From: an uncultured virus (IMG/VR IMGVR_UViG_3300034105_004634)
Lineage: Duplodnaviria > Heunggongvirae > Uroviricota > Caudoviricetes
Strand: one strand, 5' to 3'
IMG/VR virus record: IMGVR_UViG_3300034105_004634
Length of the DNA: 64,000 bases
Position 1 is the first letter of the stretch; the number at the start of each line of letters is the position of its first letter. Positions 1 through 64,000 of the stretch are shown in pieces. The notes under the pieces are model-generated. The model ran no database searches. It was not told the origin of the DNA and worked only from the letters and a program-made list of their open reading frames with translations. A program made the translations under genes and the position numbers.

Positions 1-326
1 GCTATTCTACCAACAAGTTCCTTATTGGCACACTCCAGCTTTTTAATTTTTTCCTTCAGTTTCCCCTTGCTTTCCATCTCAGATTTCATGGAGACATATT
101 GATTATATTCTCTTCTCTGCTGATCAGATAAGGGAACTTGTTTTTCTTTCTTTTCTAATTCCCTCTCTAGTTTGGCTATTCTATCCTCAAGCTCGTGAAT
201 ATATGAATTATTTTGTCCCCTCTCAACAAGCATGGATCTTATTTTATTCAAAGCCCACATAACTGATTCATTCTCCGAATATGTTCTTCTTAATTTAACA
301 AGAACCGATTTATTAATCTTTTCCAT
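1..326 (-). CDS. Hypothetical coiled-coil protein (3' end runs off the window)
   Basis: ATG at 326, open to the window edge: MEKINKSVLVKLRRTYSENES...ELEDRIAKLERELEKKEK. Not in the ORF track because it has no stop in the window. Confidence 0.65.
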   Translation of the reverse strand, partial: MEKINKSVLVKLRRTYSENESVMWALNKIRSMLVERGQNNSYIHELEDRIAKLERELEKKEKQVPLSDQQRREYNQYVSMKSEMESKGKLKEKIKKLECANKELVGRI

Positions 327-328
327 AA

Positions 329-1537
329 TTAGTCGCTATCCTTAGATGAACCAAAACCAACTCCTTTTTGTCCCTTGCCTCTTGGTGTTTTCTTAAGATC
401 TCTAAGATGTTTAAGTGCATCATCATATTTATTATCTAATAAGAAAACAGAGATGAATAATTCCTTAAGGTGTGAGATTGACATGCCTTCAGTATCTTTA
501 ACCCATTGATTAAAGTCGATTTCGGCTTCACTACCGAGCTTATTTTTTAAATAAGACATTCTTACTTCCGCTGACGGAGGAGCTATATAATGTCTTCTAT
601 CGAATCGAGATGGACGGTTAGTGATTCTCTCAGCTAGCTTCTCTGGGTAGTTGGTTGTTGCTATATAAACAACATTCTCAATTTGTTTAATTCCATCAAG
701 AATATTGAGAAGCTGTGATGTAACATAGCTACCTTCCGCAGCTATACCATCTATATCCTCTATGATGACTATGATTGGCCTATCTGGTTCAATCTGCCTC
801 AATTTACCAATGATTTCCAGATAACCCCTAATTGTATCCTCGTCCTTAACATTTATTACTATACCTGATAGCTCCTTGATTATATGTTTCATGCAAAGCT
901 GAAGAATTCCGGATTTACCGCAGCCCGGGTCACCATAAAGAAGAACTCCTCTTTTGTGCATAAGTTTATACTTAGCGTATTCTTCCTTTTTATCCCAAAA
1001 GCTCTTCAGATCGGTTAATATAAGCTCTATCTCCTTTGTGGGTAATTCATAAAGCTCATCAGTATTAACATCCTGCTTCATAAGACCCCATTCACTGGCT
1101 CTGTTATTATAATGTGGTTCATAAAGGCCAGGAAGTAGAATTTTTTGAGTTTTTGGAGCAGCTATGTAACTACCATCACCAACTATATTCCATTGAGTAA
1201 AATCAGTTTTTCTTTTTGTCCCTTCCTCTTCTTCCAGTAGATCTGATATTGATCTTGGCGGATGATAATTGTCGTGCATATCTGTATAATTTTTAATTTT
1301 CTTAAGCGTCTGTATTATTCCTTCTGATCTTACTTTCTTCGACATACTCAATTTTTTTAATTCCCACGTGTACCAATGTCCTATCCATCTTTGATATCTG
1401 GGTTTTATATAAATCTCTTTACCGTTAATTCCCTTAATTGTTCCATAAAAAGGTCCAATTTTACCTTCTTTTATAAAACCAATAGTGTTGCCTACGATTT
1501 CTATTTTTTCTCCGACTTTATACTTTGGATCCGGCAT
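329..1537 (-). CDS. AAA+ ATPase
   Basis: Walker A RGVLLYGDPGCGKS, Walker B IIIEDID, sensor/Arg-finger ATTNYPEKL..RPSRFDR. Start moved to 1537 (TAATG overlap with the upstream stop); the track start is 1561. Confidence 0.9.
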   Translation of the reverse strand: MPDPKYKVGEKIEIVGNTIGFIKEGKIGPFYGTIKGINGKEIYIKPRYQRWIGHWYTWELKKLSMSKKVRSEGIIQTLKKIKNYTDMHDNYHPPRSISDLLEEEEGTKRKTDFTQWNIVGDGSYIAAPKTQKILLPGLYEPHYNNRASEWGLMKQDVNTDELYELPTKEIELILTDLKSFWDKKEEYAKYKLMHKRGVLLYGDPGCGKSGILQLCMKHIIKELSGIVINVKDEDTIRGYLEIIGKLRQIEPDRPIIVIIEDIDGIAAEGSYVTSQLLNILDGIKQIENVVYIATTNYPEKLAERITNRPSRFDRRHYIAPPSAEVRMSYLKNKLGSEAEIDFNQWVKDTEGMSISHLKELFISVFLLDNKYDDALKHLRDLKKTPRGKGQKGVGFGSSKDSD

Positions 1538-2355
1538 TATTTCTGTATTTGCTGAACCCAATGGGTCATTCTTTTATCCTTTGTTGTTTCTCTAATTACA
1601 GGAAATCCATTCTCGCATATTGCCCTACCATACACTCTGAAATAGAATGCAAAATTACCAGTATCCCCATCAATGTCCTTGTATGTGCTGATTGTCGCAC
1701 ACCTTCTGGCATATGAACTTCTAACAACATTCAGAGTTGCTTTATTTAATACAGAAAACTCAAGATTACTTAAAGAGCTAACCAAACGATGTGGGGAAAT
1801 TCCAGCTATATAGAGAACCTCAGCTTTTATATAATTTCCAATACCACCAATTAGGGATTGGTTCATGAGCACTTCAGGTAAGGTTTTATTTGGATATTTC
1901 ATTAATCTTTCTCTAAATAGAGAATCGGATATCTCATCACTTAAATGGTTCGGTCCAATTGTTTTTTTCTTTTTATTGGTCTCATTTATATCGTCGGTAA
2001 ATTTAAGAGTTCCAAAATTCCGAACATCTGTGAAAAAAACAGATTTAGTTTCGGTTTTAAATTCCACATGGCTATGTTTAACCTTGTCATTTCTCCATCC
2101 CCCACCCATTCCTAATGTGTTCCAAGCCCACCATTTTCTTCCGCTCCATCCAGTTAACTCAAAAATTATAAGTTTGCCCCGGAAGGAAATATCATCTACT
2201 ATCGCAGGAAGATCCTCTCTGAACCTGTCCAAGCCAACAGGATCACCATGCTTGGCATAGCGTCCGGAATGAATCGTAACTTCTTCTAATATTTCTTTGT
2301 CTATTGCTTGTTTAAGGGAATAAACCGTTCTTGCAACTTCTGGTAATTCTGGCAT
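1537..2355 (-). CDS. Fpg/Nei-family DNA glycosylase/AP lyase (zinc-less finger type)
   Basis: N-terminal PELPEV, DVRNFG, H2TH LMNQSLIGGIGNYIKAEVLY. C-terminal finger lacks four Cys (KRMTHWVQQIQ). Confidence 0.92.
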   Translation of the reverse strand: MPELPEVARTVYSLKQAIDKEILEEVTIHSGRYAKHGDPVGLDRFREDLPAIVDDISFRGKLIIFELTGWSGRKWWAWNTLGMGGGWRNDKVKHSHVEFKTETKSVFFTDVRNFGTLKFTDDINETNKKKKTIGPNHLSDEISDSLFRERLMKYPNKTLPEVLMNQSLIGGIGNYIKAEVLYIAGISPHRLVSSLSNLEFSVLNKATLNVVRSSYARRCATISTYKDIDGDTGNFAFYFRVYGRAICENGFPVIRETTKDKRMTHWVQQIQK

Positions 2356-2358
2356 ATG

Positions 2359-2730
2359 TTATTTTTTTATGTAATTAGCTTCCAAATATTCCCAAGTTGA
2401 TTGAACTGAGTAACAGATAGGCTCACCATTTTCATCGCTAGCTCCCCATTTTGGATCTTCCTCCTCTTTGATCTTTTTCATAACACCATCCACATTAGAG
2501 TATGTTGCAGATTTGCTCCAATCCTTCTCCCCGAAATCTGCATCAAAGCAAAACCAGTCAAACCATTCTGCTCCATCCTCACCATAGACCTCCCTGATGA
2601 GTAGGCTCACTATAGTTTCTAGATCATCACAGAAATTAACAAGATCTATATTAAGAGCATAGGCCTTGCTGTTTCTTTCGCCGTGACTTTTCATTCTTTT
2701 GATTATCTCCTCAAATTTAGAATATTCCAT
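2359..2730 (-). CDS. Hypothetical protein
   Basis: 123-aa ORF, tightly packed on the coding strand. Confidence 0.7.
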   Translation of the reverse strand: MEYSKFEEIIKRMKSHGERNSKAYALNIDLVNFCDDLETIVSLLIREVYGEDGAEWFDWFCFDADFGEKDWSKSATYSNVDGVMKKIKEEEDPKWGASDENGEPICYSVQSTWEYLEANYIKK

Positions 2731-2735
2731 TTATT

Positions 2736-3161
2736 TTATTTTTTACAGTATTCGCTTAATTCCTTCCATGTTGGGGTTTCCCCCTGATTAATAAACATCT
2801 CCCAACCTTTCTCGTATATGTGTCTCTGATTATTCAACCAATTTTTATCGCTGTAGTCAATATATCTTAGCTCTGGGTTTCCATCCTCATCAGTATGCAA
2901 ATATGCACTGTCAAATTTTGCACCATCAGTTATGAAATGATCACAACTGGATGACCCGGAAAGCCAAGGTTCCTTGTCCATAACCTCGACATATTTCTTT
3001 TTGGCATTAAACCAATCCTTCACAAAATCTCCAGAATCATATACAAATTTGTCCGAAGCGGTGTGTATATAAACACTTTCGTATCCAATCGGACACTCCA
3101 CTAATTGATCATTGTCATCGTGGTAATTTCCGCCATCGTAATTTATTCCTATTACTGCCAT
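2736..3161 (-). CDS. Hypothetical protein
   Basis: 141-aa ORF, tightly packed on the coding strand. Confidence 0.7.
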   Translation of the reverse strand: MAVIGINYDGGNYHDDNDQLVECPIGYESVYIHTASDKFVYDSGDFVKDWFNAKKKYVEVMDKEPWLSGSSSCDHFITDGAKFDSAYLHTDEDGNPELRYIDYSDKNWLNNQRHIYEKGWEMFINQGETPTWKELSEYCKK

Positions 3162-3170
3162 AGTTTAATT

Positions 3171-3488
3171 TTAGTTATATTTCCAATAGTATTTATATGC
3201 ACTCTTCGATCTGCCATTCAAGCACGAATTTAAGGATCCCTGAGATATATTTAAAGAATCAGTTGCCTCATTTACACTATTAAACCGCTTTATTACCAAG
3301 CCCGTTTTCATATCTATTTGAGAAATACTTACAGATTGGTTTATTTTAGACCATTCTCCCCTCGTTTGTGTGTGCATTGGTATATTATTTCCAACATATT
3401 CATGTTTCCAAATGAATCCAAATGCTGTATTTCTTTTATTTGTTATGCATGAATTTATATTATTTCTCCCATTATAAGACAATTTCAT
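3171..3488 (-). CDS. NUMOD1-type DNA-binding domain protein (probable homing-endonuclease remnant)
   Basis: Two NUMOD1-like units (INSCITNKRNTAFGFIWK; FNSVNEATDSLNISQGSLNSCLNGRSKSAYKYYWK) and no nuclease domain. Confidence 0.7.
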   Translation of the reverse strand: MKLSYNGRNNINSCITNKRNTAFGFIWKHEYVGNNIPMHTQTRGEWSKINQSVSISQIDMKTGLVIKRFNSVNEATDSLNISQGSLNSCLNGRSKSAYKYYWKYN

Positions 3489-4313
3489 TTATTTAATTAT
3501 AGTAAAATATTCAAATAATGACATATCAGAAAATGGAATTCTATTGTGGCTTCTACTTGTTTGCGCGTATTTTTGTTTGATCCCATCCACATACATAGTA
3601 AAGCGTCCATCATCCCCCATATAGAATTTGTCCCAACCTTTATTTGTAAATAGACGTTTAACGTCAAGTTGCTCTATTGCTAGATTATCGAAAGAGATCA
3701 CGCATTTACCAAGATATTTGGGCAAATGAATAAACCACCTTCTGATTTCTTTATCGACACTCTCGCTATGGAAATTTATACCAAAGCCAAAATGTTTATA
3801 ACCAAGTATAAGCACCTTACATTTACCAAAAGCTATGAGTTTTTCCATATCCTCCACCTTGTTTACACCTGCAATAATATGATAAACTATATTATCAGTT
3901 ATTTCCAATAGTGGTTTAATATAAGTGAAATTATTGCTAGTTATAGAAATACCAACACCCTTAACTAGCTCATCTTTAATTAGATAAACAAGCATGTCTT
4001 GGAATGTCTTAAGATGTCCCTGGTTTACCGTTATATTTGCAACGATTCCTCTTTCCTTGAGCGTTTGAAGAAATGGGATAAGATCAGGGTGATCCAAAGG
4101 ATTACCCCCACCGATTGCTAATTCCACACCAGCTGGCAGATCCTTTAAAGTTTCAAGAAGCACATCAAGATCACCATGTTTGCCATTTTTAGTTGAACTC
4201 TCATGACAATTATGAACTAAACAACCTGAGACATAATAATTATGATTGCCATTGATGGTTAGATCATGTACCTTTCCTTGGTACATTTGCTTCTTTATAC
4301 TTTTTATTTTCAT
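3489..4313 (-). CDS. Radical SAM enzyme, C-half: split-intein IntC (35 aa) + C-extein
   Basis: MKIKSIKK...VHDLTINGNHNYYVSGCLVHN (intein blocks F/G), then +1 Cys in CHESS. Followed by AIGGGNPLDHPD and NITVN of the radical SAM barrel. Confidence 0.92.
   Translation of the reverse strand: MKIKSIKKQMYQGKVHDLTINGNHNYYVSGCLVHNCHESSTKNGKHGDLDVLLETLKDLPAGVELAIGGGNPLDHPDLIPFLQTLKERGIVANITVNQGHLKTFQDMLVYLIKDELVKGVGISITSNNFTYIKPLLEITDNIVYHIIAGVNKVEDMEKLIAFGKCKVLILGYKHFGFGINFHSESVDKEIRRWFIHLPKYLGKCVISFDNLAIEQLDVKRLFTNKGWDKFYMGDDGRFTMYVDGIKQKYAQTSRSHNRIPFSDMSLFEYFTIIK
4209..4313 (-). mobile_element. Split intein IntC (radical SAM)
   Basis: Ends His-Asn immediately before Cys+1 (codon 4208-4206). Confidence 0.92.
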
Positions 4314-5166
4314 TTATTGCTTTTTTTGATGGTTTTCTTTGTTTATCTATTTTCCCGTGGCAAACTTCACACAGAACTAGACCTATTTGTTTATTATTAA
4401 TATGGTATTCAATAACACATTTACATAATTCCTGAAATTCCGGGGATGACTGGGAATATTCGGAGATTGGTTTATCTGCAAATTTAGATACTATATCAGT
4501 AAATTTTTCCAAATGGTGCACCTCCAAATTACCTTTAAATGAACAGGTTGTACATTTCCAATTTGCTTCAGAAAACATGGATACTCTCCAGCCTTGCAGA
4601 TTTGATCTTATGTATTTGTAATTGTCCCGGTTCCCCTTATATAGATGATGCTCGTTTCCCCTTTTATGAACCAATTCACCCGATGCTATTTTTGCTTTGC
4701 GTGTGGAAGAAGCTTTGGCAGAGGCCTCCTGATTTTTCATTGGATTATTTTCTTTCATTCTTTTGGAAATATTGTCAATTTTTTCCTGAGTTGTATAAAA
4801 TACACCATTTTTAGATTCAACTCTAATAAGATTTGGATCATTCGATCTAAGTTCTCTTCTTTTTTTGCTCCTTTCATTTAATGATAGCTCCCTATGTTTT
4901 TTTGAACAGTTGGTACATCGTTTGAATCTTTTTTTATCAGTAGCCTTTTTACCATACTTTATTGTTTCTTTTATTACTCCTTTGCAGTCTTTACATTCCA
5001 ATATATGATAATGTTTCTCCATACCAGCCAATTTTGATTTTCTGGTACATTCAGGAGAGCATGAAACCATTTTAGCTTTCCCAATGAATAGTTTACCACA
5101 AATTTTACATTTTATTTCTATAGTCCTTGAATTGTAATATTCTCTTGCCTTCTCTTGATTTGTCAT
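4264..5166 (-). CDS. Free-standing HNH homing endonuclease (Zn-finger and NUMOD3-like segments) between the split-intein halves
   Basis: CxxC repeats, ISKRMKENNPM segment, CTTC...LEVHH...VLCEVCH HNH core. Overlaps the IntC ORF by 50 nt in another frame. Confidence 0.85.
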   Translation of the reverse strand: MTNQEKAREYYNSRTIEIKCKICGKLFIGKAKMVSCSPECTRKSKLAGMEKHYHILECKDCKGVIKETIKYGKKATDKKRFKRCTNCSKKHRELSLNERSKKRRELRSNDPNLIRVESKNGVFYTTQEKIDNISKRMKENNPMKNQEASAKASSTRKAKIASGELVHKRGNEHHLYKGNRDNYKYIRSNLQGWRVSMFSEANWKCTTCSFKGNLEVHHLEKFTDIVSKFADKPISEYSQSSPEFQELCKCVIEYHINNKQIGLVLCEVCHGKIDKQRKPSKKAINENKKYKEANVPRKGT

Positions 5167-5211
5167 AATTGATACACTTTTATCTATATATCTATTATGA
5201 CTTAAAAGTGA

Positions 5212-5655
5212 CTATAAAAAATTACACAGGATGTCAATTACAGAAAGATCCATTGCTTTTATCCATCCCCTATTTTCTGTGAATATTTCGTGATTGTCTG
5301 TGCATTTTATGAATTCACCATTTTCAAGCTCTATTATTACTATTTCCTCATTTATTTCTCTTGTAAATAAATTACAAACTACTTTAATCTCATTCTCAAG
5401 ATTATCAAGATTTCTACTGTATACAGAATCACCTATATTTATTTCATCTATCCTTATATTTCCATTTGGTGTAAGAACCACAGAATCTGGTAAAAAACAA
5501 TAGGAACAACCCATATCACAATAGTCCGTGATCTTGATATCTATGCTCTCCGGATGAAGTACTAATGGTACACCCTCGTACTCACGGATCTTTGTACCAT
5601 CGCTCATAAGGGTAACAGTAGTGTTGCCGTTTTGGTATGTATTAATGGTTGTCAT
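5212..5655 (-). CDS. Radical SAM enzyme, N-half: N-extein (52 aa) + split-intein IntN (95 aa)
   Basis: PESIDIKITDYCDMGCSY, then CFLPDSVVLT (block A) and IKCTDNHEIFTENRGWIKAMDL (block B), then stop. Confidence 0.92.
   Translation of the reverse strand: MTTINTYQNGNTTVTLMSDGTKIREYEGVPLVLHPESIDIKITDYCDMGCSYCFLPDSVVLTPNGNIRIDEINIGDSVYSRNLDNLENEIKVVCNLFTREINEEIVIIELENGEFIKCTDNHEIFTENRGWIKAMDLSVIDILCNFL
5215..5499 (-). mobile_element. Split intein IntN (radical SAM)
   Basis: Cys1 codon TGT at 5499-5497; TxxH motif (TDNH). Confidence 0.92.
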
Positions 5656-6109
5656 TGTCTGTTTCTAGTATAGATTCTTTATTGAAAATAAACTGTCTAA
5701 GTGTTTCTTTGTCCTCGAAAACCCAATGATATGCATTACCAGAGGACGATTGGTGATCAATATAACCAAATGCATAGTATTGGTCGCCACTCTCATTAAA
5801 GATCACATCGTTACACCCGGTCTGTCCCTTAATCACTTCCTTAAACATTTCTTCAAATTCTGCTTCTCTTTCACCACAGTAATTTTTAATATAGGTAAGC
5901 ATATAACTTGCCTTTGTTGCTGAGTCATTATAGACTTCTTGTTCCCAACCAAATTGCCCAGGATTAACAACAACATTGTCATCCTCATTCATGAACATGA
6001 TATTGTCCATCAGTTCATCAGAATTTACCTCCGAAACCGAGATACTGTGTGTGCTTGAGCTGTTAGTTTCGAAAACAGCATTTCTAATTTTTTTCATTTT
6101 AGTGTGCAT
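5642..6109 (-). CDS. Conserved phage protein with FETNSSSTHS motif, adjacent to the radical SAM gene
   Basis: IRNAVFETNSSSTHSI at the N-terminus, GYIDHQS later; overlaps the radical SAM start. Confidence 0.75.
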   Translation of the reverse strand: MHTKMKKIRNAVFETNSSSTHSISVSEVNSDELMDNIMFMNEDDNVVVNPGQFGWEQEVYNDSATKASYMLTYIKNYCGEREAEFEEMFKEVIKGQTGCNDVIFNESGDQYYAFGYIDHQSSSGNAYHWVFEDKETLRQFIFNKESILETDNDNH

Positions 6110-6569
6110 AAATTGTTAAACCATAGCAGATCTCGATTTCTCCATACTGCTCTTTATAATAATTAATATATTTTTCATATTCTTTAGTGAATTCTTCAAC
6201 TATTGATTCATAATTGTTATTTTTACCGATGAAGTTTATACAATCAAGATCGTCAACATCCGCATCTATAACATACTTAGGATTTTTACCATTCAATAGA
6301 AACACCTGAAATTCCTCCCCGCCTCCATGGTAAGCAGGCTGCCAAAATTCATCCTCAGTATAACCAGCATCCTCGATGTATGCGGATGGATAATTTTTCT
6401 CTTTTCTAGTAAAAGTTTCGGTTTTAAATTCTTTCCCTGTATCGGGACAGAATTTAGTTTTCTTTGTCTTTCCTGTCTCCTGATCGACAAATTTGGTTTC
6501 GGTAATCGTTATCTCCTTTATTGGCACCTTTATAAAGACTCCCAGGTAAATTGAAGTATGTGTTCCCAT
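6099..6569 (-). CDS. Hypothetical protein
   Basis: 156-aa ORF directly downstream of a TAnnTTTG promoter-like site. Confidence 0.75.
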   Translation of the reverse strand: MGTHTSIYLGVFIKVPIKEITITETKFVDQETGKTKKTKFCPDTGKEFKTETFTRKEKNYPSAYIEDAGYTEDEFWQPAYHGGGEEFQVFLLNGKNPKYVIDADVDDLDCINFIGKNNNYESIVEEFTKEYEKYINYYKEQYGEIEICYGLTIYAH

Positions 6570-6585
6570 GATTTATTATTTTATG

Positions 6586-6593
6586 CAAATATA
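6586..6593 (-). promoter_or_regulatory. Bacteroidota-type sigma70 -7 element (TATATTTG)
   Basis: Matches TAnnTTTG about 17 nt upstream of ATG 6569. The same motif occurs at 18245, 26792 and 40410. Confidence 0.7.
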
Positions 6594-6641
6594 ATAAAAA
6601 TAATCGATATAAAAAAATAAATATATAAATAAAAAAGAATA

Positions 6642-6860
6642 ATGAAGCCAAGTCAGGAATATTTAGACATGATCGCAAAAAGACTGGAAGCTATGAATCC
6701 AGGTTTGGTAGGTGGTGTTAATGTTGGCGGTGAATGTATGGAGCCATTCAAAATGCCAAGTTTTATAGACCAGGTCGGTTTAAGCGCCATGGAATATCTA
6801 AAAAATAAAAAGGATCCAACTGATATACAACCAGATACTCTATTTCCTAATAGAAATTAA
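6642..6860 (+). CDS. Hypothetical protein
   Basis: 72-aa plus-strand ORF in a gap between minus-strand genes, preceded by an AATATATA element. Confidence 0.6.
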   Translation: MKPSQEYLDMIAKRLEAMNPGLVGGVNVGGECMEPFKMPSFIDQVGLSAMEYLKNKKDPTDIQPDTLFPNRN

Positions 6861-6985
6861 AATATAAGGGAATAAAGCCAACCAAATATGTTATATGCTG
6901 CAGTAAAGATAAGGGACCATGCTATTATGGCAGTCCAGTTTAAACATCTCATATTTTTCCACTGGCATTCAAATTTATTTTTCAT
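6857..6985 (-). CDS. Small membrane protein (42 aa)
   Basis: MKNKFECQWKNMRCLNWTAIIAWSLIFTAAYNIFGWLYSLIF; below the track length cutoff and fills the gap. Confidence 0.5.
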   Translation of the reverse strand: MKNKFECQWKNMRCLNWTAIIAWSLIFTAAYNIFGWLYSLIF

Positions 6986-6988
6986 AAT

Positions 6989-7288
6989 TTAATCGGTTAC
7001 GTATTTTAAATCATATTTTTTAGCCGCGGATTTAAAGTGATGTGCAACAAAGTCATCTATCGATTTCCAATCCTCCATCTCACTTGCTTTCTCCCACCAA
7101 AGACCTCTTATCTCATCAAGATCGTCCATGGCACGTGCAAATTCAAGCACTTCTGTTGTTGATTGTTTATTTCTATTTAGGACTTCCATTGTGTAGTTCC
7201 AAACATACATTGAAGCACTAAGATCTTCATCCATTGCTTCGCATTCTATTAATGTTTGTCCTTTAGTGTTTCTTAAAAAGTGTATCAT
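6989..7288 (-). CDS. Hypothetical protein
   Basis: 99-aa ORF, operon-like spacing. Confidence 0.7.
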   Translation of the reverse strand: MIHFLRNTKGQTLIECEAMDEDLSASMYVWNYTMEVLNRNKQSTTEVLEFARAMDDLDEIRGLWWEKASEMEDWKSIDDFVAHHFKSAAKKYDLKYVTD

Positions 7289-7296
7289 TGTTTAGT

Positions 7297-7611
7297 TTAT
7301 TTAGTTCTTATTGTTACCAATTCTATATTTTTTCTCATCCATTTCTCTGCATCCCTCTCAATCTGTTCCTCGCCGGTATAAATTAGCACAGTATCCATAT
7401 AGAATAGCATGCCTGTTGGTGCAGACATAGGTTTTACCTCAACCAGACCGGAAGCAATACCTTTTCCCGAACGCATCCGAACCGGCAGGGGTAACATGTT
7501 GAAATCAGATCTATCTTTCAAATCAGAAACTAATGTTCTGTTTAATATATCAGAGGGGTGTCCCCAGTGTCCGATTAGATCATTTTTCCATTTTTCCATG
7601 TCAATCTGCAT
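7297..7611 (-). CDS. Small protein containing a T4 gp23 (major capsid) Gol-region-like segment
   Basis: GIASGLVEVKPMSAPTGMLFYM resembles gp23 LIAFDICGVQPMNSPTGQVFAL (recalled sequence). Confidence 0.6.
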   Translation of the reverse strand: MQIDMEKWKNDLIGHWGHPSDILNRTLVSDLKDRSDFNMLPLPVRMRSGKGIASGLVEVKPMSAPTGMLFYMDTVLIYTGEEQIERDAEKWMRKNIELVTIRTK

Positions 7612-7618
7612 ACAAAAA

Positions 7619-8002
7619 TTATTTTACATTCTCATTAAAAGAATATTCAAAAACTAAACATTCAGTATTTAATGTTGATAAATCGGGATAAAAAGTGTCG
7701 CCTTCACTACTATTACTTATTCTTGATATATGGAGTTCAGTAAAAAGATGAGCATACTTTTCATAAGTCTTCTTACCCCCGATACACCAATCTATACCAT
7801 CAGTTATAATAACATCTCGTTCATCCACTATGACTGTTCTACCCGGTAAAGGAGGCATTTTCTGTGATGTGTTATGGCCAACCAGAAGAGTGCAACCTTC
7901 TGTCATTCTTTTAAAATGTTTCAGATCTTCTGAGCATCTCCACGGGAGTGAATCATTTAGACCTATGTAATCAAGTTCATTTACTGCTATTATTGCTTTC
8001 AT
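7619..8002 (-). CDS. frd: Dihydrofolate reductase (short form)
   Basis: AIIAVNELDYIGLNDSLPWRCSEDLKHFKRMT, PPLPGRTVIV, CIGGKKTY, GDTFYP. Confidence 0.9.
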   Translation of the reverse strand: MKAIIAVNELDYIGLNDSLPWRCSEDLKHFKRMTEGCTLLVGHNTSQKMPPLPGRTVIVDERDVIITDGIDWCIGGKKTYEKYAHLFTELHISRISNSSEGDTFYPDLSTLNTECLVFEYSFNENVK

Positions 8003-8009
8003 ATGGATT

Positions 8010-8255
8010 TTATTTTATTATTTTAAATATCGGTCCGGTCATTATAACATGTGACTCTAACCTCTTTATGGCCTTATCCCAATGTGGAACATCCAGATGC
8101 ATAGCCTCCTCGGTACATCCTCTCTCTGCAAAATCTCTAAATAGCTTAGCTAGCTCAACGGCTGCTATGTACTTATGTCGATTTTCTAATTTTCCAGAAT
8201 ATGGACAATCAGCAGAGCATCTTAATAGTAGATTTATTGTTTTCGTTAACGTCAT
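8010..8255 (-). CDS. Hypothetical protein
   Basis: 81-aa ORF on the coding strand. Confidence 0.55.
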   Translation of the reverse strand: MTLTKTINLLLRCSADCPYSGKLENRHKYIAAVELAKLFRDFAERGCTEEAMHLDVPHWDKAIKRLESHVIMTGPIFKIIK

Positions 8256-8317
8256 GTTTTAATATATTATTATTTTATTTTAAATATATACATTGTTTCA
8301 ATAAATTATGATAAATT

Positions 8318-9006
8318 ATGGATTATAAATTAATATATGACAGAATAATAGAGGGATCCATAAAGAGAGAAATTCTGGGATATTCTGAATTACATCACAT
8401 AGTACCCAAGTGCATCGGGGGAAATAACAATAAAGAAAATATAGCAAGATTAACAGCTAAAGAACATTTCGTTTGTCATCTCCTCCTTTGTGAGATCTAT
8501 CCAAATAACAAATCATTGAAATACGCAGCATTTGCAATGTGCAGATGGAATGGGGGTGAGGTTAAGAGAAAATCAATATCAGGAATAACCTATGAAAGGC
8601 TAAAGAAGGAAGCATCCGAGATAACAGCAAACCGAATGATTGGCAATTCAATATGGAAAGAGAGAAATCACTCTGAAGATTCGATAGAAAAAATAAAAAT
8701 AGCGAGAAAAAATCAGATATTTAGCAAAGAAACAAGGAAAAAATGTCAAAATCAGGAATGGGTAAACCCTCGGGAAGGCTAGGTAAAAAAAATTCAGCAG
8801 AGCATAACCAGAAAGCATCAGAATCGATAAGGAAAAATATAAATAAAATCAAATGGAATGCTAGAAAATGTTCAGTGCTTGGTGTTATTTATAATAGTGC
8901 ATCCGAAGCAGCAACTAGTATTAAGGAATCTGATTGTACACTCATGTATAGATTAAAATCTAATAATCAAAAATATTCTGAATATTTCTATATAGACATC
9001 CTCTAA
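8318..9006 (+). pseudogene. HNH/NUMOD3 homing endonuclease with an apparent 1-nt frameshift
   Basis: ORF 8318-8782 has ELHHIVPKCIGG..N...LTAKEHFVCH. The NUMOD3-like unit FSKETRKK|MSKSGMGK continues in ORF 8743-9006 if the A6 run at 8738-8743 were A7. Confidence 0.75.
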
Positions 9007-9836
9007 ATTGCCAATTCTAATGCTGAATTTATCTTTTTACCTATATTGTCATATATGATAAAATCATCTATAGTATAACAGTAGAAGTTTTTAACTTCCT
9101 TTAACTCTATTTTTGGTTGAATATTAATACTCAAATTAACTCTATCCAATATTTCATTAGCAGCATCATAATGTCTATCATAGATATGTAAATTTTGTGT
9201 TAAATGACAAAATTTACCAACCTGATAATTCAAATGACCAGCAACCATCATTAAAAATGCAACATATTGAATCTTATTTATAAAACCAGCGGTAATGTAA
9301 TCATTACTACGTTGAATTAAGGTCATATCCAAAAACATAACACCATTAACTTTTCTAACCGACCAAATTGTTTCGTATGCACAAGGATGTAGTCCTCCAG
9401 TGTCTCTCAAATCTTGATATTGGTATAAATTTATGATGTGTCGCCTTGAGAATGGGTCATTTTTTAATCCCTTCAACAGATCGTTCATCAAATCATATTT
9501 TGATACAGTCGCACCATATCTTTGACCTATTGTATCATCACCAATATTCCATTCATCCCACCACAAAATTCCTTTTTCTCTTGCTGTAATCAGGGAACTA
9601 TCCTGCGATTGATAAATCCATAATATCTCTTTAATTCCGGTCTTGATTGCTGTATTTCGCAATGTTGTGATTGGAAATTCTCCTTCCGAAATATCATATT
9701 CCTCGAAAACTTGTGTGATAAATTTAGTATGTGCTGGAGTTCCATCAATGTATTTTGGTCTGGGGGTTTCATCTAAACAACCTTCGGATAGAATTTTACG
9801 AAGATTATCAATATAGTATTTATCAGCCTTATTCAT
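9003..9836 (-). CDS. thyA: Thymidylate synthase
   Basis: KEILWIY, SRRHII, LHPCAY (catalytic Cys), QRSNDYITAGFIN (Asn specificity residue), NLHIYDRH. Confidence 0.93.
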   Translation of the reverse strand: MNKADKYYIDNLRKILSEGCLDETPRPKYIDGTPAHTKFITQVFEEYDISEGEFPITTLRNTAIKTGIKEILWIYQSQDSSLITAREKGILWWDEWNIGDDTIGQRYGATVSKYDLMNDLLKGLKNDPFSRRHIINLYQYQDLRDTGGLHPCAYETIWSVRKVNGVMFLDMTLIQRSNDYITAGFINKIQYVAFLMMVAGHLNYQVGKFCHLTQNLHIYDRHYDAANEILDRVNLSINIQPKIELKEVKNFYCYTIDDFIIYDNIGKKINSALELAI

Positions 9837-10182
9837 AAATCTCCTGTGTTTCTCCGTTATATGTTATTCTTATTAGTTTTGTTGGAATATCAAACTCGTC
9901 TAACATATTAAACCCCGCTTCCATATGATGACCCTTATTTCCATGTTTGCTATGGAGTATACCTATTCTTTCTTTCTCGCTTAGCTCTCTCTTTTCAAAT
10001 GTAATATTCATCATTTTACAAAACTCACCATCAGTTTTTATTTTATTGGCGAATTGTTCTTGCGTTAGACAAGCATCAGCGTATGGTCCTGCAAATGGTG
10101 GATTCTCTTTTAACCAATTATTCTCATAGTTTTTGTACACATCCTCGATGGTGTCAATGTACAGTTTATCCACTTTATTCAT
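9829..10182 (-). CDS. Hypothetical protein
   Basis: 117-aa ORF overlapping neighbours; N-terminus MNKVDKLYID resembles the ThyA N-terminus MNKADKYYID. Confidence 0.7.
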   Translation of the reverse strand: MNKVDKLYIDTIEDVYKNYENNWLKENPPFAGPYADACLTQEQFANKIKTDGEFCKMMNITFEKRELSEKERIGILHSKHGNKGHHMEAGFNMLDEFDIPTKLIRITYNGETQEIYE

Positions 10183-10372
10183 ATTTTCTAAATATCACTA
10201 CAGCATTAATCAGTCTAGTTGGTCCGGTATTATTGCTGAATATCGTTGGCTCAATCAAATAAACATCCCAACCGCTAACTGCTTCGAGTCTCAAGTAATC
10301 TGCAAAAGACTCCGGATTGACGTCATTATACTGGGCTTGCCAAGTCACTATTTTTTGTTCTTTATATCTCAT
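10175..10372 (-). CDS. Hypothetical protein
   Basis: 65-aa ORF, overlapping chain of small genes. Confidence 0.6.
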   Translation of the reverse strand: MRYKEQKIVTWQAQYNDVNPESFADYLRLEAVSGWDVYLIEPTIFSNNTGPTRLINAVVIFRKYE

Positions 10373-10549
10373 TTTATTCCAGTTTTAATTGGCATTAGTA
10401 TCTTGTATGATGTTATCTATGATAAAATCTACATATCTGTTTGTTATTTCTATTCCTTTTTGTCTTTTATGTTTGGACATGTTATTGCTTCATATATTAC
10501 AAAGACCCATGCTGCTGCAACGAATGCACTTAGTATATAAATTCCCATA

Positions 10550-10942
10550 TTAATTAACAGTTTCTTTGTATTCAAAGGTAGCATCTTGAGTGTGTACTCT
10601 GAATACTCCTATGTCGTCAAAAAGTTGCATTATTACTTTTTCTTTCTTTTCATTTCGAGTTTCAATGTATCTATATCTAAAACTATCTTTAGATAATCCA
10701 CTATAGATTTTCCCAGTTTTATAATATCTATCTACATGCTCTGACATTCCTGAGTTAAAGAAAATAAGAATATCTCCTTTGTCATTACCGCTGAATACAG
10801 CTGTTATGTTTGTTGGTTCAGTTTCACCTATAACATGTGTCATTCTGTTTGTTTTAGTAACATGGCCATAGTATTTAACAAATGTTTGTGCACTTGTTGC
10901 TAAGGAAATAAATAATGTGATTGCTAATAATAATTTTTTCAT
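10550..10942 (-). CDS. Secreted hypothetical protein
   Basis: Signal peptide MKKLLLAITLFISLATSA-Q. Confidence 0.75.
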   Translation of the reverse strand: MKKLLLAITLFISLATSAQTFVKYYGHVTKTNRMTHVIGETEPTNITAVFSGNDKGDILIFFNSGMSEHVDRYYKTGKIYSGLSKDSFRYRYIETRNEKKEKVIMQLFDDIGVFRVHTQDATFEYKETVN

Positions 10943-10958
10943 TGTGTTTGTTTTTAAT

Positions 10959-11237
10959 TTATAAAATAGTTTTAGGAGAACATCCTAGTAAAATTGTTAG
11001 TTCGAAAGCTTTCTTTCTTGATGGTTTAATTTTATATTCTTTAATTACTTCTGAGATTATTTGTTTAAATTTTCCATCCTCTAATTCATAATCTAGGAAA
11101 GGAATAATTTTTCTACCTTGCTCATCTAAAGTTGCATTCTCACATAGTAGATCAAAATCTGCTGATGGTGTTGCTTGTTTAAATAATCTTCTGTAGCATT
11201 CTAGTAATGCTAGTTCTTCTTTAGGTGTTGCTGTCAT
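10959..11237 (-). CDS. Hypothetical protein
   Basis: 92-aa ORF, 4-nt overlap with the upstream gene. Confidence 0.7.
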   Translation of the reverse strand: MTATPKEELALLECYRRLFKQATPSADFDLLCENATLDEQGRKIIPFLDYELEDGKFKQIISEVIKEYKIKPSRKKAFELTILLGCSPKTIL

Positions 11238-11560
11238 AACTTTTCTTTGTCTTGTTTTAGTCTTTCGAGGAATGATTCTTCCCCATCATCTCCTGATAGT
11301 AACCAGTCCATTCGTTGCATATAGATTTGAGCTAACTTAATTATCTCAGCACCTTTTTTGAACTCCTCGATTACTTCCGGGGGATATTTGTAGTGGTACC
11401 TGTCTTCAGGGTATTTGTTATACCATTCATCATCGTGCCAACTATTTTCTCTTATTTCCTCAGCACTCTTAGGCTGGCCATTTTTAGCCACGAGTTTTTC
11501 TATATCCTCAGCAACATCAGTAAATCTATACTGTATGTAATCCCAGTGACCTCCGCTCAT
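11234..11560 (-). CDS. Conserved phage hypothetical protein
   Basis: MSGGHWDY...RMDWLLSGDDGEESFLERL. Confidence 0.75.
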   Translation of the reverse strand: MSGGHWDYIQYRFTDVAEDIEKLVAKNGQPKSAEEIRENSWHDDEWYNKYPEDRYHYKYPPEVIEEFKKGAEIIKLAQIYMQRMDWLLSGDDGEESFLERLKQDKEKL

Positions 11561-11566
11561 ATGATT

Positions 11567-11998
11567 TTAGATTACAGAGATTGAGATTATCTTGTCACCT
11601 TGTTGGATCAGATCAATTACATCAAGACCATCAGTAACCCTACCAAAACATGTGTGATTTCCGTCCAGATGAGCCGTGTTTTGTCTACTGTGACAAATAA
11701 AGAATTGGGATCCACCTGTGTTTCTTCCTGCGTGTGCCATCGAAAGAACTCCTCTGTCGTGGAATTGATTTGGTGCGGCAACTTCACAAGGGATATTATA
11801 GCCAGGTCCGCCTTGTCCAGTACCTGTTGGACATCCGCCCTGAATAACAAAATTAGGAATGACTCTATGGAAATTTAGACCGTTATAGAATCCTTCGTTT
11901 GCTAACTTTAGAAAGTTACCTGCTGTGATTGGTGTGTCGTTATCATATAGATCCACGATCATATCACCTTTGTCTGTTGAAATTTTTACTTTGCTCAT
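11567..11998 (-). CDS. Cyclophilin-type peptidyl-prolyl cis-trans isomerase
   Basis: FYNGLNFHRVIPNFVIQGG, LSMAHAGRNTGGSQFFI, HLDGNHTCFGRV. Confidence 0.95.
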   Translation of the reverse strand: MSKVKISTDKGDMIVDLYDNDTPITAGNFLKLANEGFYNGLNFHRVIPNFVIQGGCPTGTGQGGPGYNIPCEVAAPNQFHDRGVLSMAHAGRNTGGSQFFICHSRQNTAHLDGNHTCFGRVTDGLDVIDLIQQGDKIISISVI

Positions 11999-12016
11999 TT
12001 TTATTTATTTGTTTTA

Positions 12017-12283
12017 TTATTCTTCCTCTTCGCTTTCGAATTCCTCTCCTAATTTGGAATCTTTATTGATTTCCAGATGACCGCAAACTTCGAATAGTGG
12101 TTCAAATTTAGGATCATAGTCCTGGATCCAGCCCTCAGATTGATCCCAAATATATTGTTCAACACCTTTTGGGTTTTCGTGATATCTGAAGGTGACTTTC
12201 TCACCGTCGACTTCAGCGTCTGCTTGTATTGTTTCTGCCCACCATACAGCATCAACATCAGTAAGTAATTTAATTTTTGTCAT
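12017..12283 (-). CDS. Hypothetical protein
   Basis: 88-aa ORF, tight packing. Confidence 0.65.
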   Translation of the reverse strand: MTKIKLLTDVDAVWWAETIQADAEVDGEKVTFRYHENPKGVEQYIWDQSEGWIQDYDPKFEPLFEVCGHLEINKDSKLGEEFESEEEE

Positions 12284-12285
12284 TT

Positions 12286-12771
12286 TTATTTCTTTAGTGA
12301 TTCTAGAAATTTTATAATATCAGTGACATCTCTATGAATAATCTCGATTCCATTTTCATATTTAACTTCAATGGATGGGATCATGGATCTTTCAGTCAAC
12401 ATTTGCATATCAGTTATTAGATTTCTCTTCAGATCTTCCTCCTTAACACCAAGAAGAAGTTCCGTTATTCTATTAACAACAACAGGAAGATCTACTATAC
12501 CAATAAATAGATCCAGTTTTTCTTTTTTAGGTTTGCAATCTTCGTTCCAATCGGTATACCTGTATTCCCTACCAAAGCTAGTTGTTACTGTAAAGTCACC
12601 TCTAATGAATTCGAAAATTTCCAAACTGTCCCATTCCGCGATAATTTCAAAATAATCATCAACAATAACGAAATTGTCACCATCAGCTTTTTTATATGCT
12701 CTTATTGCATCGCCTTCAAAGTTTAATAAACCAAGATATGGCAATAACATGTCATTTTTTGATATTTTCAT
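12286..12771 (-). CDS. Hypothetical protein
   Basis: 161-aa ORF, tight packing. Confidence 0.7.
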   Translation of the reverse strand: MKISKNDMLLPYLGLLNFEGDAIRAYKKADGDNFVIVDDYFEIIAEWDSLEIFEFIRGDFTVTTSFGREYRYTDWNEDCKPKKEKLDLFIGIVDLPVVVNRITELLLGVKEEDLKRNLITDMQMLTERSMIPSIEVKYENGIEIIHRDVTDIIKFLESLKK

Positions 12772-13049
12772 AGTTCTAAATAATACATTGATTCCTTTTT
12801 ACTGTAACATCCACCATCCCTGCCGTCATACCATTCACCGTCGCCAATATAATATATTGGAAATTTCACACCAGTATTCTCATCGAATTTCCAATCCACA
12901 TTGGCTATCTTTACGAACTCAGCATTCTGTTGAGCTATTGGTGTGCATCCATCAAGATACACAGTATCACCAACTTCTCTTATTTTTTTATATGCTTCCA
13001 TTACTCTCGATTTTAATACCATATATCGTGTAGTAAACCATATCAACAA
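12768..13049 (-). CDS. Hypothetical protein (true start probably internal, MEAYKK)
   Basis: ORF on the coding strand; the track start overlaps the upstream gene. Confidence 0.6.
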   Translation of the reverse strand: MLIWFTTRYMVLKSRVMEAYKKIREVGDTVYLDGCTPIAQQNAEFVKIANVDWKFDENTGVKFPIYYIGDGEWYDGRDGGCYSKKESMYYLEL

Positions 13050-13431
13050 CTCTTTCAGGATTTACCGCTGATTGTCTATGCTCTATTATACTGTTTATAT
13101 GTGTGTAATTTTCTCTTATGTGTGATGCAAGTTCATTCTTAAGTTTCTTGGGTTTTATCCCCGAGAAATTTTTATTGAGATGGATGTTTCTAAATATTGG
13201 AATCTTAGTTAATTTACAAGTTTGTGAATTTCCATTATGTATAAAAACAGGATCAACCTTAAGATCCAAAAGACCAAGCTCATCTGGATCTATATCATAT
13301 CTCCATGGCTTATTAGTTTCGCTAATTTCGGATGTATGGTCGCCCTTACACTCGTCGAAAGCCTCTATAAAATCCTGATCATTCCAGATTGTTTTTTCTT
13401 CTAATTTTTCATTGATAATTTCACTACTCAT
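12988..13431 (-). CDS. Hypothetical protein
   Basis: 147-aa ORF preceded by a GAAA-N16-GTATAT element (13447-13473). Confidence 0.7.
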   Translation of the reverse strand: MSSEIINEKLEEKTIWNDQDFIEAFDECKGDHTSEISETNKPWRYDIDPDELGLLDLKVDPVFIHNGNSQTCKLTKIPIFRNIHLNKNFSGIKPKKLKNELASHIRENYTHINSIIEHRQSAVNPERVVDMVYYTIYGIKIESNGSI

Positions 13432-13560
13432 ACATTTATTTTTATCTATATACTATCATTAATACTCCTTTTCTATTGTTTATTTGTCCGTATATGAATC
13501 AAAATTCATTTTATTCAGAAACATATGGGTTAAAAATAAATCCCATTAAACAAGCTTATT

Positions 13561-13866
13561 TTAGTCCATGTCAGGACCATCGTAATCCCACTCGCAGCAT
13601 GGCCATTCCCTTCCCTGACTGTCTATTCTACACCAATGTGTTTTTTCTTCATCCAACCATTTCCAGTCGACATTCTCTTCACCCTCCGAAAATGGTGCAT
13701 CTGGTTCCTTTAGTGGTGGGTGGTATGCATCAGGGCTAACGTATCTATGGTTACAACTGCATCCCCTATGAACATGCTCATCACATCTTTGGTAATCTCC
13801 CGGCATATAAAACCATACCGCGGGTTCGTCACAATTGTCACACTTTTCTTCTGCTGCTTCCTGCAT
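13561..13866 (-). CDS. Cys/His-rich hypothetical protein
   Basis: CDNC...CDEHVHRGCSCNH...GREWPCCEW; possible Zn-binding. Confidence 0.7.
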   Translation of the reverse strand: MQEAAEEKCDNCDEPAVWFYMPGDYQRCDEHVHRGCSCNHRYVSPDAYHPPLKEPDAPFSEGEENVDWKWLDEEKTHWCRIDSQGREWPCCEWDYDGPDMD

Positions 13867-14350
13867 ATTTTTTTCTTTTTGGTTTAATCTTATATACTAA
13901 CCGCCATCCAAAATTTCCAAATACACTGAATACTCCCTTCAATGATAGAAAATCAGCAAATCTTCCAATTAGAGAATAATCAAATTCAACATCAGTAATA
14001 AAATTCTCCATATAGACCCTAAGCTCGTCCAATTCTTCCACTGTGACAGGATCAGGAGGTAACATTTCTTTTTTGTATACAAGCTTATATTTCAAAGGTG
14101 ATGTATCTTCGAAATCCAAAGATTCGTTCACTGATATTTCCTCAGGCATATCACACTCCACTGAATCACCACATAGATCACCCACCTCTCTCAGACATTT
14201 ATCAATATCCGATTTAAGTTCAGCATAGGTAAATATCCTACTTCTAGCAAAATCCATCATGATTTCGAATGCTTGGGATTCTTTAGTTTTCCCGCTAAAT
14301 GCTGTATGGAAGGTGTACCATCTACTGTTGGACCATCTGGAGTATGACAT
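13838..14350 (-). CDS. Hypothetical protein
   Basis: 170-aa ORF starting MSYSRWSNSRWYTF. Confidence 0.7.
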   Translation of the reverse strand: MSYSRWSNSRWYTFHTAFSGKTKESQAFEIMMDFARSRIFTYAELKSDIDKCLREVGDLCGDSVECDMPEEISVNESLDFEDTSPLKYKLVYKKEMLPPDPVTVEELDELRVYMENFITDVEFDYSLIGRFADFLSLKGVFSVFGNFGWRLVYKIKPKRKKYAGSSRRKV

Positions 14351-14351
14351 G

Positions 14352-14777
14352 CTATTGAGTTATTAAATGTAATAAAATATATGAAAGCTTATATCCGGTA
14401 AAGGCACCGAGGGCGGACGGGATTGGAAAAACAATTAGTTTTCCAAGATCTGTTACATACTTTGGTCTGTTTACAATTTTTCCCATAAATGAATAATATA
14501 AAAAATATCCCAGCAGAACAGCAATATCAGTTCGAGTAGCAATAAAAACAATAAGCATAGCACCTATAAAACCAAAAATAAAGTTATCTCTTAAACCCTC
14601 CCAAATTTCGTAGGGTGTGGCTTTTTTACATTCCCTGACTATCCTATCAATCTTTAATTTTTTCTTTTTAAAATAAACATTATGAAGAGATCTATTATTA
14701 GCAACCCTGGGTGTTTTTTTATGTTCTATTAATCCACCAATACCATCTTCTATGCCCTCATTAAATCTTTTATTCAT
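14352..14777 (-). CDS. Membrane protein
   Basis: About three hydrophobic helices in the C-terminal half. Confidence 0.7.
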   Translation of the reverse strand: MNKRFNEGIEDGIGGLIEHKKTPRVANNRSLHNVYFKKKKLKIDRIVRECKKATPYEIWEGLRDNFIFGFIGAMLIVFIATRTDIAVLLGYFLYYSFMGKIVNRPKYVTDLGKLIVFPIPSALGAFTGYKLSYILLHLITQ

Positions 14778-14913
14778 CTTCTTCTTTATCGTTTAAAAAA
14801 TCATCAGGTTTATAGTCAGGAAAATTCTTATTCATGTGACGTATCCCGGAAATACCCATTATACAGCATCCTATAAATGCTGCGGAAGGTATTAGTATAA
14901 ATATCAATCTCAT
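14770..14913 (-). CDS. Small membrane protein (47 aa), paralog of 15287-15481
   Basis: MRLIFILIPSAAFIGCCIMGISGIRHMNKNFPDYKPDDFLNDKEEDE; below the track cutoff. Confidence 0.6.
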   Translation of the reverse strand: MRLIFILIPSAAFIGCCIMGISGIRHMNKNFPDYKPDDFLNDKEEDE

Positions 14914-14930
14914 CGCTAAATACACAAAAT

Positions 14931-15335
14931 TTATTTCAATGAACCAAATAATTCATAGATAGAATTTGTAGTTTTAAACTTAATATAATCCTCTCTTTGC
15001 TCTATAATCTCTTTTATATCTGTTGCCTGCCAGGTAAAGAATTGATTGAAAGGAGACATTAGAAGACTTCTTCCTACTGCTACTTCCTTATGTTTTGATT
15101 TGAATTTACCATCTTCATCAAATTCTAACCAACAAACATCCTCAGATTGTTTTGTTAGACCGTCTCCTTCTCTTACTAGTTTGTAGTTCATATATTCTGT
15201 TCCGAATACTTCTGCGAACCTTTGATCTAAATGTAAAGTACCATCCTCACTTTGAGTTAGTAATACTTTTGGTTGTGCCCCTCCTATCATACTCTTTCTT
15301 CTTCTTCTAGTCCGTCCATTAATGTGACATCCCAT
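14931..15335 (-). CDS. Hypothetical protein
   Basis: ORF with LLMSPFNQFFTWQ...IKFKTTNSIYEL; start probably internal (MIGGAQ). Confidence 0.7.
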   Translation of the reverse strand: MGCHINGRTRRRRKSMIGGAQPKVLLTQSEDGTLHLDQRFAEVFGTEYMNYKLVREGDGLTKQSEDVCWLEFDEDGKFKSKHKEVAVGRSLLMSPFNQFFTWQATDIKEIIEQREDYIKFKTTNSIYELFGSLK

Positions 15336-15481
15336 TCTGAGTTGTCATCGAAATCAAATCCTCCGTTAAATTCTTCCCCTTTATAATCAGGATACTTTTC
15401 GTGCATGTTTGTAATACCGTTTACCCAAAAGTAAGATATTAGACCTACTACAATTGCCATTGTTACGTATACTATTAACAT
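15287..15481 (-). CDS. Small membrane protein
   Basis: N-terminal TM helix, then GITNMHEKYPDYKGEEF. Confidence 0.65.
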   Translation of the reverse strand: MLIVYVTMAIVVGLISYFWVNGITNMHEKYPDYKGEEFNGGFDFDDNSEWDVTLMDGLEEEERV

Positions 15482-15482
15482 A

Positions 15483-16319
15483 CTACTTTATCTCTAAGTT
15501 ATAATTGTTCACAATTGTATATCCACATGCATTGTAAATTTCATTTCCAAACTCTACTGTTGATATAAAATGTTTTTCATCTAATATATTTTCAAGTAAC
15601 ATAATATAGATAAACTCTTTTAAGTTAACTGTATTACTTCTTGTTCCTTCTTTTCTAACAAATGCTGTGAAGTACCATCCAGGTGTTCCTAGATTTTCAG
15701 ATGTTCTATCAATATAGGTGTGATACATTCTATAAGTACCTGAGGATGTTGTTACCTCTCCTTTAAATCTTCCAGCAGGCATCGCTACGTTTCTATCTTC
15801 CCATACCATTATTTCATGAGAGATGTCACTTGTTTCATTCTTACCATTCTTAGTTACCCATAAATCAAATGATAAATTGTATTTTTTTGGTTCAACATAC
15901 ATTGAAACATGATAAGTTGCTTCTAAAGATTTAATTTCATCTATCTTTTTTGGGAAGTATTTATTGGTTGTATCTCCTCCAAATGGAGATTTACCTATGA
16001 ATAGTTCTGGATATCCTATTACGCCTCTGTTTTTATTTGGTGTTAAATATTCCCAGCCTATTCTATTTCCATCTTGAAATAGAGTTTGAATATACTTTTC
16101 ACCTTTTTTTAATTTCCATTCACCCCATTTATTATTAAATACTTTAGAGAATTGAACATCAAATTGTGAATTATGCTGCATTCCTTCCATAAACATTCTT
16201 TTTTCATCAATGTTTAGTCTACTAAACTGCTTATTTATCTTTTTTGAAGAATTGCCTCCTTTAATAAGATGATACATATAGATTATATAACTCCTTATAT
16301 TCTTTAAATAATATTTCAT
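15483..16319 (-). CDS. Glycoside hydrolase family 12 (endo-beta-glucanase-like)
   Basis: VFNNKWG, GYPELFIG, YNLSFDLW, HEIMVW (nucleophile Glu) and VEFGNEI (acid/base Glu), in GH12 order. Confidence 0.8.
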   Translation of the reverse strand: MKYYLKNIRSYIIYMYHLIKGGNSSKKINKQFSRLNIDEKRMFMEGMQHNSQFDVQFSKVFNNKWGEWKLKKGEKYIQTLFQDGNRIGWEYLTPNKNRGVIGYPELFIGKSPFGGDTTNKYFPKKIDEIKSLEATYHVSMYVEPKKYNLSFDLWVTKNGKNETSDISHEIMVWEDRNVAMPAGRFKGEVTTSSGTYRMYHTYIDRTSENLGTPGWYFTAFVRKEGTRSNTVNLKEFIYIMLLENILDEKHFISTVEFGNEIYNACGYTIVNNYNLEIK

Positions 16320-16321
16320 TT

Positions 16322-16750
16322 TTATTTGATTTTAAATTGTTTAATGATTCCATCCCTAGCATCATTAAAGTTATTACCGTCATTTTTTACGCATTGTATC
16401 CATGTTTCAGTAATTATACTTTCAATGTCTTCTTCACTATATCTTAATTCTCTTTTAGCTTGTCTATCAAAAAAACTGGGATCGTTTATTTCTTTCTTAT
16501 TTCTAGTTGCTTTGCTGTATATTAATTGTTCCTTATATCCTTTAATAACCTCCTCAAGACTTCTCCTTTTTCCTTCATTCCAAATTTGCTCTGGTTGAAT
16601 TTCATTTATTATTTTATTTGAATTAAATCTCTCATTATCGGTTAATTCTTGGCATCTCCAACACCATTCATCGGATATGGTCCCAATATGTTGATAACAT
16701 TTAGCCATTTTTTTTCTTTGGTGTTTCGTAATTTCTCTCCAGCCATTCAA
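16322..16750 (-). CDS. Hypothetical protein
   Basis: ORF on the coding strand; start probably MAKCY. Confidence 0.6.
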   Translation of the reverse strand: MNGWREITKHQRKKMAKCYQHIGTISDEWCWRCQELTDNERFNSNKIINEIQPEQIWNEGKRRSLEEVIKGYKEQLIYSKATRNKKEINDPSFFDRQAKRELRYSEEDIESIITETWIQCVKNDGNNFNDARDGIIKQFKIK

Positions 16751-17144
16751 ATAATTCGTTGGGTAAGATGCACTGGTAAAAATCTATAAAATCGAATAAG
16801 ATTTCTTCCCAATCGTTTCCTTCATTATACATTCCCAACTCTTCGTCAGATTTCATTATATCAACAATATGTTGTTTTTGTTCTTCCTTTGGAATTAAAT
16901 AACCATCTTCCATAACATAAACTCTTTTTTTAGGTTCTTCTTCTCTCAGAAGATAACCATAATCAACACCGGTGTCATCAACACACACATCACATTGTTC
17001 TAAACATTTTCCATCATAATTAACTTCATCCCCACAATAGAAATTCTTTTTTCGCTCTTGTTCAACTTCATGGTGTTGCTTCCAAGTATTTTGAATTTCG
17101 TCCTCCAGATCATCATAGTCCGGATTATCGTAACATTTACTCAT
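16701..17144 (-). CDS. Hypothetical protein
   Basis: 147-aa ORF. Confidence 0.65.
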   Translation of the reverse strand: MSKCYDNPDYDDLEDEIQNTWKQHHEVEQERKKNFYCGDEVNYDGKCLEQCDVCVDDTGVDYGYLLREEEPKKRVYVMEDGYLIPKEEQKQHIVDIMKSDEELGMYNEGNDWEEILFDFIDFYQCILPNELFEWLERNYETPKKKNG

Positions 17145-17146
17145 TA

Positions 17147-17395
17147 TTATTTCCTAGGAGCTACTTTCCAGTTATTAGCATTTGTAATACAATAATTACT
17201 TCCAACAAAGGCATTCATCCAATCACCTGGCTGTAGATAGAATAGCTGTTCGTTACCTGAACATGAGTTTCTTATTACAACTGAGTAGTTCTGTACATTA
17301 TCTCTTACCACTAATCCACAATTACAATTCAAGCCATCTTCCGCAGAGCAGGCAAACAATAACGGCAAGGCCATTAACATGATTAATTTTTTCAT
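17147..17395 (-). CDS. Lipoprotein
   Basis: Lipobox MKKLIMLMALPLLFAC. Confidence 0.75.
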   Translation of the reverse strand: MKKLIMLMALPLLFACSAEDGLNCNCGLVVRDNVQNYSVVIRNSCSGNEQLFYLQPGDWMNAFVGSNYCITNANNWKVAPRK

Positions 17396-17418
17396 TTTTA
17401 TTTATTTCATTTTTGTTA

Positions 17419-18051
17419 TTAATCCCACCATCCTCTGATATCTCTTTCCATTATTCTAAACAGTAACTTATGTGCTCTATCATAGTTCATATGACCTATA
17501 CTCATTGCTATGAAATGTTTATCATCTTCTCTCCCCTTTATTGGAGCAAATCCTTCACCGTTCATAACTCTTCTGTACATGTTTGGATACTTTTTAAAGT
17601 ACTGATCGTACTCCTCCCAAATGTTTTCAGATTCCCATGTTGAGTATTCTGAATTATCCTCACACGGTTCAAACCAATGCCTATCTTTTGCATAATCCAT
17701 GTACTCCATTTCATAGAAACTGTCCTGGAGTTTTTGTATAAGATTCACACATAGATTCATTCTTTGAGCATCATACTGAGCTCTTGTGTGTCTGTCTTTG
17801 CTTCCGATGTATTTGGATTGAGCTTTGAGTTTGTGTCTTAGTATTTGGAAAATATAATCATGATCCCAATTCCTATCCTTCCAGATAATTGGAAACCAGT
17901 AAATGATATTTGCAATACCTTCTCTTAGGAATTTGTGATAATACTTTCCTTCATGATTCCACCAAAGCTGTATTCTTCTGAATATGTTTGGTCTTGGTCT
18001 GTTTTCTAATTCTTCAAAAAAATCTTTGTTATCTTTTTTTATCTCCTTCAT
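17419..18051 (-). CDS. Conserved phage hypothetical protein
   Basis: WFPIIWKDRNWDHDYI...IRGWWD. Confidence 0.75.
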   Translation of the reverse strand: MKEIKKDNKDFFEELENRPRPNIFRRIQLWWNHEGKYYHKFLREGIANIIYWFPIIWKDRNWDHDYIFQILRHKLKAQSKYIGSKDRHTRAQYDAQRMNLCVNLIQKLQDSFYEMEYMDYAKDRHWFEPCEDNSEYSTWESENIWEEYDQYFKKYPNMYRRVMNGEGFAPIKGREDDKHFIAMSIGHMNYDRAHKLLFRIMERDIRGWWD

Positions 18052-18052
18052 T

Positions 18053-18226
18053 TTATAGAAATTTTAATATTAGGTTAGCTATGAAACAAGCAAGTGCTAG
18101 TCCATTAAAGATCAATTGAATTATAAATAATCTTTTCTCATTCTTTTTATTGAAATATAATATACCACAGCAGGCCAATAGAAATGTCCAACCCAATATA
18201 TTTAATAAAAAATGTATTTTTTCCAT
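18053..18226 (-). CDS. Small two-TM membrane protein
   Basis: MEKIHFLLNILGWTF...; start moved to 18226 because the track start lies inside the promoter motif. Confidence 0.65.
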   Translation of the reverse strand: MEKIHFLLNILGWTFLLACCGILYFNKKNEKRLFIIQLIFNGLALACFIANLILKFL

Positions 18227-18244
18227 AATTAATCTTTTAGAATG

Positions 18245-18252
18245 CAAATATA
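18245..18252 (-). promoter_or_regulatory. Bacteroidota-type -7 promoter element (TATATTTG)
   Basis: TAnnTTTG with TTTTTAATCCGG upstream; heads the long array of small genes. Confidence 0.7.
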
Positions 18253-18318
18253 ATATAAAATTCCGGATTAAAAAATAATCAGATGTTATATTTTAATTCA
18301 ATAATTATGTTTCATAAA

Positions 18319-18341
18319 AAAACCAGCGATAGGCTGGTTTT
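18319..18341 (-). terminator. Intrinsic terminator
   Basis: AAAACCAGC-GATAG-GCTGGTTTT hairpin with A/T tails. Confidence 0.75.
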
Positions 18342-18367
18342 ATATTTATACGAATTCAATTTTTTAT

Positions 18368-18766
18368 TTACATCATTTTAGATTCATCTTCCATGTCATC
18401 TTCCATTTCTTCCTCATCTTCCATTTCCTCTTCCTCATCTTCCATTTCCTCCTCGTCGTTGGAATATCCAGAATATTCAAATTCTCCTCTTAGCCATCCA
18501 GAAACCTCCTGTACATCGTCATTAGCAGTTGCGATGTGATCAGAAGCCCAATCATGTCCATCAGAAAGCATAGCATCTACCTCATTAGGATCCATTTTTA
18601 GCATGTCCTCAATATTATGTTTTATCGAAACTAGATTTCTAAAAAACATATAATGTTTTTGGCCATCAGTGCCATTTTCGTTTGTTACAGATTCCATGTC
18701 AGAGTTATACTCGTCCATAGATCCACCATTGTTTTTAAATTGTTCAAATGAAGCTATTTTTTCCAT
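18368..18766 (-). CDS. Acidic phage protein with EEEMED repeats and capsid-targeting-like N-terminus
   Basis: MEKIASFEQF, WASDHIATANDDV, three (D/E)EEEMED-type repeats; GATATATA at 18785-18792. Confidence 0.75.
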   Translation of the reverse strand: MEKIASFEQFKNNGGSMDEYNSDMESVTNENGTDGQKHYMFFRNLVSIKHNIEDMLKMDPNEVDAMLSDGHDWASDHIATANDDVQEVSGWLRGEFEYSGYSNDEEEMEDEEEEMEDEEEMEDDMEDESKMM

Positions 18767-18839
18767 TTTGTGTATTTTTTTTATTATATATCCAATTAGA
18801 TTAAAAAATTATATCGAGGTGCCTTCGTATAATACTAGA

Positions 18840-19730
18840 TTAGTCTAGTGACTCCCCGCAAGTGGGACAGAATTTCCAGTTTTGTTTTTTCATTCTAGTA
18901 CCACATCCTGGACAATATGATCTGATTTCGGAAACCTCCACAGGCTTAGCTGATCTTGGAAGTATCTTATACTCCGAAACGAATGACGCATAGGAATTAT
19001 AGGTCCCGTTGTCATTATCGAATTTCTGATTAGATTTTTCACCTTTCTCAATTCTACCGGTTTCTATGGTATCAGCTGACTTGGATCTTACTGTACTACT
19101 ACCGCTTGTAGAGATTGAGGTTGAACCTAAAGTATTGCCTGCGTTCTGTGCGCTTGCACAAAAGTAGGTGTTTGTCATTCCGCTGGTGTAAGTTAGATTA
19201 CCAGTTGTTGCCGTTGTAAATGTAGAGACTGGCGTAGAATAGGTACCATAGTCACCAAAGTTGATATTAGCAGGAATTGTTAGTGTGCTTGGATATGTTG
19301 TCCAGCTTCCGGTTCCTGCAGTCGTAATTCCCCAGGGGAAGTTTTGAAAATACTCCGCATGGAAATCAACTTTCAGATTACCATTTTTTGCAATTGCATC
19401 CTTAGCTCCCTTCGTGTTTTCAACATCATACGTTGAAAAGATAAGTTTTTTATTCTCATCTATAAATCTATCAAGAAAATATCTCTGCCCTGGTTTTAAA
19501 ACCAGACCTGATGAACTAATAGATTGGCCATTTATGTAGATCTTAGCTATATAAGAAATCTGGGTGGGATTGTAGAGTTCGATTTGAAACTCTTGTCCAT
19601 CTTCCAGGTAAACTTTTTCAGCTCCTGTACTTACGTCATATACTTTCTGACGATTGCTGGATACTGCGATCCAGGCTTGTGGTTTGTCAACAGAGAGTCC
19701 ATTGGCAATACCAAAATTTTTGTTTTTCAT
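18840..19730 (-). CDS. Conserved phage protein with C-terminal double zinc ribbon
   Basis: VYLEDGQEFQIELYNP, LVLKPGQRYFLDRF, S/T-rich linker, IETGRIEKG, CPGC...FCPTCG. Confidence 0.75.
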   Translation of the reverse strand: MKNKNFGIANGLSVDKPQAWIAVSSNRQKVYDVSTGAEKVYLEDGQEFQIELYNPTQISYIAKIYINGQSISSSGLVLKPGQRYFLDRFIDENKKLIFSTYDVENTKGAKDAIAKNGNLKVDFHAEYFQNFPWGITTAGTGSWTTYPSTLTIPANINFGDYGTYSTPVSTFTTATTGNLTYTSGMTNTYFCASAQNAGNTLGSTSISTSGSSTVRSKSADTIETGRIEKGEKSNQKFDNDNGTYNSYASFVSEYKILPRSAKPVEVSEIRSYCPGCGTRMKKQNWKFCPTCGESLD

Positions 19731-19848
19731 TTTTACCTTATTTATTTTTTTAAAATCCCATCGATGCTCATTCGAACATCTCTAAGGTCGCTAAACCCGG
19801 GACATCAAGTACTAAAGGCACCTTCAATACAATTCTTATTATATATCC

Positions 19849-20298
19849 CTACCAGGAATCTTCATCGTAATCATCATATGGACTATAGGAATCTTCAGAA
19901 TCTTCGTCCCATTCCTCATCCTCTCCTATAAATCCTCTATCATGCTCCTTTATGACGCTAGACCATTTATCACCATCCTTAAACCAAATGTAAGTTTGAT
20001 CCGGAATTTCACTCACCCATTCAATCTTAGAATCACTTACCCATCCACCGGGAATAAATGAATCTACGTTCTCTATCAGATCTTCAACTTCGTTAAGTAT
20101 ATCGTTGTCGAATGCCTCATCCTCTATATAGATCTCAATAAATCCATTAAAATTAACATTCAGAGCTGAACTAAATAAGGTACTAAACTTTAAGAATTCC
20201 TCATTGAGCTCCAGATCTGATTTAATATCATCTACCTGATCATTGAGAAATTTTCTACTAGACGTTAAGTCAATAGTTAAAAAATAATTGCTTTTCAT
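19849..20298 (-). CDS. Acidic hypothetical protein
   Basis: 149-aa ORF. Confidence 0.7.
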   Translation of the reverse strand: MKSNYFLTIDLTSSRKFLNDQVDDIKSDLELNEEFLKFSTLFSSALNVNFNGFIEIYIEDEAFDNDILNEVEDLIENVDSFIPGGWVSDSKIEWVSEIPDQTYIWFKDGDKWSSVIKEHDRGFIGEDEEWDEDSEDSYSPYDDYDEDSW

Positions 20299-20358
20299 TA
20301 TTCACTTTTTTACTTGTATATAACAAAAAAATATATATATTTATTGAAAATATAAAAA

Positions 20359-20703
20359 TTATTTTTCGGAAGCATTAGATTTATCAGGTCTACCAAGTTG
20401 TTCTCTTCTTTCTTCGGACATGGATCTCGAAAATATTCTAAGAGTTTTATCGCCACTAACGGATTGAAAAATTATATTGCTCTCGCTATTTGCTTTTAAC
20501 ATAAATGTAAGTTCACCTGGCTCGCTTACATCGTTACTCCATGCAATAACAACTGGATCATCAGAATCGAATTGGTAGCACCATTCCGCCTGATCAAAGC
20601 TTTCAATTCCTATTATCTTTTCTATCTGATCCTCGTCCATTGCACTGAACTTATCAGCTACTATAAATTCTTTTTCTTCGTTTTTTACCTCTTTTTTTTC
20701 CAT
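20359..20703 (-). CDS. Hypothetical protein
   Basis: 114-aa ORF abutting rnhB. Confidence 0.7.
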   Translation of the reverse strand: MEKKEVKNEEKEFIVADKFSAMDEDQIEKIIGIESFDQAEWCYQFDSDDPVVIAWSNDVSEPGELTFMLKANSESNIIFQSVSGDKTLRIFSRSMSEERREQLGRPDKSNASEK

Positions 20704-20704
20704 A

Positions 20705-21292
20705 TTAAATAAAATTTTGACAGAAAGTTTTTCTGTGATATTTAGTTATACCTATTTCTTTTATGACTTTTATATGATCTGCTGTGCCATAACCAACATT
20801 AGTTATCCAACCATATTTGGGATATTCGTTATCCAAAGATTTCATTAATCTATCCCTATGTACTTTAGCAAGTATCGATGCTGCTGCTATGGACTGTATT
20901 TTAGAATCACCCTTTATTACACATTCGTACGGGATTCCATTATACCCTGGGAATTTATCACCATCAATATATAAAAATTCAGGAACCTTTCCACAGCAAT
21001 CAATAGCTCTCTTCATTGCAAGAAATGTTGCCTGCGATATATTAATACGATCAACCTCCTCGGGTGATGCTGCACCTATACCCCAACATATTGCATTCTC
21101 CATTATGATCTTCTCAGCTTCCTCCCTTTTTTTAAGACTTTTGATTGTTTTGCTGTCCTTTATTCTCGGGTCACTAAATCCAGGTGGCAATATAACAGCT
21201 GCTGCTACAACCGCACCTGCCAATGTTCCCCTGCCCACCTCATCTACACCTGCTACTAGTTTCAATTGAGAAACTTCCATATTATTAAGCAT
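20705..21292 (-). CDS. rnhB: Ribonuclease HII
   Basis: GVDEVGRGTLAG, DSK, IDG, KGDSKIQSIAAASILAKVHRD, GYGT, HRKTF. Confidence 0.95.
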   Translation of the reverse strand: MLNNMEVSQLKLVAGVDEVGRGTLAGAVVAAAVILPPGFSDPRIKDSKTIKSLKKREEAEKIIMENAICWGIGAASPEEVDRINISQATFLAMKRAIDCCGKVPEFLYIDGDKFPGYNGIPYECVIKGDSKIQSIAAASILAKVHRDRLMKSLDNEYPKYGWITNVGYGTADHIKVIKEIGITKYHRKTFCQNFI

Positions 21293-21297
21293 TCTTT

Positions 21298-22869
21298 TTA
21301 TTTTAAAGTTGTGAATTCACCTTTTATGAAGTTTATGTGCTGTGCCTTTCCATCTTCATGTATAATAACGTGAGATTGAAGCCAACCACTAGGTCCTATA
21401 TTATAATTAACCCTTAATTTAGTTGATGTACCAACGGCTAAAGCTCCGTCCTTTCTACCCGGCGAATGGTAATGTCCAACAACTATTTTAGTATTTAATT
21501 TTCGAAATTGGATAAGAGAACCTCTAGTTCCACTGGCTCCTACGTCACCATGTTGTCCAAGTTCCCATCCATTTATAACAAAACTGTCACTACGTCCAAG
21601 AGTTACAAAAGTTGGAAATTTTTCCTGTATCAGGTACGGAATGATGCCATTCGGGGCTTTACCTTTTAATAGTAATGCACTATACTCCATGTATTCTATG
21701 GAATTCTTCATGGTTGTTGCTTTTCTCCAATCAGTTCCCTTCAACCAGCGATCCAAAAAGTCATCATGATTACTTCTAACTATGGTTGTGTTATAATCTT
21801 TAAAAGATTCAAGACCCACCAGCATCTCATCAATTTCTCTCCTTAATGAATTGGTGCCATCTATCTCCCTCTGGAATTGTATAAAAGGGTCTTTTGATTC
21901 ATGATGGTTAATGGAAAGTCCATCAAAGACATCATGTAAAACAACATTTTCTGGACGTATAAGAGAAAATAAATCCAATGTCCTACTTATCACTCTCTCG
22001 TCATGTTGACCGTAGTGTAGATCTCCTAATATGGCCGCAGAAACCTTCTCGATTCTTTTAACTACGCTTTTCTCTTCATCCGGATCATAAGAAACATTGA
22101 AATAAAGATCCGTGAAATCCCCATAATCGTTTGCCGTAACTTGTCTAGCAAAAAATGTATCTTTGTCCTTTATCTCAACAACAACAAATCCCAATGTGTG
22201 ATGGAATTCACCCTTCTTACCAGCTTTCGAATCAGTGTAATTGTTAACTGTACAAGATCCGGTGGTCATCATCATTTTTGGTAAATTTCCCTCCAGCACG
22301 GGAATAGTTTCCATATGAACTCTAGGTGATCCAAATACGCATGAATTTATACCACTCATTCCTTGTAATCCAGTCATCGGATCAACAGCGGTTGGCTGAA
22401 TCTTAACATCCGACATAATCCACATATGCTTATGAACCTCATGTCTACCTGCATCAAGATATTGCTCTATTCTTTCCGACCATGTATCATAGTTTCTATC
22501 CGTAAATATGGATGTTGGATTTTTATACCTTCCAGCTATTATGTGGATGTCAGCATCTATGAAATCAGCATAAGACTCTATGTTTTCAATAAAGGTCTCA
22601 TGAACTGGTGTATCATTTTGAGCCCATGTTATAATGAATCTCTTCTTCTTCTTGTTGAATTTTCTTTCTTTTGCCTTAATGAACTGCGGTGATTCTTGTA
22701 AAGCTTTTTCTGTTATTCCCAGCTTAGAAGCCCAAGCCTGAACAGTTCTTTCAGATTTACCTAGATAACTTTTAAGCTTTGACATTCTGTCGTCCCAAGC
22801 TAAATTCCTATCCCAATAGACATCTGAAATAGTTGTAATCTGTTCCGTAGTTAGATCCGAAAATTTCAT
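21298..22869 (-). CDS. Metallophosphoesterase-fold protein, T5 A1-like (possible nuclease)
   Basis: RFIITWAQNDTPVH, GDLH, LHDVFD, SNHD, QHGD, GHYHSP motifs. A1 likeness is from recalled family features. Confidence 0.7.
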   Translation of the reverse strand: MKFSDLTTEQITTISDVYWDRNLAWDDRMSKLKSYLGKSERTVQAWASKLGITEKALQESPQFIKAKERKFNKKKKRFIITWAQNDTPVHETFIENIESYADFIDADIHIIAGRYKNPTSIFTDRNYDTWSERIEQYLDAGRHEVHKHMWIMSDVKIQPTAVDPMTGLQGMSGINSCVFGSPRVHMETIPVLEGNLPKMMMTTGSCTVNNYTDSKAGKKGEFHHTLGFVVVEIKDKDTFFARQVTANDYGDFTDLYFNVSYDPDEEKSVVKRIEKVSAAILGDLHYGQHDERVISRTLDLFSLIRPENVVLHDVFDGLSINHHESKDPFIQFQREIDGTNSLRREIDEMLVGLESFKDYNTTIVRSNHDDFLDRWLKGTDWRKATTMKNSIEYMEYSALLLKGKAPNGIIPYLIQEKFPTFVTLGRSDSFVINGWELGQHGDVGASGTRGSLIQFRKLNTKIVVGHYHSPGRKDGALAVGTSTKLRVNYNIGPSGWLQSHVIIHEDGKAQHINFIKGEFTTLK

Positions 22870-22910
22870 TGATTATATTTTGATGATTAATGATATTTAT
22901 ATCACCTAAC

Positions 22911-22950
22911 AAAATAAAGGTTTCAGTATTATTGCTGAAACCTTTATTTT
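22911..22950. repeat. 16-bp perfect inverted repeat overlapping a putative promoter
   Basis: AAAATAAAGGTTTCAG-tattattg-CTGAAACCTTTATTTT. Confidence 0.8.
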
Positions 22951-22966
22951 TTATGATGTATTTTAT

Positions 22967-23218
22967 TTATAAATTCTCTATAGACATTATTTCATTTTCA
23001 TCTTGCAATTCATTCTCGAGCTCCTTAAAGAAATCGAGTATAAACTTACACTTTTCAAATTCCTCTGTTGATTCATAGTATCTTATCATCGATGACTCTA
23101 TTTCGTCCCTTCTCAATAAAATTCTTTGAGACATCATACTTTCCTTCCCATGTTTAAGCATGCTATTGTATGCGTTCTCAAAAATATATCTCTGATTTTC
23201 CCTACTATTTATTAACAT
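22967..23218 (-). CDS. Small protein with UVR-like motif
   Basis: MIRYYESTEEFEKCKFI. Confidence 0.65.
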   Translation of the reverse strand: MLINSRENQRYIFENAYNSMLKHGKESMMSQRILLRRDEIESSMIRYYESTEEFEKCKFILDFFKELENELQDENEIMSIENL

Positions 23219-23405
23219 TTCTATTATTGGTTTCTATTCTTATGACATTCAGAAGATCGCTACATTTATCATAATCCTCCAGTTTTTCAAATACATCCAA
23301 GCACTCTTTTATTTCCTGAATTGTTCGGATCTTTCCCTGACCTGACATTATCTCGGAATACATTTTCAAATAAGAATCATATATTTTTATATCCGAATCT
23401 TTCAT
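23205..23405 (-). CDS. Small protein with UVR-like motif
   Basis: CLDVFEKLEDYDKCSDL. Confidence 0.65.
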   Translation of the reverse strand: MKDSDIKIYDSYLKMYSEIMSGQGKIRTIQEIKECLDVFEKLEDYDKCSDLLNVIRIETNNRNVNK

Positions 23406-23411
23406 AATGAA

Positions 23412-23708
23412 TCATAAAATATTTAAACTCATTATATCCAGACACTTTTCATATTTTTCCATTCCCTCGCACCAATTTAGGTATTCCTTTAGAAAAATAG
23501 GAAATTTTTCACTCTCTATGCTACACATAAATATTTGGGAAGTTCCGGGGTTACCTGGGTCATCGTCAACAGAAGTAAAGAGTGATGCCATATCTCTTTT
23601 CTTTGATAATGCATTCTTAACCTTCTCATAAAAAAGATCTCCCAAATACATGCCGCTTTTATCCTTAATGTGTATAAAATCTCTAAATGTATGGGAATCT
23701 ATATCCAT
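23412..23708 (-). CDS. Small protein with UVR-like motif
   Basis: YLNWCEGMEKYEKCLDI. Confidence 0.65.
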   Translation of the reverse strand: MDIDSHTFRDFIHIKDKSGMYLGDLFYEKVKNALSKKRDMASLFTSVDDDPGNPGTSQIFMCSIESEKFPIFLKEYLNWCEGMEKYEKCLDIMSLNIL

Positions 23709-23712
23709 GATG

Positions 23713-24123
23713 TTACCCTCCTACACTGAATATAACTTTAGCAGCTACCGCTATAAGTGCGCCGAAAAGAATCCAAAGAGCTTGGTTAACTCCTTTTTTC
23801 CAGCTTTTAAATTCCTGAACGTCTATATTGAATTGCATATAATCGTCATAGCGATCCTGCTCCTGGAGTCTAAACCTGGTGTTTTCGTTAACCTTCACTA
23901 TTACACCGTCATCAGGATCCAATAATTTTTTCTTTATATCAGACATGTCATCCTTCAGAGATCTTTGCTCCCTTCTAAGATCATCCATGCTTGTTTGAAG
24001 AATCTTTATTTCCCCGTTAGGCATATTAGATTTAAGATCCTTAATCTCGCCTAATATTTCCTTCATCAGAAAAGCTTGTGTTATTTCTTTTTCGTCCATA
24101 ATTACTTCCGGTTTATTGCCCAA
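23713..24123 (-). CDS. Coiled-coil protein with C-terminal TM helix
   Basis: KKKLLDPDDGVIVKVN...ALWILFGALIAVAAKVIF; GATATATA at 24146-24153. Confidence 0.7.
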   Translation of the reverse strand: MGNKPEVIMDEKEITQAFLMKEILGEIKDLKSNMPNGEIKILQTSMDDLRREQRSLKDDMSDIKKKLLDPDDGVIVKVNENTRFRLQEQDRYDDYMQFNIDVQEFKSWKKGVNQALWILFGALIAVAAKVIFSVGG

Positions 24124-24173
24124 TACACCAAAGTTTATTTATGATTATATATCGAATAAATGATCCGATATTT

Positions 24174-24395
24174 TTAACGAAGGACTTTATTTTCAGGAAT
24201 ATCTATAACAACATCAGGGAGTTCTGTAAATATATCAAATGCATCAGAATCGGAAATAACTCTAAAAATACCATAGTATTCATCGCTAGATTCACCAAAA
24301 CTATCACTAATAATTTTTATTCCCATTAATGAAATTATTTCACACACCCCTATATGAGATCGGGGATCCATTGTTTTTATATAGTACTCTAGCAA
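24174..24395 (-). CDS. Hypothetical protein
   Basis: 73-aa ORF. Confidence 0.55.
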   Translation of the reverse strand: MLEYYIKTMDPRSHIGVCEIISLMGIKIISDSFGESSDEYYGIFRVISDSDAFDIFTELPDVVIDIPENKVLR

Positions 24396-24399
24396 AACT

Positions 24400-24687
24400 T
24401 TATTCTTTATTTAATATTGCATTAGTTGGTATGTCACAATGTATTAGGTAGTATGTATTATCAGATTCGTTAACAACAACCATGCGATCTCCGTCCGCGG
24501 AACCTATCAGTCGTAGTGTTCTGTCCTCATATAAAAACTCACTACCAAGATGTGATTGTTCTAATTTAGATCTTCTTATGAATTTATTTTGGTTTCTCTC
24601 GTACATCTTAGCATAATGTTTTTTGATGCTATCCGACGGTTCGTTCATCTTTTTAAAATCGGGTCCTAAGGTCATTGGTTTTTCCAT
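24400..24687 (-). CDS. Hypothetical protein
   Basis: 95-aa ORF abutting the TS paralog. Confidence 0.65.
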   Translation of the reverse strand: MEKPMTLGPDFKKMNEPSDSIKKHYAKMYERNQNKFIRRSKLEQSHLGSEFLYEDRTLRLIGSADGDRMVVVNESDNTYYLIHCDIPTNAILNKE

Positions 24688-24688
24688 T

Positions 24689-25483
24689 CTATAATTTTGA
24701 TTGTTTTAGTATTCCTTTCTCTTTATTGAAACAATGCAGAGAGACAATATGCATTGCAAAATATCCAGGTTTAACGTCCTTCCATCTTTCATAATCTCTA
24801 GCTTTGAGCGTATCGAGAACATGGAGAAGTTTCCTACATGCCATGTAAACATCATCCCTGAAATGTCTTATATAGTCACACGATCGAATATAATAAACTA
24901 TATGTAAGTTTTCTCCTCTTCTCATAAAATGATAACCTATGGTGCAAGGTACACGTTCACCGTGAACAGTTCCAGTGTCTTCAGGAAACCAGATAGGAAG
25001 AAATGCCTGTCTAGTAAAAGGTTCTCTTTCCATTAGATCTATAACGTCCTTAAAATCACCATATTCAAATCTAATACCTTCTAGAACTCTATAGTCAGGA
25101 TCTCCTGTATCGTTATTAAGAGGTGCTCTTTTAGGCCATATTCTCTCTGGATATGTATGTGAAAACTGTTCATGTCCACCAAACTGTTCATTATTCTTCT
25201 GGGCGAAAGGCCACCATTCATGGGAAGGTGGTGGATTAAGGGGTAAACCGCTAACTCTTTCTTCAAAATGATCATCCGCCCATGGCAGATTTGGTCTAAG
25301 CTCAGTTCTTAGCTCCTCCAATGTTTCAGGAATGAAAAACTGAAAAGAATGATTCATGGTTTCCCACATATCATCAGGAGATTCAATTCCCTGCCATTTT
25401 TCGGTTTTAACTACATATCCACAATCGGATAGTCTTTCCTTTGTCCATTTTATTGCTTCAGAAGGTTTAGAGAAAGTTTTCAT
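24689..25483 (-). CDS. Thymidylate-synthase-superfamily enzyme, probably dCMP hydroxymethylase/methylase
   Basis: TRQAFLPIW, VPCTIGYHF (catalytic Cys), RSCDYIRHFRDD with Asp at the position of E. coli TS Asn177 / T4 gp42 Asp179, SLHCF. Confidence 0.75.
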   Translation of the reverse strand: MKTFSKPSEAIKWTKERLSDCGYVVKTEKWQGIESPDDMWETMNHSFQFFIPETLEELRTELRPNLPWADDHFEERVSGLPLNPPPSHEWWPFAQKNNEQFGGHEQFSHTYPERIWPKRAPLNNDTGDPDYRVLEGIRFEYGDFKDVIDLMEREPFTRQAFLPIWFPEDTGTVHGERVPCTIGYHFMRRGENLHIVYYIRSCDYIRHFRDDVYMACRKLLHVLDTLKARDYERWKDVKPGYFAMHIVSLHCFNKEKGILKQSKL

Positions 25484-25543
25484 TTATAGGGTTTATCTTT
25501 TATACGACAAAAATCGGAATAAATTTCAAAAACAATGAGATAT

Positions 25544-26254
25544 TTATTCGGGAAAAAATATCTCATTAACAGCAGGATCCCATTCAAAAATAAAGGGTTT
25601 GTGTGCATAGTTATAATCCTCATTAAGAACTGATGCATTGAAAAAGTGAGTATCGCCATCGAAAACATACCCATAGCCTGTGTGTATATGTCCACACACA
25701 TGAATCTTTGGTTTTATTTCCTTTATTCTCTCTATTAGCAATTCACATCCAAGATTTTCATTTCTCTTACCCTCAACAGTATCCAGATAGCCGTATGCTG
25801 GTCCATGTGTTATCAGAATATCAGTAAGCTCTGGTATAGCTTCCCATTTAGACATAAGACCAGGTCCATTTTTGGGCAAATTGAAAGCCCAGCTATAAAA
25901 CCACGGCTGCCAAGGTGAACCATAGATGCTAACGAAATTATCCTGACTGCCATCTATGAAATGTGAGTCACAATCATCTTGCAAATATGTAATATTTGGA
26001 AATTGATTAACTATCATATTAGCTTCGATAGGAAAATTCTCGAATATTCTGTCGTGATTACCAGCTATAAATATTTTTGTTTCATATTGATCCAGCGAAT
26101 CAAACCATTCGCAAAAATCTTGCAATTCTTCCTTTTTGTATCCCGTACCCATTATATCACCAGCGAATATAAGTATATCACCACCAGGGAGATCCGCCGT
26201 TACCTGCCGGTGCTTACGATGTGTGTCAGATATTAGCGTTATTTTTAGTTTCAT
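25544..26254 (-). CDS. Calcineurin-like metallophosphoesterase
   Basis: ISDTH, AGD, AGNHD, ITHGP, CGHIH. Confidence 0.9.
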   Translation of the reverse strand: MKLKITLISDTHRKHRQVTADLPGGDILIFAGDIMGTGYKKEELQDFCEWFDSLDQYETKIFIAGNHDRIFENFPIEANMIVNQFPNITYLQDDCDSHFIDGSQDNFVSIYGSPWQPWFYSWAFNLPKNGPGLMSKWEAIPELTDILITHGPAYGYLDTVEGKRNENLGCELLIERIKEIKPKIHVCGHIHTGYGYVFDGDTHFFNASVLNEDYNYAHKPFIFEWDPAVNEIFFPE

Positions 26255-26266
26255 ATTATGATTTTT

Positions 26267-26773
26267 TTATTCATTTATCGAATCACCCAGAATTCTGGAT
26301 AATGTAGTTTCTATATTTTTAGATGAAGCATTCTTAACCAGCTCTGATCTTTTAGAAAACTCCGTGTTTCCTCTTATAAAAATCCCATTCATATCGTTTA
26401 AGAATTTTTTTCTATCCTCAATAACATTATTATCCATATCATCTATATCGGATTCCATTCTATCGATAACTCTATCAACAAGTAAATTACCGATTCTTTC
26501 ATTTAATTCTATTAGAACAAAGTTTATCCTTATAGAATTACTAGTGAGAGAAATAATGTATTTTTTGTCTCTTGTCTGTATTCTTATGGATTTGCTCTTA
26601 GTTGAATAAATAACTCTATTCTCCGCATTATTTAAAAGATTTTTTATCATCACTGATATCTCTCGTTCCTCCCTAGTCATCTTGGGAATCATCTGAAAAA
26701 TGTCCCTTTTGATAGTTCTACTAAAGAGTGGAAGAACCAAACCAATTCTTTTTTTAAAATGTCTTAAGTCCAT
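26267..26773 (-). CDS. Hypothetical protein
   Basis: 168-aa ORF after a TACATTTG promoter-like site. Confidence 0.7.
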   Translation of the reverse strand: MDLRHFKKRIGLVLPLFSRTIKRDIFQMIPKMTREEREISVMIKNLLNNAENRVIYSTKSKSIRIQTRDKKYIISLTSNSIRINFVLIELNERIGNLLVDRVIDRMESDIDDMDNNVIEDRKKFLNDMNGIFIRGNTEFSKRSELVKNASSKNIETTLSRILGDSINE

Positions 26774-26791
26774 ATTTTTAATTTAGATTTA

Positions 26792-26799
26792 CAAATGTA
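26792..26799 (-). promoter_or_regulatory. Bacteroidota-type -7 element (TACATTTG)
   Basis: TAnnTTTG with TTTTTAATCCCG upstream. Confidence 0.65.
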
Positions 26800-26854
26800 T
26801 GAATAAACATCGGGATTAAAAAAAATATTTATGGATTTTTAATGAACAGATATA

Positions 26855-26886
26855 AAAAATCCCATAAATATATTTATGGGATTTTT
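26855..26886. terminator. Palindromic hairpin / probable terminator
   Basis: AAAAATCCCATAAATA|TATTTATGGGATTTTT, perfect palindrome. Confidence 0.7.
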
Positions 26887-26920
26887 ATGTTGAATGGATT
26901 ATATTATTAGGTTTATATGA

Positions 26921-27301
26921 TTAACTTAATAACATCTGATCTCCACCTTTTTTATTATTTCCAGGTTTTCTACCCCTTCTATTCTTGGTTTTTATTGTCT
27001 CTGCCGGTTCTATAGGAAATTCAGGCTTTTTATTTTTTATCGGTTTTTTTCCTGCAGGTTCGGTTTTAGATTTTATAGATTTTTTAACCTCATCCTGTAA
27101 TATTTTAGATGTCACGTCTACCGCATCGATGGCTTTTTTACGTTTAGTGCTCGTACGATTATCTAATTTTGGCTCATCAGCAGCAAAAATTTCATTTCTT
27201 TCCTCCACTCTTTTCTTTTTTTCCCTCTGTATACCAATAACCAATAAACTAATTGGTAATACTACTGCTAATAGGGATGCGATGATAACTATAATTTCCA
27301 T
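26921..27301 (-). CDS. Membrane-anchored basic protein
   Basis: N-terminal TM helix followed by a Lys/Arg-rich tail. Confidence 0.7.
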   Translation of the reverse strand: MEIIVIIASLLAVVLPISLLVIGIQREKKKRVEERNEIFAADEPKLDNRTSTKRKKAIDAVDVTSKILQDEVKKSIKSKTEPAGKKPIKNKKPEFPIEPAETIKTKNRRGRKPGNNKKGGDQMLLS

Positions 27302-27361
27302 TTGATCTGATTTAATTAATTTTAATATGATTTGATGTCTTTCAACTTCTTGTTTTTACTA

Positions 27362-27402
27362 TTCGTGTACTTTAGCTTATCTAAAATAAACTAAAGTACG
27401 AA
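27362..27402 (-). terminator. Hairpin downstream of tmRNA
   Basis: TTCGT(GT)ACTTTAG...CTAAAGTACGAA inverted repeat. Confidence 0.5.
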
Positions 27403-27412
27403 ATAGCGGGTG

Positions 27413-27887
27413 TGGATAATGAGGGATTCGAACCCTCGTCTTGTTCAGATAGCCAATGGACTCATTTACAGGCTTAGCATCATTTTCTAATGATACAAAA
27501 TAGAAGGAATCCTATTTATCATAGAAGCTTTTAGAGCTGTCGTCGGACGTCGGATCCAGCGGCTGGACGTCTCGGCATTTAATCTACTTACTCTTTTATT
27601 CTTTCGCCCCCTGTATAGACTTTCGTCAGATGCTCAAGGTCAGCCTTGACTATTAAGGGAGCCACCTGAATGGCTTTTCACCTTTACTTTCCTTGGTAAG
27701 TGAGACCAGGTCGGTTAAGCCGCTATCGCAAGCTCAGCCTTAGCTGCGGGAGCACCAAACATGTTGATGGTATCCCAAACGTTGTTTTTGCCGTTTAAAG
27801 CGTTGTATAGGTTATTTAAGAGTTTCCAATACTAACTCTGCCTGCATCTCAAAGAACGAACTCTGCCAATCAATACCGTGATTACCC
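27413..27887 (-). ncRNA. ssrA: tmRNA (about 475 nt)
   Basis: 5' GGGTAAT pairs with 3' ATTATCC-A including the G3:U Ala determinant; T-arm GAGGGTTCGAATCCCTC. Internal tag ORF 27792-27715: GKNNVWDTINMFGAPAAKAELAIAA-stop. Confidence 0.93.
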
Positions 27888-27998
27888 TTGTTTATTATTA
27901 AAGAAACATTCTTGCTTTTTGTTTCTCTTTTTATTAAATAATTTTTCTTTATTTTGTAAATATATGCGAATAAAATTAAAAATATTCTAACTAAATAC

Positions 27999-28310
27999 CT
28001 ACCAAAATCTTGTTAGCTGATCTATATCTCTTGATTGAAACTGTTCATCTGGAGCCATGACTACAGATAATCCATCAGCTAATGAATACAATTCTTCCAA
28101 ATAGTCAATCACTTCATTTGTTTTGATCGGATCTATCGCTATTTGAGCAATAACATCCGCTGCTAATTGATCTATGGAAGCTTCAAAATTATCACTATTA
28201 TGAAAATTAAAATATTTTTCATACTTCTTGACCCAATCTTTAATCATAGACATCTCGTTATCGGTTAGACCATTATCACTAAATTCCGAAAATTCTAATA
28301 TTATTGACAT
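27999..28310 (-). CDS. Hypothetical protein, capsid-targeting-like N-terminus
   Basis: MSIILEFSEF; divergent from 28369 across a GATATATATATTC element. Confidence 0.7.
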   Translation of the reverse strand: MSIILEFSEFSDNGLTDNEMSMIKDWVKKYEKYFNFHNSDNFEASIDQLAADVIAQIAIDPIKTNEVIDYLEELYSLADGLSVVMAPDEQFQSRDIDQLTRFW

Positions 28311-28368
28311 TTTAATTGCACTTATTTCGACGTGGATATATATATTCTAATTATAAAAATTAAAATAT

Positions 28369-28731
28369 ATGAAGCATTTAAAAGAAGATGATGAATTTGT
28401 AAACGACGATTCATATCTAAACGACACAGATCAACAATCAGACGAAGGATTCGGTTATGATGAAGATGACTCGGATTACAGCGAAGACGATGACTCAGAT
28501 TACAACGAAGACGATGATTCAGATTACGATGAGGATGACGACGAAGCTGAAAATCCAGAGGAGGAGTACGAGGATGAAGATGACATAGAGCATGATGACG
28601 ATAATGATCCGTCTGATGCTGATCTATCAGAACCTAGCGATGTTAATATCGAAAGCGGGGATCAAGAAAAAACCCAGCAATCAGGTAATCGCAGGGTTTT
28701 ATCATATTCTGATTTTTTTGGTAAGAATTAA
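28369..28731 (+). CDS. Highly acidic low-complexity protein with EDDDSDY repeats
   Basis: Three about 24-nt tandem units near 28457-28530; C-terminal RRVLSYSDFF; GATATATA at 28335-28342. Confidence 0.7.
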   Translation: MKHLKEDDEFVNDDSYLNDTDQQSDEGFGYDEDDSDYSEDDDSDYNEDDDSDYDEDDDEAENPEEEYEDEDDIEHDDDNDPSDADLSEPSDVNIESGDQEKTQQSGNRRVLSYSDFFGKN

Positions 28732-28955
28732 TCTTTAGTAGTTTTACCAAGATCTCTTCTAATTAGTGATCTAACATAGTGAGATATAGAAACAGGAGCT
28801 TCACCACCGGCTAAAGCTTTTTTCGCTATCTTTCTTGTTAGGTCACTTAAATCTTCACCAGAAAGTAAAACCTGGATCTTTTCATCCTTTTCTGCGCTTT
28901 CTTCGGACTCGCTTAATTTAGAGCTAACATTTCCGAATTCTTTTAAATTTTCCAT
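28728..28955 (-). CDS. Small protein, possible ribbon-helix-helix
   Basis: KIQVLLSGEDLSDL...SISHYVRSLIRRDL. Confidence 0.6.
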   Translation of the reverse strand: MENLKEFGNVSSKLSESEESAEKDEKIQVLLSGEDLSDLTRKIAKKALAGGEAPVSISHYVRSLIRRDLGKTTKD

Positions 28956-28960
28956 TCTAT

Positions 28961-29326
28961 TTATTTATTTTTGTTTATTATGGTTGCAATTTCACCAAGG
29001 AGTTTCTCATCCTCCTCTGTTTTTCTTCTATAAGCTAATTTACCAAGTTGCCATGAATTATCATCTACATAGTAGATAATACTTTCAATAATATCGAAAT
29101 CCATAGTTTTCTTACCAGTACGTGTACCCGCACCCAAAAAAGGAATTGCTTTGGTATCTGGTTCATCAGCTATTCTAATCCCTATTGATCCCATATTATT
29201 TACAAAAACGTCCAATATGTAACCACCCAATAGAGGCTTGTTTGCAAAATCATATAGGCTAGAAGCATCAAAAGATTTCAAATTTTCCAAAATCATAAAA
29301 TCCCTGAATGTACTTAGATTATTCAT
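28961..29326 (-). CDS. Hypothetical protein, capsid-targeting-like N-terminus
   Basis: MNNLSTFRDFMILE; start taken at the second Met of the track ORF. Confidence 0.65.
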   Translation of the reverse strand: MNNLSTFRDFMILENLKSFDASSLYDFANKPLLGGYILDVFVNNMGSIGIRIADEPDTKAIPFLGAGTRTGKKTMDFDIIESIIYYVDDNSWQLGKLAYRRKTEEDEKLLGEIATIINKNK

Positions 29327-30800
29327 ATTTATTTTCATTTTTAAATTTTATCCCAGCATATGGATTACCTTTAGCGTTTTTCAAGCTAAATTTATCCTCA
29401 GTATTCTTAGTTACAACAAATGCTTTGTTTGGATTTACTGATGATCCAACCATTCTCATAAATTCCCTATTAACAAGAAATGGTGTGCTTTTATCTGTCC
29501 TGTTATCAGGGGATACCATAACATTTGGAACTAAAACCCCATTAAATAATATATCCATCTCTATGATGGGTCTTCTAGTTTTTTCCGTACCAATCTCAGG
29601 TTCGGAATGACCGACTATAGGATTTACAAATCTTTTACCACCCACAGACCAATACAACTTACCGTTTTTTTCCTCAACCTTATCCGCATGTATGGTGCAT
29701 GATTTTGATCCATTACCGGTATCAAATTTTGCTATAATGTCACCAATTTTAGGAATATTTAGTGTTTCAAGATAACCTATTTCCATGTTTGAATATGTCC
29801 AATTGTTCTTATTAACTATATAATCAAGAACATCATCGACTATAGGCTTACCTATTGCTTTTGATATACCCTCAGTACCTGGTGATGAATTAACCTCAAG
29901 TATATAGGGTTTTTTGGTTTTTGAATCTATCATGACATCAACCCCACACCAGTGACAACCAACTGCATTTGCTGCTTTTATCGCTATATCAGATAATTCC
30001 TTTGTTATTTTAAATTTATTAACAGTTCCACCCAGAGAGTAATTTGTTCTGAAATCCTTCTTAACTGCTCCCCTCTTCATGGTTCCAAGTATGAATGAGT
30101 TATTTTTTTCTACTATACGTGGATCAGGATTAAACTTCTTGACAATAACCTGAATTCTTAGGTCGTAGTTTGAATCTATTTTTTCCTGTATTAAGATCTC
30201 GTTTGATTCATCAAGCTTTCTTATCGTCTGATATACGGATTTTAATGATGCATAGGAATCAATTATCGAAACACCTATACCCTGAGTACCAGAAAGAAGT
30301 TTCATTATTACAGGAAATTTACCACCTATAGCTTCTAATGCTTTATCCAGCGAATTCTCATCCGGAACCAATGCAGATTTAGGAACAGGAAGTCCATTAG
30401 CTTCCATTATCTGCGACGTAGTAAATTTATTTTCACAAGCTTCCATTGAAGCTATTGTATTTACAGTGAAGTATCTTGCTTCTTCCAGCGTTAATAATAT
30501 CTGTTTAGTGTATGAATTTTCAAGAACTCCTCTTCTTGGTACTATTGCTGTTGAATTTGGATCTATTAATATTTTTTCCTTACCCGTCTTAAGTAGATGT
30601 CCATTGTAAACTTTTTCAACAGTAACTAAATTTACATCCACTATATAGCATTTAATACCTCTTTTTTTACATTCCTTGGCGAAAGAATCTGAAGTTTTAC
30701 TTCCCGTTACGTTTCCTGTAAGAACCACAACCTTTATATTTTCAGTTTTAGCCTCATTAAGAAAGGAATAAAAATCCAGCACATTGTTTGATAGCATCAT
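29319..30800 (-). CDS. RimK-family ATP-grasp ligase fused to a C-terminal RimB/retropepsin-like protease domain
   Basis: ENKFTT, GTQGIGV, IQEKI, DFRTNYSLGG, GVDVM, LEVNSSPG; then AKFDTGNG and PFLVNREFM. Confidence 0.85.
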   Translation of the reverse strand: MMLSNNVLDFYSFLNEAKTENIKVVVLTGNVTGSKTSDSFAKECKKRGIKCYIVDVNLVTVEKVYNGHLLKTGKEKILIDPNSTAIVPRRGVLENSYTKQILLTLEEARYFTVNTIASMEACENKFTTSQIMEANGLPVPKSALVPDENSLDKALEAIGGKFPVIMKLLSGTQGIGVSIIDSYASLKSVYQTIRKLDESNEILIQEKIDSNYDLRIQVIVKKFNPDPRIVEKNNSFILGTMKRGAVKKDFRTNYSLGGTVNKFKITKELSDIAIKAANAVGCHWCGVDVMIDSKTKKPYILEVNSSPGTEGISKAIGKPIVDDVLDYIVNKNNWTYSNMEIGYLETLNIPKIGDIIAKFDTGNGSKSCTIHADKVEEKNGKLYWSVGGKRFVNPIVGHSEPEIGTEKTRRPIIEMDILFNGVLVPNVMVSPDNRTDKSTPFLVNREFMRMVGSSVNPNKAFVVTKNTEDKFSLKNAKGNPYAGIKFKNENKYE

Positions 30801-30842
30801 TCTTGATTATTTTATTATGTATATATCAAAAAGATAATATAA

Positions 30843-31112
30843 TTATATAAGATCAGATGCACTGCACTCCATATATTTTTTAAGTAATACCATATTCATG
30901 ATGGACCATAAATCATCGTATATTACCATATGATCCTCAAGAATGAAAAAATCCATAAGCTCCCTTAGCCTATCTATTTTTTCATTCTCCGACATGGTTT
31001 GATCCCTAAGATATTCTAACCGATTATTAATTATATAATCTGCTTCCTCTAAAAGCAGTATAACATAATCAGCAAAATCATCCTCGTCAAGATTATCAAA
31101 AAATGCATTCAT
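30843..31112 (-). CDS. Hypothetical protein
   Basis: 89-aa ORF abutting the polymerase C-half. Confidence 0.65.
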   Translation of the reverse strand: MNAFFDNLDEDDFADYVILLLEEADYIINNRLEYLRDQTMSENEKIDRLRELMDFFILEDHMVIYDDLWSIMNMVLLKKYMECSASDLI

Positions 31113-31113
31113 A

Positions 31114-32259
31114 TTAAAATAGTGCGTTAACCATAAATAAGTTCGGACTTATCTGATTGTACCCCATTACCTCAATAAATCTATTTATTGGATCAAGGAT
31201 AGTTTTTGTAAATTGCTCGTCATAGTCCAAGGGAGGTGCAAATTCATAGGGAAATGTTCCCTGCGGGTACCCAAAAATATTACTATCGTTGAGATTTTTG
31301 ATTTTAACAAAATAAAGATTTATCTTATCTCCCGCACGTATGAGAGAATACTTGGTTTTATATTGCGAATTATTTAGTAAATAATTATGATATCCCGATG
31401 CCCTAACGTGTATTGGACACCCTTTAGCAACTTCCAGTGCTGTTGTGTCATTCAATATCTTATCATAGCTATTCACATTTATGGACGCAGATATGTTCTG
31501 AGGCTCCTGTAGTTTAAATTCTTTCTTAATTGATTTAAGCTCCTTAACGAACTCCCTGATATCAAAAGCCCTACCTTTAGTAAAAATATGCTTTGTTAGA
31601 TAAACTAATTTTTCTCTAACGAAAGGCGGAGTACCACCTTTGATCATTTCAACACCAGTAAATTTAAGTTGGGAAAGAGGTTCCATATGTAGACCTGAAT
31701 CATAAACAAGATTCGCAACATACTTTTTCTTACCAAGAAATATCGCATTTATTGCGAGTGTTTCAAGTTCAAAATCCTGATAATTTTCGGTGCCCCATTT
31801 TTTGGAATAGATATCGAAGCATTTTCTAAGATAATCATTAAGCCGATATTCATTAAGCTTGATTATGAGATCTTTAGCATCTCCCTGATAGTCGCACGAA
31901 TCCACAACCTCCTGGAAAGTAACATAGTTACTGTCAGTGTCAATATATGCTACAAGAGGATTGGTTACACGCTTAACCTGGGTCAGCCCAAGTTTTTCAT
32001 GTAGCTCTGTGTCGAGATGCCAATGCTCATGGAAATATTTATTAATTATCTTCTCAGCATATTTGATGAGATCCTGTCCCTGTAGAGTTACAGCTTCTGC
32101 AACATCAGGATTGAAACAAACAAAATAGCTATTGCCAATAGCACCATAGATGGAGTTCATAGTTAATTTTACCGCTTGCTCCTCATTTTTATATTCATTC
32201 TTTAGTGCAGTAAGTTTCCCTATTTTATCTTCAATTTCTAAAATTTCTTCCCTGGTCAT
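31114..32259 (-). CDS. Family B DNA polymerase, C-terminal subunit (motifs B and C, thumb)
   Basis: KLTMNSIYGAIG (motif B), YIDTDS (motif C), KKKY, PIHVRAS. Confidence 0.92.
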   Translation of the reverse strand: MTREEILEIEDKIGKLTALKNEYKNEEQAVKLTMNSIYGAIGNSYFVCFNPDVAEAVTLQGQDLIKYAEKIINKYFHEHWHLDTELHEKLGLTQVKRVTNPLVAYIDTDSNYVTFQEVVDSCDYQGDAKDLIIKLNEYRLNDYLRKCFDIYSKKWGTENYQDFELETLAINAIFLGKKKYVANLVYDSGLHMEPLSQLKFTGVEMIKGGTPPFVREKLVYLTKHIFTKGRAFDIREFVKELKSIKKEFKLQEPQNISASINVNSYDKILNDTTALEVAKGCPIHVRASGYHNYLLNNSQYKTKYSLIRAGDKINLYFVKIKNLNDSNIFGYPQGTFPYEFAPPLDYDEQFTKTILDPINRFIEVMGYNQISPNLFMVNALF

Positions 32260-32362
32260 TATAATATTTTATTATTATACACACAAAAAAAGAAATATTT
32301 CATATAATTATAATATAATTACATATCCGAGAGATATATAAGGAGCATTAAAAAAAGATAAC

Positions 32363-33937
32363 ATGGATATAAATGATTTCATTAGTTCATCAGGAAGAAC
32401 TTCATCAACAAAAACAACAGAAAAATACGTAGGTAGGCATTTTCCAGACGAATATATTCTAGTAAAAAACAATAGTAAATTGATAGGACTCTCGGATTGC
32501 ACATTTTCCGAGGAATTGTATCATTATTTTAATAATATACGAAAACCAGTAGTTTGTAAAAAATGTCTTCTAATAAGACCTAAATTCCAAGGACTACTCA
32601 GGGGATACCTTGAATATTGCAGTTCAAAATGCTCCAATGATTCAGACGATGTGAAAAGAACCAAGGAGATATCATCAATTAAAAAATATGGCGTATCCAA
32701 TCCAGCAAAAGATCCAGCAGTAATGGAAAAAATAAGGATCACATTTAATAAAAACTATGGAGGTAATCCATTTACATTAGATTCGTTTAAAGAAAGAATT
32801 AAGGAAACTAATATGGAAAAATACGGAACACCATATCCTTTATCGTCAGGCAGCATAGTAAGAACAAATATAGACGATAAGCTTAGTATAGCATTAGGTA
32901 AAAAATACGATAATTTGGAGGTTATTAGTATAGACAGGGAAAAAAACGGAAGTGCTATATTAAAATGCAAGGTGTGCAATAATGATTTTGAAATATCGAA
33001 ATGGAATTTACATCAAAGAACCAAAAATATCGGGGACATATCACCATGCACACGTTGTAATCCGATAGGCACCACACAAAAATCGTTCTTGGAGCATTTT
33101 ATAAGATCTATACTCGAAGAATTTAATGTAACTTTTGAGCAGAATAATAGAAAAATATTAAATGGGAAGGAATTAGATTTTTATCTAAATGATTATAACA
33201 TAGGAATAGAAGCCAATGGGATATATTGGCATTCCGATAAATTCAAATCCCCATTATACCACATAAAAAAGACAGACGCTGCTACCGAATCTGGAATTTT
33301 ATTATTACATATATTCGAGGATGAGATAAAGAAAAAACCAGAATTAGTAAGATCAAGAATCCTCTCAATACTCAATATATATGAATCAAGAATATTTGCA
33401 AGAAAGTGTGATATAGTTAAATTAAATAGCAAGGAAGCTAACAATTTTATATCGATGAATCATTTACAAGGTGAATCTGGTGCTAGTAAAAGATATGGTT
33501 TAATGCACAACGGAGAAATAGTTTCAGTTATGACATTTGGGCATTTACGTAAAAATATGGGGAAAAACAAAGAAGCAGATTCTTGGGAATTGATCAGATT
33601 CTGTAACAAAAAAGGAGTATCTGTAATAGGCGGGGCTTCAAAATTACTCAAATTCTTTATAAGAAATAACGATCCAAAGAAAATTATATCGTACTGTGAC
33701 AGAAGATGGTCAAACGGAGATTTTTACGAAAATATAGGATTTAAAAATACGGGATCAACTAAGCCTAATTACTGGTATGTTAAAAATGGTGAGAGGGAAT
33801 ATAGATTCAAATACAGAAAAGATCAATTAATAAAATCTGGATTCGATAAAGAAAAAAGCGAATCAACCATCATGAATGAAAGAGGATTCGCTAGAATATA
33901 TGACTGCGGAAGTTATAGATTTATTATAAATATATAA
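32363..33937 (+). CDS. Free-standing homing-endonuclease-like protein (KYG repeats, PD-(D/E)xK/Vsr-like domain, Hef-like C-terminal domain)
   Basis: KKYGVSNP-type repeats, ELDFYLNDYNIGIEANGIYWHS, ARKC..NHLQG..ELIRFC..GGASKLL..SYCDRRWS. Antisense insertion with GATATATA at 32333-32340. Confidence 0.75.
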   Translation: MDINDFISSSGRTSSTKTTEKYVGRHFPDEYILVKNNSKLIGLSDCTFSEELYHYFNNIRKPVVCKKCLLIRPKFQGLLRGYLEYCSSKCSNDSDDVKRTKEISSIKKYGVSNPAKDPAVMEKIRITFNKNYGGNPFTLDSFKERIKETNMEKYGTPYPLSSGSIVRTNIDDKLSIALGKKYDNLEVISIDREKNGSAILKCKVCNNDFEISKWNLHQRTKNIGDISPCTRCNPIGTTQKSFLEHFIRSILEEFNVTFEQNNRKILNGKELDFYLNDYNIGIEANGIYWHSDKFKSPLYHIKKTDAATESGILLLHIFEDEIKKKPELVRSRILSILNIYESRIFARKCDIVKLNSKEANNFISMNHLQGESGASKRYGLMHNGEIVSVMTFGHLRKNMGKNKEADSWELIRFCNKKGVSVIGGASKLLKFFIRNNDPKKIISYCDRRWSNGDFYENIGFKNTGSTKPNYWYVKNGEREYRFKYRKDQLIKSGFDKEKSESTIMNERGFARIYDCGSYRFIINI

Positions 33938-33939
33938 CT

Positions 33940-34707
33940 TTATTTCTCAACTAGTCCTATCGCTATTGAGGTTGCTGATTGCTCAGAAAATAAAACAAGT
34001 CTATTATCATGTACATAAACGTCGCAAGATTCAGATTCCATGTATCCAAGTTGGCTTTTATAGATATTGGCGGTTTCTTTTTTGCTATCATCTAAAATAA
34101 TTTCGCTAGATCCTATATTCAATTTATAGTTAAACGAATTACCTATAGCATGTGCATTTTTCTCCTCGATTTCAAAGCAAAGTATTTCTTGGTTGTCACT
34201 TTCCATACCACAAAGGGAAGCTATTGTAGTAAAATCTGATTGGTACATTTTGAAGCTAACCAGACAGTCCTCCTTAGAATGCACCATTGATAATATATTA
34301 TCTTCCACATAAGAAAGCATAGTAAGATCCGAGCATCTCAATCTAATAGTCAATGATGGTGAAACCAATCTTAATTCAGTAGAAACACTAGATTCGTCAA
34401 CCGTTGCAACGTCAAGTTCTAAATTAACCTCCTCCTCAGGTCTAAAATGTTTGAACGCCTCCATTAATCGGGTAACGTCATTAAGTCCAATTTTAACACG
34501 ATCGCGTTTTATTGAATTCCAATCAAAATCAGTTTCAAAAACTTTATCAAGATCAACACTTGAATATTTCATGGTGGCCTTGTCAGGTGTATGCACCTTA
34601 CAGAAAATTCTATCAGTAGTTATTTCGAGAATCACACTCTTTTCTACTGCTTTTAGTCTTTTTAAAAAGACAATTAAATTTGGTATGCTTGTTATTCTTA
34701 ACCTCAT
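33940..34707 (-). CDS. Probable sliding clamp (gp45/PCNA-like)
   Basis: 255 aa, alternating alpha/beta pattern in two similar halves, located between topoisomerase and polymerase. No unambiguous motif. Confidence 0.55.
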   Translation of the reverse strand: MRLRITSIPNLIVFLKRLKAVEKSVILEITTDRIFCKVHTPDKATMKYSSVDLDKVFETDFDWNSIKRDRVKIGLNDVTRLMEAFKHFRPEEEVNLELDVATVDESSVSTELRLVSPSLTIRLRCSDLTMLSYVEDNILSMVHSKEDCLVSFKMYQSDFTTIASLCGMESDNQEILCFEIEEKNAHAIGNSFNYKLNIGSSEIILDDSKKETANIYKSQLGYMESESCDVYVHDNRLVLFSEQSATSIAIGLVEK

Positions 34708-34728
34708 TTTTATAAAAATATTTAATTA

Positions 34729-36039
34729 TTAAAATTCTTCCTTTTCTTTCTCTTGTACTTCCTCAAATTCCTCCTCATTAACCTGGAATACCTCTATTCC
34801 GTCATTATGCTGTGTTTGGAATAAGCTATTTTGTATTTTCTTAGATGCTCCGTCACCAAGTTTTTCAACCTCCAATGAAGCATCCTTATAAACTTTTTCC
34901 TGTGCCGATATTGCTTTCTTAATTTTTTCTATCCCCTTCTTAACGGAGTCAATAGCATCCTTAGTTTCTTTGATATATTCTGGAGAAAGCTTGACTATTT
35001 CTATTCTCTGCAATCTTGAAGCTATTGTGGAGGAAAAATCTGATAGAAATTTAAGGATCTCATCATTTTTTCTTTTCTTCTCAATCATGAAGTTAAGAAA
35101 TAAAAGTTTAGCTTCCATGAAACTTAGGTCCTTAAGATTGTTCTCATTATCTCTCAATAGTCTTCTAAGCTTAACGAGCTCAAGATGCTGCTTAAAATGA
35201 TCAAGATATTCCTTTACCGATCCAAACTCCATCACGTTCCCATCTCTAACAAAAATAACGTCCTCCTTAACTATAATTTTAGTTAACTTGGAGATATGAT
35301 CCGCTATGAATGCAAATGATTCTGGAGTTACATTTCCCTTTATTTGTATAGCTAGCTCGCATTTACTCTGAGATTTATTTTCTATTCTATAGTCATAGCC
35401 AGATCTTTCCAGCTTAGTTTCAAGCTTATTGATAAAACTATCATATCTCATCACTGGAGGTAGATCAAATATTCTTATTATCTTTCTGTGTGAATCGACC
35501 TCTAAACCGCTTTCTAGCAGCCACGAATTGTCCTCATTCATATATTTGCTTATCTTTCCACTAAAGTCCTTAAAATATGGCTTTAAAAGCTTCGTAGAGC
35601 CTTGCAAGTACTCAATGATGTCCTCAAATTTTCTAGGAAGTATATTACTTCTGTATCCAACAGCTATACCAACTATATGTGTGAGTAATCCAACTGGAAC
35701 CTCCACGTGAATCCAATCGTGTCCACCTTCCTCATTCTTCTCATTAAGATCAGAATTTTTAATTATTATATCCCTAATCTTAGGATTTACCTTAACCGCA
35801 GTATATCTAGGTGATGCTGGACTTGGATTTACAGGTGAACCAAAAAATCCATCGCCTTCCAATATTCCATAGGAACATCCAAATGGTCTTGCTAATCTTG
35901 AAATAGCTCCAGCAAGGGAAGAATTATGAACTACTATACCACATTCACCGATGGAAAAATTATTATACTTTTCAACGGTTATATCATAGAAAGGAATGGG
36001 AGATTCCATTTTAATCTTATTAATACTTTTTATTTTCAT
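34729..36039 (-). CDS. Type IIA topoisomerase A-type (gp52/GyrA-like) subunit, C-half: IntC (39 aa) + C-extein
   Basis: MKIKSINKI...FYDITVEKYNNF...VVHN|SSLAGAI; GDGFFGS; catalytic ASPRYT; GIAVGY. Confidence 0.93.
   Translation of the reverse strand: MKIKSINKIKMESPIPFYDITVEKYNNFSIGECGIVVHNSSLAGAISRLARPFGCSYGILEGDGFFGSPVNPSPASPRYTAVKVNPKIRDIIIKNSDLNEKNEEGGHDWIHVEVPVGLLTHIVGIAVGYRSNILPRKFEDIIEYLQGSTKLLKPYFKDFSGKISKYMNEDNSWLLESGLEVDSHRKIIRIFDLPPVMRYDSFINKLETKLERSGYDYRIENKSQSKCELAIQIKGNVTPESFAFIADHISKLTKIIVKEDVIFVRDGNVMEFGSVKEYLDHFKQHLELVKLRRLLRDNENNLKDLSFMEAKLLFLNFMIEKKRKNDEILKFLSDFSSTIASRLQRIEIVKLSPEYIKETKDAIDSVKKGIEKIKKAISAQEKVYKDASLEVEKLGDGASKKIQNSLFQTQHNDGIEVFQVNEEEFEEVQEKEKEEF
35923..36039 (-). 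mobile_element. Split intein IntC (topoisomerase A-type)
   Basis: Blocks F/G ending HN; +1 Ser. Confidence 0.92.
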
Positions 36040-36938
36040 TTTTTATATTTTAAAACCTCATCAAATCCAATATTTATATTTTCGATTAAATCTGTATTAT
36101 TTTTATGGAATTCCTCATAATTTTTATAGAGAGTTTGCTTATCGATATCGCATTTGATACCCTTCGCCATGTTTATTTTTCCGTCAATCATTCTTAGATT
36201 AACAAAACTTCCTATTATATTGGGTGGAATTTTTTCCAGAAATCCAGCTTTTTTGGAATATATATGATCCAGATGATCCCTATCAAATGACCAATTTTTA
36301 TAAAAGTCCGGTCCCCAATATTTCCAGGCAAACTTATTTATATTATGGTTTGTGAAATAATTAACATGATAACAATATATAGCAAACTCATCAGTATCTA
36401 AATCAGATAACCAATTCCCATTATCAATATTTGTTTTTCTTACTTTATTTTTTATTTCACAACTCATAGTGGGATTAGTAAATCCGTATTTTTCAATCCA
36501 CGTTTTTTTAAGTTTCTCTTTTACATCGCTTCTCTGAAAAACATTCCTTACCCCATAATTTTCAAATAATTTTTTTTCCATATCTTTTCTAGATTTTGAA
36601 TTGTTTGATAGATTGTGGCTAGCACCCGTGCTGTTTAATGTTGTCTCCCTCTTAATAACAGCAGAGCATTCATCAGAACAACACTTACGAAATCCTATAA
36701 ACTCGTTCCCGCAATTTAAGCATTTATTATTAAACCTATCCTTCGGTTCCTTTATATTATTATAAAAATCCGGATATTTAATTGTATTATCCTTCCACAC
36801 TTTAAAGTTTTTATTACCATATTTTATTTCCAAAAATCTATCCCTAGATTTACATTTGGTTGAACAATATACAATAAAATCGGAATGAGCCTCGTACTTA
36901 ATTCCACATTTTTTACATTCTTTTATCATCATGATCAT
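36036..36938 (-). CDS. Free-standing HNH-type homing endonuclease between the split-intein halves
   Basis: CxxC...C..C fingers, YG repeats, HLDHIYS...NLRMI...N..K. Start moved to 36938, downstream of GATATATA at 36947-36954. Confidence 0.8.
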   Translation of the reverse strand: MIMMIKECKKCGIKYEAHSDFIVYCSTKCKSRDRFLEIKYGNKNFKVWKDNTIKYPDFYNNIKEPKDRFNNKCLNCGNEFIGFRKCCSDECSAVIKRETTLNSTGASHNLSNNSKSRKDMEKKLFENYGVRNVFQRSDVKEKLKKTWIEKYGFTNPTMSCEIKNKVRKTNIDNGNWLSDLDTDEFAIYCYHVNYFTNHNINKFAWKYWGPDFYKNWSFDRDHLDHIYSKKAGFLEKIPPNIIGSFVNLRMIDGKINMAKGIKCDIDKQTLYKNYEEFHKNNTDLIENINIGFDEVLKYKK

Positions 36939-36971
36939 TTTTATTCTATATATCATGATGATAAAAATATT

Positions 36972-37481
36972 TTATACAGATATTATATCATCTTCCTCCG
37001 AAAGGTCCTCAGCTTTTACCCATCCTTTATCTCTAACCAAAAATGGGTGATTGTATGTACATTTAAAGGTTTCTCCATTTTCCATTTCAATTTCAATAAG
37101 CTCGTCAGTTATTTGGCCTATTCTTGGGGAATGTCCAAGAGATATTGTTGGATTACCAGCATCATCGGCACATCTAACTAAAAGCCTAGCATCTGGATAT
37201 TTTTGTTCCCATTCAGAAATTTTTATTGTTGTACCATCGGCAAGATTTATTTCAGTATCACCATCAATACAATCCCCGTGGTGGTACAGACCAGTTTTTA
37301 TAACCTCACCAACGAGTCCAACAGTTTTACTGAATTTACTTGGTGAGTTTTCCAATATGAGTCTTTGAACCGGCGTTAATGAATCATAAAAATTTGGTAT
37401 ACCTCTACTTTGTAAAACATAAAGAGCATAGGATCTATATTGAGTGTTTATCTGATCAGTAATGGTTAAATGTTTATTCAT
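36972..37481 (-). CDS. Type IIA topoisomerase A-type subunit, N-half: N-extein (70 aa) + IntN (99 aa)
   Basis: RGIPNFYDSLTPVQR, YHHGD|CIDGDT, FKCTYNHPFL..GWVKAEDL, then stop. Confidence 0.93.
   Translation of the reverse strand: MNKHLTITDQINTQYRSYALYVLQSRGIPNFYDSLTPVQRLILENSPSKFSKTVGLVGEVIKTGLYHHGDCIDGDTEINLADGTTIKISEWEQKYPDARLLVRCADDAGNPTISLGHSPRIGQITDELIEIEMENGETFKCTYNHPFLVRDKGWVKAEDLSEEDDIISV
36975..37271 (-). mobile_element. Split intein IntN (topoisomerase A-type)
   Basis: Cys1 codon at 37271-37269; block B TYNH. Confidence 0.92.
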
Positions 37482-37536
37482 ATGAAGATTTTATTATTTT
37501 ATGTTCATTTTTGATATTGTTTCCTAAGTTTTAAAG

Positions 37537-37878
37537 TTATTTGGGATCTTCAGTGTTATTAATAACAACAGTGTTTCTGCTATGTAGAAATACAAGAACA
37601 GATTCCATAATAACTCCACTCGAGCTTTGTACAAAAGGAAACATAAAATAGTTTAGCCAAATAGGAAGTCCAAAGAACTGATCCAAATTTCCAGAGTAAT
37701 TTATTGCTCCAAAAAGTAGGGCACCGATCCAAAAACCGAGGCATCTGACACACGTCATAAGTTTGGAAATTTTAGGTAATCTAACCAATAAATAATTTCT
37801 TATTGGATCTAATATGTCAGCATTTACTATGGTTGACGTTATGCACCACCCAAAAAATAATATCGAAAGTATGTTCAT
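37537..37878 (-). CDS. Membrane protein (DUF1360-like)
   Basis: ILDPIRNY...KLMTCVRCLGFW with TM helices. Confidence 0.6.
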   Translation of the reverse strand: MNILSILFFGWCITSTIVNADILDPIRNYLLVRLPKISKLMTCVRCLGFWIGALLFGAINYSGNLDQFFGLPIWLNYFMFPFVQSSSGVIMESVLVFLHSRNTVVINNTEDPK

Positions 37879-38909
37879 TATGTAAAGTATTCAAGAGCAT
37901 TTATCTGCTCTTCGTTTAAATCAGTTGGTATTTTTATATTTGCTTTAACTAATATGTCACCGCTGCCAAATCCATTAAATTCAGGTATACCCTTACCTGG
38001 CAATCTAAATATCCTTCCCGATGCAGTACCAGAAGGGATTTTTATTCTATACGCAGAACCACGAAGATTTGTTATTTCCACCTCAGTTCCAATGCAGGCA
38101 TCCTTAAATGATATGTATGCTTCATGAACTAGGTTATTTCCATCTCTAGTGTAGATAGAATGTATAAATTCGTTGACATTAACAACAAGATCTCCTGGGT
38201 TAGATGGGGATTTTAACCAATCCCCCTTTCCCATAACTAAGTAGGAAACACCTGATATCGATCCTCTTGGAATGTTTATATCAATATCCTCGTCTCTCCT
38301 TATGGTGCCATTTCCGTGACAACTCTGACATTTTTCTTGAGCAATTTTTCCACTTGATGAACACTTGTGGCAGTCCTCAACAACCGACATATCACCAAAA
38401 GCATGTCTTATTGTTCTTGCCTTCTTGCCAAGACCCTGACACTCGTCACAGTCCTTAGTATTTCCAAATTCTGCACCAGTCCCGCTGCAATCCAAACATT
38501 GAGCAGCTCTGTTTACAGTAACTTTTTTGGTTGTACCTGACATCATCTCCTCTAGCGTAATAGTAATATAAACGTTTATATTATTTCCCCTACGCATGGT
38601 CTGTTGCACATTTCCTCTATTAGCACCCCAGAAACTACCAAAGTCAGAATTCTGGAAGGGATTTTCGCGGTTTGTTCCTCCCCAATTAAAACTACCATTA
38701 AATGGATTTGGGTTGTCATATTTTTGTTTCTTCTGGCCATCAGAAAGAACCTCATAAGCCTCGTTGATCTCCTTAAATTTAGATTCAAGTTCAGGATCGT
38801 TACCAGTCTTATCAGGATGATATTTGACAGCTAATTTTCTATAGGCTTTCTTTATTTCTTCTGCTGTTGCATCTTTGGATACACCGAGAGTTTTATAATG
38901 ATCTGTCAT
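37878..38909 (-). CDS. dnaJ: DnaJ chaperone
   Basis: J-domain with HPD, G/F-rich region, four CxxCxGxG-type repeats, C-terminal domain. Confidence 0.95.
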
Positions 38910-39252
38910 TGTTCAAAGTAGATTTAAAAATATCTTTTATTTTTATTGATGCCTCACCCGGATCAATGGCACCTCTATTTTCCCATTTGTTTCTAAGCTG
39001 TACGGATAGATTTTTTATCTCCATACACGTCTCATATTTTTCTAATTTTTCCCAATATTTAAGCATTCTAGATACAAATAAATCTATCTGATCCGGATTA
39101 TCAAATATGTACACCAGATCATTAGTTTTTTCCCTCAGCGAACTTAAAAATATATCCTGTATGGATCTCTCAATATGTTTCTTTAATATATCATATTGGG
39201 GATGCGTTGGGAATCCTCTCATTTCCCTTCCATTAAAACTAATCATTCTCAT
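38893..39252 (-). CDS. Protein with UVR-like motif
   Basis: [17 protein letters not shown]. Confidence 0.65.
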
Positions 39253-39472
39253 CCTTCTGTAATTTTTCTTTTATCCTGGTAAAGAACTCAAAATCTGACA
39301 GCAATAAAAAATCAGAAACAAGAGCTTCAACTTTCTCAATTCCAAATTTTTCAGTCAAATATCTATATTTAACCTCACCATCTATAGCTTTATCTAAACT
39401 ATATTTTATATCGGGATTCTTTATATTATCGGATAAAGAATCCTCAAATTCACCTATTATATCCTTATTCAT
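39239..39472 (-). CDS. Hypothetical protein
   Basis: 77-aa ORF overlapping both neighbours. Confidence 0.65.
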   Translation of the reverse strand: MNKDIIGEFEDSLSDNIKNPDIKYSLDKAIDGEVKYRYLTEKFGIEKVEALVSDFLLLSDFEFFTRIKEKLQKDEND

Positions 39473-40394
39473 TTAATTTATTATATTTTTCTTCCATATA
39501 TTTCAATAGAGCTTTTTCTTTCATTTTTACCTCGAATTCTATAGAAAAATCTAGTCCATAAGTTTCGGGTCCTCTCCAAATCCAATCTGAATGTGCAACT
39601 TCCTTTGCTGTTGTATCCTCAAACATTCTTTTCGAATCGGAATAATGTGTTATTGCTGGTATGCCCTCAGGCCAAGTTGATAAACAAACCTCTAATGATG
39701 CTTTTTCATCCAATTCTGGGGGATTACATTCATTGTGTAGATAATCGAAAGTAACAGGTATACCAATTTTTGAATAAACCATCCCATACAAATCAACTGA
39801 CGTGTATTGGGATCTTTTATCGTCAACCTCGACAACAAGTCTAGCTTTAACTGAATCTGGAAGCAGCGAGAAATTTTCACAGAACCTATTTGCTGCGCTT
39901 TCCTTATCGGGTTTAGTTGTATTGACATGGATATTTATAGGATAATAAACCGATCTATCCAATCCCATCATGTCCATTATTTCACCATGTTGTGATAATT
40001 CCTTTATAGCTTTTATAACGACATCAGGTCTTTCCGATGCAAGTACACCATACGGAGAGGGATGGAAAGTTATTCGTTGATCCACTGATTTAGCAAAATC
40101 TCCGCATTCACCAAGTATTTTTAATATCTGCTCATAATCCTTTAAATCTGAAATTTCATATTCGGAGCACCAAGGAAACATATCGCTCGACATCCTGTAC
40201 ATTTCTATACCATTAGCATGATTCCATTCCAATATAGTTTTAAGATCTGTAACATTCTGCAAAACAAGATCAGAAACATAGCCAAGACCTCTCTCAAGGA
40301 ATGTTTTCTTAACCATACCCCGGTTTGTAGTAACCTTATCCTTACTCTCCGAAAGAGTCATATTTATGCAGCAGTAACCTAATTTTCTAGACAT
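39465..40394 (-). CDS. uvsE: UV-damage endonuclease UvsE/UVDE
   Basis: LGYCCIN, YRMSSDMFP, RITFHP, LVVEVDDK, TFDYLH, HYS, AHSD, EVKMKE. Start moved to 40394. Confidence 0.92.
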   Translation of the reverse strand: MSRKLGYCCINMTLSESKDKVTTNRGMVKKTFLERGLGYVSDLVLQNVTDLKTILEWNHANGIEMYRMSSDMFPWCSEYEISDLKDYEQILKILGECGDFAKSVDQRITFHPSPYGVLASERPDVVIKAIKELSQHGEIMDMMGLDRSVYYPINIHVNTTKPDKESAANRFCENFSLLPDSVKARLVVEVDDKRSQYTSVDLYGMVYSKIGIPVTFDYLHNECNPPELDEKASLEVCLSTWPEGIPAITHYSDSKRMFEDTTAKEVAHSDWIWRGPETYGLDFSIEFEVKMKEKALLKYMEEKYNKLNE

Positions 40395-40409
40395 GTTATT
40401 TTTTTTATG

Positions 40410-40417
40410 CAAATATA
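40410..40417 (-). promoter_or_regulatory. Bacteroidota-type -7 element (TATATTTG)
   Basis: TAnnTTTG with TTTTTAATGTCG upstream, before uvsE. Confidence 0.7.
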
Positions 40418-40444
40418 AACATTTTATTCGACATTAAAAAATTA

Positions 40445-41143
40445 TTACATTGAACTTAACCATTTTTTTCTTTCGCTTGCTAATTTACCAAAAGCCATCT
40501 CCAAATGCTTCTTTGTTCCAGGATCCTCTCTAAGAACAGTTACCCTTCTATTTGTCATGACATGATCCCAATCCTCAAGCGACAATGATCCTAGACCTTT
40601 GAGATATCTAACATTGTTCTTATCGCCCTTAGATTTTTTAAATTCATCGAGGGAATAGTAATACTTCTTAGCTCTGTCACCAACCGTTACCAATGGTGTA
40701 TCTAAAAAATGTATTCTATTTTGTTTTATCATCCATGGAAACCACATATAAAAAAGATTTATAAGAAGCGAAGTAATATGAGCACCGTCGGGATCTTGGT
40801 CGGTGGCAATAACAACCTTTTCGAATGGACATACCAAATTCTGACCCTCAGGATCTAAATTTAGTATCTGCATAAGCTCCAATATCTCCCTGTTATCAGA
40901 AAGGTCAGAAAGACTTCTAGCGTTCTTTATCTTTCCCTTTAGAGCATAAACCCCATCCCTTTTAGGATCTCTTTTTTGTAAAATTGAACCCATAGCTGAA
41001 TTGTGGCTAATTATTCCATTATCCAGAACAAAGCTTTCATCGTCTTCTACACTAAAATCTATACAATTCATTACCTCGCTGGTATCTGAGATTTCCTCAA
41101 TTTCAACTATTCTAAAAAAATTCTCTTGTTCTACTGTTAACAT
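40445..41143 (-). CDS. Type IIA topoisomerase B-type subunit, C-half: IntC (48 aa) + TOPRIM C-extein
   Basis: CIDFSVEDDESFVLDNGIISHN|SAMG; ALKGKIKN; ATDQDPDGAHI; RYLKGLGSL. Confidence 0.93.
   Translation of the reverse strand: MLTVEQENFFRIVEIEEISDTSEVMNCIDFSVEDDESFVLDNGIISHNSAMGSILQKRDPKRDGVYALKGKIKNARSLSDLSDNREILELMQILNLDPEGQNLVCPFEKVVIATDQDPDGAHITSLLINLFYMWFPWMIKQNRIHFLDTPLVTVGDRAKKYYYSLDEFKKSKGDKNNVRYLKGLGSLSLEDWDHVMTNRRVTVLREDPGTKKHLEMAFGKLASERKKWLSSM
41000..41143 (-). mobile_element. Split intein IntC (topoisomerase B-type), acidic
   Basis: Ends SHN; +1 Ser. Confidence 0.9.
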
Positions 41144-42513
41144 TCTAAAATTTGTTTTATTTCTTTTAAAGATTCATTTAATAAATTATTCCATAGATTT
41201 TTATTTCTTAGTGGATTTTTACCTTTATACGATAGCGTTATAATTTCATATCCTTTATACTTAGCTAACATTTTTTTTCTCTCGTCATATTCCAATTTTT
41301 CTTTCTTTGTAAATCTATGATTAAATTTCATATTATCCCAAGCATTAGAACAGGTGTCGTCTACAGGATGCCAAAAATTATTATCATATTCTATAATTAT
41401 CCTCTTTGATGCATATTCAAAATAGAGATCATAAAAGTAAATTCTCCTATATTCGGAGTCCCAAAGAAAAAATTCGTCTCCATTCATCTTAATATTTTTT
41501 AATATAATTCCAATCTCCGCTAATTCACTCAAAAGCATTTCGAAGAAAACACTAGCCTCTTTGCTATAAAATTTTTTATTAATATTGGACCATCTGTCAA
41601 TCCATGCTTTCTCTCCATACTTCAAAATGTATTTTTCACTATTAAAGCTAAAAGATTTTCGTAAATTATTAAAAGCTATTAATCCCTCATGATAACCAAG
41701 TAATTGTATAAAATATTCTAAAGATTTTCTATATTCGATATTTTTTCTTCTATTGTTCCAAGAATCCACACCAAATTTTTCTATATACTGATCTTTAGTT
41801 CTTCCTAGTGATTTCTTATATGCTTCAAATTTTTCCTTACCGTTAATCTCACCATATTTTTCAATAAAAAAACTAATATTGCATACAGATTTCTTTTTTA
41901 TCATCTCATTATAGGAGTCAATCCCATATTTTTCTATTAGTATATTCTTAGAATTTCCCTTTGATACATTATTCTTAAAATCAACAAATCTTCTATTTCC
42001 CTCGTCCGCCCCATATTTTTCCAAATACCAATCAAGATTTTTACTCTGATATTTTTTATAATCGTCCGGGGTTTCGTGATTTTGTTTATAAAAGGGCGAT
42101 TTGTTTCTGGTTATCAAATAAGTATTAGCTTCGGATTCAGAAATTTTAAAAGATTTCGAGATGTATTCAATAGAATTTGGATTTAATAAACTACCAATGC
42201 AATTTTTTCTTCCACCCTTACAATGATAATTTTGCATACCACCAGCCATAGAATACTGAATACCTGATATCATAACTATTCTTTCCGTATGATCAATTTT
42301 ATAGATTATATCATATTTAGAATCATTTCCACAAAATGGGCATTCCGAAATGCTTAATTTTAATTCATTTTTAATTATAGTGAAATAATCAATGCCTCTT
42401 TTTTTTAAAGCAGTTTTAGCATATCTTATCATTTTATCATCCTGGTAAGGCTTAGAAATTTCAAATTCACTTGTAAAATTTCCTATCTTAATCATATATT
42501 TTATCTTATTCAT
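41137..42513 (-). CDS. Free-standing endonuclease (KYG helical repeats + PD-(D/E)xK/Vsr-like domain) between the split-intein halves
   Basis: Repeated EKYG units; YFYDLYF...IIIEYDNNFWHP...YDERKK..AK.KGY. Start moved to 42513, after GATATATA at 42531-42538. Confidence 0.8.
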   Translation of the reverse strand: MNKIKYMIKIGNFTSEFEISKPYQDDKMIRYAKTALKKRGIDYFTIIKNELKLSISECPFCGNDSKYDIIYKIDHTERIVMISGIQYSMAGGMQNYHCKGGRKNCIGSLLNPNSIEYISKSFKISESEANTYLITRNKSPFYKQNHETPDDYKKYQSKNLDWYLEKYGADEGNRRFVDFKNNVSKGNSKNILIEKYGIDSYNEMIKKKSVCNISFFIEKYGEINGKEKFEAYKKSLGRTKDQYIEKFGVDSWNNRRKNIEYRKSLEYFIQLLGYHEGLIAFNNLRKSFSFNSEKYILKYGEKAWIDRWSNINKKFYSKEASVFFEMLLSELAEIGIILKNIKMNGDEFFLWDSEYRRIYFYDLYFEYASKRIIIEYDNNFWHPVDDTCSNAWDNMKFNHRFTKKEKLEYDERKKMLAKYKGYEIITLSYKGKNPLRNKNLWNNLLNESLKEIKQILEC

Positions 42514-42547
42514 AGTAGAAGGTTTTATGCTATATATCCTCTCAACA

Positions 42548-44287
42548 TTAAATAAAATCAAAAACACAGATTAGCTCCCCTTCTCTGATATCCTTCCCAT
42601 ATTTCATAATAAAAGATGAGTCTTTCTTATTGTACACACAGTATTTATGGGAGTTACTAAATTGATACCATGATCCATCATCCAAAAATAGCTGATTTGG
42701 ATATTTTTCATTCTTACATTTGCTATATGAAATTACCTCAAGGGTCCCGATAAAATTTCCAAAATTAGATTTAACCAAGCAATGGATGGACTTATCGATC
42801 TCTCCTACCTTTTTAAAAGAAAACTCTTTAGTTTTTTTATTAAAAGTATAATATTGATGGCTTATTGGTTGCTTTATTGAAGTTCCATCGGAGAGTCTGA
42901 TAGTTAAGCATTCTTTTAATTTTCTCTGCTTATTTATTATTTTTCTAATTCTATTCTTATGCGTTACAACTTCGTCTCCAATAAGAACATCCTTCAGGTG
43001 AGCATTTATAAGTTCACCATCTCTCCAAATATTTATTTTTTCATTCTCATCTATACATAATCCTTCAACTATAAAAAGATTTTCTGCTCTCATAGCAGTG
43101 GGTGGAAAGTATTTATTGGAATTCTTTATTCTTATACCTTTCTTTTCCTTTCTGATCTTTTTAAGTTCAGATTCTTTTCTTCTATCGTCGACACATTTTT
43201 TAATCTTCTTATAAACGTCGCTTTTAAAGAATTTATTAAGAACAGAATCAAAGTGTCTCATTATAGTTGGTTCGACCTCCTCCCTCTTAGATACAAACTT
43301 AGTTTTATTCTGATCCCCGAATCTAACTATACTCGGTGACATATTTAATATGATCAGCGTATCATAGAAATGGTGCCCAAGTGTGTCATCAAGTTCTATG
43401 TTTATTTTATCTTGTATAATTTTCTGGTGTATACCCGTGCAGAGTGCGCTATTAACAAAAGAAAACGTGCCAGATTCTGGTTTTTTCTCCCATATCAATA
43501 TTTCACCTATGCTTGCTTTTGCCGACCAATCCGGATTAAGACCAGATTGTATGATTTCACTCTTACCATTCCATATGAACTCTATCTTAAGATTTGCTGT
43601 TTTTTCCTCAGTTTCTAGAACTCTTTTCTTTAAACAGAGATATGATATTATTGTTGAATAGTCCCACTTTGAATTATCAAATACCACCGAATTTGGAATA
43701 AATGAAACTCTAGTGCCAGTTTTTGTTGTTTTTTTCCTCGGTGTTATGTTTGCTTTATTCGATTTAAAAGATGTCCAGGTTTGAAGATATGACTCGCTTG
43801 AATTTATAGTTTCTATTTCAAACATGTCAGATAGTGCATTAACCAATTTTACACCAAAACCGTTGGTCCCCACTATGGACTCTGATATATCGTCATTATC
43901 AAAATTTGAACCAGCTCTAAGCATGGATACAGCAGTTTCTATATTAGACAATTTACTTTTTTTATTTATAGCGGAGCCATTAATGAATCCATCACCAGAA
44001 TCGGTTATTGAAACCATATTGGTTATATTATCAATTCTCACCGTAATAAATTTCATCATGCCTGACATTCTTTTTGCTTCATCAATACAATTTGAAAAAA
44101 CCTCATCAAAAAGTTTATAAAGTCCCACTGAATGTTCTTTACTTACAGCCTTTATGAATCCGTCACCGATTATAGGTAATGTCTCCTCACTCTTTTTAAC
44201 AGAACCAACATACATTGTCGGTCTCCTTATTATGTGTTCAAAATCACTAAGTACCTCTATAGTTTTATTGACTTTCTTATTATCCAT
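42548..44287 (-). CDS. Type IIA topoisomerase B-type (gp39/GyrB-like) subunit, N-half: ATPase N-extein (410 aa) + IntN (169 aa)
   Basis: EHIIRRPTMYVGS, DEVFSNCIDE, DSGDG, GTNGFGVK, TGTRVSF, QNK, LFIVEGL|CIDENE. Confidence 0.93.
   Translation of the reverse strand: MDNKKVNKTIEVLSDFEHIIRRPTMYVGSVKKSEETLPIIGDGFIKAVSKEHSVGLYKLFDEVFSNCIDEAKRMSGMMKFITVRIDNITNMVSITDSGDGFINGSAINKKSKLSNIETAVSMLRAGSNFDNDDISESIVGTNGFGVKLVNALSDMFEIETINSSESYLQTWTSFKSNKANITPRKKTTKTGTRVSFIPNSVVFDNSKWDYSTIISYLCLKKRVLETEEKTANLKIEFIWNGKSEIIQSGLNPDWSAKASIGEILIWEKKPESGTFSFVNSALCTGIHQKIIQDKINIELDDTLGHHFYDTLIILNMSPSIVRFGDQNKTKFVSKREEVEPTIMRHFDSVLNKFFKSDVYKKIKKCVDDRRKESELKKIRKEKKGIRIKNSNKYFPPTAMRAENLFIVEGLCIDENEKINIWRDGELINAHLKDVLIGDEVVTHKNRIRKIINKQRKLKECLTIRLSDGTSIKQPISHQYYTFNKKTKEFSFKKVGEIDKSIHCLVKSNFGNFIGTLEVISYSKCKNEKYPNQLFLDDGSWYQFSNSHKYCVYNKKDSSFIMKYGKDIREGELICVFDFI
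42551..43057 (-). mobile_element. Split intein IntN (topoisomerase B-type), long, basic, with duplicated block-B region
   Basis: Cys1 codon at 43057-43055; two L.DG......SH.Y...NKK...F..K...I units. Confidence 0.85.
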
Positions 44288-44339
44288 TTTTATTTTTATG
44301 TTTAATATTATATGCTCTTTTGAAAATTAATTTCAATAA

Positions 44340-44369
44340 AAAACCCTCAATGTTTAAATTGAGGGTTTT
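44340..44369 (-). terminator. Intrinsic terminator
   Basis: AAAACCCTCAAT...ATTGAGGGTTTT hairpin. Confidence 0.75.
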
Positions 44370-44386
44370 AATTTATATGATTTCTT

Positions 44387-44920
44387 TTAGAAATAAAAGA
44401 CTTCTTCCACCTGTTTAGGTTCAATGAATGTTGAAAAATAAGCAATCGATTCAGGAGATCTGAATGCATCTTTTTTCTTAGATGATGGCAAGCCTATAAT
44501 AAAATCCGTACCATCCAAATTAGTAATTCCGGTAACTATATACTCACTATCAATAAATAAATTTCTTCCCTCACCGCCATAAATATTATCTCCAGGGGCA
44601 ACGTCCGCAGCTTCCCTCCTACTTCCCCTGATAGCATGTTGTTCCCTCTCTATTCTCTTCCTTTCCATGTCAAGTGTATCCAGAACGTGCTGTGGAGCCT
44701 TCTTGCCTTGCATTGGTATATCAACAGTAATGCTAATCTCCTCTATCTGGCCAGATTTCTGCTGATCCAATAGATCACTTATATACGAAAATACCTTTGT
44801 TGTTGATACCTCATCCTCCGGATCACTGGAGGGGCTTCTTCTAAAATCATTGGTGTTATATACGGGTATACCGGCTTCGTCTAAATCTTCATAAGATTCA
44901 AATTCTAAAAGGTGTTTCAT
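44387..44920 (-). CDS. Hypothetical protein, capsid-targeting-like N-terminus
   Basis: MKHLLEFESYEDLDEA; GATATATA at 44939-44946. Confidence 0.75.
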   Translation of the reverse strand: MKHLLEFESYEDLDEAGIPVYNTNDFRRSPSSDPEDEVSTTKVFSYISDLLDQQKSGQIEEISITVDIPMQGKKAPQHVLDTLDMERKRIEREQHAIRGSRREAADVAPGDNIYGGEGRNLFIDSEYIVTGITNLDGTDFIIGLPSSKKKDAFRSPESIAYFSTFIEPKQVEEVFYF

Positions 44921-44955
44921 TTCTTAATATTTTTATGCTATATATCAGAGAAATA

Positions 44956-46209
44956 TTATTTTCCCTTGCTAGATCCCATATTAGCAATCTGTGCTTGTTT
45001 AGATTTTTCCTGCGCACCCTTCTTATAAAATTCCATATTTTTTAATAATCTTGCTTGCTCGTCATGAGGCAGAGTTTTGAAAAAAGGAGCGGTTAATATG
45101 GCATTAGTTTTTTCCATAGCTATTTCGGGATTTCCTATATAATGGGCAGCCAATGAATACTCATCTAGTAATCTCCACTGCCATATTTCGGCCTCTATAA
45201 AAAGTATATCCTGAGTACCCCTTGTTTTTATTGCAACATCTCCATAGGCAAAGGCAATAATGTGTCTCTTTTGCTCCCTATATTTTCTCATTGCATGAAA
45301 AACGGCTTCGAGCCTAGATGGCCTATATTCCCAAGCTCTCGAATATAACTCAGTAACTTCCTCTATAGAAGCTCCTAATCTTTCCTTCATTTTAGCAATC
45401 ATATACATGGAATAGTAAACCTCTTCTTCCCATCCGCCCATTGCAATTCTTTTCCCGTATGCTTCTATCGATTTTTCTAGCTGGTCCGAATCTCTATAAC
45501 TTTGAGCCAAATAAAACATATATCTGTCATTATTGGGTTCATCAATAAGAGCTTTCTCCAATATCTTAGCATCATTTGCATATTTTTCTTCCAGAGAAGC
45601 AGCTCTTTTAAGCGGTGAAATGTCAGCCATAACGAAAGCTCTAGGAACTGGAGCTTGAAATATCTGCTCCTTCTGTTCATCCAAATGTAAAAACTCATGC
45701 AATACACCTTTATAAACCCAATTCTGATCGGATTTTACAATCTGAGCTCTGTGGTACTGTAGATTGTTAAGCTTATAAAGAATCTGATAACAATCCGGAC
45801 CTTTATCCAATCCACCAAACGGATTTATATTTGGATCCTCAGGAAAGAATGTGTCATCAGCATCTATTATCCATCTATAGTCACATTTACCCTTAGCAAG
45901 GTTCAAACTTTCAGTCCTATTAACCTCAAAGTTTACCCAAGGTCTCTCATGAAGCTCTCCTGGAATACCAAGTGATTCCATAGTTTTGTTTGTCACACTA
46001 ATCGTATTGTCAGTGGATCCAGTATCTACTATTACCCAATATTTAATATACGGAGCAACCGCTCTAAGGCATCTCTCCATAGTGTCCTCCTCGTCCTTAA
46101 CTATCATAACCAAGCAAAGATCTATTACCTGAACATTATTATGAACTGGTCTAACCATATTAATTGGAGCTGCAACCTTTTTCTGTTTTTTCTTATTCTT
46201 AATACTCAT
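44956..46209 (-). CDS. Glycosyltransferase family 2 with TPR repeats
   Basis: LVMIVKDEE, IVDTGSTDNT, DADD, YKGVLHE, followed by TPR-like helices (FYLAQSYRD, EEVYYSMY). Confidence 0.9.
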   Translation of the reverse strand: MSIKNKKKQKKVAAPINMVRPVHNNVQVIDLCLVMIVKDEEDTMERCLRAVAPYIKYWVIVDTGSTDNTISVTNKTMESLGIPGELHERPWVNFEVNRTESLNLAKGKCDYRWIIDADDTFFPEDPNINPFGGLDKGPDCYQILYKLNNLQYHRAQIVKSDQNWVYKGVLHEFLHLDEQKEQIFQAPVPRAFVMADISPLKRAASLEEKYANDAKILEKALIDEPNNDRYMFYLAQSYRDSDQLEKSIEAYGKRIAMGGWEEEVYYSMYMIAKMKERLGASIEEVTELYSRAWEYRPSRLEAVFHAMRKYREQKRHIIAFAYGDVAIKTRGTQDILFIEAEIWQWRLLDEYSLAAHYIGNPEIAMEKTNAILTAPFFKTLPHDEQARLLKNMEFYKKGAQEKSKQAQIANMGSSKGK

Positions 46210-46227
46210 TTATAAATTTTTTTAATA

Positions 46228-46878
46228 TTATAGTTCAGTTACTCTGTTTTGCTCTCTCTTTTTACTAATTTTTATTGACTCAACCTCGCCAACAAGATCA
46301 AATTTTATGGATACAGTATATTTCCCAGCAAGTTCTCTTCTTATTCCTCTTTTACTTCTTGATATATTTATAAGAGGTATTTCGTATTTGCCAAACAAAT
46401 CATCAAAAACCCATATTTTTACATTGAAATAATTGCTATCATACAACGAATAATCGAGGGAACCTAATTTGGGAGATAACTTACAGTCAAATATATGTTT
46501 ACCTTTAAAATAAAACTCCAGGAATATCAAATTTTCTTCTTTGGGTGAGGATAATATATTGTTTCCAAAATCAACACAATATATAATTTTTTTGGAATCA
46601 AGCTCCAATAATTTATACGGATGCCTGAAATTATCAAATATTAAATTTATCTGATCAGGAATAGAATCGACCTCGCTATATAGGGAAAGAAAACAGTTCA
46701 TATCCCCGCTATCGAATTTTTTATGACTTTTTATTTCTATGGATCCGTCATCTCTTATCAGCGAAGAAAAATAATCCAGAGAATCATGCAGTAGATTTCT
46801 CTGGATCGTTTCTATATTCTTTTGTTGATTTACTTTTTCCTTTATTGATTTTACAAAATCCTCGCTAGATTTTTTCAT
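46228..46878 (-). CDS. Hypothetical protein
   Basis: 216-aa ORF. Confidence 0.7.
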   Translation of the reverse strand: MKKSSEDFVKSIKEKVNQQKNIETIQRNLLHDSLDYFSSLIRDDGSIEIKSHKKFDSGDMNCFLSLYSEVDSIPDQINLIFDNFRHPYKLLELDSKKIIYCVDFGNNILSSPKEENLIFLEFYFKGKHIFDCKLSPKLGSLDYSLYDSNYFNVKIWVFDDLFGKYEIPLINISRSKRGIRRELAGKYTVSIKFDLVGEVESIKISKKREQNRVTEL

Positions 46879-47533
46879 TCTTTTTGTTTTTAAGCTCCTT
46901 AAGATCGAGTTTTTTTACTATTGCTTTAAGAACACCTTCCATTCCAAGATCCGCATCAATTTTTACAAGTTTTCTGCTTTTTTTATAAAAGTCAACAAGA
47001 GGAAATGTTTTTTCTTGATACTCCTCAAATCTTTTATCTATAACATCGTCATTGGCATCATCTTTTCTACCTTCTTTCTTAGCTCTATTTCTTATTCTTT
47101 CCTTCGCTTTCTCTTCAGGAAGATCCATGAATATCGCGTGATTTAAGCCAAGACCGAGCTTACCAAGAAGTGAATCCAGCTTTCTTGCTTGTTTTATCGT
47201 TCTAGGATATCCGTCAAATATTATACCCTTGTCAAGATCCAATTTCTTCATCTCTTTTCTTAACATCTTGAGCATCATATCGTCGGATATAAAATTGCCA
47301 GATTCAACCGCTTTCTTTAATTCGGGATCATCAGATTTTCTTATAAGATCACCAGTGGAAATATGATTGATACCAAAATTATCCTTTAGTTGCTTTGAGA
47401 GAGTTCCCTTTCCTGAACCAGGTGCTCCCAATATTACTAGAACATCACCCTGCGAATCCGGTAATTCTCTTTCATTTAAAAATTCATCAAATTTTTTAAT
47501 GACATCATCGGTAAACCATTTTTTATTATCCAT
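46865..47533 (-). CDS. adk: Adenylate/nucleoside monophosphate kinase with N-terminal extension
   Basis: GAPGSGKGT, HISTGDLIR, FDGYPRT, short LID GRKDD; extension IKKFDEFLNE. Confidence 0.9.
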   Translation of the reverse strand: MDNKKWFTDDVIKKFDEFLNERELPDSQGDVLVILGAPGSGKGTLSKQLKDNFGINHISTGDLIRKSDDPELKKAVESGNFISDDMMLKMLRKEMKKLDLDKGIIFDGYPRTIKQARKLDSLLGKLGLGLNHAIFMDLPEEKAKERIRNRAKKEGRKDDANDDVIDKRFEEYQEKTFPLVDFYKKSRKLVKIDADLGMEGVLKAIVKKLDLKELKNKKNEKI

Positions 47534-47547
47534 TATATTTTATTTTT

Positions 47548-48297
47548 TTATGAGCCACACATATCGCATTGATCTGGCGAATCCAACGAACAACTAACTC
47601 CTTCCAGAACATCGTCAGCTGCTTTACTTAGTTCTTCGCTAGTCATTCCATTAATTTTAACATTAACAGGTTTAGTAACTTCAGCCGGTGTTGCTTTTAT
47701 CGCAGATTCTTTCATGGAATTTTTAGTTTTTTCCATATCTATACCAAGTCCAGCAAGGGCATCAACCGCTGCTTTAGTTCTTAAATAATACATACCCGTT
47801 TTAAGACCAGCTTTCCATGAATAGAAATGTGCAGAAGTTAATTTAGCAGAATTCACATTCTCTATAAATAAATTAAGAGATTGTGATTGGCATATAAATT
47901 TACCCCTACCTGCGGACATATCTATCAGGTCTTTTTGTTTAATTTCCCAAACAGTTCTATAAATTTCTCTAACATTTTCAGGTATCTGTTCTATATGTTG
48001 AACAGATCCTTTATGGTAAACTATTAGGTTTTTCATATCCTCGCTCCATAATCCAAGAGAAATAAGATCCTTAACCAGGTGTTTATTTATTATGATAAAC
48101 TCACCACTTAGCGTTCTTCTTGTGTATATATTAGAGGTGAATGGTTCGAATGCTTCGTTGTTACCCATAATCTGAGCAGTGTTGTGTGAAACCATACCAT
48201 TTTCTAACAAATACTCATGAACATCAGGAACTTCAAGATCCCACGTTGGTTTTTCTTGGTCTAGCTTTCTTAATGATTTTATTTTTATCGTTTTCAT
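47548..48297 (-). CDS. nrdA: Ribonucleotide reductase alpha subunit, C-half: IntC (39 aa) + C-extein
   Basis: TWDLEVPDVHEYLLENGMVSHN|TAQIMGNNEAFEP; QSQSLN; GLKTGMYYLRT; C-terminal CDMC. Confidence 0.95.
   Translation of the reverse strand: MKTIKIKSLRKLDQEKPTWDLEVPDVHEYLLENGMVSHNTAQIMGNNEAFEPFTSNIYTRRTLSGEFIIINKHLVKDLISLGLWSEDMKNLIVYHKGSVQHIEQIPENVREIYRTVWEIKQKDLIDMSAGRGKFICQSQSLNLFIENVNSAKLTSAHFYSWKAGLKTGMYYLRTKAAVDALAGLGIDMEKTKNSMKESAIKATPAEVTKPVNVKINGMTSEELSKAADDVLEGVSCSLDSPDQCDMCGS
48181..48297 (-). mobile_element. Split intein IntC (NrdA)
   Basis: Ends SHN; +1 Thr. Confidence 0.92.
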
Positions 48298-49486
48298 TAT
48301 ATTTATATTTTATCTTATTTTTATTTAAAAATTCCTCGATTAGATTAATGTTAACATCTGCCGGATCGCTATCCCATATAACCAGATATGAAAATCCATT
48401 ATCCTTCGCTATTCTTTTTTTTCCCATATCATATTCATGTGCTTCTCTTATTTTTTTATCAGTCTTTAAATAAACAGAAATTCCTTTATATTCATCAATT
48501 GAATATTTATCCAGTCTTGGGTGCCATTTTATACCATTGAATTCTATTATAGCCTTAGTTTCAAAATCCATTATACAAAAATCATAACAATAGCTTCTCG
48601 AATTTATTTTATCATAAAGAAAAAAATGTTTACTTTCCTCAATTTCAACAAAATTACGAATTTTTTTTTGATTTAGATATTCAACAATTGGCAGAAAATA
48701 TAACAAGGATATTTTTGAAGCAGAACCAAATTTGACTCTCCTACTTTTTAGTATTTCTGTATATTCGTTTGTTGCTAATAAATAATCTCCGTTATTTTTT
48801 TTGAGATAATAATTAAAATTTATTTTTTTCCTTTCATTCAAATCCTTAATGTAATCATTATATTGCTCCTCCCCTCCGAGTTCAATGATTTTTTTATCTT
48901 TGTCTATTTTAGTGGATTCTATTCTATCTGAATAAAGTATTTTTGCTTTTTCTATATCACCGTTACATTTTCTGAGAGCCCAATCAAAAGAGCATGAATT
49001 TTTGGTCAATTTATAGTTATTCCATCTATCAATACCGGAATCACCATATCTAATTTTGAATTTATCCAGGGTTTGTTTTGATTTTTCTTTAAAACTATCA
49101 AAGAGCTTATAACCTTCATCTTTCCCGTATTTAATAATAAAATTATCAAGCGTTGTTGATTTATCCTTTTTGTATTTTTTAACCATATTAGTTGATTCCT
49201 CCATAGTATATCCCATTCTCATCCAATAATCCTCCTTGTATGGAGTTACTATTTTGGAATTTTTTTCATTCCACATTTCTTCAAAATTATCGCCATACAG
49301 CAATTTATGGTATTCAATACCTGAAGAGTAAGGATTTAATGTTTTCAATTCTAATAATTTCTCAAATCTTTCGAAATATGAGTTTGATTCTGATGAATTT
49401 AAAAGGTCAAATTTACTAAATATTGTATCCACCATCTTCGATGGGTATCTGCAATAATAAGACGATGGATTAATTTTGGTCTGCAT
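48233..49486 (-). CDS. Free-standing endonuclease (KYG repeats + PD-(D/E)xK/Vsr-like), same family as 41137-42513
   Basis: YCYDFCI...AIIEFNGIKWHP...YDMGKKRIAKDNGF...IWD; GATATATA at 49506-49513; overlaps IntC by 65 nt. Confidence 0.8.
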   Translation of the reverse strand: MQTKINPSSYYCRYPSKMVDTIFSKFDLLNSSESNSYFERFEKLLELKTLNPYSSGIEYHKLLYGDNFEEMWNEKNSKIVTPYKEDYWMRMGYTMEESTNMVKKYKKDKSTTLDNFIIKYGKDEGYKLFDSFKEKSKQTLDKFKIRYGDSGIDRWNNYKLTKNSCSFDWALRKCNGDIEKAKILYSDRIESTKIDKDKKIIELGGEEQYNDYIKDLNERKKINFNYYLKKNNGDYLLATNEYTEILKSRRVKFGSASKISLLYFLPIVEYLNQKKIRNFVEIEESKHFFLYDKINSRSYCYDFCIMDFETKAIIEFNGIKWHPRLDKYSIDEYKGISVYLKTDKKIREAHEYDMGKKRIAKDNGFSYLVIWDSDPADVNINLIEEFLNKNKIKYKYNENDKNKIIKKARPRKTNVGS

Positions 49487-49535
49487 ATCGATTAATGTTT
49501 TCTTTTATATATCTCCAATGCCGACCAAAATTTTT

Positions 49536-51734
49536 CTATTGTTGGACAATCATATCTCTTTCAGTAAGTTCATCAGCTCTAACCCAAATCTCGTTACCAT
49601 CTCTAATACATAAAAATTTATGATTATACGAACATGTTATAATATTTCCATCCTCCGTTTCGACTTCAAACACTGGTACTTTCCCGTTAAAAAATATCTT
49701 TTCACATTCCTTAGTACCAAATCTCGTTTCTACAGATACTGGTGAATTAAAAAATACCCACTGCTGATCCCCGTTTTCCTCTATCGATTTCCAGTTTATA
49801 CCTTGGGCTTCCATTATTTCGATATACGATTTTGGACCCTCAGGAGTTAGAACTTTGGATTCTGCTAAAATACAAGAAGCGGTTGGCATCGGTGCTAATA
49901 GTAAAGAATTCCTTGCTCCATTCTTCATCACATCCTTCCTAAGCTTACCCCAATCCCATCTTCCTGATAGCTGTTCGTCACTGAATCCCCACATGTTAAA
50001 TTGGAATTCACCATTAGATAGGGGTGAACCCCGAAATGTTTCATAAGCTCCCTCTTTTTTTGCAAGTGCCATGGAGGAAGACATAGAAGCAAAATATATT
50101 GTTTCAAATACTTCCTCGTTGATTCTTTTAGCCTCAGGTGAAGCAAAAGGAATACCAAGAATTGCAAATAAATCAGCAAGGCCCTGAATACCTATACCTA
50201 TAGGTCTATGTCTCATGTTTGATTTTTTAGTCTCTGGTGTTGGATAATAGTTAACGTCTATTACCTTATTAAGATTAAGCGTTGTCTGATATGCAACATC
50301 ATAAAGTGCCTGGTGATCAACCTCACATCTACCCTTAGATATTTTAGAGGTTCTATTATCAGTAGATTTAAGGAATTTATTAACAGGTATCGAAGCAAGG
50401 TTACAAACAGCTTGCTCGTCCTTATCCGTATATTCCAATATTTCCGTGCACAAATTAGAGCTTTTAATAGTACCTAGATTTTTCTGGTTTGATTTTTTAT
50501 TAGCAGCATCCTTATAAAGTATATAAGGGGTTCCAGTTTCAATTTGCGAATCTAATATTCTAGTCCAAAGATCCCTGGCTTTCATTGTTTTTTTAGCTTT
50601 ACCTGCAGCTTCAGCAGCCTCATATGCAGCTTCAAATTCATCACCATATAATTCCCAAAGTCCCTGTACATCGGAAGGAGAAAATAAGCTCCATTCCTTA
50701 TCATCTTCCACTCTTTTCATAAATAAATCAGGGGTCCATAGTGCTAAGAAAAGATCTCTAGCTCTAAATTCTTCCTTACCGTGATTTTTTCTAAGATCCA
50801 AGAAATCCTCAATATCTGAATGCCATGGTTCAATATAGATTGCAAACGAGCCTTTACGTTTTCCACCGCCTTGGTCAACATATCTAGCGGTTTCGTTAAA
50901 AACTTTAAGCATCGGGATTATACCATTGGATGTACCATTCGTACCTCTGATATAAGAACCAGTACCTCTCACATTATGAACAGCAAGACCTATTCCTCCA
51001 GCATTCTGTGATATGGCAGCTACATCAGCAAGCGTTTTATAAATTCCAGGAATCGAATCATCGGACATCATCAATAAGAAGCAAGATGATAATTGTGGTT
51101 TTTTCGTACCAGCATTAAATAATGTAGGTGTTGCATGTGTCATCATATGATTAGACAAAAGCTCATAAGTTTTAATAACGCTCTTTATATCTTCTCCCCA
51201 TATTCCCGCAGCTACACGCATGTACATATGCTGGGGTGATTCACAAACCTGGCCATTGGTTTTTAATAGGTAGCTTTTTTCAAGAGTTCTAAATCCAAAA
51301 TATTCAAAATCAAAATCTCTTTCATGTATAATTGCACCATCAAGCTTTTGTTTATTCTTCATAACAACCTCGTAAGTGAGGTCATTTATAATACCAGCAG
51401 GCTCATTGGTTTCTGGATTTATATAATCATATAGATCCTGTATGGTTTCTGAGAATTTCTTCTTGGTCGTTTTGTGCAATCTTGACACTGCTATTCTTGA
51501 AGCCAATATGGAATAATCAGGATGTCTAGGTATTAACGAAGCAGCAGTCTCAGCAGTAAGATTATCTAGTTCCTGTGTGGTTATACCATCATAGATACCA
51601 GCAATAACTTTCTGAGCTACTTCCATAGCATCAACATAATCGACATTTAAGCCGTATGTCATTTTTCTTATTCTATTTGAAATTTTTTCAAACCTAACAG
51701 CTTCTTTTGAGCCATCTCTTTTAGTTACAAACAT
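49536..51734 (-). CDS. nrdA: Ribonucleotide reductase class Ia alpha subunit, N-half: N-extein (620 aa) + IntN (112 aa)
   Basis: ATP cone [47 protein letters not shown]...CSYNHKF...WVRADEL, then stop. Confidence 0.95.
49539..49874 (-). mobile_element. Split intein IntN (NrdA)
   Basis: Cys1 codon at 49874-49872; block B SYNH. Confidence 0.92.
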
Positions 51735-51750
51735 ATTTTAAATTAATTTT

Positions 51751-52734
51751 TTAGAAATCCTCACCAAAAGCGAAGGTATCTGTATTTTTGTTCAATATTC
51801 CAGACTTTTGATATTCGCCAACTTTTTTTTCAAAAAAATTGGTCTTCCCCTGAAGTGCTATATTTTCCATGAAATCAAAAGGACATGCAGCGTTGAATAC
51901 TTTAGAGCATCCAAAATCAGCTAGTAATCTATCGGCAACAAATTCCAGGTATTGTTTCATTAGATCCTGATTCATACCAATAAGTCTAACTGGTAATGAT
52001 TCAGTTATAAATTCTTTTTCAATTTCTAATGCACTTAGAATTATTTCTTTTATTCTATCCTCAGATACTTTGTTTGCTAAATGTTCATTATGCAATAAAA
52101 CAGCAAAGTCACAATGCATACCCTCATCCCTAGATATTAATTCGTTAGAAAAGCATAGACCAGGAAGTAATCCTCTTTTTTTCATCCAGAAGATCGCACA
52201 GAATGATCCACTAAAGAACATACCCTCAACAGCAGCAAAAGCAACTAATCTTTCCTGGAAAGTAGCAGAGCCTATCCAATTTAGAGCCCACTCAGCTTTT
52301 TTCTTAACAGCAGGTATATTATCAATAGCATTAAATAATCTATCTTTTTCGATAGTATCCTGTATATAGGTGTCTATAAGCAATGAGTATGTTTCAGAAT
52401 GAACATTCTCCATCATAACTTGGAAACCATAGAAAAACTTAGCCTCCGCATATTGAACTTCTGATAAAAAGTTTTCAGCTAGGTTCTCATTAACTATACC
52501 ATCAGATGCAGCAAAGAAAGCTAGCACATTCTTGATAAAATATCTTTCATCGTCATTCAATTTGTTTCTCCAGTCATTAAGATCAGCAGAAAGATCTATT
52601 TCCTCCGCTGTCCATATCGATGCTTGTTGTTCTTTGTATCTTTCCCAGATATCATGATGTTCAATTGGGAATATTACGAATCTTCCGGGATTATCAGCCA
52701 GTATTGGCTCGGGTAAAGTGTATCTGCTTTCCAT
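51751..52734 (-). CDS. nrdB: Ribonucleotide reductase class Ia beta subunit
   Basis: [44 protein letters not shown]. Confidence 0.96.
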
Positions 52735-52747
52735 TTGTTAAATTTTT

Positions 52748-53215
52748 TTAATAATTGTTTTCTTGTCTTCTTCTGTTTTCTTGATTCTTACTCATGTACA
52801 TGTTGTACATTTCAGCAGGCGTCATACCTATAGATATTGCATAGTTCATGAAAAAATGAAGCATGTCTATAATTTCAAATTTACATTCCAGTTGGTCACT
52901 ATCAGTAAGATCTGAGAATTTCTTAGATTCATATGTGTCATAAGCAGATTTCCATTTCTTCCAAATAGCATTGCCATTTCCATCTTTAATTCCTCCAAGA
53001 GCATCAGTGGCTTCGTGAATTTCATCTATGAGGGAATGATTATTCATATGCCAAAATCCCATAAGTTCACGCAAATTCATTTCTTCGAAATTGTAACCAT
53101 AAACATTCTTTTGTGTATCAGACTGTAAATTTAGTATGTCACCAAGAGTATCACTACTTTTTGAATAAAGATCTTCTATATTTAACTTCGAGCAGCTGTT
53201 ATCAATATTAGCCAT
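52748..53215 (-). CDS. T4 gp56-like dCTPase/dUTPase (all-alpha NTP pyrophosphatase)
   Basis: DEIHE, WKKW, KFEIIDMLHFFMN, YMSKNQENRRRQENNY. Confidence 0.85.
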   Translation of the reverse strand: MANIDNSCSKLNIEDLYSKSSDTLGDILNLQSDTQKNVYGYNFEEMNLRELMGFWHMNNHSLIDEIHEATDALGGIKDGNGNAIWKKWKSAYDTYESKKFSDLTDSDQLECKFEIIDMLHFFMNYAISIGMTPAEMYNMYMSKNQENRRRQENNY

Positions 53216-53315
53216 TTTTAATTTTTTTTGTTAATTTTAAGTTTTATTACTAGACCCTAGATCATTCCTGGATTTTATATATCAACCAGGTTTCTGTAAC
53301 CAAGGAAGTAATATG

Positions 53316-54722
53316 TTAATTTTTCTCTTTACCCAACAATTTTTTTAAACCATCTATTTCTAGCTCTAATTCAAGCATTTTATCTTTGGTTTTTCTTCTT
53401 CTCGAGTATAGATCTTTAATTATTATTTTAAGTATTGGATTCTCGTCATCATTACCGAAGTATGCGCCGGAAGCACATTTTATCCAATTATCCTTTGGGT
53501 TTAAAAGATTCTTTCCCTTGTATGATTCTGGTGAAATCCCCCATTGAACCATGGCATTAGGATATAGAGAAGCAAAGTCATAACAAGCAACCCAACCGTG
53601 TAATCCCTTAATAGGATCTTTAACATATCCACCAGCAAATTTAACATGTACCTCCTCTTTTCTTTCAGCTGTAAGTACCTGCTTTCTATCCAAGAATTTC
53701 TTCATCATTAAAACTTCGGTAGACCAAACTGGTGAAAGACACCTGTTTATTTCAACTCCAGATATCATTGCAATCTTGAAGAAAGTTTGCATCGTTTTAA
53801 GTTTCTGATCTATATAATGTACAAGTGCACAATCGACAGCATTATAGTAGATAAAATCTTCAAAGTTAGATTGGTATAAATCCCTAAGTGTCCCATCATA
53901 AGCAATCTTCTTGAAGCCAACAGCTTTATCAGCAACGTAATCTAATCTATTGCTTTCCTTGATCTTGATAACACGATCCCATTTTTTATATATGTCCAGG
54001 TAATCAAACATTAGTAGATGTTGTGGTAATTGTGCCTTACCTATAAGTGTTCTTCCTGGTGATATAATCTTGGGATCTATACCGAGTCTTTTAGCCCTAT
54101 TTAAAAGATATGGCCAGTCATAACCAAGCCAGTTCCACCCAGTCATTGTTGCCATCTTAGGACCAAGCTCTCGGAAGAACGTGTACATCATATCGTACTC
54201 AGTTTCAAATTGTTTATATTTAAAACTCCATTCATCGCCAGTTTTTTCGAAATACTTATTTAGTTTATTATAAATATTTCCTTGTTGCTCGGGTGTCAGT
54301 GGATCAAGTCCAAGAATTAGAAGCTTTCTTTTATCAGTTCCTATACCTATGGATATAACCCGATTCTTAGCATTTTCAGTATCCAGCGATGCTGCTTTAT
54401 CCTCCGTTATCTCAACCTCTATATCGACGAAGTATTTCTTAGGTTCCTGATATTCCCATAAAGGTTTTGTTAGTTCCTTTGGTGCCTCCATCAGAATCTG
54501 TGCCATTCGGTACTTATCATACCTCTCTGTCTTTACTTTCTTTACTGGTTCTCCCTTCCAATTGGTCCATTCCTTGTCCCTCTTAGGATCACCAGGATTG
54601 CACTTTTCCCAATTAAATCTTTCCTGCTCAGCTATCGGAACATGAAGAAATGCAAGATCCCCTTCTGGTCCGAAATGGGATACGTTTAGATAGCTCCCTT
54701 TATTCTCTATGTCAATAATCAT
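53316..54722 (-). CDS. Family B DNA polymerase, N-terminal subunit (3'-5' exonuclease + motif A)
   Basis: DIEV (ExoI), GWNWLGYDWPYL (ExoII), YNAVD (ExoIII), GGYVKDP, YDFASLYP; ends in the first fingers helix. Confidence 0.92.
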   Translation of the reverse strand: MIIDIENKGSYLNVSHFGPEGDLAFLHVPIAEQERFNWEKCNPGDPKRDKEWTNWKGEPVKKVKTERYDKYRMAQILMEAPKELTKPLWEYQEPKKYFVDIEVEITEDKAASLDTENAKNRVISIGIGTDKRKLLILGLDPLTPEQQGNIYNKLNKYFEKTGDEWSFKYKQFETEYDMMYTFFRELGPKMATMTGWNWLGYDWPYLLNRAKRLGIDPKIISPGRTLIGKAQLPQHLLMFDYLDIYKKWDRVIKIKESNRLDYVADKAVGFKKIAYDGTLRDLYQSNFEDFIYYNAVDCALVHYIDQKLKTMQTFFKIAMISGVEINRCLSPVWSTEVLMMKKFLDRKQVLTAERKEEVHVKFAGGYVKDPIKGLHGWVACYDFASLYPNAMVQWGISPESYKGKNLLNPKDNWIKCASGAYFGNDDENPILKIIIKDLYSRRRKTKDKMLELELEIDGLKKLLGKEKN

Positions 54723-54791
54723 TGGAAATATTTTTAATGCATATGTTTTACATCATAATAAACTTATGTTCCGGTCGGATATATAAATAAT

Positions 54792-55097
54792 ATGAAAAAT
54801 TTGATAAAATTTAGAGGTTTTGTGAACGAATGGCTAGATTCTCCAGGAAGTGTGGATGTTCCAGGGGAAGCATACCAAATTAGAGCAAATAGAAGGAACT
54901 ACCAATCCATAGATCCAACTATGCCACAAATCGTGGACGCCATGTTTGAAGCAGCATATTTCCATGACTTTTTAGACGAAGAGGGTAAATCTGAAAAATT
55001 TAATAAATTCTTGAGTGAAAAAAATAAATCAGGATCGGATGTAGCTGAATATCTAAAAACATCATTCCAAATAAAAAACTCAAAGGAGAAACAATAA
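54792..55097 (+). CDS. Hypothetical protein, capsid-targeting-like N-terminus
   Basis: MKNLIKFRGFVNE; GATATATA at 54778-54785. Confidence 0.75.
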   Translation: MKNLIKFRGFVNEWLDSPGSVDVPGEAYQIRANRRNYQSIDPTMPQIVDAMFEAAYFHDFLDEEGKSEKFNKFLSEKNKSGSDVAEYLKTSFQIKNSKEKQ

Positions 55098-56071
55098 TGG
55101 AAAATTTACAAAAGTTTAGCGGATGGATTAATGAGGCAAGATTATCAATAAAGGTTGACGTCGAAGAGGTAGAAAAAATATACTCTCCAGAGAATATAGT
55201 ATTTCCTAGTATATTATCAAAATATTTCGATAATATAAAGATAGAGGAAATTAAGAGGGAGTGTGCAAAATTGCTTGCAAAAGAATATGACACCAGACTC
55301 AATGATGTGCTAAAATGGCTAAAGTTCTCAGATAAAATAGCCACCGGATATCCATTAATGACAACACATTTTAGATTCATTAATAAATTTTATCCACTGA
55401 ATGTTGATGTACCGCCAAACTTGAAAACTGATCAACCAGGCAAGGAGGGTAATCAAATTTACATCCCGATAATAGAAAATATAGGTAAAACTATAAAGAT
55501 ATTTAAGGACGACGAGACGCAGGATGAAATAAATAAATCTATAGAATTTCATGCTGGTATAAGTAAAGCAAAGTATGACGAAGACAAATTAAAATATGTT
55601 ATCACCAGACAAGGAGATAATTACGATTATAGAATAGTGATACAAACGGATGGTACAGTTATAACTGAGGAGGAATCAAAAAAGACGCCTAAGGATAAAG
55701 CAATAGCATTTAACAATTCAAAAATACAAACATACAACCTCAAAAAAGGCAAACCGATAAGATTCACATCTAAATTAGGTGCTGATGGATTCGTTACAGG
55801 GAAGATTTTTAGAATAATTAATAAGGAATTTAAGAAATTCGGTAGAAGCGACAATTGGACCATATTTGACGACCATATAGAAATTGATCTGGAGTTCGAA
55901 AGGGACGGAAAAACATTAAAGATTTATAAATCATTCAAACCTGGTGATATAATTTACCTTCCATTGGGTGACGATAAAAAATTCGTTAGATGCGAGATCC
56001 AAAAGCCATTCTATGTTTCAAATCCAGTGCTTAAGGAACCAATAAACTTAAGAATTAAAATTCTAAAATAA
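55097..56071 (+). CDS. Hypothetical protein, capsid-targeting-like N-terminus
   Basis: MENLQKFSGWINEA; TAATG coupling to the upstream gene. Confidence 0.75.
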   Translation: MENLQKFSGWINEARLSIKVDVEEVEKIYSPENIVFPSILSKYFDNIKIEEIKRECAKLLAKEYDTRLNDVLKWLKFSDKIATGYPLMTTHFRFINKFYPLNVDVPPNLKTDQPGKEGNQIYIPIIENIGKTIKIFKDDETQDEINKSIEFHAGISKAKYDEDKLKYVITRQGDNYDYRIVIQTDGTVITEEESKKTPKDKAIAFNNSKIQTYNLKKGKPIRFTSKLGADGFVTGKIFRIINKEFKKFGRSDNWTIFDDHIEIDLEFERDGKTLKIYKSFKPGDIIYLPLGDDKKFVRCEIQKPFYVSNPVLKEPINLRIKILK

Positions 56072-56452
56072 AACGGCATCCAAGTAGGCTCTAAGCTTAC
56101 CATCTGTTGGCTTTATATCGAGATTACCATTAACAAATATTTCCCAGGATTCATTAGCATATATTCCAACCCCAGGAAGTTCGGTAACTCGAGTAAAGCC
56201 TTCTTTGTAAGCTTTACTCATCTCTATTATTCTTCTTGACTTTATATTGTAAAATCCGGTGGTTTTTATGATCGCTGCTAAACTTTCAGGATCACAATTG
56301 ATTGCAGAATCAATGTTGGGTATTAGATCAAATACGGCTTCTAAAATAGGTCGTACCTGTCTATTATTAGTTTGATTCAATAATATACAGCATATTAAAA
56401 TTTTCCAGGGATCATCCGGGTAATTCTCCTGTATTAATATCTCTCTTGGCAT
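56063..56452 (-). CDS. HhH-GPD DNA glycosylase, MBD4-like catalytic domain
   Basis: DPWKILICCILLNQT, LPGVGIYA (HhH), PTDGKL. Confidence 0.85.
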   Translation of the reverse strand: MPREILIQENYPDDPWKILICCILLNQTNNRQVRPILEAVFDLIPNIDSAINCDPESLAAIIKTTGFYNIKSRRIIEMSKAYKEGFTRVTELPGVGIYANESWEIFVNGNLDIKPTDGKLRAYLDAVLF

Positions 56453-56493
56453 ATACTTTAATTTTTATCGCAATTTAAAAAATACATGCGAAT

Positions 56494-56523
56494 AAAAAAA
56501 ATCTCCCAAGGGAGATTTTTTTT
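56494..56523 (-). terminator. Intrinsic terminator
   Basis: A-run/ATCTCC...GGAGAT/T-run hairpin. Confidence 0.7.
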
Positions 56524-57043
56524 ATTTCTTTTTCTTTCTGTTTTTTTCTATAAACTCCTTATAGGAAATCATTTTCTTTTTTCCCCTCGTCTTCTTCATA
56601 GCTGCATTTGTTCCAACAGTCATAGTATTGAAAGTGTCACCACTACCTGTTTTATTAGAATCATAAAATCCAGCATTGGTTCCATCGTTTGTTGGTGGTG
56701 CAGGATTTCCCATTCCGCCAACATTACCAAGTGTTGCAAGTCCAGCTGAAGATGCCCCACCACCATCATCCTCGATAAGTTTACGAGTACTTAAACCCTT
56801 ATTGATAAGATAATTTTTTAATTGCCATTTTTCAACGCAATAATTATTTTCGCCAAGCCAATTTTCAACACAATTACATGATTCATTACATTTGCATTCA
56901 TCACAATTTGATTCATCACAATTGCAAGAACCCTCCGAATCTTTACAGTTACATTCATCTAGACATTCATCTAGTTTTTTTCTTTCATCTCCGATACAAA
57001 CTAATTTTCTGCCATTTGTACTATTTCCTGTTGGGTAAAACAT
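56522..57043 (-). CDS. Cys-rich hypothetical protein
   Basis: CLDECNC..CNCDESNCDECKCNESCNC; Gly-rich middle; C-terminal MISYKEFIE. Confidence 0.65.
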   Translation of the reverse strand: MFYPTGNSTNGRKLVCIGDERKKLDECLDECNCKDSEGSCNCDESNCDECKCNESCNCVENWLGENNYCVEKWQLKNYLINKGLSTRKLIEDDGGGASSAGLATLGNVGGMGNPAPPTNDGTNAGFYDSNKTGSGDTFNTMTVGTNAAMKKTRGKKKMISYKEFIEKNRKKKK

Positions 57044-57044
57044 A

Positions 57045-57272
57045 CTATTCTAATATTTCTTTTATATTCTTGGAAAATATTCTAACTATATTACCAGATT
57101 CATTCTTTGTTACGTAACCTATTATGTCATTATAATTATCATATATTGGACTATCAACGAGTAATTTTCTACCCATGTTATCAATGACCCAATGATTTAA
57201 TATTTTACTAGTCTCTTTGCTAGGACTCATATTTCTAATCTCCATAGCATTTGGTGATCCGCATCCACACAT
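57045..57272 (-). CDS. Hypothetical protein
   Basis: 75-aa ORF starting MCGCG. Confidence 0.65.
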   Translation of the reverse strand: MCGCGSPNAMEIRNMSPSKETSKILNHWVIDNMGRKLLVDSPIYDNYNDIIGYVTKNESGNIVRIFSKNIKEILE

Positions 57273-57274
57273 AA

Positions 57275-57700
57275 TTATCTATAGTCTCCTCTAGCCTCTT
57301 TTCTTCTGATATATTGCCAAAGAAAATTTAATCCCTTGGAATAATCCTTAGCTGTTTTAAATGGCGATTGGAATTTTTTTATATCGTTACCGTTTCCTTC
57401 TTTTACTTCCTTAGATTTTATTGGATTATATCTTCTTACCGTTCCTGACGGATGTATAGTATAGAAAATGTCACCATGTCCAAGTTCTTTTTGTTTTTTT
57501 ACACTTCTAACAAACTTAAGCGTGTTATTAAGCTCCTGTTGATGGGAAGTGTCCTCATCAAATCCAAGGGACAATAGCCTCCTATATTCCCTAGATTTTC
57601 TTACTCTGTCTAATTCAATTTCCCTTCTATATTCGGTTTTATATTCATATTCGGGTGAATATGATTTAAAATCCAGAAGATGTTTCATCTGCTTTTTCAT
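57275..57700 (-). CDS. Hypothetical protein, capsid-targeting-like N-terminus
   Basis: MKHLLDFKSY. Confidence 0.7.
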   Translation of the reverse strand: MKKQMKHLLDFKSYSPEYEYKTEYRREIELDRVRKSREYRRLLSLGFDEDTSHQQELNNTLKFVRSVKKQKELGHGDIFYTIHPSGTVRRYNPIKSKEVKEGNGNDIKKFQSPFKTAKDYSKGLNFLWQYIRRKEARGDYR

Positions 57701-57701
57701 C

Positions 57702-58070
57702 CTACTTATCAGAAAGCCAGTCTCTATAATCCTTAAGATTCGATAGATTCTTTTTACCTTTTTTTATTTGTTTTGAATCTGGATCCAAAAATGGAACTAT
57801 CTTACCTGGTCCCTTAGGTTGAAACTTTGGAATTGTTGGGGATCCGACAGGTTCAAGACTAATAGGAAGATCCATCTCGTCAACATGATCAGGAAGTTTC
57901 TTATGCTTAGTTGATGCATAAGCTTTGAGCTCTTTCTCGGTCATACTCTTTGATAATTTTACTATTTCGTCTCTATATTTCGGATCAAGATCGGATGGTG
58001 ACAATTCGCCAATCCTAATTGCATACGCTTGTCCAAAAAGTGCTTGTTGTGCTTTACTTACTGCTGACAT
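57702..58070 (-). CDS. DUF3008-like protein
   Basis: AVSKAQQ...MTEKELKAYASTKHKKLP. Confidence 0.65.
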   Translation of the reverse strand: MSAVSKAQQALFGQAYAIRIGELSPSDLDPKYRDEIVKLSKSMTEKELKAYASTKHKKLPDHVDEMDLPISLEPVGSPTIPKFQPKGPGKIVPFLDPDSKQIKKGKKNLSNLKDYRDWLSDK

Positions 58071-58073
58071 CGA

Positions 58074-58352
58074 TTATTTTATTTTTTTCCATTTTGGTTG
58101 AAATTGATCTACCATCGCTGAATGTATAAGCTGTGGAGTATTTGATTTATACCATTTATTTATAACGTATATGTAATTATCCATATTTCCTGCAGGTATT
58201 ATCTCAACAACATCATATTTCTTTGATACTTCACCGTGCATTGGCTCAGTAATAATTTCACCTATAACTTCCATCTTTGTTACGTCACCGCCACTATATC
58301 TGGGCACGATATCCTCATTCAAAAAAGAAACAAATGATTTTACATTTCTCAT
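58074..58352 (-). CDS. Hypothetical protein, capsid-targeting-like N-terminus
   Basis: MRNVKSFVSFLNE; start moved to 58352, after GATATATA at 58357-58364. Confidence 0.7.
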   Translation of the reverse strand: MRNVKSFVSFLNEDIVPRYSGGDVTKMEVIGEIITEPMHGEVSKKYDVVEIIPAGNMDNYIYVINKWYKSNTPQLIHSAMVDQFQPKWKKIK

Positions 58353-58370
58353 AGTGTATATATCAAACAA

Positions 58371-58400
58371 AAAAAGGACTTATAAATATAAGTCCTTTTT
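58371..58400 (-). terminator. Intrinsic terminator
   Basis: AAAAAGGACTTAT-AAAT-ATAAGTCCTTTTT. Confidence 0.7.
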
Positions 58401-58640
58401 CTTTTTTTCCCATTCGTCATCTGACATTGGTTTCTTATTAAGATCCCAATTTGTATCCGGATTGATTATCTTCTTCTTCTTTTTATACCAATCTCCAAAT
58501 GTCCATATAAATCTATTATATCCCTTACCTACAGTAGCAAATCCAGTGTCCCCTGGTTGTATAGCTATTGGAGATTGTGGCGGAACATAGGAGCTGGTAT
58601 CTGCTGATTTAGATTGAGTCTTCGTATCTTTCTTTGTCAT
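58380..58640 (-). CDS. Hypothetical protein
   Basis: 86-aa ORF. Confidence 0.65.
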   Translation of the reverse strand: MTKKDTKTQSKSADTSSYVPPQSPIAIQPGDTGFATVGKGYNRFIWTFGDWYKKKKKIINPDTNWDLNKKPMSDDEWEKKKKDLYL

Positions 58641-58842
58641 ATATGACTGTTTCTATTTTTGTTTTTGTAACCTGGATGGTTTCAAAAGCTCCTAGTGTTC
58701 CCTCCATATAAGACGCAACTTTCGTTTCCACGTCTAATACAGATTCTGCTGAAACTAGGAATTGAGATATAGTATAAACTGGATCTCCATTCTTTTTAAC
58801 TTCTCCTGATTCAAATCTTACTTTTGCTAAGTAGTAGCTCAT
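58609..58842 (-). CDS. DUF4494-like protein
   Basis: YLAKVRF...FLVSAESVLDVETKV...TKIETVI pattern. Confidence 0.6.
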   Translation of the reverse strand: MSYYLAKVRFESGEVKKNGDPVYTISQFLVSAESVLDVETKVASYMEGTLGAFETIQVTKTKIETVIYDKERYEDSI

Positions 58843-58867
58843 GTTATGTTTTTTTAAAAATTAATAA

Positions 58868-59047
58868 TTAAGCCTCTTTGTTTTTAGTGTCTTGCACTTC
58901 AGTTCTTACTTCTTGTGCAAGTGCTTTTAATTCCTGCATAGCTTTTCTAACTCTAGTACCAGCTGCACTATTTCCTTTACTGAAGAATTTTTCAGCATCA
59001 CCTTGTGTTTGCTCTAATAGAGCCTTAATTTGTTCGAATTTTTCCAT
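58868..59047 (-). CDS. Histone H1-like (Hc1-type) small DNA-binding protein, 59 aa
   Basis: MEKFEQIKALLEQTQGDAEKFFSKGNSAAGTRVRKAMQELKALAQEVRTEVQDTKNKEA; missed by the track (<60 aa). Confidence 0.85.
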   Translation of the reverse strand: MEKFEQIKALLEQTQGDAEKFFSKGNSAAGTRVRKAMQELKALAQEVRTEVQDTKNKEA

Positions 59048-59099
59048 TTTAATTTTAATTTTAATTTATTATTATACAAGATTTTTTTAAAAAGTTCCC

Positions 59100-59645
59100 T
59101 TATCTGCTTATAATTAATGATTTTTTGCTAGATCCTTCCTGAACTGACCAATTTTTACCAAGTTGTGATAAACATATGGATTTCATATATTCAATATATT
59201 CTCCCTTACCCTTATAAACCAGATTATTCTGGATCTCGTCATATATTCGGGTAACCTTAGAATTTAGAGAAAGATAATCAAGAACGCATTTGAATGTATG
59301 TTCCATTAATCTGGAAAGCTCATTACCATCGAGTATAAATTCGGTTGAATCGGGTGCTGGTATATCCTCCTTATTGATAGCAATATCCTCGATAAGTTCA
59401 TGACCCACTTGATTTATATTAAGAACGCAATAGGAATTTTTAGCTCCGTCTATAGGTTCATTTTCCGAATATTTTCCTATGATAAGGTGGTAACCCATTT
59501 CATACTCCTCATCCTCGCTATCAAGACTAAAGAAATAGTGGTATATGTCACCCACCTTTTTCATCAGAAATTCTGAAGTACCAAACCCATCACTTTCATT
59601 AACTGGGTTTGTAAATTGATCAAACGTTTCAATAAACTTTTGCAT
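59100..59645 (-). CDS. Hypothetical protein, capsid-targeting-like N-terminus
   Basis: MQKFIETFDQFTNPVNES. Confidence 0.7.
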   Translation of the reverse strand: MQKFIETFDQFTNPVNESDGFGTSEFLMKKVGDIYHYFFSLDSEDEEYEMGYHLIIGKYSENEPIDGAKNSYCVLNINQVGHELIEDIAINKEDIPAPDSTEFILDGNELSRLMEHTFKCVLDYLSLNSKVTRIYDEIQNNLVYKGKGEYIEYMKSICLSQLGKNWSVQEGSSKKSLIISR

Positions 59646-59649
59646 TTTA

Positions 59650-61683
59650 TTATTGGTTATTTTTTATTATCTCTTGTGTTTCGGATTCAGCTACAAGGTT
59701 GGAATCATGAAAAATAATTTCTTCCTCCTCCTTAATACCATTTCCTCTTTGTGCATCTATTAAAGAATTATACACATTAGCAACCGCTTGTGGTACTAGT
59801 TTTTTAAATCCCGTATAATCCTCAGATTCTATTTTTTTCCTAACGTCGCTTCCGCTCGATGATCTTTTTGTTTGAATTATCTTTATATCGTCTGGAAAAT
59901 CACCACCTGTCTTTTTAAGATATTCCGCTTGCTTATTGTAGTCTTCTATCCTATCGTCACCAGCTGCTATGCTTTTAGTTAGAAATCCATATTCCTTAGC
60001 TTTCCCATATATGGGTCCAAGAAGGCCTCTATTAACAACAAAATAACCAGATATTTTTCCAGGATTATCCCTTACAATTCCCTCCATATAGCGTGATATT
60101 AATTTTTCGTCATATGGGGATTTGCCTGATTTGTTATGTCCAGGATGAACAACCGCAATTATACTAGGAAGATCATTTTCCTTGTATAACTGATCAACCA
60201 TTTTCATGTGTCCATTATGGAAAGGTTGGAATCTACCAACAAGCAAATTAACAGGTTCCAATTTGTTTTTATCAGTTTCACCTTCCTCCTTTATTTCTTT
60301 CGATTTATCTTTTTTAGTGGTATCAATAGTCTCCAGTGTGGAAATAAATTCATTGTATGAATAGAAAGGATCATCTACATCCTCTAATTCATCGCCGGAT
60401 TCATCTAATTCTGAAGTTACATAATCTATTTTCTTAGAAGATAAATTACTTTTCTTAAAATCCATGAATGATGGTACAGACTCAGATTCTTGTATACTTG
60501 GTTTTCTATTATCAGTAACAATTCTTTCTATGTTACTAACTACTATATTGAATTGATCTATTATGCCAGTAGTTATTATTCCGCTAGCTCTTTTTCTTAT
60601 CTTTCTGAATGAATTAAGCATGAGCTTAAACAATGACTCGTAGGAGTCATCAGTGTCCAGATATTTAAGGACTCTTTTATCCTTTATCATATCCAGATTA
60701 AGTCTAAATTCATCCTTCCTTAAGTAATCGGGTTCTTGAAAATCCGCTCCTCTGTATTTATATGCATATTCACCGAGAAATTTAACAAAAACATCAGAAA
60801 TAAAGGAGATGTATCTCTCATCATCAGTATCACCAGAAACATTAAAACTTTCAACGCCCTCCTCGAGTATAAAATTCATTATGTCCATTATGGTAAGGCC
60901 CAGAAAATCACTAGGCTTTTCCTCTGATTTTTTATTATATTTTTCCTTGGCCATCTCGGTAAAAACAGGATCGACCATTTTTGATAATATAGGTTCTTTA
61001 CCATTATCGCCCTCTCCAAATCTGAAAACTATACCCTCTATTGGTTTATCGAGATCATTATTAAGAGCACTCGTTTTAGCTTCCGGATTAAGAACACCTA
61101 TTATGTACCTAACAAAACTTTTTGTTTTAAATTCCGATACAAGATCACCAAAGGGGGTTCTAAGAAAATCAAGTATCTGATTTTTCTGATCATCAGTTAG
61201 CATACCCTGAAATACTATAGGTGGTCTTTCCACGCCAAGTATATCTGCCCAATTATTTAGCTGTTCCTGATCCTGTATAGTGGATGCTGGTTTACCGTTA
61301 TCGTTCTTAGTGTGGACATAAGACAATATAAGATTATTCTTTGGTAATCTATCATATGCTATTTCAACCGGCTGATTATTGGAAAAATACTCAAGTCCAA
61401 ATCTCCATCCTCTTGGGATCTCTCTAAGAATATGAGGGGGTAAGGACTCTATATAGTTTATTGGTTTTTCGTAATATTTCATTAATGTACGATCAACAAG
61501 AGTTATAGGATATCTCTGATCCCTCTTATAAAAATTAAATCTACCGGTTTCAATGTTTCTCTCAAAAACAAAAGCGGAACCATCCATTTTCTCATTAATA
61601 GTCACATAGGAGTTAAAGAGATTATCAATAAAATCTTTACCCTTTTTGTTATAAATATCATATAAATGACTAATTCCTGCCAT
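59650..61683 (-). CDS. Fusion of an ATP-dependent (RNA) ligase-like nucleotidyltransferase and a HIGH-type cytidylyl/adenylyltransferase
   Basis: N-terminal INEKMDGS (KxDG), GLEYF, IEGIVFR, SKMV; C-terminal GRFQPFHNGH, AGDDR, SGSDVR. Confidence 0.75.
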   Translation of the reverse strand: MAGISHLYDIYNKKGKDFIDNLFNSYVTINEKMDGSAFVFERNIETGRFNFYKRDQRYPITLVDRTLMKYYEKPINYIESLPPHILREIPRGWRFGLEYFSNNQPVEIAYDRLPKNNLILSYVHTKNDNGKPASTIQDQEQLNNWADILGVERPPIVFQGMLTDDQKNQILDFLRTPFGDLVSEFKTKSFVRYIIGVLNPEAKTSALNNDLDKPIEGIVFRFGEGDNGKEPILSKMVDPVFTEMAKEKYNKKSEEKPSDFLGLTIMDIMNFILEEGVESFNVSGDTDDERYISFISDVFVKFLGEYAYKYRGADFQEPDYLRKDEFRLNLDMIKDKRVLKYLDTDDSYESLFKLMLNSFRKIRKRASGIITTGIIDQFNIVVSNIERIVTDNRKPSIQESESVPSFMDFKKSNLSSKKIDYVTSELDESGDELEDVDDPFYSYNEFISTLETIDTTKKDKSKEIKEEGETDKNKLEPVNLLVGRFQPFHNGHMKMVDQLYKENDLPSIIAVVHPGHNKSGKSPYDEKLISRYMEGIVRDNPGKISGYFVVNRGLLGPIYGKAKEYGFLTKSIAAGDDRIEDYNKQAEYLKKTGGDFPDDIKIIQTKRSSSGSDVRKKIESEDYTGFKKLVPQAVANVYNSLIDAQRGNGIKEEEEIIFHDSNLVAESETQEIIKNNQ

Positions 61684-61706
61684 AATTACCTTCTTAATGT
61701 TTATTA

Positions 61707-62642
61707 TTATATTCTATTAACCTCAGTAGGTATTTCTAGTCCAACCCTCTGTAAAAATTCCAGAAATCTCTCCCTTATTTCCGGTAATTTATCCTTTAAT
61801 TCAAAATCGGGAGAAATTATTATATTAAATAGTTGTTCAAATGTTTTAACATCATCAGTTGTATAACTCTTACCCAATGCAAAATCTATAAATTCCTGAG
61901 GATCATTAGTAACAAATCTTTCGCTACCTTCTATCTTCTTGGGATTTTTTAGTCTATCCTTTATCTTTCCCTTATATGATTTAGTATGCCAGAATAGTCC
62001 ATCACTCAATATTAAAACCGGTGTATTGTAGTCCAATATCTCCCCAGCCTCGTCTCTGTCCATTATTTCCTTTCTTGATGATAATATAGCTGCCAATAAC
62101 CAATTTCTATGAGCCGATTTATATTTACTCTCACCTATTTTGTAATTTGGAGAATAGTATATAAAATCTGCCCATTTCATATCTGATAACGGTATAAGAT
62201 CTAGCTGAACTATACCCTTACTAGGGTCACCCTCTATCGGCCAGCCGATGCTAACTATATTAAGACCTTTAAGATAATTTATTTCAGGAACAAATCCCAA
62301 TACGGGCTCGATTTCTTTTTTTAATTTATCAAAAATAAAACCAGAGCACTCTTTTTTTTCTATACCATTAGATTGCGAGTACCAGATTGCATCATACCCA
62401 ATATCAAGATCACCCGAAGTATCATAAGGATTTTCTTTCTTGCCTATACTTCCAATAACAACATATTGCTCATTTAGTATAGCTGATTCCATACCAATAA
62501 GCGGGAAAAGTTTTTTCTGTATACTTTTTAAAGTTTCAGGAAATTCATCCTCTCTTATTCGTCTAGATGTCTTTATTGCAGCTCCTCCCTCAAATAGGGA
62601 ACTAAAAGTAGAAAAATTTAGAATACTCTTGCTCATAAGCAT
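61707..62642 (-). CDS. Pol-beta-superfamily nucleotidyltransferase-like protein
   Basis: IGSIGKK....SGDLDIG, VQLDL; N-terminal ILNFSTFSSLFEGG. Confidence 0.65.
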   Translation of the reverse strand: MLMSKSILNFSTFSSLFEGGAAIKTSRRIREDEFPETLKSIQKKLFPLIGMESAILNEQYVVIGSIGKKENPYDTSGDLDIGYDAIWYSQSNGIEKKECSGFIFDKLKKEIEPVLGFVPEINYLKGLNIVSIGWPIEGDPSKGIVQLDLIPLSDMKWADFIYYSPNYKIGESKYKSAHRNWLLAAILSSRKEIMDRDEAGEILDYNTPVLILSDGLFWHTKSYKGKIKDRLKNPKKIEGSERFVTNDPQEFIDFALGKSYTTDDVKTFEQLFNIIISPDFELKDKLPEIRERFLEFLQRVGLEIPTEVNRI

Positions 62643-62643
62643 A

Positions 62644-63195
62644 CTATCTTTTCTTGGAGGTTTTTTTGTAATAGGTATTCATTATATCTTTAAGATAATC
62701 CCTATATATTTCTTGCTCCTTATCTTTAGGCTCAAGAGGAGTAAATTCATCACCAAAATATTTTTTACCTCTGAGAACTCCAGATCTATAAAATTCCTCT
62801 GCGTCTTTATCGGAAACATTTCTGTTTTCTATATTCTCAGACTCCCATTTTTTTATAATTTCATCTTTTCTTCTCTTGATTTCATCCTTATCGAGTTCCT
62901 TCCAGGATTTGGTATCCTCACCTGGTGAAAGAAAATCTACAATAGCAGCAGTTCCTTTAGCAAGTCCCTTAATTAATAAAGGTATAGCCATAGAAGCACT
63001 TTTTAATGTGGACATGTTATCAGGAGCATCCGAATAATAACTGGTATATTCACCATCACCCACCCCTATCTTTTCACCAATACCTCTAAGCCATCTAGTA
63101 AATGATGTTTTTCCATGAGTCTCGTAATATTGGTTACCGTGATATGACTCCTGCATATTGGATTCGTTAAATTCAGTAAAAGATTTTATTCCCAT
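62644..63195 (-). CDS. Hypothetical protein, capsid-targeting-like N-terminus
   Basis: MGIKSFTEFNES; GATATATA at 63215-63222. Confidence 0.7.
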   Translation of the reverse strand: MGIKSFTEFNESNMQESYHGNQYYETHGKTSFTRWLRGIGEKIGVGDGEYTSYYSDAPDNMSTLKSASMAIPLLIKGLAKGTAAIVDFLSPGEDTKSWKELDKDEIKRRKDEIIKKWESENIENRNVSDKDAEEFYRSGVLRGKKYFGDEFTPLEPKDKEQEIYRDYLKDIMNTYYKKTSKKR

Positions 63196-63233
63196 TAGTT
63201 AAAAAATGTTTTTCTATATATCCTCAATATAAA

Positions 63234-64000
63234 TTAAAGTTTAACGTTATATAATCTATATTCAAAACCTTCCTTCTTATAAATTTCTATCCTCTCAAGA
63301 CTATGCTTAGTCAGATAACTTTTATACTTTCCTGTACTAAAATCATCGACGAAATCTATAACATTAACTTTTTCTTTCCCCTCCATCTTACGCATACCTC
63401 TACCTAAACTTTGTTTTATAAGTATCTCGCTTTTATATGACTCAACCAGAAATATATTATGCAAGTTGTTTATTGATATACCAGTGGAGAATGTTCCATA
63501 TGTCGCAATTAGGACCTTATTAGCGCCAACTGACATTCTTCTCTTATATTCCTCTCTCAATGCTTCACTAGTGTCGCCATCGACATAAAAAGCCTCCCTA
63601 TCGCCATTAAGTTCTCTGAGAAGATTCCATATCTGCTTTCCATATTCCTCTTTCACTGATTGGAATAGAACTAAAGAATTCTTGGATGTCTTATTGATAA
63701 AATCTGTAATATAGTTCAATCTAACTCTGCTTTCTATTACCAGTTTTCTTTCCAAATTATAGATTTCATTACCCTCCACGTTATTATCGCTAAGTTTCAG
63801 ATCTGCAAGTTTGTTTTTATAAACTGGATCTAACCAATCCATAACAACCACCTTTATTGATACAGGGGTTGCATATCCATTATCAAAAAGAAAACTTGGT
63901 GGTATCTCCATAACCAAAGGACCAAGAAATTGCTGTATTGTTAGGTAATCTGCGGTTCCTTTCTTTGTTAATGTACCGGTTAGTCCAAATCTCCATTTGG
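63234..64000 (-). CDS. uvsW: UvsW-like SF2 helicase (5' part outside the window)
   Basis: Frame open to the edge: RFGLTGT (motif III), IATYGTFSTGISINNLHN, KQSLGRGMR, DFVDD. Confidence 0.88.
   Translation of the reverse strand, partial: KWRFGLTGTLTKKGTADYLTIQQFLGPLVMEIPPSFLFDNGYATPVSIKVVVMDWLDPVYKNKLADLKLSDNNVEGNEIYNLERKLVIESRVRLNYITDFINKTSKNSLVLFQSVKEEYGKQIWNLLRELNGDREAFYVDGDTSEALREEYKRRMSVGANKVLIATYGTFSTGISINNLHNIFLVESYKSEILIKQSLGRGMRKMEGKEKVNVIDFVDDFSTGKYKSYLTKHSLERIEIYKKEGFEYRLYNVKL

Follow-up and report, generated by a model that had tools for sequence, protein, structure and literature searches.

The window, by which we mean the whole 64,000-nt stretch of DNA analyzed here, comes from a large uncultured lake phage and carries four fractured genes, encoding a radical SAM protein, both T4-type topoisomerase II subunits (TopoA and TopoB) and NrdA. 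The four host enzymes look essential. All four loci lie on the minus strand and share one layout: an N-extein joined to an N-terminal intein half (IntN) up to a stop codon, a free-standing middle ORF, and a C-terminal intein half (IntC) joined to the C-extein. An earlier note, made from the sequence alone, had described these loci as split-intein genes, and this observation was confirmed in full, with 12/12 ORFs recovered where the note had placed them. Our independently set boundaries gave spliced products of 291 (radical SAM), 467 (TopoA), 594 (TopoB) and 830 aa (NrdA), identical to the predicted lengths, with the same +1 residues (Cys, Ser, Ser, and Thr, respectively). Removing the intein halves restored the conserved motifs CDMGCSY|CHE, YHHGD|SS, VEGL|SA, and PMPTAS|TAQI, as had been claimed. 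An HMM search agreed with the intein assignment, as the Pfam family Intein_splicing (PF14890) matched all eight extein-bearing pieces (E from 3e-10 to 0.0065); the curated cut-off, 35.8 bits, was exceeded by one of the eight, the N piece of radical SAM with 40.5 bits, and the lowest scores were those of the TopoB halves (18.1 and 16.7 bits). At E ≤ 0.001, no intein family matched any of the other 65 ORFs of at least 100 aa in the window. When the four pairs were made into a profile, it found no further halves among 912 six-frame stretches of the window, the next matches having E values of 0.15 and 0.39.

The nearest relative identified, a complete IMG/VR phage of 430 kb (G001), has all four genes uninterrupted, with lengths of 292 (radical SAM), 467 (TopoA), 594 (TopoB), and 830 aa (NrdA). 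When the in silico spliced proteins were aligned with these homologs, the window exteins abutted exactly between residues 52 and 53, 70 and 71, 410 and 411, and 620 and 621, respectively. At the DNA level, the window has inserts of approximately 1.29, 1.35, 2.06, and 1.69 kb, and their limits coincide with the start of IntN and the end of IntC. Two other relatives (G002 and G003) were checked for NrdA and TopoB, and both genes were uninterrupted.

The radical SAM N-extein (5500..5655; 52 aa, 47 identical to G001 residues 1-52) ends in CDMGCSY, which supplies the first two cysteines of the CX3CX2C motif, while the +1 Cys of the C-extein (3489..4208; 239 aa, 198 identical to G001 residues 53-291) supplies the third. 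A tblastn alignment with Ma-LMM01 gp128 begins at residue 36, which corresponds to this +1 Cys, with 57% identity. The 95-aa IntN (5215..5499; E 3e-10), followed by a TAG stop at 5212-5214, starts with Cys1 and has the block B motif TDNH; Cys1 and the block B Thr and His are invariant in 5/5 variants. Its best PDB matches by phmmer were 2lwy (3.4e-7) and the NrdJ-1 intein 8ubs (1e-4). The 35-aa IntC (4209..4313) ends in VHN and was matched by PF14890 (E 1.6e-5) and by TIGR01443 intein_Cterm (18 bits, cut-off 15.6). Between the halves lies a free-standing middle ORF of 300 aa (4264..5166), which overlaps the IntC start by 50 nt and has its start codon within a hairpin (z -7.8). It is HNH-like by motif, with no match in Pfam, PHROG, or NCBIfam; its neighbors in the ESM Atlas are HNH clusters (scores 0.92-0.94), which we treat as a lead only. 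The gene is uninterrupted in 17/17 IMG/VR relatives. The N piece with its IntN was found in five protein clusters, and an identical sequence occurs on six contigs.

TopoA is the gp52/GyrA-like DNA-cleavage subunit of topoisomerase II. Its N-extein (37272..37481; 70 aa, 69 identical to G001 residues 1-70) ends in YHHGD, and its C-extein (34729..35922; 397 aa, 348 identical to G001 residues 71-467) starts with the +1 Ser and matches DNA_topoisoIV (E 3.6e-29). The IntN (36975..37271; 99 aa, PF14890 E 5.5e-7) has Cys1 and a TYNH block B, has same-site homologs in four other phage loci (L007, L008, L009, L015), and matches NrdJ-1 8ubs in the PDB (E 7e-5). The IntC (35923..36039; 39 aa, E 6.1e-4) ends in VHN, and HN followed by Ser is retained in 5/5 same-site loci. 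The free-standing middle ORF (36036..36956; 306 aa) combines a Zn-ribbon/DUF7487 N-terminal region (DUF7487 E 4.7e-9) with an HNH-like C-terminal motif recognized by eye. It also matches PHROG 12131 (E 8e-8) and PHROG 3339 (E 4e-7), both annotated as "homing endonuclease," and its fold model had a pLDDT of 42.8 with no usable fold. Neither this ORF nor its radical SAM counterpart matched a nuclease family in Pfam, NCBIfam, or, for the nuclease part, PHROGs. In IMG/VR, 25/32 loci matched the TopoA exteins only; among 16 loci inspected, 11 were uninterrupted (453-469 aa), four were split at the same site, and one had a contiguous 878-aa form.

TopoB is the gp39/GyrB-like ATPase/Toprim subunit. 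The N-extein (43058..44287; 410 aa, 367 identical to G001 residues 1-410) contains HATPase_c and ends in VEGL, and the C-extein (40445..40999; 184 aa, 177 identical to G001 residues 411-594) begins with the +1 Ser and carries Toprim (E 1e-7) and TOPRIM_C. The IntN (42551..43057; 169 aa, PF14890 E 0.0024) consists of a HINT core of approximately 101 aa and a 68-aa C-terminal extension that is conserved among relatives; it contains an internal repeat (E 2e-4) and had no match among PDB sequences. The IntC (41000..41143; 48 aa, E 0.0065) is acidic and ends in SHN. For this locus, 34/47 hits were N pieces with the same IntN (48-100% identity) and, counted separately, 31 hits were C pieces. Cys1 and the block B His are invariant in 27/27 N pieces, with Pro or Ser in place of the usual Thr of TxxH, and 16/16 C pieces keep the block F Asp, the HN, and the +1 Ser without change. 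A model of the IntN-IntC complex reached an ipSAE of 0.81 (best control 0.00), above a mark reached by 116/157 solved complexes and 2/215 mismatches, with at least 95% contact agreement between runs, a partner pLDDT of at least 78, and contacts mostly at residues 410-511; this score may come from likeness to solved split inteins. We also compared TopoB with a diverged orthologous locus (L060). Synonymous sites are saturated in the dN/dS comparison and therefore only pN and pS are quoted: pN was 0.156 for the IntN core, 0.164 for IntC, and 0.169 for the N-extein, with pS of 0.71-0.82. The intein halves are thus under purifying selection, as constrained as the enzyme itself.

The free-standing TopoB middle ORF (41137..42567) encodes 476 aa when read from its GTG, although the start is likely the ATG at 42513. 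It has an ortholog in L060 (pN 0.26, pS 0.66), is of the Vsr-like/EDxHD type, and matches phrog_22677 (E 2.1e-15), a family common to the NrdA middle ORF; the two ORFs also match each other by BLASTP (8.7e-8). The latter, also free-standing (48233..49486; 417 aa), had no sequence match to PDB chains or Pfam families, whereas its fold model (pLDDT 86) identified it as a Vsr-like/EDxHD-type endonuclease. Residues 257-392 of this model superimposed on the catalytic domain of I-Bth0305I (3r3p) with Z 8.6, rmsd 2.8, and 95/97 residues aligned, and the model matched Vsr with Z values of 8.4 and 8.1. Asp302 and Glu315 are conserved in 24 relatives and His322 nearly so. The earlier note had called all four middle ORFs endonucleases, an assignment that is well supported for two of them and suggested for the other two.

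At the NrdA locus, the N-extein (49875..51734; 620 aa) ends in PMPTAS and the C-extein (47548..48180; 210 aa) starts with the +1 Thr; both match Ribonuc_red_lgC (E 4.7e-155 and 2.6e-44) and G001 (599/620 identical over residues 1-620 and 185/210 over 621-830). The IntN (49539..49874; 112 aa, PF14890 E 6.8e-8) has Cys1 and a SYNH block B, and in the PDB it weakly matches inteins of DnaB, GyrA, and DnaE (E 0.003-0.07). The IntC (48181..48297; 39 aa, E 1.7e-4) ends in SHN. The middle ORF overlaps the IntC start by 65 nt, and its start codon lies within a hairpin (z -6.1). Elsewhere, this intein was found as an identical copy only.

The sequence comes from a metagenome-type assembly with no isolate, and the stops and frame changes could in principle be assembly errors, or the loci pseudogenes of a defective genome. 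We consider this very improbable. Independent contigs of four other lake runs, none of them marked as a possible source of the window, have the identical architecture, with 0 differences across the TopoA and TopoB loci and the NrdA junctions; the TopoA locus is spanned by X4 (35776-38771) and X7 (35653-39806), and the whole TopoB locus by X4 (38761-45054). Another contig (L061) is 99.985% identical to the window across 6827 nt, the radical SAM N piece recurs on its six contigs, the same layout is found in diverged phages (L007-L009, L015, L060, and GenBank LR756500.1), and all parts are under purifying selection. Removal at the RNA level, with the inserts being group I or II introns that carry an endonuclease ORF, would fit the abundance of group I introns reported for large phages of Bacteroidota-type hosts (PMC12880540, PMC7886860). 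It is nevertheless hardly credible here: no Rfam intron family was detected at gathering score in the whole window or at E ≤ 1 across the four loci, and the insert flanks encode intein halves that are in frame with the exteins and conserved as protein.

With a probability of about 0.85, these loci are four independent fractured-gene cassettes in a large freshwater phage (relatives of approximately 430 kb), each made of a trans-splicing split intein and a separate endonuclease. As each gene is cut by a mobile cassette, the enzyme is most likely joined at the protein level, judging from sequence. Each cassette would be a class-1-type HINT intein whose endonuclease is now a separate gene, so that transcription and translation of the host gene would yield two polypeptides. 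Once associated, IntN and IntC would fold as one HINT domain, and splicing would proceed in the usual four steps: Cys1 would undergo an N-S acyl shift, trans-esterification would follow at the +1 residue (Cys, Ser, or Thr), and Asn cyclization and a final acyl shift would complete the reaction. The intact products released would be the radical SAM protein at 291 aa, the topoisomerase II cleavage subunit at 467 aa, its ATPase/Toprim subunit at 594 aa, and NrdA at 830 aa. In the radical SAM protein, the third ligand of the iron-sulfur motif CX3CX2C is the +1 Cys, so the cluster site would be complete only after splicing. The middle ORFs would act as homing endonucleases, two of Vsr-like/EDxHD type and two HNH-like, presumably cutting intein-less alleles of co-infecting relatives, with repair spreading the whole cassette. 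For each of them there seems to be a separate promoter-like motif, and this, with the start-codon hairpin in at least two cases, suggests that the endonuclease is expressed apart from the host gene; we infer this expression, like trans-splicing and homing, from sequence features.

The halves could instead associate without splicing, the intein fragments serving as dimerization domains of non-covalent two-chain enzymes. Such assemblies have a precedent in phage Aeh1, whose split, intein-less NrdA is described as functional (PMC2677866, PMC3045599); the PolB gene of the window is split without an intein, and TopoB block B departs from TxxH. Yet the nucleophiles and HN are all invariant across 5 to 27 relatives, and an unremoved intein of 130 aa would interrupt the CX3CX2C loop of the radical SAM protein. 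The inserts also lie within the active-site motifs YHHGD|S, EG(L/D)|SA, and PMPTAS|T, where an unspliced enzyme would be unlikely to work. We therefore regard assembly without splicing as quite improbable.

The earlier note had proposed that the four pairs, being expressed in one cell, are under selection against cross-pairing and form a natural orthogonal toolkit. On this reading, candidate adaptations would be the reversed charge and the 68-aa extra segment of TopoB. In three pairs, the IntN is indeed acidic (net -9 to -13) and the N-terminus of IntC basic, whereas TopoB has the reverse polarity (IntN +7, IntC -12), and identity among co-residents is low (IntN 25-33%, IntC 17-40%). However, the reversed polarity runs through the TopoB lineage (IntN core 0 to +9 in 27/27 sequences, IntC -4 to -13 in 16/16), a set that includes phages not shown to carry the other three inteins. 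The closest relative lacks all four cassettes, which makes co-residence look recent. Three of the four inteins are closer to same-site relatives in other phages (57-70% identity across either the N piece or the region that bears the intein) than to their co-residents; therefore, their divergence predates their meeting. Three IntC halves still share an MK(I/T)IK(S/I) start and 34-40% identity, which is unexpected under strong selection against cross-talk, and among unrelated split inteins orthogonality is mostly the default, as for 15/16 in one published test (PMC7090010). Because the cassettes are independent and already divergent insertions, selection for mutual orthogonality is unsupported, and we consider it unlikely. 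Under independent insertion, the four pairs would be unrelated lineages joined in one genome by separate invasions, and correct pairing would be a by-product of lineage divergence.

The fractured-gene layout, first described in 2009, is real but not unique to this phage. As the earlier note stated, it is established from metagenomic phage loci: Dassa et al. (2009; Dassa, London, Stoddard, Schueler-Furman, and Pietrokovski; PMC2677866) reported fractured gp41, IMPDH, DnaE, NrdA, NrdJ, ligase, and terminase genes, with named inteins gp41-1, gp41-8, NrdJ-1, IMPDH-1, and NrdA-1 to -7. As described in the main text of that study, those loci, like ours, have a co-directional order of N-extein-IntN, free-standing homing endonuclease gene, and IntC-C-extein, inserts within conserved motifs of DNA-metabolism enzymes, Vsr-like endonucleases at some loci, and, where the endonuclease gene starts, hairpins together with control elements. 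The NrdA site differs, lying beside the thiyl-radical Cys there and approximately 180 residues downstream, at PMPTAS|T, in the window. The terms "topoisomerase," "gyrase," and "radical SAM" have no occurrence in that main text. Radical SAM, topoisomerase II, and the NrdA site of the window are thus absent from the 2009 study, but they are present in public records. The earlier note knew of no split intein in radical SAM or in both topoisomerase subunits. Uniqueness was overstated: in GenBank LR756500.1 (uncultured phage, 462 kb, unannotated), adjacent TopoB and TopoA genes are fractured at the sites seen in the window, with the junctions EGL|C...HN|SA and YHHGD|C...HN|SA. The IMG/VR counterpart of this phage (G004) has at least five fractured genes; besides the topoisomerase genes, these include a clamp-loader-like ATPase, PolB, and an RNR. 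Between LR756500.1 and the window, the middle ORFs remain homologous site by site in their N-terminal regions, whereas the nuclease domains are swapped, TopoB having an HNH-like ORF and TopoA a Vsr-like ORF in LR756500.1.

In its C-terminal domain, the NrdA middle ORF is 21% identical to I-Bth0305I (3r3p), a member of the EDxHD/Vsr-like family (Taylor et al., 2011; PMC3239194). Unlike that enzyme, the NrdA middle ORF stands free between intein halves rather than within a group I intron, and its N-terminal region, approximately 250 aa, is long and helical. In Aeh1 NrdA (mobE) and the split gp43 of T4-like phages, an essential gene is likewise divided by a homing endonuclease gene, with both pieces translated, but unlike the four loci described here, these have no intein halves and their assembly is non-covalent. 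The split PolB of the window is of this same intein-less kind.

Four genes in the window, those for a radical SAM protein, the DNA-cleavage subunit (TopoA, gp52/GyrA-like) and the ATPase/Toprim subunit (TopoB, gp39/GyrB-like) of a topoisomerase II, and the ribonucleotide reductase subunit NrdA, are members of the fractured-gene class, with the structural features present in all and the nuclease identity well supported for two of the four middle ORFs. At each locus, the host gene is divided between two co-directional ORFs, the N-terminal one first, and a further ORF separates them. The ORF listing and a boundary script placed the N piece, middle ORF and C piece, all on the minus strand, at 5212-5655, 4264-5166 and 3489-4313 for radical SAM, at 36972-37481, 36036-36956 and 34729-36039 for TopoA, at 42548-44287, 41137-42567 and 40445-41143 for TopoB, and at 49536-51734, 48233-49486 and 47548-48297 for NrdA. 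Every N piece carries at its C-terminal end an intein half (IntN) whose initial Cys immediately follows a conserved host motif, and every C piece opens with Met and the other half (IntC), which closes with His-Asn ahead of the first C-extein residue (+1). The IntN and IntC halves measure 95 and 35 aa in radical SAM, 99 and 39 aa in TopoA, 169 and 48 aa in TopoB, and 112 and 39 aa in NrdA. Spliced in silico by the boundary script, the products are 291, 467, 594 and 830 aa long, exactly the lengths claimed in an earlier note on this DNA. The end of the middle ORF overlaps the start of IntC out of frame by 50 nt in radical SAM (4264-4313), 65 nt in NrdA (48233-48297), 4 nt in TopoA and 7 nt in TopoB, which may reflect translational coupling. 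No further intein halves were found elsewhere within the window.

From the sequences of the halves, we infer that the four pairs splice in trans. Cys1, the block F Asp and the terminal His-Asn are present in all four pairs, with Cys, Ser, Ser and Thr as the respective +1 residues. Block B reads TDNH, TYNH or SYNH in three pairs and PISH in TopoB, where the Thr is not retained. The Pfam model Intein_splicing (PF14890) matched all eight extein-bearing pieces, one above the curated cut-off of 35.8 bits and the rest at 16.7-32.9 bits, as expected because they are half domains; the TopoB halves matched weakly (E 0.0024 and 0.0065). The radical SAM IntC also exceeded the cut-off of TIGR01443. The radical SAM N piece was identical on six contigs, with four more variant clusters at 99, 88, 88 and 57% identity, and its Cys1, Thr and His were invariant in five of five relatives. 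In TopoB, Cys1 and the block B His were invariant in 27 of 27 sequences, and the block F Asp, His, Asn and +1 Ser in 16 of 16, while TopoA retained Cys1, (T/S)xxH and HN|S in all five same-site loci. Between the window and the IMG/VR relative locus L060 (70% identity in the TopoB IntN), non-synonymous divergence (pN) of the IntN core (0.156) and IntC (0.164) was on a par with that of the N-extein (0.169); synonymous sites (0.71-0.82) were saturated, so that dN/dS proper was not computable. The TopoB endonuclease ORF was less constrained in the same comparison (0.26 vs 0.66).

A model of the TopoB IntN-IntC complex reached an ipSAE of 0.81, whereas the best of three controls gave 0.00, with at least 95% contact agreement between runs and a partner pLDDT of at least 78; of 157 solved complexes, 116 reach the mark applied, as do 2 of 215 mismatches. 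At most, this model suggests that the two halves associate, and the pass may reflect likeness to solved split inteins. The TopoB IntN, alone or as a profile, had no sequence match in the PDB. Behind its HINT core, residues 102-169 (42551-42754, minus strand) form a conserved 68-aa extension that makes few contacts in the complex model and forms an internal repeat with the block-B hairpin in the core (37% over 30 aa, E 2e-4). Most relatives have an acidic extension (mean -5.6), and purifying selection acts on it (pN 0.23, pS 0.75). In three relatives of the TopoB C piece at 40445-41143 (P0067, P0072 and P0076), that piece is only about 208 aa long and ends in a second IntN, which begins after the Toprim ATDxD motif; judged by these sequences, the subunit is built there from three pieces via two split inteins.

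All four insertion sites lie within catalytic or substrate-binding motifs. The radical SAM intein precedes the third Cys of CX3CX2C, which doubles as the +1 nucleophile; only in silico splicing makes the motif whole (CDMGCSY|C), and 17 of 17 relatives have it intact. Matches of this protein to PF04055 remained below the cut-off (18.5 and 22.6 bits vs 29.5), and an uninterrupted homologue, that of the closest relative found (G001, a complete IMG/VR phage), matched 19 NCBIfam models for radical SAM proteins, in each case with a score far short of the cut-off. A weak match (E 0.007) to the NCBIfam model of intein-containing archaeal Tes radical SAM proteins indicates no more than that intein-bearing radical SAM enzymes are already on record. 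The topoisomerase II is of the T4-type two-subunit form, in which one subunit carries the ATPase and Toprim domains and the other is the GyrA-like breakage-reunion protein. Scores exceeded the cut-offs for Toprim, TOPRIM_C and DNA_topoisoIV (E 3.6e-29) but not for HATPase_c (E 3.5e-4, 21.4 bits, cut-off 26.4), and the best phage matches were annotated topoisomerase II large and medium subunits. We take YHHGD|S in TopoA to be the HPHGD|S83 stretch of Escherichia coli GyrA, and EGL|SA in TopoB to be the Toprim EGD|SA of GyrB. NrdA is a class Ia alpha subunit with ATP-cone, all-alpha and barrel domains (Pfam E 1.9e-15, 2.8e-25 and 4.7e-155), and NrdB adjoins it at 51751-52734 (E 3.9e-109). Its insertion site, PMPTAS|T, differs from that of the NrdA loci reported in 2009 (PMC2677866), which is beside the thiyl-radical Cys; in the window, this Cys (NLCTE) is about 180 residues upstream of the site. 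A same-site intein in cultured Cellulophaga and Tenacibaculum phages, considered from tblastn rows that seemed to pass NrdA residue 620, was rejected as these genes are ordinary and uninterrupted.

Two other explanations for the broken frames had been raised in the earlier note, namely assembly error and splicing at the RNA level, and both are countered by the data. IMG/VR searches with the N pieces returned contigs whose match ends at the extein-intein boundary. The closest of them, G001, is 430,120 bp long and has terminal repeats (CheckV 100%). It aligns collinearly with the window, sharing about 79-85% nucleotide identity, and its uninterrupted genes encode 292, 467, 594 and 830 aa. Aligned with these homologues, the N- and C-exteins show 83-99% identity and meet between residues 52 and 53, 70 and 71, 410 and 411, and 620 and 621. 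Three junctions are identical and the radical SAM one has a single difference, Ser for Ala at -2; at the DNA level, the inserts of the window relative to G001 run from the start of IntN to the end of IntC. NrdA and TopoB are also uninterrupted in two further relatives, G002 and G003. Among cultured references, the exteins abut on NrdA of pT24, gp128 of Ma-LMM01 and the topoisomerase II medium subunit of phage A4; for the A4 large subunit, the alignment covers the C-extein junction only (N|SAMGS on D|SAISN). Searched against GenBank phages with megablast, the NrdA locus had no match; this phage is not represented in that collection, cultured or deposited.

The same loci were recovered from independent lake data. 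The NrdA locus was found in 24 listed lake and freshwater runs, with at least half of its words in 14, and three of all the listed runs were marked as a possible source of the window. Contigs from four runs that were not so marked match the loci with 0 differences, although these are contigs and possibly come from one sampling campaign. They span the whole TopoA cassette (runs X4 and X7), the whole TopoB cassette (X4) and the NrdA junctions (X4, X5 and X7). Over 6827 nt, a stretch that takes in the entire NrdA cassette, a 25-kb IMG/VR contig agrees with the window at 99.985% identity. The loci are thus not an assembly artefact. As for RNA-level splicing, Rfam reported no intron in the window, nor any at E ≤ 1 in the four loci. 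One X7 contig departs from the window C-extein at the splice junction (48174), its onward letters reading APMPTAS-TS when translated by hand; this single contig hints that a relative in that lake sample has an NrdA allele without the insert. A candidate TopoB empty-site allele, based on one contig joining 40957 to 43061, was discarded, its side of 27 being too short to count.

The middle ORFs had all been called endonucleases in the earlier note, a designation that is well supported for NrdA by fold and for TopoB by homology; for TopoA and radical SAM, there are motif-level leads. The model of the NrdA ORF (pLDDT 86) has a long helical N-terminal region and a C-terminal domain that superposes on the catalytic domain of I-Bth0305I (Z 8.6, rmsd 2.8, 95 of 97 residues) and on Vsr (Z 8.4 and 8.1), both of which outrank other restriction-endonuclease-like folds; a Foldseek search with this model gave only non-significant matches (E ≥ 0.06). 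The TopoB ORF is homologous to it (E 8.7e-8, both phrog_22677). Neither Vsr-like ORF had a PDB sequence match, singly or as a profile, and Pfam found nothing on 24 relatives. Matches of the TopoA ORF to DUF7487 and to a PHROG 'homing endonuclease' family cover its N-terminal part only, an HNH-like motif was seen by eye, and its structure model (three sequences, pLDDT 42.8) was unusable. The radical SAM ORF had no family match, and its HNH motif, seen by eye, and HNH-rich Atlas neighbours are leads only.

LR756500.1, an unannotated 462-kb GenBank genome, has TopoB and TopoA fractured at the same sites as the window, with an HNH-like end on the TopoB ORF and a Vsr-like end on the TopoA ORF, the reverse of the window. 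At each of the two sites, the N-terminal region of the ORF is nevertheless homologous to its counterpart in the window (TopoB, 34% over 204 aa, E 4e-30; TopoA, 32% over 180 aa, E 1e-16). Across five TopoA loci, a single conserved N-terminal module is joined to an HNH-like end in three and a Vsr-like end in two. One reading of these comparisons is that at both topoisomerase sites the N-terminal, presumed DNA-recognition module of the endonuclease is site-specific and kept, and that the nuclease domain has been swapped between Vsr-like and HNH-like types among phages. We give a probability of about 40% to this reading, which extends to the cassettes as docking sites and the four pairs as an orthogonal set. 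If it is true, fractured-gene cassettes would be long-lived 'docking sites' in which nuclease modules turn over, with the split intein locked in by selection on the host enzyme. The four pairs, with their different +1 residues, one charge-reversed and one with a duplicated 68-aa appendage, would then form a ready-made, mutually orthogonal trans-splicing set.

The identity between co-resident halves is 25-33% for IntN and 17-40% for IntC, against 57-70% for same-site relatives elsewhere. Charge polarity is reversed in the TopoB pair (IntN +7, IntC -12), the other IntN halves ranging from -9 to -13. Since this reversal is found throughout the lineage, it was not tuned in the window genome. Three IntC halves begin with MK(I/T)IK(S/I), so some cross-association is possible. 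In PMC7090010, 15 of 16 split inteins were mutually orthogonal. The idea that the pairs were selected for mutual orthogonality is therefore unsupported; judging from sequence divergence, the four pairs are probably orthogonal by descent.

Close relatives also differ in which genes are occupied, a pattern that independent selfish elements should produce. G001 is without the four cassettes of the window and has a fractured SNF2-type helicase gene (DE|CH site, 278-aa middle ORF; L058/L059) as well as a contiguous LAGLIDADG-type intein in a thymidylate-synthase-like gene, of which the window copy is uninterrupted. The counterparts of these two loci lie at 63234-64000 and 24689-25483, the helicase junction falling just past the end of the window. 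The IMG/VR counterpart of LR756500.1 (G004) also has fractured PolB, RNR and clamp-loader-like ATPase genes, which brings its total of split-intein genes to five or more. Large Bacteroidota phages dense in introns and inteins are described in PMC12880540 and PMC7886860.

Expression signals were found at the middle ORFs. Strong hairpins enclose the start codons of the radical SAM ORF (z -7.8) and the NrdA ORF (z -6.1), and none of 200 shuffles was as stable; at the TopoA and TopoB endonuclease starts, the hairpins were not significant (z -2.1 and -0.2). The motif GATATATARA occurs six times in the window, against 1.9 expected and with six reached in none of 100 shuffles. Each copy is shortly upstream of an ORF start, on the minus strand at 5183-5192, 36945-36954, 49504-49513, 53274-53283 and 63213-63222 and on the plus strand at 54778-54787. 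Three copies are 6-17 nt ahead of an in-frame ATG of a middle ORF, and the TopoB middle ORF has GATATATAGC in the equivalent position. The other three precede ordinary genes, and the motif is therefore a candidate for a type of promoter used by the phage. Dassa et al. (PMC2677866) describe hairpins and control elements at their endonuclease genes as well.

In the full-text literature searched, which included few subscription journals, no paper reported split inteins in genes for topoisomerase II or radical SAM proteins, and the word 'intein' does not occur in the main text of Al-Shayeb 2020 (PMC7162821). Relative to the searched papers, the host proteins, the NrdA site, the HNH-like middle ORFs, the duplicated 68-aa extension of the TopoB IntN and the nuclease-domain exchange would be new. 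Technologies for protein ligation and labelling and for split effectors use natural split inteins as their working parts, and the well-characterized fast ones derive from similar metagenomic phage loci. We regard the four loci as a useful, well-bounded natural set and a tidy natural experiment that brings no new principle and no change to the current view of how such elements work. They add four uncharacterized pairs with native +1 residues and exact boundaries; a near relative offers natural empty-site controls, and two of the inteins have dozens of aligned variants. In radical SAM, the splicing nucleophile would itself supply an iron-sulfur ligand. The life cycle of intein/endonuclease cassettes in huge phages can be followed on the same backbone with and without each cassette, and at the same sites occupied by differing nuclease types.

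The window is AT-rich (GC 0.30-0.36) and densely coding, nearly all on the minus strand. Its gene content is typical of a large phage, with NrdA/NrdB, thymidylate synthase, DHFR, adenylate kinase, UvdE, Fpg, RNase HII, DnaJ, cyclophilin, a clamp-like protein, a family B DNA polymerase (PolB) and the two-subunit topoisomerase II. Its NrdA is closest to those of phages with Bacteroidota hosts (Tenacibaculum phage pT24, 57.7%), and near-complete IMG/VR relatives are 430-435 kb long with terminal repeats. ARAGORN predicted no tmRNA or tRNA in the window; at 27410-27887 (minus strand), Rfam gave a tmRNA match over the full model length (47.8 bits vs a threshold of 47, E 8e-16). PolB is divided between two ORFs that lie 21 kb apart and have no intein halves. 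Its N part (53316-54722, minus strand; 468 aa) has the exonuclease and the start of the polymerase domain and ends in a charged, helix-like tail; the C part (31114-32259, minus strand; 381 aa) begins just ahead of the KxxxNSxYG motif. G001 has the same split, with the C part directly behind the clamp gene. Between these two genes, the window has on the opposite strand a 524-aa free-standing homing endonuclease gene (32363-33937, plus strand; PHROG 3339 E 4.5e-112, DUF7487, weak Vsr, Mom-like C-terminal part) within a 1.65-kb insert not in G001. The split-intein PolB locus of G004 contains a 567-aa ORF with the same Vsr-like motif and, by eye, a similar C-terminal part. Directly after the radical SAM C piece, a 105-aa ORF (3171-3488, minus strand), in a stretch that does not align with G001, has a NUMOD1/I-HmuI-like DNA-binding domain without a nuclease domain and may be the remnant of another homing endonuclease.
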